A stretch of DNA of 64,000 nt from Raillietiella orientalis (GCA_036172245.1 JAYWIR010000013.1:3472001-3536000), one strand, 5' to 3'; shown: positions 1 through 64,000, counted from the stretch's first letter. Program-made: numbers and translations. The notes: generated from the letters alone by a model not told the origin.

Positions 1-20
1 CTGGTGGTGGGCTTGGTGTA

Positions 21-83
21 CGTGCAGCGTCGACTACACGTGTACTGTACGCCTGATGAATACCAAGGGAAACGTCGTGCACG
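21..83 (+). ncRNA. Degenerate type III hammerhead ribozyme motif
   Basis: GTC (29-31), CTGATGA (53-59) and GAAAC (69-73) occur in type III order. Stem III: cgtgca-gc-gt pairs with ac-gt-(cg bulge)-tgcacg. Stem I is partial (taca/tgta); stem II is disrupted. Confidence 0.4.
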
Positions 84-1302
84 CGGAAGACCAATTTAGG
101 AAATCATTCTGAGGGGGGGGAAAAAAAAAAAATGTGAGACGCGAAAGTAAAGAAATTTAGCAAAACAATTGCAGATAACGGAAAATATTGCGCAACCGAA
201 AACCGTTCGTGGACGTGCATGCGGAGGTTCTCTCTAAACGATTAAATAGGAGGGTCCGTAGGTTACGAGAAGATATACACTATCTGTTTTCAGAATCATC
301 GACCCAGGTCATTGTGGTGTGTTGGTACGTTTCGAGGTGATTCATGGGAGATTATTTTGAGGGATTCCAAGCAAGGCTGCCTTCGTTGTGGGCAGCCGAA
401 GCCACCCGGCGGTCACCTATGAAACCTATTTGTGGTACCTGCCACACCTTGCTTGGCCTTGGTCAGTGGGGATTTCCCCCTCCCCCCCCCCCCTTGCATT
501 TTGTCTCTGCCCCTTTACAGTTCATTAAGGAAATGAAATGGAAGTGAAATGAAACGTCTTTCGGGGAACTGCTTGTGAACGGAAACGAACAAGCGGTTAG
601 CAGCTCATCAGTTATTTTGCTCACGAAAGACAGGAAGGGGGGGGGGGATGGCTGACCGAAATGTAAAAAAAAAAAAAAAACTTTTATTATTATTATTATT
701 TTTATATTTTTTTTTTCAAAACAGATGGCCAGTAGTGGACTTCATTATCATGTGCTTTCGGTGCGTTTGGTTTCTGGGCACGTATTCTGAGCTTTCGTTT
801 GATGGTTACGTTAAAAAATGACTTTCTGCTTCTTATAATGTGTCAGATGAAAGAGTGAATCCAATCCCATACACGTTAAGTGTTCAAGTGCGTGCGTTCC
901 TCTCCAGTGTTGCTCGTTGCACTGCCTTCGTGAAAGGGTTGGATTCATTATTTCGACGAGTGAGGAAAGGCACTCTTGGCTCGTGCGGCAGTATAAGGCA
1001 TCGACTCGACAAAGAGCAGCCTGGACACGGAAGAACCCCAAGCTGGAACGGAGGTTCTGCTTCCGGGCGCGGCACACATCCTGCACAGCACGCGGCACAC
1101 TTGGGCCGTGCGCGTAATTCCTAGTTTCACCCACTCCCTAATCTGCACCGGCATCGATTAGTTCAAAACACTTATCGCAGCACGAAGTTATTTCACAGAT
1201 ACGTTATCTAATAAAGCTACATGTATTCCTGCAATTGGTACATCACATCGGGTTCACCAAGATGGTGAGTGATGATACCACCAGGACGGTGGTAGTGGCA
1301 TT

Positions 1303-1569
1303 TCATCGAAGCCTTCTCTTAGGGAAATGGTGCCACCCCAGGTTAAAAGTTTCGAGGCTCCAACTCGTAAAGGCGTGATTCGGAGAGGGATCCAATCTTC
1401 GGGAGTCGGGCTGAAACAGAATACTCAGTGCTCCAGAGCGGACTCCAGAGCCTGTGATCACAACCTTTTCGAATCTGTAGTATGCTTCCGGTTCACTTTG
1501 CCTGCAGACGAGCTCAGCTTTTTCGAGTGTTTCATTTTTAACTTTCAAGTGCCCATTCTGTGATTTCAT
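1303..1569 (-). mobile_element. Possible decayed LINE (RTE-like) fragment
   Basis: LKVKNETLEKAELVC...AYYRFEKV...HAFTSWSL weakly resembles the RT C-terminal thumb region. Confidence 0.2.
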
Positions 1570-3229
1570 GATGGCGACAAAAATGGTTCCATCTCATGTT
1601 GCCTTCCGTAGATCACTGCAAAAGCAGAATCTTATCAAACAACAGACGATCATTAATGAATAGTTGAATGTGAGCTAGGGGATCTCTGTGGAAATCAATT
1701 CAAGAACGGATTTTTGAAGCTTGTGTCTGTCGCCGGAATCGTGTCTCGAATAATAGAAGAAGAAAAAAAAATGCATTGTCCATACATTTAAAGTGACAAG
1801 CATGATGCTTCTCCTTAAGCTGGGGCATCTCGTTTAGCTTTACATGAATGAAACGAAAATTTGTGCAAATTTCCCCAAGTGACGCTTTCTATACTGAGCA
1901 CTTTGAAATGGCTGTTGTCTTTTTTTGTTCTCATGCTGTGTGTGTTATCTGATTACTTGAAAAAACGCATGTTTTGATTTTTCTAGACAAACATAGGAAG
2001 GGAAAAAAATCCCCACAGCAATAAATAGTCCTTCGCTCCTTATCTGATGGAAGGATGCTGGCTGGAAAACCGGTGGAAAAAATGGACTTGTCAAATAAGA
2101 ACAGGGAATTGATGAACTGGAATGCAAACCGATTAGTGTTGGGGATGAAGAATATGACAGCACGAAATGACCGCGCCAAAAGTGCATTGGTATTCGTGAA
2201 AAACGTGATTTCCCAAAATTCCTGTAAAAGTGGTCGGGTGGGAAGGACTGCTCATGATTTTAAAGCTCTGAAAGATTCTAATGATGTTTCGCAAATGCTA
2301 ATAGAGCACCTGTGAGGCGACGCAGAGCTCAGCTGTTCGTTGTTTAAAGCACGCACAAGTATTTTTGTTGTGTATTTTTCTACGTTCAGCTCATTTGGGC
2401 TGAAAGAAATTCCACTTTATTGGCGATTTTTCGAGTAACTGAAACAAACCTTTCAAGTTGTTTCTTCTAAAGAAATGAATGCATGGAAAGAACATTCTTG
2501 GAAACACGCTTCAAGACAAGGAAAGACATGCTCTTATATTATGTATTTTAAAAAACAAATCAACTTCGAAAGCAAGGGAGCATGTTTTATTATTCCGAGA
2601 GCAAAAATTTCACACGCCAACAGGAATTATGTGGGCTTTTTAAAGACCTTTATTTGGCAAAATTCAGATGCACAAGTGATTTGTGCAATTGTAAAAACGA
2701 TTCAGAATGTATGTGACAGAAGAAAGTGGCACGAAGCACACTGGAAATTCACTTCATCCTTTTACAGCCATTCTCGATACAAGCGTCGTCGTCATTATTT
2801 ATATGTGGACTGAGAGATGAACCTTTCTTGGTTTTATCTGGACGGTAATAGTCATCATAACTTTGTTCGTATTATCAGAAACAGTAACGGTGAAACCGCA
2901 GCATTTTATTTTATTTTTTTTATTGTGCTGTTGGCGCCACTGAATATGGAAACGAATTTGGCACGTTTTCTGGGCTGTTTCTTCGTTTCGCCGTCGATGC
3001 AAACGTGGACGTCAGCTTCAGCAATTGGTGAATTCCTTTATTCATGCATAAAACGCTTCAAGCTATTTATTCCAAGATGTTGAAGAGTAAGTTTGGGGAA
3101 GAGAAACTGCACGACCTTCAATAGTCTTTCTCAAGTGATGTGTACGGCACCATCACAAGATAGGGTTGAAGCAACTGGTGTGTGCTACGCTCATCGGAAC
3201 GAAAATCACACACCTGAGTCATCGAATTC

Positions 3230-3257
3230 GTGTGTATGTGTGTGTGTGTGTGTGTGT
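3230..3257 (+). repeat. (GT)n microsatellite
   Basis: Visible directly, with one interruption. Confidence 0.95.
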
Positions 3258-4257
3258 ATTTTTGGTTCTGATGACTGCGATTTCTCCACTTGCGTGATCA
3301 GTAGCAATCGCATCCAACTTCAAACTGGCACCGGTGAACGCCACTTCCCCGGAAGAAATTATGCACAGGAGCTACGTGAAGGAAAGCTGCAGCCAAAGCG
3401 CCGCAGAGGAATGCTTTATGAAATGCTAAGGCAAAAGATTACTTTCGCATTGAGATCTCCTGCGAAACGTGAGGACTATCTTTTCTTTTTTTTTTCCCCC
3501 GTCCGTTTTTCTTTTCCTTTCTCTCTCTTTTTTTTTTTTTCTCTTTCCATTTTGGGTTGCGCTGCACGGAGATGCGTACCCATCCTTATCAACACGTCTA
3601 CAAATCCTGAAGGAATATTGGTGTTTATCTGATGCCACCTGCAACCTCTTGTCGGGCTCTCTCGTGTGTGGAATCGGGAATCCAAGGGCCGAGTTGAGCT
3701 GCGGAAACGATCCGGGCTCGTTTCGGCAGCAGGACGGTAGTCAGCGAGGTCACGACTTCACTTCAAGAAACACCACTGCACGTGCAAATGGACACACCAC
3801 CGGGCGTTTCCCAGTTTTTGAGAGAACTCGGGCCACGCTGCCTTCCGAATTCTAACCACTTCCGATGCAGGCGTCATTCCAGAATCCGGATGGTGCCCTG
3901 GGCTCCATCATCTTTGCTTCTTTGCGTAATCCTTCCGAAACATCCTGTTCGGTGAAAGCATCCTTGATACGCGAGCGCTGGTCAGCCTTCTGGGCATATA
4001 CCTACCAACTGCGTCACGTACACATCAGGGCATGCTGTACCTAACATACAGTTGGGTTTCTACGATTTTTCGCCAAGGCTCGATGCGAATGTTCAACCGA
4101 ATGATGAATTGGAATCGTGGCCCATCTCGCCAGATGATTACGGTTTGCACGCACTCGCATAAATAGCTTGTTCTTTATACATCCCAATTATTAAAAATTA
4201 AGTTATTCTTTTGTATTCAGCCATTAAGTTCAACCTTCGACTCTCTCGATACAAAAT

Positions 4258-7200
4258 TCACTTAGGTTTGGTTTCCTGGTCAGTAACATAACGTATGAAA
4301 ACACTATCTTCTAGCTGATTGTCTGCTTCAATTTCTTTTTCATGCAAAAAGGAGACACCAATTGCTAATACAGAACCATCGTGGCTAAAACTAAGACTGG
4401 AAATGCTAGTATGGTATTTATGAAATTGACATAATCGTTTCTTGTTGAATCCATCCCAAATATTAACGTAACCATCTGAGCCTCCAGTTGCAAACGTGTT
4501 GTATGTATTATGGAAACTGAATAATAATTAAGGAAAAAACACCTGATAGCAATCCATACCTGATAGCATTCACTGGAAACACTTTCTCGTTTCCATCCTC
4601 CTTAATTCGATGGCACTTAAAAGCATACTTCTTCTTTTGGACTTCTGGGCTAGGATCCAAATATTCTACTGCAACCCGTCCCTCAATGGAGCTCAAAACA
4701 TAACCCTTTGGAAAGTTATTTTTTCTAACATAAATTCCACAAATTCTCACTTGTCTATTTGGGAAGCAACGAATGCATCGTGTCTGAAATTTTAAACTAG
4801 AATCTCGTTTTTGCATGGGGTAAGCAAGATTATTGAGATCCCAAATGTACACTCTTCGTTTGGCTGTTCCCACTACCAGCTTGTCTCCACTTAAGCCCAT
4901 GGTATAGACCTTCACCCTTCAGTGTGATTAATCAATTGAGGAAACAAAAACTTTACTCTTTCAGGTTGACTGAGATTTCCTAACTGCGTATTTGATCTTG
5001 GGTCCCACAATTTTACAGTAGCATCCCAGCTGCCTGTTATGACACAATTTTTTTCTGATGAAAACTCAACGCATTTTATGGGCTTTTCATGAGTTCCTAC
5101 AACTAATTCTAAAAAGGAGAAAAAAAAAAAACATGCATTTGTGACAAGTTCACACCATACTTCTGGATTCACTTTTCTCATAATTAAATGGTGTTTGTGA
5201 AAGTAATAAGCATCAATTCAACACATATTCAACTAAATGATTCACCATTATTTGACTAGCTCTATATGATGGCTCGATATTTCGCTCGTTGATTTTAATT
5301 ATTACTTGTGCTTAATGAATGATTTTTTTTTCGACCAGTAATTAACATTAACACTGATACATGTAGAAAACAAAATACACGGAACATGCACATTTCAGTA
5401 ACAAGGCATGTGAAATGAATTTAAATGTATCATGCATGCTTATATTTGTCTTTCAAAAAGAATGAAATAAAGATCATCCCTTTATAACAGCTTGCTAGGT
5501 GCCATGCTATTTGGGCCAACATTTATGCAAGAATCATGACACTCTTTTCTTAAACTAAGCAGTTAAATATTGTACCAATCTTATGATCAAGTTGCTCATG
5601 TTTTCTAGCAGTCTTTCTTTAATTTCATTACAGTTGCGTTTAAGGACTTATGGGATAGATTAACAAAAAGACATCGTGGGAAACTAAAGTAGGAAACTAC
5701 AAACAAAAGTGATAAGGGAAATAAATTACTGTTAACAAGAATTATTAATGTTTTTCCACTGCTGTTATTTTATTCACTTGTCCTTAGCAATCTAGGCAAC
5801 TAATCTGATGCTCTACCTGTGCAATGTTTGTTTGGTTATAACTTTACATTCTCATGACCCCAAGGATACCTTGGGTTTTAGTAGTAGTTGATTTCATGCA
5901 TTGTTTATTTTGCTCCCTTTGCTCAGTTAATGGGATAATTAGTACCATTAAATGAGTTCTTTGGATGTCTATTAATTTTGGGGAATTGATATAAACACAA
6001 AGCTATCAGTTTAGAGTGATTATGCCTTAAAATAATTGACCTAATATCAGTGCTAAAATGTGGATAGAAAAATAGAGGGTAAAAATAGAAACAATAAAAA
6101 AAAGCAGGCATTTCAAAAAACATGCAATAAGTTTGGATGCATAGATTAATGCATACACAATCACTAAACCAGAAATAAATATGAATACATACTTAAATTA
6201 ACAAAACAGGAATCACGTATATGCTTGAGATTAGTTGATTGAATATAAATTAGTTGTGAGAATCACAGACCACTATAATTATCGACATCATTTGGTGGAT
6301 TAACATAAATAAATGCTTACAAATGGGAGAACAAAGGTACTCAGAAAATCTCAGGATATACACAAATCATTAGAGAATAAAAATGTCAAATCTCAGGGCA
6401 CTCAATGCATGGGTATGATCAGAAAAGTGTAAAAAAGAACGAAAGATTGAAAAAGTCCTTTCTCTGGGTAATTCGTGCGTAAGGCATTGCAAAATTCAGG
6501 GTTCATAGGCAGGTGATCTTCAGTCATCAGATTAATTACAGTATTCATAAAGCAATACATTGCATGAGAACATAATTCGTAGTCTACAAAAATGTGTATT
6601 CTACAAGGTTGTCGTAATTTCTTCAATGTATCTCTTGTTTTTGTATCTGATTTTCATGATTCTTTTGTTTGTACAAATACCCTTTGTTTCTACAAATGTT
6701 TAATTATTTTTCTCATATTGAGTCTCCAACAACTGAATGATGGGGGAGGGGGACATTTTCTGATGGAAACTTCTACTGTGCTCATCATTTCATCAATCAT
6801 GCTGAGGTTTGTTAGTGACAACAAATGGATGAATGTGGAGAACCCATGTTCAAACACTCTATATCCCCACAATGTGCATATTTGTAGGTTTCTGACAATG
6901 CGCCCATTCTCTAAAAATTGACAGGATCTAAGCTGGGAAGAATGGGATAACAAAAGTTTCAAAAATGAAATTCTGTTTAGTGTAAACTATGGAAGGAAAG
7001 AAAAAAAATATTTTCAGAGAAAATACAACAAAAACGCGAACAAATCTACATAGTTATATGCCAGCATTTATTCAAATGAATTTCATGTTTCAAGTAAACT
7101 AATATCAGCCAGTGTTTCACATTGATTAACACTGGACTCATGCAAACTTTCTATGAAGCCCTCCTATCATACAATACAGAATACAACATCATACGGATTT

Positions 7201-8871
7201 TTCCAGAAATTATACCCAAATAGGGTCAATGGACAAGCACACAATTTTCTTCAGGGATATTAAGATTTGCCTGTTTCTAAACATCTCTAAGAATTTCTAA
7301 GAATACATGTTTCCACTGATCTCCAAAATTAAATGCCACAAAATGAAATCATCTACAAGCTTTGAATGCACATCAAGCAACTAACAGCCTGTTCATGGGA
7401 TCAACTGAAATATCTGCTAGGCTTTTTTAAATCTTATGCAACAAATCAAAAATTTCACTCTCATATTCCTACTGCACAATTTAGTTATCTGCACAGAAAT
7501 AGAAGGGCTGGAAGTTGATGGGGAACAGCATTCTTGTCAAAAGCCTAATCTCAGAAACCACTTCCACTTTTTGAACTTTCAACTTGTACCATGATAATTC
7601 TCACTGTTAGATGAGATCCTGAATAAACAACATAATGATTTATAATACTGTTAATTTCAAGATAATAATAATGTTGGAAAAGAATATAGGTTGCTTCACT
7701 TACTTTCTAATCTTGAGCATTATTTTACTGTGACTGGAAATTGAATTTGAATTCAATTTGAAATGTTTAAATTCAAAATTCTAAGCAACTGCTATCATTG
7801 AACACTTAAGATTAACAAACCTTTGGTAAGAATTATTTCTTTTCTTTAAATACTTATTAAGTAACTACCATTTTTTTTTACATTGTTTTGTATCAGTGGC
7901 CTCGGTTCAGTTCTTAAAACTGCTTACATGGTTTTGTTAGCAATGCATTTCTAGCAAAACGTGGCAAAAATTTTAAAAAATGGTAATTTCTTGATCCCTT
8001 AAAGTTAAGTACTGTGCTTCAGACAAACTTAAACTATCTCATGCTAAAAATATGGTTCATAATAATATATTTCTAAGAACATATTCATACACATATTCAA
8101 CCATAGAGATTTCATTATGCTAACAAAACTCACCGGAATTTGTATTGAGGTCATATATTTTCAGCTGACAATCAAGTCCACCACTGAAAGCATGTACAGC
8201 ATCCTGAAATTTTTATCAATGTACATCAGTTGGATTGAAATTTTTGACATTGATGAGCCTTGATTAAACGTTACAAGAGCGCAAAACAATCAAAAGTAAA
8301 CTTCTGCATGTTCAATTAACCATTAGAATGTTATAGGTGTTGTCCAAAAATATTTCATATCAGTAAAGTTAGTTGACAGAGAAAACGCTTTGGGCAAAAA
8401 ACCCTTACATTTGCAAATAGATGAACAAAACTATGAAAATAAGCTACACTAAGGAATGAAATTACTTTTCCTTTCTTTTTCTGACATGACAAAATGCAAC
8501 TTTATAATTATACTCATGCTTGTTACATCAGATTTCAAAATAGCCATTTAAAAAGTTGGAAGAGCTTCCTATTTTGAGTTTCCCTTGTTTTGAATCCCAT
8601 GAGTTTTTTGTTTACAAAAAAATGGTAACTCTAAGCAGGCATTTGAGACACATCTTCAGAGGCTCAATACCTGAAAGCAACAATCCAAAACTGGGCCATT
8701 GTGGGCATATTTCACTCGTAACGTATTGTTAATAACATCATACATTCGCACGCACGAATCCCACGAAGAAACAAGCAAGAACTGCGACGAATTTGGCCCA
8801 AACTTTACTGAGGATATGCCATCCGTTGGAGGACTTTTCAGTTTAAATTCTGTCCTTGGTGGCTCGTTCAT
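4258..8871 (-). CDS. BUB3: Mitotic checkpoint protein BUB3 (WD40), 6 coding exons, 328 aa
   Basis: Exons (minus): 8871-8671, 8203-8134, 5108-4957, 4909-4751, 4705-4560, 4516-4258. All introns are GT-AG and phase-consistent; the total is 987 nt. The translation carries BUB3 hallmarks: [81 protein letters not shown]. Confidence 0.97.
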
Positions 8872-9460
8872 TTTCTTGTCGGGGTTGTCTATATTTTCAA
8901 TGTCATTGGATAATGTCAGCAAATGTCAAGTTATTATTATTTACACTGTGGAGAACTCTAGACTGAAATTTTCCCCAATAACCCAACAGAAGCTCACGGT
9001 TATGAACGTTTCAAGCAATGCCGCATAATGCAGGGTAGCCTCTTACTAACATTTAGATCAGTGTTATAATAAAACGATAGGACCGTGGAAACTTGCATCG
9101 CATTTCAAAATAAAAAGACACTACAATTTTAAAAAGAATAGAAACTGCACTCGTGATATCTCTTATTAGCATAAGCTTATCAACTAAACTGTCGTCGTTA
9201 TCATACTGACCAATAAGCACCAATAGTTTAAATGCTCAATAGGCGAAAGATCTTAGAATGTTCTGTAAACCACCAAAAAACGATGATTATAGCAGCTTTC
9301 CGATTAAACAGCGAAATCTCACAAATGGAATCAGTATCGAATTACATTTTCAGCAAATGTGCATACAATAATTAATTTTAGAACATACGTACTAATACAA
9401 CCAGGCTATTAAGGATCTTTAAAGACGCTCGAAATTTTGAAATACTTTTCGATTCACATT
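8872..9460 (-). promoter_or_regulatory. Probable BUB3 promoter / 5' UTR region
   Basis: Local pocket of retained CpGs between two CpG-poor blocks. Acceptor-like gctgac...atatag ends at 8889, just before the ATG at 8871. Confidence 0.35.
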
Positions 9461-10417
9461 TTGTTTTTTGAGTTACTTCCACTGTAGGACATTCTATAAC
9501 TCAAGTGTGATGAGCCTTAGTCTGAAGGAGATGAGTTTATGATGTGAGAAAGTAATTGGATACCTCCTATAACCTGTAATCATGAAACTCTATACATAAA
9601 AAATGGCCATCAATTTCTGTAAAAACAGAAATACAGAGCTGTGAAAATTTTCTAGGAGGTAAAGAGGGTCACAGTGCAAACTAGTGAATGCATGTAGTCA
9701 TGATCATAATCATTTCTCTTGAAATCAGAGGGTTTTGCAGACCCCGAAAGAAAGTGGAATTAAGAATAGTGTTTCATTCAATACATTAGTTATTATTTTA
9801 ACATCTTTATTAAGAATTGATAATTTTCTATGAAGAGGTTACAAGATGAGAATAAGATGAATGTTACAAGGCTAGAGAGAGAAGAAGAATACAGATAACT
9901 CCCTTTTAGTAAGAAATGGCACTAGCTTTAACTGTATCGATAGTAGAAAACAATAGATACGATGTACACTGAAGAAAATTCCTTATACATTTAGGCTTTA
10001 TTCAAAAAAAACCATATGTCTATGACCGAGTATCCTTAAAGTACTGAAAGCAAAAACATTTCAAAAATGTCACAGAATTATCTAAAAATGAGGTTCTGAA
10101 ATTCATCATTATGTAGAAGCAGATCACCATATTGTAAGGAAAAACGCGGAAGAGAGGAAGAGAACCTATAAATTAAAAAGGAAAAAATTCAAAGGTGAGC
10201 ATTAACATGATTTCTGCACGCTTAAGGGGATGTTTGAGTAGTGCAGAAATTAGAAAATTTGAAACATTGAGACTTCACTTAAAATGGAATACCCATAGTG
10301 AGACAACCCAATGAAAAAAATTTTTGGCGTGGAGATAATGAAACCAAAATACTTTTACTTTTCATCATTAAATATATCAGAGAATATTTAAATATTCCAT
10401 GTGGAAAACTACAGATC

Positions 10418-10421
<4 letters not shown>

Positions 10422-10449
<28 letters not shown>
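10422..10449 (+). repeat. Poly(A) tract, 28 nt
   Basis: Visible directly. Confidence 0.95.
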
Positions 10450-10451
<2 letters not shown>

Positions 10452-13400
10452 CACGTCTCAACTGATGACGACGAGATGACAAGTCTCCTGAGCTCGAGTT
10501 CAACGGTTTTAAAGAATGATTTTTTTTGCAGCTGTTTCGGAAATTATGACTTATAGTTCATCTTTCATGGGATTTTTTTGTAAGAAATAACATTTTTTGT
10601 ATTGGTTGAGTTGCATAAAGGTTGCCCTCTCCCTCTTTCGGATTTATTAAATTCATTTTGTTGTTACTATGAGCAGTCCCGTGTGTTTCCAGATAGAAAT
10701 GATCTCCAGTTTTTTCTGCAAATTTGGAAATTTTGTTCTTATTTTCAAATATTTAGAAAATGCAGTTCATTACTGATGTATTTTTCATTTTGGTGTTGTA
10801 ACCAAGATAGGCATTCATTTTTGTGGTTCTGGTGTTCCTTCACTTTCCGTTTTTTGTGGACTTGGGATTATTATTGCATGTCATAATTATCCCCGCTTCT
10901 TTTTTTTTTTTTTCCTCCTTTCCTTTAAGTGTGATGTCTCGATTGAATTAATTGTGAAACCCAGTTCATCGGGATGAAATCTCAGAAGTGAGGGGAAAAA
11001 TAACTTTTTCAAGATTCCTTTCGTCTGAAATTTTTTTTTAAATGATTCGCTTTTGACATCTTGACTTTTCCCCTCGGGGCGGCGGAGACTGATGCCGTAT
11101 AGTGAAATCCTGTATGATTTGGTAGTTTCTTCTATTCGGGAGTGGTCCAGCAGCTGGTGATTTTTACTGGCTCGATCCAAGGATTTGCTTTTCCGATTGT
11201 TTTCTGGCGCTCAACCAAAGGCCCCCGAAGTGCACGTTGCAGCCAGTTGTAGGTGAAGGGTTGACTGCGGAGTGGCGTGTGCTAAATTACGTTTCCGTTG
11301 CTTTAGGTAATTTTCCCAATGAGAAACAGTTATTACAAAGAAAAAAGAAACAGTCGATGGGACTAGCGTCCTAGACTAAAGGATTCCCCTTTACCACTCC
11401 CTATTTTTTAAAGATGAGACCTTGCTTTATTGGTACTTTTCATTTTGCTTTCTCAGAGTTCAAGCAGATAAGAACAAAGTAAAGCTTAATCGATGCAAAT
11501 AAACCTGAAAACAATTTGTGAAGGAACTCCAGAAGATAAAAGAGAAGGATTGGGAATTTCGCTTGGGGCTCAGGAAGTCCTAGGCCACGCTCTGATAGCA
11601 GCAACGTGTTTCTCGGTGACGTGGTGAAACTTTTTTTTCCAGAAGATCTGTTTTCCTGCAGCAGCCAGAATAGAGTGAAGAAGTGGTTCAAGCATAAACA
11701 GAACGGTCGTTTGCACTCTTGAAAAATGGAGCGAAGGTGAGCGACGTCCGTCTACGAGATAGAGAAACATTGGTGCAGGCATTCCGCATGTGCATCTCAC
11801 ATCCGTCGGCCATTTGACACGCAAGGAGGTTGCAGCACGTCCTGCGAGGCGGCACGTGGGCTCCTGTGAATTCGGTGTGGCTACTTGTGCGTCAAGGGAG
11901 AGCTCTTCCTATCTAGATGACTTTATTTTCAACCTCATGGCGGCGGCTTCTCTGTAAACCCTCCGGCCATCCCTCGGGAGAACGGAAATGTCCCTCTTCG
12001 AAATCCGAGGAGGAAGTTTAATAGACATTTCGGTCGACATGGGTGTGAAATGGGCGACTTTAATCCGCAAAGGCGGACATGCTGTAACGCGATAGTGAAG
12101 ACGTGACACGACCTTTTCATCCATCTCCTTTTCCGAAGAGTTTGCTTCCAGGTCTTCCGTTACCAGCGTCAAATATCGGTTACTTGTGGAGCTTCGAGCA
12201 AGTGGCAGCTCTTCCAGGTATCTCTCGACGCGGGATTTCGCCTTTTGCGATTCCAATTGGAATTGATTATTGCAATCCCGTGTCAGCCCATGTAGGCAAT
12301 TATCCCCCCAGCGAATGAATCCATTACCCATTTAGGCAATTATCAGGTACACAGTTGGTCCCAAGGGGAGGAAACATCCGGTCTTCTTGTAGACATCGCG
12401 GTTCGTTTAGTTGTCCCGTCGTTTCCAGACGCTCTCTGCTTGGTGCGTGGGTGCGCGGCTCGACTCCGTGCAGCGCACGTGTGTTGCTCATGTTGTCCGT
12501 CATCGTGGTCATCCCTGGCTGCATCCCCGGAGCATTTTCTCTTCTTTTCCTGCAGAGATGGTCGCGGAAGGATAAACAGCAGTGGGCTCGTTAGCCATCG
12601 AACGGCTCCTTCCTTTCCCTGTCTGCGATGCCCGTCCACCCTTTGCGTGCACTCTCGCTCGCCACCGTAGAAGCGGGCGAAAGCGGCGGCCACCTTCTGC
12701 GGTGCGCTCGCCCTCGTGTTGTTCCCCTGCCCCCCGTCCCCTGGCGGACGTGCATTTGCTGGCACCCACGTAAGCCTTGCCGAAGGTCCCTTTTTTTCCC
12801 CCTCCATCCGTTCGACGATCTCCTCGTTCCTCTTCCCTTTGACCTCCCTCCTATTCGCGCTCGTTCCTCTTCCTGCTAGTGCGTCTCTGGCGAGCTGCTC
12901 TTCTACCCTGCCAAGGCAGATGCAGGGAACCTTCGAAAAAGAAAATGCTCGCTCATTTCGCCGCCGAGGTCTCCGCACACACTCCAGCATCCCATTATTG
13001 CCGTGGCTTCCAACGGAGGGGAGGAGGATAGGGGGGGACAGAGAATTCGAACCGGAACCACGATCGATTTTCGGAGAGAGAGCGAGGCTGTGGCCGCGGA
13101 CGCCCTCCGACTTTTCCGAGTCGGCGCTTCCTGAGCGCACTGATGAGACTTCCGCCCTCCTCCCTTCCCTTCCTGTGCGCGCACTTCCGCCGCTTTGCTC
13201 TCTCGCGTCTCGGAAGATCCCCTCTCCTCCATTGAGGCTTTTCCGACGGCGGAGCAAAGCCTTAATCACCAGAGCTCCTCCTGAGGGGACGTACCGCCGC
13301 CCTCGCAGCACCCTCTTGGAGGAGGAGGGGGAAGAGCAAAAGGAGAGAGGAAAAAAATAATAATTCCCCCTCCCCTATACATCTCTTCGACCTCTTCGGC

Positions 13401-14744
13401 ATGGCTCCAGCCCTCTGCCTGCTGCTGATCCCAGAATCGGAGATGGGAGAATTCCGGGGCGTTCGACTTTTCCCTGTGGACATGTCCGGCGATGCTTCCG
13501 GTCCAACTCTGCTGAGGTCGCCTCTGCCGCCGTCCTAGCAGAAGCCGAGCGGGCGCGAAAACAAATTCGAGTGTCCTCTCGAGGCAAAATACTGCTCCAC
13601 GCCTCGAGGAAAGGGGGAGGGAGGCAGCTTCCGGCCTCCTGGGGAGTTTCGGGGAAGGGTGAGGCAGGCGGATGTGCTCCTCCCCTCTCGCGCCCCGGCG
13701 GACACCGAAAGGAGTCTGCAGCCCTCTCCGTCGCTCTCCGCTTCCAAGCGGATGCTGGGAATGGATGTGGGAAACCCGTGTGAGAGGAGAGGAACGTCCA
13801 GCACCCTCCTCACCCCCAGGACGCGCACACGGGCAAGTGCGATCAGCAGTCTGACGAATCCTCCATAGCAGGTCCTCCAGTCAGGCAACGCTCCCTCAAC
13901 CCGGTGATGCCCTACCCGCTGACCATGGAGGCAGGACTCCCTAGGGATCCCTCAGGGAATTCCACTCCCATCTCCCCACGCCTTCCTTCCCTCCTGAGCA
14001 GCACGGCTAGGCGGGGTCCTGTGCTCTCCCTTCCCAGCCTCCCAAAAGAACTTTCCTTCTCGGACAGGTGGATGGGTATAGCCCACGCGAGGAGGTGCCC
14101 TCTTCCGCTCTGTGCTGCTCAGCTCTAGGAGGTGCCGGTCGTCTCTAAGGAGGCTCTCATGGCGGCGGACTCTAGACGAGGCGTCGAGCGACTCCCTCGA
14201 CTGCATAGAGGGAAATCCGAAACGCTGGTTACGCGCCCCTAAGAGAGGGCGAGAGTTCTTCCGGCAGGAAGGGAGGAAGGGCAATCGTGGCAACAGCCCA
14301 AGAACAGAACGGAGGCCCACCCGATCTGTTGACGACTCAGTCTGTATTTACAATTGCGAACTTCTTGGAAAAAAATAAAGTCCAGAAAAAAAATGCATAA
14401 AAAATTCTAGATTTGTAAGCATGTACACACACGGAACAGAAGAAACGTACATTTGCAAGGTCTTCGAAGGCATACAGCTTGATGTTTTTTAAACTGCTTT
14501 TTCTTTTTTTTTTTTTCAGCATCGGACTAGACTGGCAGGATGAGCAGAGAGCATCGCGTCGCGGTGTATCAAGGGCTCTCTCTCCCTGAGTTGCCCTTGC
14601 AAGTCCACCGGAGGAGGGCAGCACCAGCTCTCAGAAAAATTTTCGGCGCAGTTCGACGGAGAGTGGGGTCTCTGCGGAAAGCGACCGTGGTGCCTCGACC
14701 GCGTCGCAGCGCGTCACCCGGGCCAACGGCGGCCGTGGAAGATC

Positions 14745-17627
14745 CTATGTCTGCCGGTAGCTCCCTGGTGAGGCGTGGAGGGCCTGCGGCGGTGGCGGTG
14801 GCGTCGAAGAGCCGTACGCGGGCACCTCCAGGTACCGTGGCAGCTTCTTCTTGAAGGTCCTGTCTGCCGTCGCCGTCGAATCCTTGAGTAGGTCATCTGG
14901 GGGCGAACGGGGTCAATTGGGGCTGCTGCGGGAGGAATAGGGGCAGCGCGCCCCCCACCTACCTGCGCTCGACACCGGCGGCATGGAGAGGTAGATGAGG
15001 CCGATCACGGGCGGTGCCGACGGCTGGTCCGCGTTGAGGTTGGGCAGGCTCTGTGAGTCTCTCTTGCTGGAGGCCAAGCTATAGTGCGATAGACCTGGGA
15101 AAAGGGGGAGATGCAACCTTCGTTCCCATGGTGCGCGCGTGCGCGCACGCGGAGTGCGTCGGCTACGGATATCCTCTCCTGCTTCCGGAGAGGGGAGAAA
15201 AAGGTCTGGAGGGGAAGATGCCTGCGCGGCATCCCACGCCGCTCGCGCGACCCCCTTCAAAGCACCGACTGCTGTTTAGACGCGCGGGTCGTGCAGAACA
15301 CGTGGGCGGCAACGGGAAAATCCACCTACCGTGAGTCAGCAGGACGCGGTGGGATGAATTAGCTTCATCTTTCGCCAAGACGATGGGGAAAGGTCCAAAC
15401 GAAGGGTGCTCGTGCCTCTGCTTTCTGCAGAACCGGTAGTAGAGGAAGCACATTACCATCAGGAACAGCAACGAGAAGATGGATATCCCGATGGAGATAC
15501 CCATGAGGACCTCGGACTGGAAGGGGACAGAGAACGCCGCTGCAGTGTACTGCCGGATGGGTTTGGTTCCGGTCACCTGCGCCGCATTCTGGTTCAAGAA
15601 ACCCTCGTCATCGAGTAGCGTCCCGGGGTCAGCCTTGTCCGAAAATAGTCGTTTTTTGGGGATGATGTTGTGGGTGCTCAACGAGTACTCGGGGCTCATT
15701 GAGATGTCCGAAAAAGGCAGCAGTCCCACCTGCGGAAGCAGTCCCCCATCCTGTTTCCGAGGAGAAGGGTCAGACCTGCAGAGTGTAGAAATTCTCGGGC
15801 AACAGATGCAGCGTTGAGTGCGTTTTGCCTGTGATGACGTAACCCTGAATTCCTGCCTCGGGGTCACTGTGTTCCCAAGTCAACATGTACCAGGGTTCGC
15901 TGGAGTCGTCACGGTGCATGTCGTTCCAGGTCATGAGCACGGCGACGAGGCCAATCTGTTCGCTCGCACGTACATACTCCGGGTGCAGGTTCCATTCTGG
16001 AAGCTGATCCAATGATTCAGAAAACAAGCGGTTGGCAAGCGCCGAACGAAGAGGAGAGAGAGAAAGTCATTCCGTTTTCGCGCATCCTCGTCGGGAGGAG
16101 CAGGAAGTTTGGTCGCCTGGCAGCACTCCGAATTTTAATTTCCAATGAATAGAGGAAAAGTCATGCTGGCAACCCTGAGCGCGCACTACCGGGGAGCGTT
16201 CGAACACAAAAAGCAAGATGCGAGCGCGCTGGCAGAATTTGTGGCAGGAGGGAGTCTGCAGGGGGGATGGGGGAGACGTGCGATCTTTCTAATGCCCACA
16301 GAAGAACCCGAAAATTGCGCGCGCTGCTGCCAGTTTGGGGTGCTTCTGCGCAGCTCGCAGAACGCCCGCAAAGCTTGAAAAAGGATCTCACTTTTTTTTC
16401 TTCAGCTTCTAGGGTCGTGCTTCTTTCAATAGGGTGCCCCCACCTCTCTTCCGGTGTCTCAGGCGTGGTGTACACTGCTATCGTCCCAGCGGCTCCGTCA
16501 GAATGACTGTAAGGGAAACTGTTGCTGCCGTCGCTAACGACGACCTGGTACGGTTTTGTCCAATTCCTGCTGCTCCCTTTCTCTCCAAGGGAGGAGTGGT
16601 TGATGTTAAGAGCAGGTAGCTCGTACACCTTCTGGGTTTGAGCTATCGCGCCACTAGCATTCACCGCCAGCAGCTTGAACCCCACCGTGCTGCTAGGCAG
16701 CTTGACGGGAATCGAAGCAGACATTTCCGTCGTCTGGAAGAAACCGACTGGTGTTCCCAGAAGGCAGATCCTATTAATTCAGGGCAGACCTGGTTCAGCT
16801 CCCTCCAAGGATCGAAAAAATTTCTGCTCTTCAAGAACAGAACAAACACCACAGCTTTCGTTTGCTGTCTTATAGCTTCCGCTTCATCCAGCATTGGTTG
16901 TTTAACATATGATGCAACATATGTTGTTAAAGAGGACCAGTCTACGGTGTGGTTCTGGGGGTGAACCACCATCTCTCGCGAGAAGTTATACGTCTTTATC
17001 CACTTGATGGGGTCACCATTGTCCGGACTGTGGTAATAGGTGCAGCTCTCCTGGCAACCCGGAAACTTTTGAGAAAGCACAAAAGGAAAACAAACAAACA
17101 AACACGTTAGGGCGAGCTACCAGGGATAGGGGCACTTACACAAATGGTTCTATCGGAACACATTGCCGACAAGAACCCTCCACTTGTCAGTCGGTAACAA
17201 AGATCCCAACACTGCAAAGTACGAGAACAAAATGAGAAAGATAGGTGCGCCGCGGGAGGAATCGTGGGGGGATGCGAGGAAAATACGAGGTCAGGGATGT
17301 TCCGCTCACGAGTGGCAGATTTTCGTTAAAAGGGAAGGAAAGGAAAATTGGACAGAGCGTCGTACCATGTTACATTCTAGGTTCCGCCGGCAAGAGTCTT
17401 GCGATCTGGAGCTGTAATCTTGCACGAACTGCGGTGAGGAGATGCATGTGAAAATGCTGCTGCCTCTCTCGGCTCGGGAAGGGGAAGCTTACCTTGTTGA
17501 TGCACCTCGCCCTGCACTGCGCGACCATGATCCCGGCGAAGATGGGAGCTTTCACGCTGTCCAGGGAGTCACTGGCCACGAGGCTGGCTAACACTGAACT
17601 CGCAATCAAAATCACGAAACGACCCAT
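14745..17627 (-). CDS. Type I transmembrane protein: signal peptide, Cys-rich box, FN3-like region, TM helix, Pro/Ser-rich tail (fend-like / anosmin Cys-box-like), about 579 aa
   Basis: Exons (minus): 17627-17493, 17428-17366, 17211-17140, 17065-16790, 16733-16392, 16003-15776, 15729-15577, 15516-15330, 15094-14963, 14896-14745; all GT-AG and in phase. Signal peptide MGRFVILIASSVLASLVAS. Cys box AQCRARC...SCRRNLECNMCWDLC...MC...ICFPGCQESC. FN3-like VLMTW...YMLTW...LLPENFYTLQV. TM LMGISIGISIFSLLFLMVMCFLYY followed by RFCRKQR. The family call is from recollection; the exon 5/6 junction and the last two exons are less certain. Confidence 0.75.
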
Positions 17628-17814
17628 GCTTAACACGAATTCGAAAGAGCAGGAGCATCAACTGGACTATATATGTTGCTAGCCTGGCAGCAGAGTCCAG
17701 GCATTCACCAGTGTTTTTCGCTCCAAGCGTTCGCGCCAGCCAGCGCTCGAAAGATTCTTCCTTGCCTAAGGTAAGCCCACGTTCAGTAGTAAACGAAACG
17801 GAGTTTTAAAGGCT

Positions 17815-17820
17815 GAATGA
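17815..17820 (-). promoter_or_regulatory. Possible arthropod initiator (TCATTC) for the fend-like gene
   Basis: Matches TCAKTY about 190 nt upstream of the ATG. The motif is short and could be chance. Confidence 0.25.
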
Positions 17821-18628
17821 GTAATTCGACCCGGTCGGTTTCATTGACAGATTCGGCAGATCATTAACGGTTGTTTGCCCATAAAAGCTAATTATCACCT
17901 TTGCTCACGGGCTGCATACGTTGCGATTGCGTTTCAGCTCCTACTCGAGTTGCCCATCAAAGTCTTTTCCAGCAATCACTCGGCGCATATCTCTACAGTC
18001 CGGGGACAAACCTTCTTCGAAAGGACAGAATCCCTCATTCTGTTTATTGGCGTCTAAGTAGATGTGTCGGTACCACAAAGATTTTCAACCGGAAACGGAG
18101 CACCTACTTCCTTTGCAGGTGGACATAATGTCCTCGAGACAGAAAGAAAGGCAATTAATGCTCGAATTTCACGCCCCGCCGTGCAGAGCACAATGGGGAA
18201 AATCGGAAACTTTCGGTAAGAGGGGGTCTGCTCGGGGGAGGCGGATTCATCGTCAGAATCACGCATGGACATGCGTGATTCTGATTCTTCGTTCCGTCCG
18301 TAGCGCCGCCCTCTTCCAGAGCTGCTGTTTCTCTGCTGAGGTGCCGGAGCTGTCTCATCCAGGAAGATCAAACTGCAGCTCTTGTCTTTTCCAAGAAAAA
18401 CAAAACAAAAACAAACGAATGGACGATTCGGTTGTATTCTACGTAAACGGAGCGAAACGGAAGCTCTTTGCTCTTTGCGCCTTTGCAACTTAATGACGAA
18501 AACAAAAAGTTTTCTCCGTTCCTGCCGGGAAAGGACACGGCTCGAGTGCTCGACACGGGAGCTCGGAAAGACCTGTGTTTAATGTTCCTGCACTTCATTT
18601 GATCCATCCGGTGGATTCAGTACGGACA

Positions 18629-18632
<4 letters not shown>

Positions 18633-18662
<30 letters not shown>
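18633..18662 (+). repeat. (CA)15 microsatellite
   Basis: Visible directly. Confidence 0.95.
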
Positions 18663-18666
<4 letters not shown>

Positions 18667-20649
18667 TGGATACTCCTCTCCAACGAAATGAACATCGCCT
18701 GGTGGTGTGCAGATGTCGGATCTTTTCCGACGTGTATCGAAGCCATTCGGGACATCAGAGCCTGCATCACATATGGGACTACGCTGCCCAACATTTCTTA
18801 AGAGTGACTCCCGAGAAATCAACAGCTCATCGGTAATCATTTGCTGACTCTCTGCTTGGGTATTTCACACTCAACCCAATCCTTTGAAAACATAAAGGTG
18901 AAGATTGCAACCAATTTATTGTAAAACATCGACGTCCATGGGAGGAGGAGGCGCCAGCGCTACTCGATCCAACTGGAAATGTATCGATGGCGCACCGGTG
19001 ACGCCGATGTTTCAAACGAACATGTCGATTTCGATCATCATCAACACTGACTGTGTGGGGAGAGTGTGAAAGGTGGACCGACCCAAAATGAAATTCCAAA
19101 AACCGAGTTCATCACCCATCGAGAACGGAAGTCGTGAATGGCTCCTCCAGCCAAGGTCATTGTGTCCTGATTTCTCTCCCGGATGCGAGTTTACTTGACA
19201 ACTTGCTCAAGATCTGCAGGACGTGCTTTCCCATTTTCCATCCTCAGAATCATTCGATCTGCCTTACCACGTGGAACGTTGGGATCATTCTCAGAATCGT
19301 TCGTGTTCCTGGATCATAAGCTGCTCCGATGATAAGGCCATGAGGTCATGTCGTGTGATGAAGCCGTCTCGGAACTCCCACGGAAGCTTATTGATTTCCG
19401 GAAGCAACTTTTCTCTCGACGTGCCTATCACTCTGCAGGAAAGAACTTCCTTCCCGTGCTTATATCAGAGTTCTAAGCTTACTAAAGATTCCAAACCCTT
19501 AGATTTGCCAGACATGGGAAACTCAGGAACTCCAAGGTATTGAGTTACTCTTTCGAAACAGTGAAACGCAGTGCTGCAGCATCATCACCGTTTTCTAAAA
19601 AATGCTTCTGCAAGGATAAATAAAGTTTATGGTCAGAGTAAGCAAAAGCGGTTGCAGGCTCTAAGAGTGATAATTATTTGCATATACTTTGTTCCGTTGT
19701 CAGCTATTTTAGGTCGTTGCTTTGGTCTTATCATCACTATTAATAACATATTGATGTCCGTTGAAATTGGAAGCATCCTTCCTCTCAGATCTTTCTCAGG
19801 AGGAGTTGCTACTCAACAGGGTGAAGGAGAACAAGGGGTTGCATTAGCACATTTTGGTGCGATATCGTGTAACAGGTCCACCGAATAGCCAACGTACCTT
19901 TGTACTCTCACAGATTCCTTCTCCCTTCCCCATCCTCAAAGCAGCTGGATCAATTTCGAATCGAGGAATCCTATCCATTACCACCCTTCACATAGAGATC
20001 AATTTCTTTCGAAGCATGACTCGGGATGACTCCAAGAAATCCCTCCGAAGTCTGATTCTAGAAAATAAACCGAAACACTTCGTGTACTTTCTTTCCTTTT
20101 CTTTTTTCTCGTAGGCGTCTAATCAGACCTCAGGCTGCGAGGTTGCATTCCTTGTTCGAAGTACCAACGACGGGTCACGGGTTAGCAGGAAGCTTTTGCA
20201 CTTGTCACCTGGCCCGTGTCAGTTATCAGTCCAGTTCTAATTCCTATGGAAGATGTGTTTCAAACGAACCGTTGTCAATTCTACAGAGACTCTAAAAAAA
20301 AATCCATCAACACTGAGACTTGATGAGAATGCATGTTCCACGACCAGTGATGGGGGATGTCACCAGAATGTTGCTTTGCGGGATTCACCTTAGGAAACGA
20401 CGAACCACCAGGATGTTTTGCAAAGGCCAGCCGAGGCATTTTTTCGTATTCTGGTATTCCTGCATCCAGCAGTCATCAATAGTTGCTGGCGAACCCGTGA
20501 CTCGCTGGTTCTACGGACTTTTCATCCAATGCTACCTGAGGGTAGGAATGTAAATAAACTGCATATCCTGAATCGTGAAGACCAACGTGATCACAACTCA
20601 TATTCCTTGTTTGGTTAGCGAAAGATATGAAGAATGCGTTTTCTCCAAT

Positions 20650-21700
20650 CATTGGTCGGAATTTCTCTTAAATGGAGTGACCTTTCTCATCCGCTATCTC
20701 TCACGGTGGGCACTCGTGGTGGGCACGTCATCGTGCAATCCAACTCCCCAAAGTTTGGGCTGCTCCTTTTTTTTTTTTTGCGATTCCCGCAACGAACGAA
20801 TCGCAGGTTCACCCGGTCCACATCGTGGGTCTCTGGCGAGAGGACGTGGTTGCACTTCCTGGCGAAGAGTCGATTTATTTTGTGGACAGTGGTGCGTTGG
20901 TGGACTGTTCTGTCGCCGGGCCAGAACCTCGATCGAAGGCGCCCTACGAAGATAGGTTTCGAAGCAGATTTTCTTCTTTCCCTGTTCCCCGCACAGTTCC
21001 CATCCACATCCACGCACAAGCTGAATGGGCGCATGGACGGCATACACGAAACCATCTTAGGCGGATTCGATCTGATGGCGTTTGTTGGGTGGACGGGCAA
21101 GACTGGCGGCTCCGCTGAATTTAGGAGAAAAAAAGAAAAACAGATGCAGAGGAAGAAACTGAGAAATAAATCGAACTGGATGCAAGAAAATGAATACCTT
21201 GAACAGAGTTGTTGTTGTTTTGTTTTGTTTTTCTTGTATATAGCTCGAAACTCTAGGAAGCTGTTCCGGAATTTTCTGGATGAATCGAATGTCTTAAGCA
21301 GCGGAGCGTGTAGGGCAGCGAAGAGCAGCGGGCCGCTGTCGGGCTCTTTTTCAGCAGCAGCAACTGGCCAGCAGTTTTCAGGGGCCGGCGTGGAAGACAT
21401 AAGGAAGTTTCCAATCAACGTGGAACGAAATCCCTTGGCTTAAGAAATCCGGCCGAGGCTGCTAACCATCGTTTCCAGGAATGAAGTGATTTCAGCTTCC
21501 ACACATTTTTCACAACTCGACTAAACTGATGCACATGAGGTCGAGGCATCCAGAAATACGTCGGTCGGGTGGTGGTGCAACATGGGAGGAGTGCTTGAAA
21601 AGTCGAGGGCTCGTGCCAACTGAGAATAATGCGACAGCAGATGACGCGGAATCCGATGCCAACCAAAGTTCATCTTGAAGTTCGCGGTGATTTTTTTTTC
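20650..21700 (-). mobile_element. Possible decayed BEL/Pao integrase remnant
   Basis: IILSWHE...TRPTYFWMPR...SRVVKNV resembles the HHCC region (LRQxFWIPR..VRRVVKxC). RFWPGDRTVHQRTTVHKINR resembles the FWKRW..EYL C-terminal motif. Similarity judged by eye only. Confidence 0.28.
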
Positions 21701-24700
21701 CGAGAGAATCAGAGAGCTGTTCCTGTCAGATGCGTTTGCCCATCGGAATGAATCGGGACCAGGAAGGCGCACCATATACTTATGTATGTGTCCATGCCAT
21801 TTTCCTGTGCTGAAGAGATTCGAATATTTTGCCAGGGGCTAAGATGATTTTCCCGTGCTGTTCCGCGTTAAACGCCCTGAGACCTTGGCGACCCTCGCAC
21901 GTTATTCCCTATTTTCTGAATCGACACACCGTTCGCTTTTCTGGGCAGTAACCTTGGAGTGGTGCTTCCTCAAAAACCCTCCGTTCCATCTCGAATACTG
22001 CTTTTTTGCTTCATTTCCGATCAGACACGAATTAACGGGTGGGTGGGGGTGGAAATGGGAGGGGTGGGGGTGGAAAATCCTCAGTGAATGGGAAGCGGGT
22101 TGAGCAAATGCCGTCCTCAGTGTTGCCACCCGTCAATTTTATGCATCGCCTTTCGACGTGCCAAAGTTTTCCTTGTCTTAAGATCCCATGTAAATTGATC
22201 GAATTCTCGTGTGAAGATATGTGAGAAAAAGGATTCGAGCAGAATCTCCTCTGGGCTACAGCGAATTTGCTGGAGTTGGGCGATTTGTTTCCCCTCGGCA
22301 GCCAGCGTGTTCTGGGGAGAATTTCTTTGATAGAATGAGTGCACTTTTATTTCTCATCTGTACTGCGTCGATTCGGGGAATGTCGGTAAGAACCTTTCCG
22401 ATTTGGGACTGCGTGTTCGTCTGTGCAGTGCTCGTGAAAGTGTGCTTCCGTTTTCGAACACCGAAAGAGTGCGTCAGTTGCAGAAGACCTGTCTGTGAGC
22501 AGTTGGTTGGTACAAAGAGTAGGAAGCTGGCAAAGGAAATCGTCTGCTCGTCCCGTTGAAAGCGGAACTGCGCAGATTTAAGAAACATTTTCGGAGAGGG
22601 CGTAAAGGTTCGAAGGCACTTTTTAAAAAAGAGGAGGAGAAACAACCCAGCTGTTGAACATTGTGTGAATACCAAAAAAAATTCCGCCAACGGCAGTGTG
22701 ACGCAGCATCGGGGTGTGGTGCAGCACACTGTGAATAAGCTGCGGTGCCATCAGGAGAATCACCTCTTCTCTTAAAACCTGCCAAAAAAAAAAAAAATCA
22801 TAAAATCAGTCATCTGCTTCCCTTCCGGACGCAGATCTCACAGGCGTTACGTGCCCATGATATCACACTCTTATATATAGTATGTATTCTGGGAAGTATT
22901 CTGTGTACTCGTATATACATATTACTTATTTACTCTCATGACATCACACTAGGCAACAACACATTCCACAATTGGTTTGATCATTCACTGCACAATCCAG
23001 AATCAATGAACGACGGTAGGGGCACGTAAAGGAGCTTCGCCACGATGTAGAAACCACCCAAAGTTTCGAAACATCCTTCTACCTTTATTCCTCAGTCGAG
23101 TCCAACCTCTTCAAGAATGGCCTGGTCAACTCTTTGACCATTCTCCGCGAATTGATGACAGATTCCACTCCGAAACAAACTCCGAGCCCATGGTCACTTT
23201 CGCCATGTGTTTTTCTTTCAACAAATCAGTGTAGCCTGTTTTAAGTAGACAAATCGGTGAGTCAACATTCCAACACCATGTGATATGTTTGTGACCAACA
23301 CGTTAAAGTTTCTTGATCCGAGAGGCAGGTCGCCTTAATCTTGAAAAACTTGAGCAAATCCGTTATGGGGTAAATGGTCGTCCGTGGGTAGCAGAGGAAG
23401 ATTTTGTCTGTTGGGAGTTATGGATGAATCGAATTTGGTGTTTTTGAAATCTGAATAAACGTATGTTCAGAATCATTGGTTGGCGATTGATTTGATTGGT
23501 TGAGGAGGGTGAATAATTATTGTCTAAAAGGTAGAGGATGTGAAGAGAAGGGAATATGATTGATAGAAGGACGAATGAGGGGAAGGATTCTCATCCTTTG
23601 CTTCTTACATTCAGACAAGGATCAGTGCCAACTGAGGGTTAAAATGGCGTACATAATACATCAGGTAAAGCAAACCGGTTCTATCCTTGCAGTTTTCTGC
23701 ATCGTTCGCTTACGGATTACTCCGTTCGAGTTTGAGAATCAAGTCCGAAAGGAAATTACTGAATCTTTTGACCGTCTTCGCGATGGTTCCTGCATCAGTC
23801 TCCAAGGCACTCTACACCCACGCATACAATCAATCCTAAGCATTGCATTGTGGGATGAGTGGCTCAATAAGGAACATTTTTGATCGGAAGGAACGTCGAG
23901 CCCAGCTCCTATGATCAATTTTTCCTTCGGACTGAGCCGGTGAATGCTGCAGTTACCCACTGGACGGTGACTGAGGGAACGCAGAGCAACGCATGCATCT
24001 CCAGTTTCCTGAAAGATGCGTGCACTTTTGGCACTTCACGGCGGAATTCGAGTTCTCTTGATAAACTCTGGGCACACATGGGCGATGCGTCCATGTCAGC
24101 AGGCACATGCGTTTGATTCTTCTGGACCACTCTCTAGACACACCAGAATTAGGAACAGGTGCGTCCTCTGGGAGCCCTTACCAGTGCGGGTGCCGAAAAA
24201 GCTAACGTGTGAAAGAAATGATGTGTAAGTTTATGTGATGTGTGTGTTTCTTGAGGACGGGGGAAATCCGGTGCGCTCTCCCGAGCAGGCCAATTTCGGA
24301 CCGGGAAGTGAATCGTCTCAAACTGATCTCTGCCCAGACATGAGAGCGCAGTAAGCATCTCCAAGGCCAGCATTCGAAAATGGCTCCCTCGGGTGAATCT
24401 GTGACTTCCGCCCTTGGGATTTGCTCAGTCGGCTCCACCGACCATGTAAGAAGAGAATCGAGTGTAAGAGGATTCGAGGTGGTCCAAGGAAGGGGGCGAA
24501 AGCAAGTGGAGGAAGGAGGCTGAAGGAAGGCATTCTGGCCACTCCGCATCGATTTTTCCCGAGGGACTTGGATCTTTCCGTGGTATATTTCATGGGGATT
24601 CCGTTCTCTTCCTTTTCAGATCATTGCGGTGTACAGTTTCAAATGTACGTCGCACTCGCTATCTGTACATTCGCGCTCGCACTGAAGAATAAAACCGGCA

Positions 24701-24805
24701 ATCTCTGTAAAGTGTTTCGAGTAATGAATGTACGTAGGAACAGCAATGGGTAGTTTTTGTAGGCAATGTGCCTTCAAGTCTCTCTGAGATTATAGAACTG
24801 GATGC

Positions 24806-24806
<1 letters not shown>

Positions 24807-24851
<45 letters not shown>
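24807..24851 (+). repeat. Poly(T) tract, 45 nt
   Basis: Visible directly; could be a minus-strand retroelement tail or an expanded homopolymer. Confidence 0.95.
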
Positions 24852-24853
<2 letters not shown>

Positions 24854-26149
24854 CTTTTTGATTTTTGGGGTTTTGTCTTCGAGGACGACTCGAAATTACT
24901 TTCGTTAGATTGAATATGGCAAAGAGGTAGGGGAAGAAATTAAAGGGAAAAATCGGAAACCCAATGCGATCAGAGGAAAGGCTGGAAACACAGAAGCGAA
25001 GATTGGTCGGAATTGGACAGTCTGATTCCTCAACGAAATTCGGTTTTCTCCGTTAGAAGAAATAGGCGAAAGCCTTGAGGGACATCCACGCTCGTTGGGA
25101 TTTGACTGAATATTTTACTATGGCAGCAGCCCGGATGGAAACTGACTTTTTGAACCCATGCTGTCGGAATGGCTGACCCAAACGTAGGAAGCCGGGGTAG
25201 GAGTAGAATACCGATAGAAGCGTAAACATCTTCGGAAATAGAAAATGCAATGAATGGATATCCACGAAGTAGTGCGAAGTCTTTTTTTCTTTTTTTTCGC
25301 CAATTCGAACAAGCAAAATCGAATGGCAGGCCCCTCTGATGCAATCAGTTTTTTCTCTCAGAACGATCTGCTGCATTGATGTATCGTGCTAGAAGGAGAT
25401 AGACTGTGGAGGGTTGATTGGAAAGCAAAGCTGATCTGGGTGTGGATTTGCAGAAACCGGGCCGAGGATGAATGTCCCAACTAAGAGTGGTCTCGTCCAA
25501 CTAAGAACAGTATGTCCAGACAAGCTTGTACAGAAGTTGTCTTAAATGGTATAGTTCTCTCTCTCTCTCTTTCCTTTATTGTTTTTTGTAATTAGGAAGC
25601 GACGGTCACGCATATGTTGCAACTGCCTGCTATTTCCCTGCCTTCAACCGAAGCCAGAATTAAAATTCAACTCAGCCAACGGTTCCAATTTTGCGCTTAA
25701 TGAAAGCTGAAGTCGATTCAAATTCGAAGGCCTCGATGCAACGGTTTTCCATTTCTTTTCCATACATCCAAAATCTCTCCAATTTATGTTTCCTGAAGAA
25801 ACAAAAGATGAAGCGCAATTGATCCACAGCTCAGATGGAGCATGCGTAGAGGCCCGCAGGCTCTTGTCCAGCCCTTCCCACAACCCTGCCTTCTTGGGAA
25901 CTGAGACAGTTCCGCTCCTGCAAGCAAATCCAGGCTCCAGGTGGGCGTCCATCGCCTTTGGATCCCTCGGATGGTCAAAAACACCATCCCGCCGTGAGCA
26001 CAAATCGGAACGCTGCATAAGCGGCATCACAGTTGGAGGCGGCGGAGATTCACAGACCTCAAAAGGCCTCAAAAGATGAGGTTCGGTCGCCATGCGGACG
26101 GCAAACTCCCGCACTTCCACGAACAGCGTTTTCCCTCCTCGCTGGGAGC

Positions 26150-27450
26150 GAACGACCCCCAGCAGACACGACGAGCTCAGTAAGGCGAAACCAAAGTTTT
26201 CCTTCCAAACTGTACACACATTTCTGTTTTCAACCAGCTTTTCCTTCTGAAAGAAATGGAAGGACAAGTTTCCGAGGCTATGAAAAGCTTTTCCGTACCA
26301 ACGATGCGTGTTTACATCGTGATGACCTCTTATCGTTCCGAATCTTCTTCCGGAAAACGGTTTCCACCTTCTCTGAGCTGCGGGGAAGAACTACGTGGAA
26401 GAATAAATGCCATCAGTTGGACGAGTGGTTTGTTACCGAGGTAGGGAGATGTTATGAAACACATAAGGGAACGTCCAGTGAGCTCAGATGGACTGAAAAA
26501 GCATTGGCTTTGCTCTTAATTAGAAGATTTCGAAGGGATGGTGAGGACACCACAACGGGAACGACCCGGATCGGATGGAAATTCCTTTCGATTTGATGAG
26601 ATATTTATTCGTTGGATGATCCATCAGTATATCTTCGCAGGCTTATCAGACATTTTCAGATACAGCTTTTAATACATGGAAGTGTCTTTAGTGTTAGAGG
26701 AAAGATGATTTTTTTTTGCCCTCCGTAGAGAGTGATGCTACTTCAGTTTCATTTTTTTTCTTTCTTCAGCAAGATTAAAATTTTTCATCCCTCAAAAGGA
26801 TCCTACTTGTAACTGAACATATTTTATTTATACAACGTGTTTCAATTTCTAATGCGTTTGGACATGTTCGGTTATTCGGAAACGCCCTGCTGCCTTTTGC
26901 TTCGTCTTTCTTTCTTATTTTTGGTTTCTGCAGCACTGAATCATTTCTCTCAGTGTTCCTTTTTCCTAGAGAAAGTCATTTATCTAGAGACTTCCGTATG
27001 GAGTCGCACTGCATTCCCGCTTCACTATGAATCAGGAAGGAATCAGGAAGGTCGAAGGGCAAAAAAGAGAAAAAGTCGTAGTCTAAATGTGGTGAGCCTC
27101 GCAGAAATCTGTCGGCAAATGTCAGCACAGATGGAACCATAAATGACTTTTCAGACGAGGGCGATCTGTTCGATTGCAGCAATTCTTTCACGCTCACCCA
27201 TGGCTGCGTTTCGAAGCGAATAGTCGACCTCGGAAACCGACTCTTTCTAAATGTGAAAAATTCCCGGAAGCAGGTCAGAGGGTGAGAATGGATCGGTCCC
27301 TGCAATGATGATTCGGATCGTGAACTTGACTGGTAGGATTCTTGCGGCTACTCGATGCAACTCTCTAAATCGACGGTGCCCGAGTTCCTTTCCGCGCTCC
27401 AGCTGCAGCTTCCCTGTTTCAGTGACCCGGGAGCACAAAGGGAAACCGCA
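26150..27450 (+). mobile_element. Highly decayed Ty3/Gypsy pol remnant (RT and integrase fragments)
   Basis: Frameshifted VYI-(2 nt)-DDLLSF at about 26310-26340 resembles the RT YxDD motif. It is preceded by RNGRTSF..AMK (like RNAPxxFQRxM) and followed by KNKCH. HGCVSKRIVDLGNRLF and EFLSALQL near 27200-27410 resemble the integrase core. Confidence 0.4.
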
Positions 27451-30399
27451 CGGACCATCCAGGGTGCAGAGTCGCAGTCAGGTCAGCGATCACTCAAGCC
27501 AGCAATGAAGGGTTGGAGAAATTTCAGAGGAGGCCCAACATGAATTCGGATGTTCGCAGACCGTGATCAGCTGATGGAAAATTCCAGACTGATTCCCTTA
27601 AATCATCGAAAGCCGTTGATGAAAGGCGAGCTCTCCCACTAAGCGCGATCCACTCAAGTGGCGTCCCGAGGAATCCGTTCGAAATCTTGAAGAACACTTA
27701 TGCAAGCTCTTTCGCTGTCTAGGAACCGGCGACTTCTTATTTACTGGTCTTTCCTAATTAAAAAGGACAAAAAAAAACAAAAACAAATTTTCCTCAATGG
27801 GTTTATGGATCACCGAATGGATATTCAGTGATTGCTTTCACCTTCCTGCAGAATGTTTTTTTTCTTCTTCTTTGCATCCTCCTCGAATCTTCGATTCTTC
27901 CACACGGTGTTCCCGGACGCAGTTCCGAGGTCACGCCACGTGTCCGTCACAAAAGGAGACCGCGTTTTGACTGCGTGTTTCGACCACGCAGGCATCACAG
28001 TCTTTGAATACACAAACGCCGAAGATTTTCAGGGTTCAGTTTCCGCGTGCTGAGAGTCGGAAGACGGTTCAACCCTTTCCTCCGGGGCATTGGTGCTTCG
28101 GAAAGGCTTCTACATCCGTGACTTCAGAGGTGTTATGGAAACGGTTTGGGAGGACGTGTGCGTTCTGGCACCATGGAGTCGCTGGCACCGGGATGTAGCC
28201 AAAGCGGCACTCTCCAGAGCTGCTTTCGAGAAGGGAAGAGGTTGAGAGGGGAAGACCAAGTAGGAGAATTCGCAGCCTTTTAGAATGGGCTACTCGAGGG
28301 CTGGAGGGCAGGGCATCGTCGATGGTACAGAACAGTGGTTCTGATGAAGCGGACACTTCCCGTGCCGAAATTTCTTTCCAAACTAAAAGCAGTCGAACTT
28401 GCGTTTTTTTTCTTCTTTTCCTTTCTCCCAGAGAACAGCGAAGGGAATCTGGAAAAATGAATGCGAAAACAGATGAAGGTCAGAGGGAACAAGATGGCTG
28501 GTTTTTCTGCTTCCTTCCGGTATTCCTAATTATCACTTATTGCTTATCACAGCTGCGTTAAGGGAATTCTGAGACTTTGAAGAAATGGAACTTTTCTTGA
28601 GTTCGAGCACGAGTCACCATCAAAGATGGAAAAGTAGTCGCGCTTTGGAATCTGAATAGATTTTGTGCAGATCCTACGGACCTTTCGATAATATCCCTCA
28701 CTTCTTGAATGACCATCTTTTCCAGAAACACGGCTGTTGCCATGGAAACCGCCTTGCCGGGAGGAAAAAGGGGGAGAAAAAAAAAACTGCCTCCCGGGAA
28801 GGTCCGATGACTAGGATGAGAGCACAGTTCAAGTTCGAAAGCGTCATTAAGGTAATTTACGGAAACTGAATTCCCCAGACATCCCGATTTCCGGATGGAG
28901 CTCATTCAAAACGGAGGCGCCTTTGAAATCTCTAATGGGGAGGATCCGTCCTTCCGCGGTCAGGAGTTCCGGTTGTGCCAACGGACTTCCGGAAAATCAT
29001 CGTCAGTCAACTCACTCCGAAACATTCTCGAGCTTTCGATCATTAAAGTTTCGGCTCGTCAGCGATTCCTTTTTTTTTTTTTTTTTTTTTTCTTCGCGGC
29101 TCCATGTCGATCAGAGATATTTTTAGAGCACGTCAACAATGCGATCCCTGCAACAATACCGGAGAGATCCTCACGGCGAGGATCCGGACCGAAAACGAAG
29201 AGGAGAATTTTCAAGATGGCGCAACGAAAATGGCGACCCTGGCCGTTTTGCGATAGTTCGCCTCCCGTGTTGCAGGGGAGAAGAAGAAGAAGAAAGTGTT
29301 GCAGGACAACCGGATGCAGAAACTCCTCGCAGATCACGAACAAGAACAGAGGAAATTATCTCAACGGAAAAATCGTCAAGGAAATGGAAGAGAGAGTTTC
29401 GCACGGTATTCTGTGGAATGCCAGTTTTTTTCTAGACTCCCAGTCGTGATTTTTTAAATCGAATGTGAAGGATTTTTTCCCAGGTTAGCGGACACCAAGC
29501 TCATCGAATGCAGGTAATATAGGTAACGTACAGCTGATCTACCCTTTTTGGTAGCGCTTCTTCATGCCTCCCGCTTGGCCCTCGGCCGCGGTCTTGGCAG
29601 TTCTCTGCTGCATCCGCGGAACCGTGGCGGCCTGGAACGCAACCAGAAGAGGCCAGAACGGCAGGGACGCCATCCACTGGACACGGCTCTTTATGAAGAC
29701 CGCATCCCCATGGTCCCACCTGGGCAATGTGAGGACGCAACTTGTTGGTATCCTGAACAGCATATAGAGGACGTCTCCCAGCGAACAGTGATCCCTTCCC
29801 TGCCCTCCCTTCCCCGAGAAACATCTCCCCTACCCTTGTTGTACTTTTTCTTTGTGTTTTTCCCTTCCCATTCGCTGCGGAAACGGACCTCGCCGGTCTA
29901 CCGACCGGTGACCGACGAGATGCCATGACGTGGTGAACCAAGCGGTTCACCACAGGAACGTTTCCTTGTTCTATTATTTTTGGATAAATGCCCTGGCAAA
30001 TCCGGGTGACAAACCCTTTTTGTTAGTAAGATGGAAACTGCGGCTTAGCTTTACACGGAAGCACGTTACAAAGGGATGTATTTTTCCTGTCCCATGTGTC
30101 CCCAGCTTCTGTTCAGAATGTCTAGCTGCTATGGAACGAGAATGACCAAAACGCCAGATAGATCTACTGTGAGCCCTCCCTCCCCGTCCACACACGCACA
30201 CGTACTGTCTGCAAGGGTCCAGATGTGATTAACTCCTCAGGAATAACTTTTTCCCACGAAGGGGAATACGCTGCCAGTAATGGTGAACCTGGGGAGAACT
30301 CCGATATCTCCAGGACATCGTAGATACAGGCATTGTACATTCCCCTTCCGGTCTGACAAAATGAAAGGATATTAATAACCTGAGACCATCCTCTGGCGA

Positions 30400-30960
30400 T
30401 GTATTCACAAAGGCGTCGTATGACTATTGGTAACATTGCCATACAGACTTCTGATGAAGAAAGGTGAATTGTTTGTATGTAGCAGAGAATTCAAGGAGGC
30501 GTTACGCTGTGACAACCGAGGCTTTGGGGATTCCTATTCCTCCACTGATGCACATTATCATGGTCACACCGTCTGCCATGAGGTGAGAATGGTCGTTATC
30601 CGTATTGCAAGTTGCCGAGTTCAAAGATGAACATGGCATCACTTGAACTCTGTGTCCGCTGTTTCAAGCTTGAGGTGCCCCTGCCTTGCGACGAAGTGCT
30701 GTTCAAAGTCTCCCCATCGAAACCCATCCTGGTCAAGGAAAAAAGACCATGGCTTGCGCTGGGCTTTAGAAGGACCTCAAGGCACTCATTCACTAGCAAG
30801 TATCGGGCTGGAACTTCTTCCCCTTTGCAGGGGAGCTAGAAGCAAGCAGGAACGATACTATAAGGGTTGGTAGCGATGGAACGAGATATTGCTGCCTATT
30901 TCGAACAGCAGTACGAAACATTCTCGTTTGTACATCGAAAGATATGACAACCTGGTTCAC
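30400..30960 (-). mobile_element. Possible decayed hAT-family transposase fragment
   Basis: FVLLFEIGSNIS (like FSLLxDESTDIS), followed in frame by LEVLLK..SHGLFSLTRMGFDG (like the GxxFDGA motif), with internal stops. Confidence 0.33.
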
Positions 30961-32620
30961 GGGATCAAGAAGTTGATCTCCGATCGGTAGGAGCTTGTGA
31001 CTGAAAACTGGACCATTCTGAGCATAAATCTATCACTCAGATGGAGTCTTGTGCGATGACAAGCAAACCTCGCGATCTGTTTTCCTTTTGGAAACACGGC
31101 AAGGGTGTTCAGTCGTGTACCAAAAGAGGAAGAGAGAAAGCATCCTGATACCCCTCTCTTTCTTCCGTCATTTGGAATTCCGGCTTCTCTTCGGACCCTG
31201 ACTGTTGACCTCTTGGCACTCCGGGGAACCCAGGAACAAAGATGTTCTAGAGTTGAGGATTTCGGGGCTCTATATAAACCTCATGCAGAAGCTGACAATC
31301 TTGACAACCAAACGGCACAGCACGGCCGGAAGAGGAAATGTGGCACCGATTGCTACACGAAAGGAAGAACATAGCGTATGCACCATAAATGTGGAGTTCC
31401 CTCTGCATACAAATACACGCCCTATGACATAAGCTGTGTATTTACAGTGTATGCACTTGCATTTGATGATATTTTTGAGAAACAATAACTGAAATGCGCA
31501 TTCTGGAATCTAAAAAATCGTGCAACTCGCTACTTACAACTGCAATTATAATGAAATGACATAATTCGATCTATGGAGTTGCCTCACGTTTGGATTCACT
31601 GACGAAAATTTTCGTCTTAGCCACAACTAGTTTGAAACAAGAGTGAATATAAATGCAAGCAATATAATGAACCACACAAAAAAGTACGACAGAAAGAGAG
31701 GCGAGCATCAGCTTTCCTTCATCAACGTCAAATGTGGGCTGGAGGAACCTTCCGACCATCTTAAGGCTTCGTCCGAGGTGCTCGTGAAGAAACCAGCATC
31801 ACCTCAACCGAGGCATTAAAACGGTTCAACAGACTGACATCGAACCATGGTATGATACGAAGTGGTGGAATCATTACTGGAGATTATGAAAGAGACGTGT
31901 ACCGTCATCAGTCGGGCTGTAGTTGGAGTGGAAACGAGAAAATGTCCACATCTACGTGGGCGGGAAGAAGAATTCTATGCTGCACGGTCCGAGATCAGTC
32001 TCGTTGCAACCATGGCAGGTTCTAAAAGGACTTTCGTAGAAGGATCCTCACACGCAGGTTCACACTTGATGTTTTACAGATGGCTTTGGCAGTGATCTTC
32101 GAGGGCGTTGGAAAGCCGAGTCAGGTATCAAGAGGGAGGGGGGGGAGGGGAAAGGAAGCAGATAGGGACAACTCATCAAAAAGTTAAGTTCTATCTGGAA
32201 CACGTGTGTGTGGTTTCGAGCAGAACTTGGCACGCAGAAGCGGGCTAAAGTGTGGTAAGTGCCATCCTTGGTCAGTCCAGCCCAGTGGGTCCACAAACAA
32301 CAGAAAAGTTGATGCTTATGGCCCAACCTGGAGTTTTTCTGTTACTTATGGGGTGTCATTCATATCGTTTGAGATGTGCCTATAAGTAACTCAGATAGCA
32401 CTGCCCTTACGGCAGCGAGGTTCACTCATCTCCCACTTTTCGAAATCGACATAAAGTTGGCAAACTCACCTTAATGCATTCAATCACTGGTGTGGTCAAA
32501 AAAGCAAGCAGCTTATATTTTTACTACATAGTCAAAGAATTCTGTTACATTGACATTCTGCGTACATGGATTCTTAGTGTAAAATGTCACAAATAGAAAA
32601 ATAATACCAAATATAAGAAA

Positions 32621-32626
32621 TTTATT
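32621..32626 (-). promoter_or_regulatory. Candidate polyadenylation signal (AATAAA) for neurexin
   Basis: tttatt on the plus strand, about 320 nt downstream of the neurexin stop, near the end of the AT-rich domain. Confidence 0.5.
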
Positions 32627-32948
32627 ACATTTTCTTAACATGTCACAAGATCAATAATTGTAACCAAAATGTCGAATTCCTGGGGACCACGAAGTTAACC
32701 CTTATTTTCAAACAAAAGTGAGGGAAATGATTTTTTTTTGTTTTCTAAGTCTTTCACAGATTTTATGCATACATAACAGCTAATATTGAAATGAGTAAAC
32801 AGTAAAATTCTACTCTGTATTCAAAATGTCCATTGAGGGAATAGTAATAACCACATGTTATTTCAAAGGTTTAAAACTGCAACAAGATTGCATCACATCC
32901 AGGTGGATGATATTCATAGTATTGCAGTGAAGAATCAACACTGCATTG

Positions 32949-35900
32949 TCAAACATACCACTCTTTTATATTTTTGTTGCCTATTTTTCCTTTTTCTGTT
33001 TCAGTCATTGTTTCTGCATATGCAGGAGCATTGGGCGAAACCATGGATGTATCCGAGGGTACAAATTGATAGGTCTTGCCATAGTCCATTTTTAAGCGAG
33101 CTTTCTGTCTATCACTGAACCGCAGTATTATCAGAATCACAATAATGACTGCAATGAGTGCACCTGCAATTATACCTATAATCAGAGCAGCGTTTTCCGC
33201 TTCCTCTGGAAGAATCCTAGATTCATCAAGAGCTTTATATATGTTCTTGTGTTCTTTGGTCGTATAATCCGGCCAAAATGGATCCAATGAGAAATATGAG
33301 GATTGGGATGTCTGCATAGGATGAAAACTTAGAGTACGCAGACTGAAAACACTAGAGGCACTAGTTTTTTCTTTAATTGAGGCTCTTGTGGTAGAGAGAG
33401 AAAAAACTTTGGAAGTCTTAGGAAGTTGAGAAATTTTATCAGTGATTAAGGCAGGTACAACAGACTGAGTGGTGACTAATGTAGTTTCTGCAATTGTTGT
33501 TGATTTTTGTTTCAAAACTGAAGAATGCGTAGACACAGTACTGCTCTTATCTGAAAAGGAAGAGAACAAATCTCAGAAACTTGATAATCCATCAGCACTC
33601 CACCTGTCTGCGGCATGTTCCAATATGTGACCAACTCTCCATTACCAGAACTTACTATACAATCTTCATCATCACAAGGTACAAAAAAAGGATATGTTTC
33701 TTTAAACGTTGTCAGTGCAGTTTGCTGAGATGGACGAGTGGAAGGAGGCACAAATATAGGTGTGATAAGATCATCTACATTAATGAGCTTAATATTAAAT
33801 TTCTTTCAAACATTAGAGTTCACCTGATTCAGAATTTCTATCAGGTATGCAATCATCTTCATCATCCTGAGATTCACAAACCCCAGAGTAAATAAGATCA
33901 TCGGTTACACTAAGTTCATCTGCTGGTGTCTTTAGATATGCAAAAATGCATGTCTGCATAACTTAGAACTGCTACTCACTCTCATCATGGTGTCCAAAAG
34001 ATCCAAAGGATGTTCCTTTGGAGATGATGAAACTGATTTGACCTGGTGAACATCACCTTGAATTAAAATTCGAGGATCCTTTTGTGATGCCGCATCAAAA
34101 ACTCGAAGTCCATTGACAACCAAACCAGACATTACACCATGAAATGGTTGCTCAACTGAACGTGTCAAAAGATCTAATTTTCCACCAACATGAATCTGAT
34201 TTTGACTGTTAAATACTGTCAACTGGCGACCTATACGTGACCGGATCAAATGCAAGCATACATAATAAATACAAATAACACGGACCTGTAGGATAATGCA
34301 CATTTATATCTGCACTATCAACTTGCAAAGTGCTATTGGCTCCTGAGCGGGTGAAACGCAAAACATGATAATGTCCATCACTAACATTAACATGTTGCTC
34401 AATTATTTCATGTTCTTCTGTTCCCATATTATATAACACATGAACATGACCACTAAGCTTACAAAGCATCAACATAAGAAAACAATTCAGCGGAAGTAAC
34501 TTACCACACTTAGAGATATGAAATCATGGCTTGTGCTGCTGTATATTTGAAGAAGAACTCCATTTTGTGCCTCTGTGACAAACCCAACAGCAATGAGGTC
34601 ACCTTTGGTATCTGGACGTTTGTTTATAGGAAAACTATAAATTAGCACTCCACCATTAGAGGCAAATTCGTAAGCTGTGGATTCTATGAGATAAAACCAT
34701 TAATGTTTGCATTTATTGCAACTATTACAAAAATAATGTGCACAGTTTCGAAAAAGCACTACTGACAATAGTTCCAATACAAAAATTTAAGGTAAGCTTA
34801 ATACTTTAACAAGTTTGGAAAACACTTGATGAATTTCCTCTGAGATCAGTTACCTCCATATACAATTACCATCTCATATATTACAAAACATTTTTTTTTC
34901 AAGGTTTATAAAACATTCAAAGAATACAAAAGATACATCAGCACTAATGCGAGTGTTGACAACAATACAATAGATGAACCATGCAATCTTTGGGGCATGA
35001 TAAACGTTTTTCATGTTTACATGGCAGCCTTAATGGATTTAAATACCTTCCTGAATATTTAGTCGAATACATAATTATTTTATCACTGAATTCTCTTATA
35101 CTTTTCATCAGTGAAATGGATCACCATAGCATATGTGTTGGAGTATAAAGCCAAAGGGAACTCAATTACTCTTTCATTCTGGTTATGAGAAAAGTTAGAG
35201 GGAGCTTTCATAGGCCTTTTTCCTATCAATATTATTCATCCGATTAGCTTTAACATTTTCTTGTCGTTCCCAGATTATTTAATATATTATTCCATATCTG
35301 GATTTCAAATACAGCAACTTACGCTAACATATTTGCAGATTTGGAAAAGCTGTTCAATACCTTTTGATTAACAAAAGGGTCAAGAATGATCACAAGAAAT
35401 AGTTACAACTCGTGTTCGCTTCACAGGAAGAAAACAAAAAGAACAAACACGTAACAGTTTCATATCCCCTCTTAAACTATGATATACAGTCTGAAAGAAT
35501 TTCATTTGATACACATATACTAATCGTGAATTCGAAACAGTTATGGTTCTACAAAGATTTAAATGAGAGATGTGAAAGTTCAAATGTGCTGGAATACTCA
35601 GAAATTAGTAAAGAATTGTTAATACATGCGGTCGGGTCGAAGCTATTAATATTTAGACTTTAGGTATTCATGCACTTGTTATTGTGCTTACAGAAGTGAG
35701 GGCACGGCAATTAGCAGTCATAATGATAGCATGCCATGGTGTTTCAATATGCACAAAGTGAAAGCTAATTCAGTGACGCAATTTTCTTTTTCAAGTCTTA
35801 CATACAATGAAATTTTTTTAAAGTTAATTAGTTTTTTATCTATATTAGCCATTAAATGAAACAGCCAAGATACTTTTCATTCAATGTTCCAAGTAGAATA

Positions 35901-38900
35901 GGCATTTCAGAAAATTCTATTTTGAGGGATTGTCAAAACCAACACAAATATTTAGATAAATTGTTTTTCAAGCAAGTTCAGCAATTAATGTACTCTTTTG
36001 TTGTAGAACAAGTTGGAACAATCCATGATTCTGACACAAATAAAATGATTTGAAACAGCAAAATAAAAACTGAACACATGATTAAAACAAAAAGCATAAG
36101 CTGGTCTTTGAAAATTCGAAAGTTAGTTACCATCAGGGAAATAAATCTAAACTACGCATTTTTTTTCTTTGAAGAAAAAACAGTCACTTTATAAACCATT
36201 TTGCTGAAATTACCTCCCAAGCAAAAAGTACATTTTGAATCAAAGCTAACATGATATTCATATAAAATCCACATAAATTATCAGAATTAAATAACGTACC
36301 ATCAGAACAGGATATTCCTGAGAAACTTGTCATATCACAATCACAAGAGTAAGAATTTAATTGCTGTATACACGTACCACCATTGTGACAAGCAGTGCTG
36401 CTGCATTTGAATCTATGGTCTAAAATGATGTGAACATGCATACTAGCCAAGCAATGTGTTACAAAATTGTTAAGCTGAATAATACAACAGTACCTTGTGC
36501 ATCAGTAAATAGAATATACAATATAAGATAGGAAAAAATACATACTGTAAATACAATGAATGAATGCATGCATTTTTAGATAAACATTTGTGATTTTGAA
36601 GTAATGATGTAAAAACAGGGTATTGGCATAGGAAAAGTTTCATCATGAAGACTTTGAAGATGATGAAATGGAGTTTCCATATTTGTTGAATTACAATTCT
36701 ATGCACAAAACATTTAATTTATCTACCTTCGCAACCTTTTGCTATCATTGGGCTTGAAACTATTGCATCACCTAACAGATCAATAACCTTTCCATTTAAT
36801 TCTATGGTGGCTAAACAACCTCCAAATCCTCTTTTTGAGTGGACAGATTTTGGCAAGTGTTCAAACATGGATTTACGTATTCCTCCTAAATAAATTCAAA
36901 TTATCACAAAGACACAAATCAAAATTATCAATAATAATTTTACATGATTAAACAATAACTCAATGATCACAATGACAAGGTAAATTTGATTAAAGATAAC
37001 AATGATTCACATATTCATCAAATACATGCAATGCATATTTATTCCAGCACCAAAGTAATACATACATATATGATCTTGTGCATGTGCTAAACACATGGAA
37101 AACCATTTTTGAGGATTTAATAAATTTTCCTTAAGGATGAAATGTTAGGAACACTTGGTTTCTCATGTGAGAGTTCGAAAACAAGCAGAAACAGTGCATG
37201 TCAATAGAAATGCACTTGAATTTTCTTATGGACTCCATTTATAAGACTTAGGTGATTACCTGGTCTTTTAATGCATGCTTTTTGTAAATAATTGAGTTCA
37301 TTGTCAATAGAAATAAAAGAAAAATTCATTGTTTATACAATTATATGGCTACTCTCATGTGGTGTAAAATGCAGACCATTCTTTGGAGAATCCAACAAGC
37401 TCTTCAATCTGGTGATTTTCCTTGTAAACGAACATACTACTTGGGTAAAAAATTAGAAACTTCAGTATGTAAAAATTAAAGCTACAGATTCTGACATCAG
37501 AACCTTCCAAGTTTCTCTGAAATGTTATTCTTTTTCTGTTGAACCAAAAGTAAGATTCATTCATTCGATTCTCAGTAAAAACTGATCTTTTAATTCAAAA
37601 ATGAACGAAAATTTTAAACATTTCTTATTCATTTACATATCATCAGTATCTGGTTTTCCTTTCCATGAGAATGCGCTGAAACCCTGATGCATTCTCACTG
37701 GTATTTCAGTGACACTGTTTACAATTCTCTCCAGTTAGCATGCATGCTAGCCTGCTAATTGACTGCAGTTATTCAACATTCCAATTATTTTCACTGGGTA
37801 TATGCAAAAAAATTCTCGTTTTCTTAAAACTCATCGATGAATTCCGGAATTGTTTTTTTCAATTGAACCCCATCATGCAGCTCGATTTTCCGATCAGTGC
37901 ATTTTCTAGGATGAATTACATGAACTTTACATTCAGTTTGAATGTTTTGCAATAGGAAAGAAGCGAAGCTTTATATCTTTTGCATTTTCAGTAATAAAAA
38001 GTACGGAAAAACATTCATTCTGATAATTTCTGTTTTCTGAAAAAGACTCAGAAACACACAAGTTTTTACGAAATCCAATTATTTGGAAGGCAGTTGAAGT
38101 TTCTTATGGGGTCCATTTATAAGACTTAAGTGATTCAAATGATTCACTGTTTAAATCCTCAATTCGAGTTCTGATTACCTAATGTCTGATGCCTGATGGT
38201 CTTTTAATGCATGCTTTTTATAAATAATTGAGTAAATTGTAAATAATAATTGCATTTCTCATATCCACAAAAGGTGCTGTTATTGTTATCAAGACCATAT
38301 TTATTTCAAGATTTGATTTAAAACTCCCTTTCATTTTTTCCATGGATCTGTAAATAGTGGAGTGAATAGTGCAGCAATGTTTTTTTATGTTACTGAAGAG
38401 CTATTCACTCCCCATCTGCAAAGATGCTGACTAAAGTTGAAATGAGCTGCAAACACATTCAGGGCATTAGAATTTTGGGGGGGGGGGGGGGGGGATACTC
38501 TTATATACTTTAATTTTGACTTTCTTCTTTGGTTTTCAGGTTTAAAGTTTCCTTTTTGTTCATATTAAAGGTATCCTTAATACTTATCTTACAAGCAATC
38601 ACTTGAAACAAAGGGTGGTGTTTTTTTCAATGTGGGTAGCTTTAAATGGAATTTTTTTTTTTTTTGCAAACAAAAAAGCCTATTCCTGCTACCAATTTGA
38701 AGCATAACTTATTTCAAACCTAATCATATCCGGAATTCCCCACTGCATTTCATTACTATCTCCAGTCTATCAAATGTTTAGTTTTAATGGAAAAAACTGT
38801 TACTTGAAAATCTATGCAATAATAAACTGCACATAAACGGACACAAGGAAAAGCAAGTATCTTACAAGAAAAAATGCTACATGGTCAACAATCCTAGGAT

Positions 38901-41900
38901 TCCTTGAGATCATTGTTTCAAACAGTTTGGCATGCAACAGATTTCAAAGTTATTGGATGATAAAATAAGCACTTTAACAATGCAGTAAAAACATATCTTA
39001 CCAATATACAAAACTCCAGTAAGGTCTAAATCATTTTCATTGGCCTTATATTTCATTGCATTCACAGTATCATCCACAATGAGCAAATACTGATGCAAAG
39101 ATTGTTGTTCGATTGAGACAGAATGCCATTTGTTATCATTCACACTTTGGATCATTCTATCTTGAATTATGGTTGTCTCATTCCCATAATTAAATAAATA
39201 ACGAATATGACCATTAAATATCTCTACAGCAATGAATTCTTGACCTTTTCCACTATTGAAAAGAATCAACCCATTTGCCTCAACTGTCTTTACTTGAAAA
39301 TGAATGCTGATGCTATAGGAGGATTTAAGCTGGGGAAGCTCCAAATGAGCATCTGTTGATTTGAAAGAAACAGGATTCAGAATAGTTTGCAGTTCTTTTC
39401 TCAGAATTTTGGCAGTGTTTGTTACTTCCGGTGCATAATAACCCCAAACAGATTTTTCAAAAAGATGCTGATTGTTAAATATCAACTGTTGCATAACTCC
39501 TATGAACCCTGGGCTTCCATGCACTGAATTGGTCACCAGCTGCAGATCATGCTCTTTTGAAACACCACCAACGTATAGCACATCCATTTCCATTGTCATT
39601 TCAGTTGCATTTACATCAACTTAAAAAAATACAAAGAATAAAATTGATTTAATCTTTTTAATACTTCTGCTTAGAACAGGAATCTCTTGATCAACACTCA
39701 GTTGTATATTCTGGCCTTTACGAAGAACTGTAACAGTATGCCAATGCTGATTGTTCAACTCTTGGCCGCAGAAGAGTACCTTACAAAAGTAACAGATATT
39801 CATTTACCAGTGTATGCTTACTTGTTCTTTAGTTCCCAATCGTGCTTCCATTCTAACTCTGCCCATCAGCAAATTAAGCTGAAAATGATGAGATGAAGAT
39901 TTGGCAGAGATTGTCAACAGAAGAGCAGATTGCTGAGAAGTACGAAAACGAAGAGATAGACTTTCGGCTTGAGATAAAAATCTTCCAACAAAGGAGTTGC
40001 TGAAATACTGACTTCCATCAAATCTTAGGGTGGTCGCTTCTGAAACCAAATGAGATTTAGAATGCATCGGAACGCATTCCATGGTACTAATCTACCTCTT
40101 TCACAGATAGGTCCTGTAAATCCTGTGGAAGCACAATCACAAATGAAATGATTCCAACTTTCCACGCATCTGCCTCCATTCAGGCAAGCACACTGGGATG
40201 ATACAACATGGCACGTGGTGCGAATGAAAGCTTTACTAATCAAATAAATCATCATTCACAACATCTGTCTAATTCACCTTCATTCTGACGTCGTGCATAA
40301 CTGGCTAGCTCTACCAGGTTTCCGTTTACAACAAAATCTCTTATGCACCCAACAAACCCCTGCCTGAGGCTGGCGGTCCATATTTCTGGAGGGATAGTCC
40401 GATTCACACGATCATAAGCTAAGCCCCCAACGAAAAGGATTCCATCCAAATCTAAGGAGCTGCAGTCACCTGAAAGAGTGCGATTTACTTGTCTGCTGCA
40501 ACTTTCCCGGCTGGTTTTGGAGCAGCCGGGCGGGAAGCCGACGGGATCCTTACCCGGCACCAGAAAGTCGGAGACCCTCCCGTCAACGGTCAAACGGCCT
40601 GTATTCCCATTTCTCGATAGAGATATTTGATGCCAGTGGCTGTCGTTAACCTGACGTACCGATCCTCTGATTTTCAACGGCTCGAGTCCCAGGCTCAGAT
40701 GCAAATACAGGTAGCCATCGATGATTTCAAAGGCAATGAAATCAGACTATGAAAACGCTGAGCGATTCCCCGGTCGCATTGTGCTTACTTCGAAAGCTTT
40801 CCCGTTATTGTACAAGAGGAACCCGTTTTCTTCTTTGGTGCGTATTTTGAAAGATAATGATCCCGTTAGCGGTGATCTCCAAGGTGGTAGCATCTGAAAT
40901 GAAAGCTGTGCATGAAAGAATAGAGGTGGAAGAATGCGTAATTTGGTTTAACGGTCGGCTGTTCTAAACGTTTCGCTGGAGAAAACGTTTATGCCGTGCT
41001 GCTGCAATTTTACGGATCGTCATACGGGCAAAGAATACAGGTTGTTGCACATTATCTTTTTTTTCCTGCAGTTCCCGCGAAATCACCGGAATTTCCATTC
41101 AGCTCAAGATTTCGAAGTCATTTTGGGTCCATGGGATCCCCGTCCTGGAGCCGACAGCTCCCGGGTAACAGTTTTCTGAAGAGTGGCAACCAGTTGGCAT
41201 CGCGCTCTTCGTCCACGTTTCTTCGGGACTTTCCCCAAAGTTGACATTTCCGCATGATCGGTCTCGGAGGGACCGAAACCGTTCCCGGAGGGTTCCCGGG
41301 GGTGGGGGCACGGCCGGGCGCGCCCCAGCCCGGAGGGAAGACGACGGGGGAGGGCCGAGCAGCGGAGCTTCGAGGGAACCGGGACAAGGGAGAGGCGCAG
41401 GCTCCGCTCGCATGTCATGTTGAGGAACGTGACCTCGGAATTGCTGCTCTGACGCACGATTGCCATTTTCTCCATCATGACTTGAAAACGTACATGTGCC
41501 ATTGCCCCTTTGAGTGAAAATTCAGCTCTGTGAAATTCGCGGATGTTGAATTGCTTTATTCGTGCATGCACGACTGACGGAAGACTGCTTGTTTTGAAAG
41601 ACCGCGTTTTCGTTCTCGCTCCTGAGCAGCATTCCGTGTCTGCACGAAAAGACGAACTCTTCACGCATTCGGAAACTTTGGTAGTTTCTCGTTTTCGTTG
41701 ACTGACGCAGAACGTCACATTCGGTGAACTTCCGAGGGAAATAATTTTTTTCAGAGAAAGGAGTATGCAATCGATCAGCTGTCTGAACTCCACGTTTACT
41801 GACATTTATCAAGTAATGAAGAGACACTAAAGTAAACAGTGAGACACGTCGTGGACCTCCCGTGGATATAAAACCAACTTTCGACCAGGTATTGGCTGTC

Positions 41901-44900
41901 TCCATTTCCTTGAAGAATAACCGAGAAGAATCTCGACGAGAAACACAAATACCAAATAAAAATAGTTTTGACAACTCGCCTGTCAAAAAGGATGGCGAGT
42001 TTCCTACTACGATAGGGGAAACGGAAAGTCACCCAAAAACCAAGGCTGCCGTTCCTGTCCCTATGCATCGAGACATCGATTTCGTAATTGTATTCATATT
42101 TTCTTTTCCTGTGTCTGCCGTTCCAAATCCAGATTTGAAAATGGAGGAAAGTACAGCACATGAGCAAGAAGAAAAAGGAAAGAATCGAAAAGAGAAAAAA
42201 GAAGCCTTCTCGTTTTTCGAAAACATTAACGGCTTTCAAGGAACTAAGAATTTCATAGTTTGCAATGATTACTGAGATACATACACACCTATCGGGAATC
42301 AACGGATGGAAACACAGACCACCCTAGCCGTGAGATCTGATCTTGGTTCACTTTAACTCACCAATGCAAAAGGCAAACATGGAAACAAGAGCTAGGTGAT
42401 GGGCTTACTACGTTTTCCTTTTTCGAACGATAAGTGAAATTGTTTGGCTCTTTTACAAAATGAAAGGCAACAACACCATCACTTCTTCACGTCTTCGTCG
42501 GAGAGTTCAGCTTTAACTTTCAACAGTACCACACGAATGCAACAGAGCACACGTACACTGCACGCTTCCATGTCGAAAGAAAAGAAAGCCAGATGAGAGT
42601 AGCAAGATGAATGGCAAAGAGTCTTATCAAGTGCATTTCTCAAATGCTTACCAAGAAAGAACTGGGCGTGATGAAACTGACCTCGCTCTTGGTTGGCATC
42701 CACTAAAATGGACATTCAATGAAATCTGGTCATGAAATGCACAGCGCCATTTGCTTAAAGCAGGTGTCAATCTACGCAAAAGCGTGCAAACTGCTCTCAG
42801 AGCCACAGTGTTACAGCCGGAAGTCCGGTTCAGTCCAGGGAAGCAGCATCTTGTGAAATGGAAAGGAAAATTTACAGAGAGAGACTTGGAAGGAAATGTG
42901 CAACAGCTTCGAGGATGAGGGTGGACGAGGAAAAGGGAATCATCGATTTCTTGGAACACTCTTCCAAAGGAACATTGTCTGGTCGAATGATCTGATCTCT
43001 CTGGGAAGAAAAAAAACTGGGAGAGACTTTCGATCTTGCTTGCAATGGCCATGATGCTTTCATTGAAACGAGCATTGCAAGAGGAAAGCGAAGATTTCAA
43101 ATCGCGCTTTCGATTTCCGGTCGGTAATGGGAGGATCCAGACATATGCTTTCCTACAAGTCATAGTATCCTCCCCAGCAATGCTTACCGAGTGAGACTCC
43201 CTCTTGTCGGTTTTCTCATGGCTCCTGATGGTCTTGCAGATGTAAGGAATGTTCCCATGAATGTTTATCAGCTTGTTTCTGGCTTTGGCCATCTCTATCA
43301 TATGCAGTGTCAGGGAGTCTGCTCGAAAGGTCACCTACGGGAAGACAGACAGAACGATCGTTATCAGTCCTAGTAGGTCCGTTTGATCCTTGCGTATGAT
43401 CGAGAAGAAAAGCAGCATGATTTCCTTTCACATTCTGCATTGCCTTCTGTGACACGCCCTATAGTGTTCCTGGGCAGTGTTTGTTCGCCCACCATACCAA
43501 GAGACGCTTTGAAAAAACCTCGGCGGAGATACGAGCTGCCGCTTCAAAGATACGACAACCTCGGTGTTTCTCAAATGCAATAGGGCGGGTCCGTATAAGT
43601 ACGAAGGAGTCTGAACACAAAAAAGGTGCTCCAGAACTTCCCACTAGCAAATTAGCAAGGAAGAATTTTATGTCCTTCATGTCCCTCGGAGATTCAAGGG
43701 TTGGTTCCCTTTCTCCACAGAGAAAGGAAGAAAAAAGAGAAAGAAATCACGAGAAGACGAGTGCATAGAAGGTAGATTTGAATCCTAAATATTCGTCCCT
43801 CCTCCCCTTCGGGAAAGATGCTCCCTTCGCACGCACTACGACATCCAGGTACCAAGGATGGGAGTGACAAGGATCTCCAATCTCTCTGTCTCTCACCAAG
43901 AGCAGTAAGAGGCCACGTACACCTGTTCTCGGAAATGGGAATCCTGTGAAGGCGTGGTCGTCGCTGGAGAAGCTCTTGTGCACTCCGTGGAAAAGTCACC
44001 AAAGGGATCTCGGCCCTACTGAGCCGGCGGAGCCGAAACAGAAGAGAGAAGAGGGGACAAGGAAAGTGGAGCAGAGAGTATTCTGTTGCTTCGCTTTGGT
44101 CATCCGAAGGAAAGGCATTTTTGAGCAAACGCCATCCAGAGAGTGACTGGAAGCCGGGTGAGGGAAGCAGCCTCGATCTCCCCAAAACCGAGGGGAGAGG
44201 ACTAGACTCAAGTCATCCGAGTGGGTGAGCGCAGGACGCATCTTAATCCTTCTCCAGGAAAGCGAGGGAGTGATCCTGGAAGCGCGTCTCCGATGGGTAA
44301 AACCTTCAGGATGGCCGAGAGCCTCGTGTTGATCCGGAGAGCGAACCACGGGAAAAACAGAAAAATGGGCGCCAGACCGGCTCATCGTTTCACTATGTGG
44401 AACGATGCGCCGCCTCCGACACTGGCCACAGTCCAGAGAGTGCTCGGGAAAGGCGACGATGCGACTGGTGATGCAGCAGCCGTCAAGCCGTCACCCGTGG
44501 TCGCGACGTCCGCAAACAGCAGCAAATGAGAGGGACTGTCCAACGGCAGGTGGTGGCTGCTGCGCGCATCTACCGCGCTAAGACGCGGGATGCCCTTTTT
44601 TTCCTTGATTCCCTGGGATCGCCGCTACTCCCGGGGGAAAAAAAAATTCCAAAAGTAAGGTGAGTACAGCAAAAAAACACAAAAAAAGGAAAGGAGGAAG
44701 CAAGCAGAAACCCCTTGGCAGGGCGCCCGGAGCCAGAAGTGGTTTCCAAATTCCTTGCGGGCCAAGTTCCTCGCGGCGACTGTTCCCAACGTGGCGCAAC
44801 GCGCGCATGGGCGCGTGACGCTTCCTGCCAACGAACCACAATTACCGATCCACTTCTCACCCAGTGCTGGCCTTCCCAGAGAGGACCAGAGATCGACCCG

Positions 44901-47900
44901 GATGCACTGTAGATGCATTGTACTTTCAGGCGCAGACATCGCCACCGGTCGTGCGAAGCATTTCCTAGGCGACCTCTCAACAGTGAGGCTGCTGTGCTTC
45001 ATCTCAGATGCGATAGTGGTTGCCAACAAGAGCAAAAGAAGAATCGCGGGGAAAGAAAAAAGGAATAAAGAAATACTAGGAATGAAGTGCTGCCAGAATA
45101 AGAGATGCAGAGCTGAAGGTGCAGAAGGAGACGAAAAAATGGTTGGATGAGGGGAATCCTCTCGTAAGCTGTAGCTCACGAAAACACAAGATGCAGTACC
45201 CAATCAGAAAGGGATACAGGCGATCCTCACGAGATAAGTGCTAATGGAAGTAGGGGTGCTGACAAAATGTGCTCTAGGCGCGACGTGCATCCAATTAGAA
45301 GAATGACGAAGGGGAAATACCAAAAGCACGAAGGGACAGCTTGAGTACCAACACATCTTTCGGAGCACCAGAGAGACAACAGTTGGATTGTAAAACGGAC
45401 TCCAGACTGCACCAGGTCTCCATAAGATAGAAAGAGACCTCCCTGAACACCTGAGCCACCTGAACCCTGTTTGTTATACAACAGATGTTGTACAAGTCTT
45501 TAAAACGGAAGCTCTTTCGTACGGTTGACGGTGACATCTCGATCATTCTGAACCGACTGCTCATAAATCACACACAATACACGGCAGTCTCAGAATCCAC
45601 ATGTTACCTACGGTTCTCCTGCTTTGTCTTTCGAGAATCTGCAAGCGCCAGAAGCGTTTCTGCACTCGGCTGATGCTCACAGGTGCCTTCCACCCGCTAA
45701 AGGTAGGGGATTCCGGAAAAGGGCGTACGGAGTGGCGCGCTAGACACAGTCGAATCGTCGTCGGACTTGTGCTGAATAGAAATACTCATCAGATAGAGGG
45801 CGCCTTCCCCGGTTGGAGCTGAGAACACTCTTTTTTTTTTCCTCACGATGAAGGGCGGATGCACACTCGGGGCACTCAGGAATAAGCCGCGTCTCCTGTA
45901 CGAATCCGCTGTGCGCAAGTTCACATCAGTTCACATCCCAAGCCCTGCTAGATTTTACAGCCAGCCCGTTTCAGGTCAGGAGTGAAATCTCCTCTTCTAG
46001 CAGTGGTTTTTTGTACGTCCTGGTTCCTCGGTGAAAAAAAATCTGGTGCGGGAGCATCGGTGTAGGTGAGCGCCAGGAAGGATCGGCAAGGCGGCCGACT
46101 CGGAGCGCATGGCAACGCCGGGAAGAAGATTCTCTCTTTGTAGATCACAGCGCGGATTGCAGCAGGGGGCAGATGGAAAATTACGCAGCTTCCTCTGTTT
46201 ATTCAGGGGTAACGGGTGATGGGCGACTTTCGTTATGCCGAGGCAGCCGAGACCTCGGGCAGAGAGCCTCGAGGTTCCACTGAGGAGCCCTCGTTTCTCA
46301 GCACAGGCGGCAGCTTTTTCTAGGTGAGTCTCCCTAATGCGGGCTGTGCCTTTCTCTGCTCCCGAAAAGCACCGTCCCGAGATCCCCTCCTAAGCGACCC
46401 GAGGAAGCGGCACCGAGGGTTTCACTCTTTCCTCCTATTGCTTTCGAATCATGGAACTTTCGAACTCTTCAACGTCAAGCAATAGTCCGGAGGGATCAAA
46501 AGATTTCGCTTCAGGTTTGCTCAAGGCATGCGCTCGCTCAGAGTACTCGCCAGAGTGGAACGCGCCCGCCGCTTTTGCGACAGGCAGCGTCCGTATTCTT
46601 CCCGGCTTCGACCAAAGTCTACCCGTTTCCCGATTCCCTCGTTTATCTTATTTCATTTTTTTGTACTATTCTATGGCTGGTATTCTTCTTTCTCCCTCCT
46701 CCCCCTCCCCTTTTCCTTTTTTTTTTTTGTGTTTTTTTTACCGATCTCAGCGTTCTACCATCCATTATCCACGAACCGGGAATGAACACTTCACCATGAT
46801 TCTGTCTTTTACGAAGAAAATGAAGGATGATCGCTTGACACTCTGTCATGGAATGGTCACATGTAAATGCCAATTGAACTGTTTCTAAGAATTCAAAATG
46901 GCTGTCTCCAAGAGTCTGTATGTTTGCATGAAAGTAGGGCGCGTGGGCGAACCTAATAATCTCAATTTATTATTCACGGGATCTTAGAACTTACTTCCCA
47001 TTTTTTCTAAAAAAAATAAAAGGAAAAGGAAAGAAGAAGATGCACACACAGTGAACATCTCGATCAAGTGTTGCCTCCTTTGCAGCAGCAGCATCAACAA
47101 CAGCTTTGCACCGATTCGCGGAAGAAGGGGTTCGCCTACCGCCAGTGTTTGCCAGGAAATGCAGCAAGCAGTTTCGAGTTTACCGAGCGGGTACTCCAGA
47201 AAAGGAAGCATCCGGAAAGAGCGTCGCAAAGTTTCTCGAGGGAACCCGTCAAGTTTCTGCGGGACTTTCGGGTCCTCCGAGATTGGATGCGAGGACCGCG
47301 CGGCAGACTAAAAGCGCCGCTGAAAATTCGACGATGCCCTCTGTGAGCAGCCGTCGATTCATTGGCAATGTGTTGCCATTCACGAGCAACAGTCATCCGG
47401 TGTCCATAAGCACGTACATTCAGCGCCAGGATTCCAACCGCAGACTGCGTCCTAAAAATCCCCTAGGTGCACGCAGTCTTGGAAGGGGAGGACTTTACGC
47501 GGGGGTGAGGTCGTACGCGCCGAGCGGCGATGAGTGGTGCGCTGCTTCCGGAAGCAGCGGTCGGAAGATTCGAAAACCTTTCCCTCCCCAACCAATCCCA
47601 GCATCGGTTTGGGAGGTCGTCCCGGACATTGTCGACATGCCTGAAGAGTCGGAGGGTTGCGGAAGCACCCCTCGGGCATTCAAGGGAACGTGCCGCGGGC
47701 AACGAAAGGGAGCGTGGGAGAACGAATTTCCACGCGTGCTACCAAGACACCGTCTGCCTGTCGTACGACAAGTGTACCAGTTTGTCAAAAGGAACGTAAG
47801 CATGGGAAGAAGCGCTTTCGCACGGTTCCACCTGACGAGTGGGGGGAAGGGGGAGGGCAACCTCGAACTCTATGAATCTGTAAGGTGGCAACGCTCACAC

Positions 47901-50900
47901 GGGAAACGGGAGCCCGTAGACACAACGTCGAGTAGCAGGATGTTTTGTCCGCGTCCACGAAGCAGCTGCTCTCTCTACTTCCTTCTTGAAAACGCGGGAA
48001 AAACGCTACTTGCGGACGAGTAATTTTCATGCCCTTTTTTTTCTTTTCATTTTTTACAGCTAAAAGGGATCCCGAGGGACCGACTCGAGCAGAGGGCCAC
48101 AGAAGGAAGCACTGTTTATCGCAAGAGACACGAAACAATCGCGAAAGTGAAAGTCGGGAGGCAGTCGCATCACGTGTGGCAGTGTAGCCGCAGGGTATTT
48201 TTTTTTTTTTTTATCGTTTTGGCATCCCCGAGTTCGTTCTATTCCCAGAGCTCCATCTAGCCTTTCCTTGGTCTTTGTTTGGCCAACGGCAGCAAACGTG
48301 CAGCCTCAGAGGGTGCTCACCTTTTTCATGCACCCTTCCAGGTTATCCACCTCTCGGAGTCCAGGCAACGCTGTCGTGTGCTCCCTGCCGCCCACGGACA
48401 TTCTGCGGGACGACAACACGGCAAACGGTCCCGCGGTGCTCCTGCTCTCTTTGAGAACGTCGTCCACGGTGATGGAGATCTGTGTGGGCAGCACATTGCA
48501 GATGAGAACAAGCAGGAGGAGCGCGCGCGCTTGCGCGGAAGCGCAGCAGAGTAAAGAGGAAAAAAAAGTGCCGCTGAAAATTCAACGGAGGCTGGGCGCG
48601 CCTTCGACACCCAGCAGATTTTCCAGCTGCTGGAGCACGCATCCCGCGTCCGGAAGGCTGATCGTTCGGAGTAGGTGCAAAGATCTTCCCACTTTTCTAC
48701 GTCTCCCCTCCTCCAGCAAAGTCTGCTGATTCAAAGAAAGCGAGTACATCCCGTCGGAATGGCACAGTGGATCTGTGCCGAGACCGCATCAGCCCCGCTG
48801 GCTCGTCGGTATCTTAGCAACGGATACACGCACAGGATCCGCGGGCTCACCCAAGAGCGTACCCAAGAGCTCACACATTCTGCGTGCCAACTCACTCTCG
48901 GATGGCTGATCTTTGCTCCGGAATCACACCCAGGAGAGGGAGGAGGGGGATCCATGGTGCAAAGCCAACTGTTATCGCAGGATGCTGGGCTGCAGCTGAA
49001 CGCGAGGACCGTTTAGAGGAAGATATGTTCCCCCCTTTACTGTCGTTGGCGCGCGCAAGTCTTCCTGGGACGCCGGCGGTATGAGAGACGTCATTCCCTA
49101 CCGGGTATAGCAACTGGCGTCGCACAAGCGGATGGCTGAATGTCGGAACGAGATGGGAGGAGGCATTGGGGAGGCAGGGAGACGGATAGGTCTGTAGGGA
49201 ATCCCCAATCGCAAGGAGAAAGATGCGCTTTACTCGTTTGCTTGTTTTCTCCGTTCTGAGTGGGACCGGATGCTCTTGGGAAAATCTCACACCGCGTGGG
49301 GCGCCACCCTCGCGGAGATAACGGCATGAAGAGGACAGATGAAGATGCGGACCGAAAAAGATCGTCACAAACAGGAAGCTTTCGGGAAGCGTTCGGGAGG
49401 TGTTGTTCTCCCGCGGGTGGCCGCGTAAAGGACGCAGCTAACGGTTGGCCCGCTGAATTCCGGAAAGGCCCGCGGGTGAAAATGAGCTGAGATCTCCTTC
49501 TGTTTGTGGCGGAACAGGACGATGACCAAAAACCAAGAAAACGCCTTCGGCGCGTCAGCTGCAGCAGCATCCCTACAGGGAGGAGGGAGGAACAAGAGAG
49601 CTAAGACAACGTCACCATTCGGTCAAGTCTTTCCGCCTCCGGTGCTTTTTTCCTCTTCACCACACCCCCAGTGAGATGTGGCTCGCGTGTTTTCTGACGG
49701 CCTCACTCCGACTAGCTGAGGATGAGGGCGTTTCGTGCAAGCCGCGTGCAGCGACGTTCCCATCAAATGGTCCCTCCTCCGGATGACGGCCTTTGGGGAC
49801 CCTCCTCTCTTTTTACTCTACCCCAGATCGCAGGGGTACCCATTTGGCAGCTCCTCCATCGTCTTCCTTTCCCTTCCCTTTCATCTTTTTCCGCTCCCAA
49901 GACATCTTCTTCTCCCCCCTCTTCAAATACACATACACACACGAAGCTTGCAAGAAAAAAAAGAATGCGCGCGCGTTTCCCTGGATACGTTTGGATCGAA
50001 AAGCTACGGCGGAGGGGGACTCTTCTCTTGTCTCATTCCACTCGAACGGGAACGGGTGCCGTTTTATCTCTCGGATACCAGCGGAGGCCGGACCATTTTA
50101 TGGAACGGGGGAGCCCATAGTTCCGAGAGAGGTTTGCCAAGGAAGCCGCTGCTGGGCAGGAGGCGCGCCTCTTCCTCGCCTCTTTGCTTCTTGGGATTCC
50201 AGGAGAGTGATGAGAGGAGGGAGGAAGCGCGACCACCTCTACGTCGTTCCCTTCGCGGCGCAAAAGGTCGCGCGAGTCATTCGGATGACCCTCGACCACA
50301 ACAGCAAAACGATGGGCAAGAGGAGGAAGCTGGATATGACTTACGTGGCAGAAGCTCATCCTCCGGGTTATCTGGAAAAGACAACATGGAGCCTCCCTCT
50401 TTCCCTTCCACCTCGGAGACGTTACCTCTCTCACCTTCCTGCTAACGTGCACCTTGTGCCACATGTCGTCGTGGAAGGGAGTGCCGTCCGGCTTCACAAT
50501 CGTCTCCATGGTTCTCGATCCCAGACTCAGAGTCATCACCACGCTTCCATTCCACACCGCCAGGACCAGGGAGTCTTGCCCGTCGTCTTTGGAAGGCAAA
50601 CACGGGATGAAAGAAATGAGGCAATACGGCTTTGCACGCTGACGCAGAACAAACGCTCTTGGGAAAACAGTGATATGGGACCGACGCCTCCTTGCACGTG
50701 CGCTGGGAGTCAAGGAGACGCATCCTCCTCCTCTCGAGCTTACTTTCGCTATCTCCAGAAGCAGATCCGTCGTGGTTGGAGCCCTCTCGGCTAGCGTATT
50801 CCTCATCCTCCCCCTTTCCCCCATTCTTCGTTCCCCGCGCGCACCTCTTCCAAGCTGTCCCATCCTCACGGGGGAACGACCCGCCCCTCCACGCCGGACT

Positions 50901-53900
50901 CTTGCGCCGCGCATACTCGATAGGAGGCACAGATCCACATAAACACACGAGGAGGAGGGAAAACAGTCGAAAGGAGGAGAAACCGGGTGCTCTCTCCATA
51001 TGACACCTATTACCTCCCTTTGCCCACCCATCCAGTCCACCGAAAAGTCCCGAACGATAAAAAAAAAAAAAAAAAAAAAAAGAAAACCAATGTGTGCAAA
51101 AAAAAAAAAAAAAGCAACGAGCAGCCATGGTTTTCAGGAATGCCCGCAACCAGTTTACAGGATCAGGGCACCGGCAAGCGAAGTCCCTCACGAGGGAAAG
51201 AGGAAGAGGGAGAGGAAGACCCGGAAAAGCAGTCCTGCCGAACACGCGTTCCCGTAGATACCTGCGCTTCTTCCACACGCCTTCCACCGTGGGGCCTCCG
51301 GACGGGAAACGGGAGAAAAGAAGGCACGGCGGTGCGAGGCCTGCGTGCTCGTTCTGAGCGTCAGCGACGGTGAAAACAGCGCTCACCTGCGCTTGGTTAT
51401 CGGAAGATATCGGAAGGGAGCAAAGTCACGTGTATTTGTGGGAAGGGGAGGAAGAAGAAGCGAACGAGACCACCTTGCCTAGGAACGCGAGCTCATCAGT
51501 TGGCAGCAGGCATGGGGCGTCACCTTTCAGATCCAAGATGCGTGACTACTGCCACTAAACTGACTGGCAACCAGGGCAGGACAAGCGGCGGCGGCCTGTC
51601 ACACGGGCTAATCCCGTTAACCTTCCGGCCTAATGAGGCCATTGAGGATTTCTTCGAAACCAACTCCGTGTGGGCAGGCAGGCATTGATAGCCGCGCCCC
51701 CGCTCGCGATCAGCTCAGTGGCGGAAAAAGTGGGAACAGACTGTCTTTTCTCCATCCGGAAGTGTACGCAGGATGCTGCGTACGGTCCGGAAATAAATCG
51801 CAGACTCTCGTGCCCTGATGATCGTGCCGGGCTCAAGCACCTTGCAACCGCTAAGCGCAGGGACTTTACATAAACCGGAAATCCCGAACAATAACGAAGA
51901 AGTGCGGTCTTTGAATGAAGAGGAAGCTGTCCGCTCCAAGACGGGAGAAGCGGGAGTTTCGACAAAGCCCCCCCTTTGGCGAACGGGAAAGACGAGAGCG
52001 GAGCAGCATGGAGAGGTCGACGAGTCGATCGTGCAGGGGGAGGCAAAACAAAAATTTCGTACCGTACGGGTGCGCCTTGGAGGAGCTCCCGTTCTCCCTC
52101 CCCCCTTCCCGTTCCCTGAATTCGCAGCAATTCACCAGAGCCTCGTTAAAAGCTGCGGGTTCGAAAGCCCAGCACGGTGCGGAGGAGGAGGTCGGGATGA
52201 GCGCATGAAAGAGGGAAGCGAACGCGCCTGAGGGCAGAGGAAACGCACACGGAAAGCACTTCCCAGTTTCGCCGCAAACCGAAAAAGCCGACCATCTCTC
52301 CGTACGATCTGACAAAAGGGTGACGGCTGCTGGTTGAGGGATGGAATTCAAGCGCTGGAAGAAGAAGAAAAAAAACAGTGTGGTCCTGAACGCCAGGATG
52401 CAAGCGAGGATGGAATTCCAACTCGGAATCTTAGAAAGTTAAAGTAAATGAAAGAGGAAAGAAGGAAACGCAGAAATCAACTTCAGCGGGCAGAGGAGCA
52501 GGTGCTGCCAAGGGACAGAAGAAGAACGCAAGAACTCTTTTTGAAGATAAAAGGAGCGCAGGAAAACAAAAACGAAAACTTCCTCTTCCGGAAAGAGAGG
52601 AAGTTTTGCTGAAGGCGATGTCGAAGGCCGGAGACGTCACACTTGGGGGGGAAGCGATGCGAAAGGCTGGCACAGAACGAACGACACATCCACTGCTGCA
52701 CGAAAACAAACAAGAAAGATAACAACGAAGAGATAACGACAACGATCTTGTTTTTGCAGACAGGGCGGCTTCCGCCTGCCACCGTCGCACTCGAAAAAAG
52801 GTGCAATAAGGAAACTTCCATTTACGTTTTCACGTTACGCGGAAAGTTCCAGCGGAGCTCCCTGCTTTGGCCTCGCGACGATGTACACGACCTGCACACC
52901 CTCGCGACGATGCGGTGTTCCCTGGAATTCGCCGGGATCGCTCCTTTCCTCCCCGTTTCCACGGCAAAAGCGCACTCGGGCGAACGAACCCGGAGCGCCC
53001 GAAGTTGCCATGCCTCCGGCACGCCGCTGCTGCGCGAGCTCGCGGCAGGCTTGCCAGGTTCGCAAACCCCCCAGTTTACGCCTCCGTGGCATCCTTTACC
53101 GGCGCTCGCTCCGCAGGACGCACCGATGTTGCCACGAACCGTGAATGTCTGCGCCCAGCAAGTGTGAATTGAATTCGGAGCATCCCGTTGTTGACGAACG
53201 AAGGATTTGTTTGGATAACCTTCGTTCGAGCAAGCGCGAGCGAAGAGAAGCATTGAGCGACATGCGGGAGGGCGTCCTCGACAAGCGAGCGGCACAGCAC
53301 GAAAGACGATTTCGAAGGTTCTGTGATTCACGAGGCTGGTCGGGACCCGGTGCGGGGGGCGCAAGAGAAAGGAAGGGAATGGGCGCCCGCCGGGGATGAG
53401 GATGCCGCCGGTCGCGGCGGCAGGTCGGTCCCCGAAAAATCATGGTTCGGGAACGGAGGCACCCTGAAGTGCCCACGCAAGGCTTTGATTCCGGAAGGGG
53501 GAAATTGGCCACGGATTCCGAGGGACGCATTGCGACTTTCTCGCGCACCGTGGACCTATTCTTTGTATCTCTGTGTTATTGTTTATTCACGAATCGCTCG
53601 ATTTTCGATCCTTGCGGAATTCTCGTGGTGCATTTTTAACTCTTCATAAATCCTTAACGGGGCTGAACTCGTGTCGCTTGATAGCCAAAAGAAACAGGAT
53701 CGATTTTTGATGGCTACTGATAGACAAGTGATCCGACGGGATTATGACAGATTTGCCCTCAAATTCGAATGACTGCCTTCCCTTCAGCTGTGACCTCTTA
53801 ATGGCTTATTTAGAAAATCCGAACATTCCTTTCGGGAGCTAATAAATTGGTGCTGGGTTTCTGGGACGTCTTGAAATAGAATATCTCAACACGAGGGTGT

Positions 53901-56900
53901 ATTTTTGCTGCTCGCGCCGAACGTGAGCGCCGGTCGGAGGACTCCCAAAGCGGGCGTCCCCCTCCATACCAAGGAAATGCCCAGGAAATTATTTTCGTTC
54001 CTTCAGTGGCGATAAGGCTGGGAGCTCCCCTTCTTTAAGCTCCTCCAGGAATAATCCGATACATTGTTTCTCTTCCCCGCGGATGCCCTGCTGGGGGACT
54101 GCACAGCCAGGGTGTGCCCCTCTTGCACGCTCTTGCGCGATCACCGTTATTATTACTATTGTTATTACTGTTCTTCTTATTGTTTTTGCGCGTGTCGCAA
54201 CTTTGCCGGAGCAAACCTCGGACCGGCAAAGTCGCCCTCCTTCGCGCCTCATCCCCGGGGCAAACCTCTCTTCGGAGTCACAGGGGAGAGGGCATGAAGC
54301 AACGGGGCCCGGGAGAAAAATGCATGCATTCGTTCCGACCTCTCTGGATCAAACGGGAGCCTCGAGGCGGGACCTCCCGCGTGCCCGTCGATGGGGCTAT
54401 GCGCGCCGTCCCCATTCAGGAACGGGAACGGGGGCAGAGGGGGAACGGGGAATGAGGAACAGAGAGCGCTCCCTGCAGTCCGTGGAGATGCGCGCGGCTG
54501 CGTGTCCTTCCTGCCGCGTGACCGCTCGCTTCCTTCGCGATCACCCGCGCGCGTAGGGTGGAAGGAGGAGCAGCGAACGTCAGTGGCGCCGAGGACGGCG
54601 ACGACCCCTCGCACTGCCCCCCTCCCGAGCGTCCCTCCAGAGAGCGGCCTGCAGCAGGAAACGGAACGCGCTCCCGTCATCTCGGCGAGTCTGCGCGCGC
54701 GTGCCTTTCCGTATTCCCGGGGCAACCGCTCCCAGCCCCGGAATTGAATCCCGCAGTGGCCCCCGCTCTTGCGCTCGCCGGAGCGTGCGATTCGAGCTCC
54801 ACGGGGGGAAAGCGGAGGAAGGGCAAACGCATTCTTACGCGTCCTCCCGTGAGCCGAGGCGCCCCCTCCGCTCCCCGATGAAGAGAGAAGCGAAGCTCCC
54901 CTTTACCGACGGGAGCGACGCAGCGGCGGCCCCTCTGAGCCGCGGCGCCAGCAGGCGCGCGCAGAACGGGGAAGAGGGAAACCCTTCCCTGTCCCGTCCG
55001 TTTCTCCCCGATAGCCACCGCACCTTGCAGTTCCTTCGAGCACCGCAAGAGGTCCGGGATCGAAGATGAAAGCGCGCCGCCGCCTCAGTCCCACGCGTGC
55101 TTGGCGGCTGCCTCCTCGGGCAAGCTCCTCGAGCTCGTGAGGATGGGGAGCGAGGAGGAGGAGGGGCGAGTCGCTCCCCCACGCCCGCGTCCCCTTCCCG
55201 GCGGCGGAACGAAGCTCTGCTTCCGCTCTCCTGACGCCAACGCTTCCAGGGTTCTCCCAGCGAAACTGGCACCAGGAAGGGAGGGGAGGCGGTGGGGACG
55301 CTCTCGGGAGGACGGGAGAACCTCCTCCTCGGAGTTCCCCCCATTTCCCTTCCCCCCCCGCCCTCCTTCCCTGACAGGAGGCTTCGCCCCCGCCGAGCCT
55401 CCGGGAGGAACGACCGAGGCAGTGGCGCGGTTACAGGAAGCGAACGCAGGCCTCGCCCCTCCCCCCCCCCCCCCTGATGTGAGTTGCTCCCCTGAGGTGC
55501 GCGCCTCAGGAGGCCCACGGGATATTTTCCTCCTCTGGGGTCATGATATTTAGGCAGACTGGGAAGGACCCAGCCTTTTTATTCACCCTACCGAACCTCC
55601 CCTCGCTACCGAGAGGACGCGCAAGCACCTCCGGGAAGAGAGGGGAAAGGAGGGGCCAGGGGGTCATGCGTTTCTCTTCTCTCCTCGTCTTCCTGGAGGG
55701 GTCGGAGGCGAGAAGCGGAGATCGCATCCTGATGCCTTGTGCCCTTCTTTGGCCCAAGAGGGTGGAGGAGGAGGGGGGTAGAGTGAACTCTGGTCCTTTC
55801 CCTCCCTCCGCCTCATCCCTATCGTTCTTACCCGAAGAGAACAGTAGGCCGTCGCGGTTCCTTGTCCGGAAGAAGAAGGAGATGTCTTCCTGGGTGCTAG
55901 CGAGGGGTTCGCCCCCGGTCTTGGTCAGGTCGTAGGCGATCCACTCGCCTCCTCGGAACGTCGCCTCGGCCGGGTACTTTTCTGGGAATAGAAAAGATGA
56001 ATAGGGAGGGGGCACTCGAACGAGTTCCCTCTGCTCTCACCGTCGGACAGGGATGATCGCCCTACGCGAAGGAGGAGGAAGAAGAACAGGAGGAAAAGGA
56101 GGAAGGAGAAAGGAAGAAAAGGAGGAAGGGAAGGAAAAAAGGAGGAGGAGAAGGACGGACACGCCACCTCCGGGACGGCTGAGGTGGCAGCGCAAATCTC
56201 GTGTGATATCTCGGGGTGAGAACTAGTGGGCCCGCTTTTCCCCCCTCTGCCACGTCTCGTTCCTGTTGAGGAGCCCCTGCAGCTGCGGGAACCGGGAGAT
56301 CGCCCCGGCGAGGGCACCTTCCGGAAGCCGAAGGAGCGCCACCTCCCACGCACTCTCGGAAAGCCCTGAAAGTCCTCGGGAAGGTGCCTTCCTAACTACC
56401 TTCCCGAAGAGGCAAGGCCGGCTTCCCGGGAACGCGCAAGAGGACGCGACGCCTCTGAAGAGCTGCTTTGCTCCTTCGCTGCCCCTCAGCGCCCCACAGG
56501 GGCTGCTCCTCCGCCGACTGCATGCTGGTGCTGTTTCGCCGTCAGCCTCTCCGTGGTCTCCTCACACCGATGTGGCAAGCAGGAGCACGGGGGAAGCGGA
56601 AGAGAGGAAATCGAGGAGGGGAGTCTCCCTGGTGCCCGGCATCGTGTCGCGCCCGAGGAGACGTCGCCTCGGGATGAAGCCTCGTCCCTTCTCCCAGCTT
56701 CGTAAGGAAGACTGCAAGAGGGTGCTTCTAGGTCGACCAGGAGGGACCCGTAAGGGAGTCGGAGAACAAAACAAACATGGAAGACTCGGTTCCCCTTTCT
56801 TTTTCCCACAGCAGTAGCAGCAGCAGACGAAAAGTCACTCCTCATCCCCTGCAGAAAAAGACGTGGCGGTCTCCGCCCTTAGTCCTTCAGGGAGAGGCAG

Positions 56901-59900
56901 CAACTCCATCCCGAAACTAGAGGAGAAGGAGAAGGAAGGAGGGGAGGGGGGACTTGAAGATTCCACAGTGTGACCATACGGCGGCGCTGGCTGCCTCCAG
57001 CTGCAGGCTGCCGAGCACTCTCGCTGCGGCGTTCAATCTCCGGAGAGGCTGGTGGGTGAATGATGGCGCTCTGGCACATTTTCATAAACGCTCAGCCTCC
57101 TCCTTTATCCTGACGAATGCGCAAGAGGTTTCGGGAAGCGAACGGAGGAAAGTCGGTCGGCCCGCTCATTACCCGGAATGATCGTCAGATCGCTGTGCTG
57201 TGCGCGGCACTGGAAATCCTGGACGGATTTTCCCTCGAAAAGCTCCGGGCAGGAGGCGGAATCGCAGCAGCTCCATCCCCTCCCCCCCGTTCGAGGGATC
57301 CCTAGGGAAGCATCCAGGGGCTTGAAGCAAGGGAGGCTCTTCCGCGAACGAAGGCGCCGTTCCTGCACCCCGAGGAAGAGGGGTCTTTTCTCTCCTCCAA
57401 GATCGGATGCTGGGACCCAAGTTCCAGACGCACCTCGACCCCCTTCCTCCCCCGGAAAGGTCGCGAGACGCTCATGCGCTCGGGCAGATGAAAGGCGGTC
57501 GTGCCGCAGCTTCAGCCGCCCGAAATCTCCTCCGTGGTTGCGATGGCATTCCGCGGCCGTTGGCTCCTTGGAGAGAGGGTGGAAACCCTCGCGGTTTCTG
57601 GTCATCGTCGTCGGCAACCGGGAGCGACTGGGGAGGATTCCTCACTCGTAACAACAGCGGCATCCACCGGCATTCGCCAAATCGATCTTTTGCGATGCAC
57701 ATGCCGGGCCATGTGCTCTTCCCGCTTGCTTCTTGTGGGAGCTTCAGTTCAGGGCCACCGCGGATGAAAGGTAACAGAGCGAAGCGGCTGCTCATCACTG
57801 CATCATGGAGGCGTTGCCAAATCCCTGGCAATTAAGCAAGCCATTTCTTTTTTATTGTTTTTTTTTTTTTTCATTCACCAAGTCAGGTGCGGTGCGCCGG
57901 GTGAGAAAACTGGAGACGAGGGCCGTCCGTCTCGATGGCATAGCGTTGAAACGAGAACGTTGATTTACGATGAGAATCATCGCGCTTAATGACGGTTCTC
58001 TATCGAAACGAATGAGAATTGCAAGCCATTCTAATCTTCGTGTTTCCATGATCGTTGAAGAGGTCGTTGTTCCGCTTGTAGCCACGAGCGCTCGATGTCA
58101 AGGCGGAAACATATCAGAAACAAAGATTTGCACGAAGAGAGGACAAAGGTGGCTCCACACCTCGTGCGAATAGCGCGCGTTCCTCAAGTGAAGTCTCCTT
58201 GAATGCGAGTTGTTCCTCTTGATAAGGGGAAGCGGTCTCGGAGAACGTGGAGAAGGTGGGGCGGGGAAAGGGGGGAGGAGAGGGAAAAACAGGCAACCAC
58301 CGAGCGACAAGAGTTACAAGTGCAGCCAGAAGGGGATGGCCGCTGCTGAGCACCAAAGCGTCTTTTTCGAGCCAGCTGAGACAGCCCAGATGCATACGGA
58401 CGCTCGGAAAACGCCGATCCGTGCAAATAACAGGCACGTGGAAAAAAAAAAACGTGGAAAACTCCGTCCAGTGAAATGAACGAGATGCCTTGGCGATCAT
58501 GTCGCGGAAGGCAAGGCCATTCCCGAGTGTGGACAGAAAGTTCCTGATTCGGTGTCGATGGCTGGGGGGGATACGCACGATACCGATCTCCCCCCCCCCC
58601 CCCTTCCGCCGCCGCCGCCGCCGCCTTCCTCTTACACGGACTCCAACAAACTCAAATTTAAATGAAGAAGGGAGGAACCCAAGGCGGCCGAGATTGCACG
58701 CGGCGAAACAACTGCTTATCGAAGTGGTTTTGCAGAGAAATCTAGGAGATGGAGCGCTGGTGCGGGGGCACCGACTGCCATTTTGAAGGCAGCCATTTTG
58801 TTGCGGCGGAGACGCATTGTTGGTGGAGCCATTTTCTTTTTTTTCGAGAGTGCGCGCGCCAAGAGGTTCTCTTCCAGGAAGCATCTCCTCACCGAGGAGA
58901 TGACATCATCATCCAAAGAGGCGCGGCCGTGCGAGTGCATCCGTCATGAGCTCCCTTGAAGCTTTCCAGCGAAATGGATTCCTTCGGATCGCTTCCTCGC
59001 ACGGACGTAAAAGGTGTAAATGTGGAACACTTAAACTAACGGATTACTTTACGATTATGATTCGACGATTTGTTGACGCTTCCAATGGAAACTGCCCTAG
59101 GCTGTCACCTACCCTAGAAGACTTGAAAAGTTCCAGTGAAAGAAGATTCATCAGACCATCGCATAATCACTGCAAAGAAGAGGAAAAGGAACGGAGCCCA
59201 TTAAAGCAAAGTGGGTGAAAGAGGAGAACCCATTACATTCCAGACGCTTCGTTCCACACTCCTGAAGAACTGAAAACGACGGCAGAGCGCTCGAGATAAC
59301 GCATCTAATCAGAGCTCGTACTTGTGGTAGCTGAGGAAGACAACGCGGAGCCATGAAAAGTGAAGCAGCTGCGAAAGCGGAAGCAGAGGGCGGTCCGAAC
59401 AAAGAGCAGCAAGCAGCGAGATGCCCCCTCCCGTCGATGGCACTCCGAGCTCTGCCTGCGGCGTGCCACTCGGGGTCATATCCGGGTCGCGGAATGGCGC
59501 ACCTCGAAAAGCAAGGAGAAGGAGCAATCACCTGTTTCACAGAAGGCACCTTGGAACTCGACGTCCGTGCAGTCGCAGATGACTCCAGTGCCCGTGCTGA
59601 TGCAGTGGGCGTTATTCCTGCAAGGGTTGTGAATCTTGCAGCGATCAATTTCCTCGCTGGTAACTCCCTGGAACCAAAAAATGCGTTTGCGGGTTTTGCC
59701 TACGAGGCCATCACGGATTGCTACAACCACGCGACGGCCGCTCGCCGCGAGGCTTTCATGTATCTCATGGGACCATCGCCTTCCCCCAGTAGGGGGAACG
59801 ATCCGCCCAACCCAAGCCAGCCCGACGAGCATCCCGGCCGTGATCGGCGGTAACAAACACGGGAAGCGTTCCATGCCGCGCAAAACAAATGTATCCTCTC

Positions 59901-61172
59901 TCTTTCCTGGAACCGATGCGGAGCCCCTCCCTGATTTGGAGTTCTCCCGCCCCGGAACCTCGGGACTGACTCGGGATCACCTGGACGGCGCATAAACAGC
60001 GAACGAAACGCACTCCCCGAGCATGGGAGGAGAAGAAGGAGAGAGAAACCCCCGCATGCAGGCAGAGTGCTGCTGCCCCCGATGGTTGGCGGCGATGCCG
60101 CGAGATGCCCCTGCGCCCGCCTCGCCTGACTGTCTGACCCGAGCTCGTCGCCGTGAGGCGACGGACAGCAGGCGGGCGGGGCGAGGGCGCAGCGCGAAGA
60201 CAACCCGGTCGCAGCGCACGCACCCGCATAGCCCAGACGCCCGCTGGCGACGTGCGGCACGCGCGCGCAGGTCGCAGGCACGCGGCCGCGGGAGAGTCCC
60301 TACGGCGCGCGCAGGAGAGCGCTGAGGAAGGACCGTGAGGGAAGGGGGGAGGGGGAGGGCAGCTGCAAGGCTCGCGAAGCGCGCACCTGCTTTTTCTAGG
60401 GGGGGCACCCAGCAGGGTTTGTTGCGTGGACACGTGCTGGAGGCGCGCGTGCGTGCGTGAGCGCGCCCGGTTGAATGAAAAAAAGTCTGGCGGGAAACGG
60501 TGCGCATGCGCTGGGGGAGCGACTCACCTCGGACGCCGAGACGTCGTGCTTGGAGAGGACGCCATGCTCGTCCACGTACCGGACGCTCCTCACCTGCCCC
60601 CGGAAGCGAGGCTCCAGGAGGACGCTGGGCAAAGTGAGCGCAGCCGGCTTTTTCCTGTACCATCCAGGGACGCCGCCCACGTGCACTCGGACGACTTCCG
60701 TGGCATTGCCGAAGTTCCTGCGGTCGTCGTCGTGGTCTTCGTCGTCGTCGCCGGCAGCCTCCCTCGGCTCGGGTACCTGGGACGGCTGCTGCGAGTCCAC
60801 TGCCAGTCGGACGTCTCCAGGGCGCCAGCGCACCTCCGCGCGGTGCCACCGGCCGTCGTGCAGACCGCCGCCGGCGCTCGCGATCCGGGTGCCGCCGTCG
60901 GGAGTGCCGAAGCGCAGCCGGAGGCTGCCGTTGACCATCTTCAGCTCGAAGTAGCGCGCGCGGCTGCCGCCGTCGGCGTAGAGCAGCAGCCCGTCCGGGC
61001 GGGCCGAGCGGAACTCCAGGGACAGGGAGTCGCCGGGAGCTGCCCTCCAGGGCGGGAGCTGCGTGTAGAGGGAGGGCCCCCTCTGTGACGAAGGCTCCGA
61101 GGCGCATGCGCCCAGTGCCCAGAGGAGGACCGACGCCCACGGGGGCAGCGGAGGCTTTACTGCGCTGCGCAT
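32949..61172 (-). CDS. Nrx-1: Alpha-neurexin (6 LNS/laminin-G + 3 EGF, stalk, TM, PDZ-binding tail), 22 coding exons, about 1586 aa
   Basis: Exons (minus): 61172-60528, 59667-59532, 55981-55832, 50586-50426, 50371-50345, 48479-48321, 43334-43188, 40893-40789, 40746-40554, 40469-40278, 40230-40096, 40039-39822, 39779-39665, 39619-39002, 36885-36727, 36419-36300, 34683-34505, 34457-34286, 34230-33980, 33929-33824, 33774-33604, 33550-32949; total 4761 nt, in frame. Motifs: [107 protein letters not shown]-terminal KEWYV. Confidence 0.95.
37199..38245. repeat. Two imperfect direct copies of a short AT-rich sequence (37212-37310 and about 38092-38245) in neurexin intron 14
   Basis: Shared blocks ttcttatgg..tccatttataagactta.gtgatt and tggtcttttaatgcatgctttt..taaataattgagt. 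The first copy is bracketed by the 13-bp direct repeat tgtcaatagaaat. Confidence 0.85.
45300..45640 (-). mobile_element. Possible decayed RTE-clade LINE fragment in neurexin intron 6
   Basis: [24 protein letters not shown] resembles the RTE post-RT motif TKVQVYxAVVLSxLLYGxETWTL. Confidence 0.33.
50345..50371 (-). CDS. Nrx-1: 27-nt neurexin microexon (ITRRMSFCH) in LNS2 at the SS2-equivalent position
   Basis: Strong acceptor gtcttttccag and perfect donor gtaagt, phase 0-0. It lies between ...[12 protein letters not shown] and ISITVDD..., and resembles the ISSITSFC segment I recall from insect Nrx-1. Confidence 0.8.
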
Positions 61173-64000
61173 GGTGCGACCCAGGTGCCCTCTCGTCCGG
61201 AGGGCACGCCGCCGCTCGCGAGCGACGGTTCCTCTGGCGCCGACAGCGAAGCGATCCTCCAGGAAGGTCACGCCTCTCCGCGGGCGGCGCCTCCCGGCAT
61301 CTTCCGTTGGTGCTCCTCTCCTAGGGCGATCCGAGCACCTCCGACGTCCGGGACTCTCTGGAAGGTGGGTGGATGAGCGTCGTCCGCATCGTCACCTCTG
61401 AGGAGTCAGCTGACCGGGAAGCAGCCGCCGCCCCGGTTGAACTGGCACTCAGGATGGGGAGGCAGAAGGAAGGGTGGCGCCGCGCGTCTGCCCGCGCCCG
61501 CAAAGGGCTGCGTCTTGCGGCAGAGCGCGATGGGGAACGCGAGCTCGCGACGACGAAGGAGGAGGAGGATCCGAAGGCGGTTGCCATGGCGTCCGACTGC
61601 CGTCCCCCCCCCTCTCCCTTCTCGGCGGGAACTCTGGCAGAGAGCCTCGCGTGCTGCTGCTGCTGCTCCTTGCGGGGAGGCAGCGCGATCCCGCTCCGCT
61701 TCCTCGTTTTCTCTGCAGGACACGCGTTCTCGGTCGGCGCCAGAGGCAGAGGTCGGCGGCGAGGCTGCTGACTCGCCCAAGGGCGCGACCGAGAACATCG
61801 TCTCGCGCTCCGTCTCAGCGTCCGATGCCTCAACGTCTCCTCCTTTGCACAAGCTCCCTGGGAGCATCCCGGATGTCCCCTCCTCAGCGGTGGAGTTCCG
61901 CGGACCGGGGCGCAGCCAGACAAGGACGCGGATGCAGAAGGAGGGACTCGGCCGCTCCCCACCTCCTCCTCCTCCTTCTTCCGTGATGCGGGGCGTCGAC
62001 GTCCCGGGGAGGAGGGAGGGTTGCTGTTCCCTCCCCTTCCGGGCCGCTCGCCTTCGGGTGCGTTAGGAAGCGACGGACCGGGAAGAGAAGGGAAGTCTCC
62101 CTCCATCTCCGCCGACCGGAGGGGACCCGCATGCTGTCCTCAGAGCGGCCCCTTCCCGTCCCCCCCCCTCCCGGCAGGGCCTTGCAGGGGCGCCGGGAGG
62201 CGCGCGCGAGCGCGCCGAACCCACCTGGCGGCAACAGCGTTGTGGTGGTTCCCTTCCGCGCGGTCCGCACGCGCCACCGCGTGCAGCATCCCCTGTGGTG
62301 CAGCAGCTTCTTTTCCAACGACGACGGCCGCGGGAGGCACAGCTTCCAGGGCGCCGGTTCTCGCGGACTCCCGAGTAGGACGCGGGCGCGGCCGAGGAGC
62401 CTCCGAGCGATCGATACCGCCGCCGCTCTGCCCCGCGCGGCTGCCCAGTGCGGCGGGCGGCGCGCGCGCGCGCTCCTCGGCGGCGGCGGCGAGGCGAACG
62501 TCCTCGCGCGCGCGCGCGCGGCTGCTGCTGCTGCTGCTGCCGCCACCGCACCTCCGGGAAGAAAAGGGTGAGCCCTCCCCCCCCCTTCCCCCTTCGGCGC
62601 TTCGTTCGGGGTCCGGAGCTCCGTCGCCCCCGCCGAAGAGGGACGTGCGACCAAGTGCGTAGCCGCAGCGGGGGAAGGAGGGGGGGACCACGGGCTCTTT
62701 TTTTCCCTCCAAGAAGAGGTCCCGCAGCACCTTCTCCCCGTCCTCAGGACGCCAGGTTGGTTCCAGGCAACCATCCCCCTTCGCGGCAGGGAACGTATGG
62801 CGGCGGCGCATGCGCGTGGGAGGCGCGTTCCCCGCAGCCGGAGACGCGCAGAGAACGTGACCCGGACCGCTCAAGGGGGCCTCCGGGCGAAACTCGGGAG
62901 AAGCTCATCCCCGCATCCTCTCGGTTTCCGATCGTAGCCCTTGGGAGGAGAGGAAGCGGAAGTCCTGGTGCTCTCCTTCCGCGACGAAGAACAGCGCTTC
63001 CCTCCCCCCTCCCCCCAGTCCGCCGTCTCCCTGGGCACCCCATCATCGTCCTTCTCGTTCCGCGAAGGACGATGCCGGCCGTCCGACGACTTCCCCGAGG
63101 TCTCTGCGGGATGGGCACTCCTTTTCCCCGCGTGGGCGGCTCGGGCCCATCATGCTCACAGGTCCCCTCGGAGAGGAAAGGGCAGCCTCTGCCTGCATCC
63201 GGAAGTAGGGGCCGCGCGCGTTCCTGGGGGACTATCGGCGAACTCTTCCTCTTCTGGCAGCTCCGACAAGCACCTGTTGCCGCGGAAACCGGTTCCGCGG
63301 CTTCTCTAGTCCGTTCGCGCTCGGGAGGGAGGAAGGAGAGTTGGGGAGGAAAGGGGCTCCCCTCTCGGCGTCACCTACCCGGAGGCGAGGAGGCGGGGCA
63401 TCCTGCCCGTCAGCGCCCCCGGCAAATCTTCCTCCAAGACGGGCTCCGCGCCGTCGCGGAGCAGCGCAGGCAGCCGAGCGTGCGCGGCGGCGGCAGGGGT
63501 CGGGAAGGAATCGAGGGCTCTCCCCTCCCCCCCCCCCGGGTCCTCTTTATGCCGGCGCCACCCTTTGGAGCCTGTGGTCGAATCCTTGCGGCTGCTCCCT
63601 GGCCGGCTTCCTCAGACGTCTCCTTTCCACCCGCCACCGCGCGGGGGTCCGGACGCACATGCGCGAATCGATGCCGTTTCCTGGAGGGAGGGAAGTGGGG
63701 AGGAAGCGCCACTCCTGGCGCGGTCATCCTCCGCCGTCGCCGGGCCTTGAGGCGGCTGCCCGAGCGCGTCGCTCGGCTGCTGCAGCGGCCGGCCGAGTCG
63801 AGGGAGGTCCGAGAGGAGCGGCAGGGTGTGTCGCGCTTCGCGGCCGCGACGGCGGCTGGACAGCCGACCCCCTTCCCCCCTCATTCTCTTTTTCGTTCTT
63901 CCCGTCGCGGTCGGCCGGCCGGCTCGAGTCGCGCGCGCCCCCGACCGACCGCGTTGCCCCGCGTGGGGCGACGCGGGGCCCGGGATCGCCGCGAAATCGT
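61173..64000. promoter_or_regulatory. CpG-island-like, very GC-rich upstream / 5' UTR region of neurexin
   Basis: Very high GC and CpG density by eye, with (CG)6, (CG)8, (GCT)6 and (CGG)n tracts, directly upstream of the signal-peptide exon. Confidence 0.55.

Follow-up and report, generated by a model that had tools for sequence, protein, structure and literature searches.

BUB3 and neurexin-like genes and their introns

The 64,000-nt stretch of DNA analyzed here (the window) carries a BUB3 gene, an alpha-neurexin-like gene and a putative fend-like intron, all read from the minus strand. The spliced BUB3 ORF runs from M to stop over 328 aa and shares at most 73% identity with animal BUB3 along its entire length; in a BUB3 tree the window protein falls weakly near pancrustaceans without firm placement, and the arthropod framing of an earlier note on this DNA is not established. 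The neurexin gene has its 5′ exons in DNA of 55-71% GC and its 3′ exons in DNA of 31-38% GC, and its C-terminus reads ...EWYV. Introns were placed with a protein-to-genome spliced aligner that scores all AGs equally and is therefore acceptor-neutral; homology backs 25 introns, and one fend-like intron brings the catalog to 26. Features discussed below are listed with the fraction of homologs that reproduce each.

4258..8871, minus strand, BUB3 coding region with 6 exons, 5 introns and 328 aa (spliced alignment, 5/5 homologs)
4517..4559, minus strand, BUB3 mini-intron of 43 nt, cag/GTATGG...ATTCAG, phase 2, at aa 242, a position that recurs in other BUB3 loci (5/5)
4706..4750, minus strand, BUB3 mini-intron of 45 nt, caa/GTGAGA...CCAAAG, phase 0 (5/5)
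4910..4956, minus strand, BUB3 mini-intron of 47 nt, aga/GTAAAG...GTGAAG, phase 0, junction QPER/VYTM (5/5)
5109..8133, minus strand, BUB3 long intron of 3025 nt, GTGAGT...TTTTAG, AT-rich with a strong T tract (5/5)
8204..8670, minus strand, BUB3 intron of 467 nt, GTATTG...TTTCAG (5/5)
15730..15775, minus strand, putative fend-like mini-intron of 46 nt, cag/GTCTGA...CCGCAG, GC-rich
32949..61148, minus strand, alpha-neurexin-like gene (PDB neurexin-1-alpha match, E=1.5e-58; tblastn and spliced alignment, 6 homologs)
33775..33823, minus strand, neurexin mini-intron of 49 nt, cag/GTGAAC...ATGTAG (5/6)
33930..33979, minus strand, neurexin mini-intron of 50 nt, aga/GTGAGT...CTAAAG (3/6)
34231..34285, minus strand, neurexin short intron of 55 nt, cag/GTCCGT...GTATAG (acceptor 6/6, donor 4/6)
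34458..34504, minus strand, neurexin mini-intron of 47 nt, gtg/GTAAGT...TGTAAG (6/6)
34684..39001, minus strand, region with three AT-rich neurexin introns of greater length, each with a TAG acceptor: 36886-39001 (2116 nt; 6/6), 36420-36726 (307 nt; 6/6) and 34684-36299 (1616 nt; 5/6)
39620..39664, minus strand, neurexin mini-intron of 45 nt, gaa/GTATTA...TTTAAG (acceptor 6/6, donor 5/6)
39780..39821, minus strand, neurexin mini-intron of 42 nt, caa/GTAAGC...TGTAAG (6/6)
40040..40095, minus strand, neurexin short intron of 56 nt, gag/GTAGAT...TTTCAG, a YAG acceptor with G at donor -1 (6/6)
40231..40277, minus strand, neurexin mini-intron of 47 nt, aag/GTGAAT...GTAAAG (acceptor 6/6, donor 4/6)
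40470..40553, minus strand, neurexin intron of 84 nt, GTAAGG...TTTCAG (6/6)
40747..40788, minus strand, neurexin mini-intron of 42 nt, gaa/GTAAGC...TCATAG (6/6)
50587..55831, minus strand, AAG-ending long neurexin intron of 5245 nt, ...TTTGCCTTCCAAAG (6/6)

Eleven introns measure 42-50 nt, three 54-56 nt and one 84 nt, and the rest span 307-5245 nt; the mini-introns alternate with introns of 2-5 kb inside the same genes, bearing out the claim of a tight short class beside multi-kb introns. All 11 mini-introns named in the earlier note were recovered in the sequence read-out of BUB3, neurexin and fend-like as GT...AG stretches of 42-50 nt on the minus strand, and they are probably ordinary U2-type introns. 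Homologs reproduce 10 of the 11 (5/5 in BUB3; 6/6 or 5/6 for six in neurexin; 3/6 for 33930), and junction use is predicted from protein homology only. The denominators given previously were not reproduced: 35 introns, 17 of them of 60 nt or less, and 2 AAG acceptors among 24 longer introns compare with 26, 14 and 1 among 15 introns above 50 nt. The fend-like intron is the sole GT-AG pair above 28 nt with a CAG or TAG end to link ORFs 15773-16066 and 15166-15879, and homolog and Pfam family searches with this ORF chain found no match.

Comparison with other loci indicates that the BUB3 mini-introns occupy old intron positions. Unrelated metagenome contigs carry BUB3 genes with introns at the same three places, aa 141, 194 and 242, and there the introns are 57-1888 nt long; aa 194 (4706..4750) is common to 12 of the 20 other BUB3 loci examined, and aa 141 (4910..4956) is also found in other loci. 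This comparison ran 20 of 60 loci and kept 12 after removal of 4 near-duplicates and 4 intronless loci. The intron at 4706..4750 is divisible by 3 in length and contains no in-frame stop, and the junction FPNRQ/GYVLSS at its site is unbroken in all BUB3 homologs.

Two other identities for the mini-introns were considered and rejected. A U12-type (minor) intron would have an RTATCC donor, present in 0/11, and a TCCTTAAC branch site; in one intron, 4517-4559, TCCTTAA is present but the donor is GTATGG. An origin from introners or transposons was set aside because pairwise local scores of the intron interiors are at shuffle level (highest score 12, attained in 72 of 200 shuffles), and it is also opposed by the BUB3 intron positions common to other taxa.

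Splice-site ends and intron length

YAG is assumed to end nearly every animal intron, an expectation built into gene finders and variant-effect tools, and U2AF1 normally reads Y at -3. Seven of the 11 mini-introns end in AAG instead, with the hexamers previously quoted: CCAAAG (4706), GTGAAG (4910), GTAAAG (40231), TGTAAG (39780 and 34458), TTTAAG (39620) and CTAAAG (33930). The -3 base of the 10 homology-supported mini-introns is A in seven, T in two and C in one, that is, TAG or CAG in 3/10. Among the 25 homology-supported introns, AAG closes 7/10 of those up to 50 nt long and 1/15 of those above 50 nt (Fisher p=0.0017; p=0.0013-0.0085 across sensitivity analyses), a contrast that rests on two genes and 10 verified mini-introns and on a 50-nt cut picked after the data were seen. 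With a cut at 60 nt the proportions are 7/13 and 1/12 (p=0.03), and in BUB3 alone AAG in 2/3 mini-introns and 0/2 longer ones is not significant (p=0.4). Set against the metagenome BUB3 control, in which the same aligner finds YAG in 34/38 acceptors at the three shared positions, the AAG contrast of the window mini-introns has p=0.0004.

Base composition was a stated caveat, since the mini-introns lie mostly in DNA of 31-38% GC. A control for AT content within the window leaves the contrast in place: at local GC below 0.42, AAG is found in 6/8 mini-introns and 0/7 longer introns (p=0.007). Among all NAG trinucleotides of the AT-rich introns AAG makes up 38%, or 46% without GAG, and the 7/10 of the mini-introns compares with these backgrounds at p=0.04 and p=0.12, respectively; with a flat prior, the 95% interval for the AAG share is 0.39-0.89. 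Longer introns are short of A at -3 (1/15 against 0.38, p=0.008). Because the mini-introns resemble the NAG background without GAG and the longer introns are A-poor, position -3 looks unconstrained in the former and A-depleted in the latter. The description of AAG as "strongly enriched" thus stands against the YAG norm and the longer introns, whereas against the local background it is marginal. The data fit a loss of constraint at -3 and do not demonstrate a preference for A, although 7/10 is nominally above a neutral background and drift alone may not account for all of it.

The donor departs from consensus in the same class. A precedes GT in 6/11 mini-introns, as reported earlier, and in 0/15 longer ones (p=0.002), so two separate consensus positions, donor -1 and acceptor -3, are relaxed together. 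This agrees with the suggestion that relaxed recognition is tied to length, as length-aided recognition would allow. Weak pyrimidine tracts were likewise verified: the pyrimidine fraction at -20 to -4 is 0.38 (4910..4956, without a pyrimidine tract) and 0.44 in the two BUB3 AAG introns and 0.56-0.81 in the other five AAG mini-introns. In an AG map, the AG used is the sole AG in the final 11 nt or more of 9/11 mini-introns, and GAG acceptors occur in 0/26 cataloged introns. Branch-like YTNAY motifs, which are expected by chance in AT-rich DNA, match 9-19 nt upstream of the 3′ end in 6/7 AAG mini-introns; the same scan found no match in the fend-like intron 15730-15775.

Several neurexin introns have features of their own. 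An out-of-frame TAG lies 5 nt upstream of the acceptor of 40231..40277 and is skipped. The intron at 39780..39821 carries GTAAG at either end, and its removal gives a peptide equal in length to bovine neurexin-1-alpha around LNDNEWHTV. At 39620..39664, where the intron is only 13% GC, TTTAAG is the sole in-frame acceptor option. The intron at 40470..40553 is, at 84 nt, also divisible by 3, its frame is open throughout, and ORF 40255-40746 reads across it.

Candidate explanations for the AAG acceptors

The explanation we propose, and to which we give about even chances, is that old introns shrank to a minimum, are recognized across the intron and have relaxed end signals. Introns at conserved positions would have contracted to the shortest length workable in this organism, about 42-50 nt, at which both ends are probably recognized jointly. 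The branch point, guessed from motifs, may lie some 9-19 nt before the 3′ end, close enough that no space would remain for a real pyrimidine tract, and the 3′ splice site would be the first usable AG downstream of it. Reading of Y at -3 by U2AF1 and of G at donor -1 would then be relaxed in mini-introns, and both positions would drift toward the local AT-rich composition, yielding AAG acceptors and A/GT donors. We infer that dependence on U2AF would be lower and that the pattern may hold genome-wide. The interpretation in the earlier note is, overall, partly supported: as a local observation the pattern is solid, and it makes a good lead, but it does not demonstrate a lineage-wide property.

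Wrong gene models, in which the true junctions use nearby YAGs or the stretches are coding, are a very improbable source of the pattern. A listing of frame-compatible GT/GC-AG pairs gives a YAG alternative of the same protein length only for 33930, where 2/6 homologs pick the CAG-ending 33975>33923 (GTAGCA...CACCAG); 33930 is the least certain member of the AAG set, but the poor GTAGCA donor means that donor quality favors GTGAGT. For the other 6/7 AAG introns the alternatives keep AAG, shift the length by at least 2 codons, give an intron below 40 nt or need a GC donor. The stop-free 45-nt BUB3 intron 4706-4750 could in principle be coding, yet it is the one exception among 11 mini-introns whose retention would otherwise bring in a stop (10/11), and the homologs agree at 5/5 and 6/6. 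We also think it unlikely that composition and small-sample chance account for the data, with AAG being the commonest NAG in DNA of 31-38% GC and the length contrast an accident of sampling two genes with a post hoc cut. The comparison with the 46% background, the BUB3-only test and the 60-nt cut all lean that way. Chance nevertheless leaves unexplained the 0/7 AAG in longer introns of the same AT-rich DNA and the donor shift in the same class; genuine acceptors usually lie well away from background, as the other BUB3 genes show with 34/38 YAG, and the flat-prior 95% interval for the AAG share is 0.39-0.89.

A length-independent change of 3′-site recognition across the lineage, for example through a pocket in zinc finger 1 of U2AF1 that tolerates A at -3 as in human S34F/Y, would make AAG common wherever composition permits. 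It would fit the long intron 50587..55831, which lies in GC-rich DNA, has a good pyrimidine tract (0.81) and is the sole long intron to end in AAG, a CCAAAG acceptor picked by 6/6 homologs; AAG tolerance may therefore not be length-specific. Wild-type U2AF1 binds A at -3 more weakly, and an AAG site is scarcely used in a minigene, whereas S34F/Y discriminates little at -3 except against G, according to the available part of PMC7505975. Such a change is quite unlikely, given YAG in 14/15 introns above 50 nt, including 7/7 AT-rich ones, and a donor -1 relaxation that would not follow from it. Active preference, with a dedicated factor or RNA contact selecting AAG, possibly as part of a GTRA(A)G ending that resembles a donor, so that A at -3 is itself a signal, draws on the excess over the 38% background (p=0.04), on the pairing of AAG with 5/6 donors that have A at -1 and on a GT[AG]A(A)G ending in 4/7 AAG mini-introns against 13/136 background AAGs (p=0.002, post hoc). 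That ending was spotted only post hoc, A at -1 and A at -3 show no significant association (p=0.24), 3/10 verified mini-introns end in TAG or CAG, and the mini-introns are linked neither by a conserved motif in their interiors nor by similarity of sequence; we consider selection of AAG decidedly doubtful. Quite improbable, too, is a broader speculation that the lineage runs a separate splicing mode at or below about 50 nt, in which AAG, often in donor-like GTRA(A)G, is preferred and read by a factor other than canonical U2AF1 (SPF45-like or with an altered zinc-finger pocket), giving two length-chosen acceptor codes in one genome.

Were AAG to close at least one third of the shortest introns of this lineage, annotation pipelines would misplace many junctions in such genomes, and the lineage would offer a natural single-genome case of length-dependent acceptor reading. 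It would also reveal the fate of splice signals when old introns shrink to a physical minimum, and bear on the extent to which very short introns require U2AF1. To our knowledge, that requirement has so far been examined mainly with human cell lines (SPF45, S34F).

Relation to known short-intron systems

Lim and Burge in 2001 and Mount in 1992 reportedly treated short-intron populations. Short introns of C. elegans have a strong UUUUCAG. The intron-defined populations of Drosophila, C. elegans and fungi resemble the window in having a narrow short class beside long introns, with length aiding recognition, as far as the available text of PMC3488318 and PMC3033335 goes; here too a narrow cluster at the lower limit stands apart from the long introns (n=26). 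Under intron definition splicing efficiency varies with intron length, and short and long introns of Drosophila are said to differ only slightly in their signals (PMC3488318, in part), so the proposed relaxation is not general to short animal introns. Unlike in Drosophila, the shortest class of the window stands out from the longer introns at both -3 and donor -1.

SPF45/RBM17 can replace U2AF in splicing human short introns with truncated pyrimidine tracts, including introns of 43, 49 and 56 nt, far below 100 nt (Fukumura et al. 2021, PMC8363638, in part). The window mini-introns fall within the same description of less than about 100 nt with a truncated tract, at 42-50 nt, pyrimidine fractions of 0.38-0.81 and branch-like motifs 9-19 nt from the AG. 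The human introns are spliced without the usual U2AF65 footing on the tract, as the mini-introns may be, and dependence on SPF45 is a biochemical property; AAG is mentioned 0 times in the accessible portion of that article, which describes the human sites as somewhat weaker. The mini-class is, moreover, no rare subset in the window: it makes up 11/26 of our catalog, 10 of them in two genes.

The S34F/Y substitutions of U2AF1 make AAG usable and still refuse G, which parallels the absence of GAG from the window, but they are somatic mutations that hit all introns (Yoshida et al. 2020, PMC7505975, in part), and the longer introns here keep YAG (14/15). The very short introns of ciliates and nucleomorphs, as described in the reviewers' comments in the available part of PMC3488318, share a lower-limit length and low-information ends with the mini-introns; those genomes have tiny introns only, whereas in the window a single animal gene interleaves mini-introns with introns of 2-5 kb.

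Gene models and intron boundaries

The 64-kb window is animal DNA whose GC content ranges from 31% to 71% (2-kb bins), and the introns compared here lie in the following genes.

4258-8871, minus strand: BUB3 gene
About 15166-17116, minus strand: fend-like ORF chain
About 32949-61148, minus strand: alpha-neurexin-like gene, C-terminus ...EWYV

The translation of one 235-aa neurexin exon matched bovine neurexin-1-alpha (E=1.5e-58). Pfam identified no family in 52 further window ORFs of at least 110 aa, and Rfam gave zero matches within the window. The neurexin gene has a steep GC gradient, with 5' exons and long introns at 55-71% and a 3' half at 31-38% in which its introns of 42-50 nt (mini-introns) cluster; BUB3 is arranged in parallel, with two long introns toward the 5' side and three mini-introns toward the 3' side. 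(CA)n/(TG)n microsatellites are present at about 3220-3300 and 18600-18660, and ORF translations show HTHTHT or CVCVCV runs.

The earlier note had listed 11 mini-introns, three in BUB3, one in the fend-like gene and seven in neurexin. Read directly from the sequence, all 11 are GT...AG stretches of 42-50 nt on the minus strand; seven end in AAG, with hexamers identical to those quoted, and the last exon base (donor -1) is A in six, as had been reported. The description of weak pyrimidine tracts was also borne out: the two AAG introns of BUB3 have pyrimidine fractions as low as 0.38 and 0.44 at -20 to -4. Boundaries were placed with a purpose-written protein-to-genome spliced aligner that applies a mild donor-quality score and, because it scores every AG equally, cannot bias for or against AAG. 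For BUB3, five homologues were taken from 120 listed, and all five agreed on five introns.

BUB3 intron, minus strand: 467 nt, ending TTTCAG, 5/5 homologues
BUB3 intron, minus strand: 3025 nt, ending TTTTAG, 5/5 homologues
BUB3 mini-intron, minus strand: 47 nt, ending GTGAAG, 5/5 homologues
BUB3 mini-intron, minus strand: 45 nt, ending CCAAAG, 5/5 homologues
BUB3 mini-intron, minus strand: 43 nt, ending ATTCAG, 5/5 homologues

The spliced BUB3 is a complete ORF of 328 aa with full-length identity of up to 73% to insect, mollusc, brachiopod and other BUB3 proteins, and its junctions QPER|VYTM and FPNRQ|GYVLSS fall where the homologues run on without a break. For neurexin, a word-index homologue search returned only three weak matches; an exhaustive representative search gave 931 proteins (E<=0.001), and six of the best eight were used. 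Spliced alignment supported the acceptors of the introns at 40747, 40231, 39780, 39620 and 34458 with all six homologues, that at 33775 with five and that at 33930 with three. The neurexin counts exclude the part of the 5' end that lies upstream of 60527 and a possible exon, roughly 30 nt in length, around 42652-42686; they also exclude the last intron of the gene. This last intron (33546-33655, minus strand) has two nested in-frame options that differ by five codons: a perfect GTAAGT donor at 33655 with an ATAAG acceptor at 33546 (110 nt), or a GTAATG donor at 33645 with a textbook TTCCTTTTCAG acceptor at 33551 (95 nt). Homology cannot choose between them because the region lacks conservation.

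All frame-compatible GT/GC-AG pairs near every mini-intron were enumerated. Apart from 33930, the AAG introns (six of seven) have only alternatives that share the AAG, alter the protein length by at least two codons, make an intron shorter than 40 nt or require a GC donor; 33930 is the sole AAG intron with an equal-length CAG alternative, the donor of which is poor (GTAGCA vs GTGAGT). Retention would put a stop in frame for 10 of the 11 mini-introns, the exception being the 45-nt BUB3 intron.

Splice-site bases in relation to intron length

The catalogue of 26 introns comprises the fend-like intron and 25 that homology supports. Fend-like introns were excluded from the statistics, and the listed fend-like mini-intron enters only those counts that cover all 26.

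AAG acceptors by intron length
50 nt or less vs longer: AAG 7/10 vs 1/15, Fisher p=0.0017
50 nt or less vs longer, local GC <0.42: AAG 6/8 vs 0/7, Fisher p=0.007
60 nt or less vs longer: AAG 7/13 vs 1/12, Fisher p=0.03

With 33930 omitted, or with the last neurexin intron added to the longer class as either AAG or CAG, p stays at 0.0013-0.0085; by gene, the contrast has p=0.007 in neurexin and p=0.4 in BUB3. Three introns of 54-56 nt and one of 84 nt all have YAG acceptors and G at donor -1. The switch in splice-site pattern looks sharp near 50 nt, in a small sample and with a cut picked post hoc. The 95% interval for the AAG share of mini-introns (flat prior) is 0.39-0.89, which is hard to reconcile with the few percent of acceptors that are usually AAG.

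The base before the acceptor AG (-3) was also compared with 359 NAG triplets on the transcribed strand of long AT-rich introns in the same genes, which were 38% AAG, 22% TAG, 22% CAG and 18% GAG. Against this background, 7/10 AAG is marginal (p=0.04), and with GAG taken as forbidden the expected share of A rises to 0.46 (p=0.12), whereas A is clearly depleted at -3 in the longer introns (1/15, p=0.008). On this comparison, the mini-introns look free to take A, T or C at -3, and the rest look held to a pyrimidine there. The pattern amounts to a relaxation, as the earlier note proposed; the excess of A (p=0.04 or 0.12) falls short of demonstrating a preference for that base.

The donor changes with length as well: A occupies -1 in 6/11 mini-introns and 0/15 longer ones (p=0.002), and in AT-rich DNA the counts are A in five of eight mini-introns and G in all seven longer introns. 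Donors with A at -1 pair with AAG acceptors in five of six cases, an association that is not significant (p=0.24). At the 3' end, the AG used is the sole AG in the final 11 nt or more of nine mini-introns, and the other two have an extra, out-of-frame AG 5 or 7 nt upstream. Six of the seven AAG introns have YTNAY-type motifs at a distance of 9-19 nt from the 3' end; these are motif matches only, in AT-rich sequence. Four AAG mini-introns (39780-39821, 34458-34504, 40231-40277 and 4910-4956, all minus strand) end in a donor-like GT[AG]A(A)G, and in two of these GTAAG stands at both start and end.

Intron age, proposed mechanism and alternatives

The window BUB3 is 67-73% identical to the best 40 of 120 homologues compared, a set that includes insects, a myriapod, chelicerates, crustaceans, molluscs, a brachiopod and a nemertean; it is about equidistant (67-73%) from arthropods, molluscs and the brachiopod, and in a tree without clear resolution it forms a long branch weakly near pancrustaceans. 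Neurexin is more divergent, with 27-34% identity to the 15 best-scoring matches, all long and multi-domain; among the 150 matches listed, none exceeds 50%. The last BUB3 exon, used as a query against metagenome contigs, matched 60 loci, and none of these comes from a close relative (DNA identity at most about 77%). The window BUB3 protein was aligned to 20 of these, and 12 were kept after dropping near-duplicates (L001, L017, L029, L030) and intronless loci (L013, L045, L048, L054). Their 38 introns comprised 34 YAG and four AAG, two of the latter with doubtful donors, and thus the same aligner yields a normal animal pattern elsewhere; against this control the window mini-introns differ with p=0.0004. 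Other organisms have introns of 57-1888 nt at all five intron positions of the window BUB3 (after aa 67, 90, 141, 194 and 242), so the BUB3 mini-introns are old introns made small and not new insertions. An introner family was rejected, as mini-intron interiors are no more alike than shuffled controls.

The mechanism we consider most likely, at about an even chance, is that old introns were shrunk to a minimum and their ends are read in a relaxed way. Such introns would have been cut down to the smallest workable size, and at 42-50 nt pairing across the intron would link their two ends. With the branch point so near the 3' end, neither a pyrimidine tract nor a normal U2AF footing would fit, and the second step would take the first AG past the branch. 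The bases at -3 (normally read by U2AF1) and -1 (normally read by U1) would count for little and follow the AT-rich composition by drift. Each step is plausible in the light of published work. Intron definition varies with intron length (PMC3488318), and in human short introns with truncated tracts SPF45 substitutes for U2AF in splicing, in a report whose text makes no mention of AAG (PMC8363638). The usual order of acceptor efficiency is CAG > UAG > AAG > GAG (PMC11802449); wild-type U2AF1 binds about 2.8-fold more weakly with A at -3 and an AAG site is scarcely used in a minigene, and the S34F/Y mutants tolerate A, C and U at -3 but not G (PMC7505975). In Drosophila, according to a review, the splice signals of short introns are only slightly different from those of long ones (PMC3488318).

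Composition together with chance is an unlikely explanation; it can account neither for the exclusive use of YAG by longer introns of the same DNA nor for the donor change. We give still less weight to a lineage-wide change in U2AF1 reading, at which a 5245-nt intron ending in CCAAAG hints; 14 of the 15 longer introns end in YAG. Marginally less probable again is that AAG or GTRA(A)G acts as an active signal: the GT[AG]A(A)G ending is found in 4/7 AAG introns vs 13/136 background AAGs in local long introns (p=0.002), but this pattern was spotted only post hoc. Wrong gene models seem very improbable.

Populations of short introns are already known, as are intron definition and short introns that are spliced independently of U2AF. 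Literature searches covering main texts returned no description of an animal whose shortest introns are rich in AAG, and AAG is absent from the main text of a 61-species survey of intron signals (PMC3033335). The pattern described here comes from two genes with 10 verified mini-introns.

The fend-like intron and further splicing observations

The ORF layout makes the fend-like intron 15730-15775, which ends in CAG, plausible; the remaining junctions of this gene are ambiguous. Pfam gave a sub-threshold match to Commissureless (E=3.3e-4), Atlas nothing above 0.75, and the word-index homologue search was empty.

U12-type introns were rejected as a candidate class, with a U12-type donor in 0/11 mini-introns. 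In the 43-nt BUB3 intron 4517-4559 (minus strand), TTCCTTAAT stands 11-12 nt before the 3' end and comes close to the U12 branch consensus; as the donor reads GTATGG instead of RTATCC, the motif is taken as a good U2 branch site.

Two minus-strand introns, BUB3 4706-4750 and neurexin 40470-40553, are stop-free and a multiple of three in length. Retention of the former (45 nt) would add 15 aa and of the latter (84 nt) 28 aa within a LamG/LNS domain, where ORF 40255-40746 spans it; both may be optional in-frame segments. A possible 27-nt micro-exon beside a 54-nt intron (50345-50371, minus strand) and the possible exon of about 30 nt at 42652-42686 (minus strand), with GAG and CAG acceptor variants, are each backed by part of the six neurexin homologues and may be alternative segments or alignment artefacts. 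Among the metagenome contigs, locus L014 has a 57-nt intron, GTAAGA...TATAAG, after BUB3 aa 257, and thus short AAG introns also occur sporadically in other organisms.
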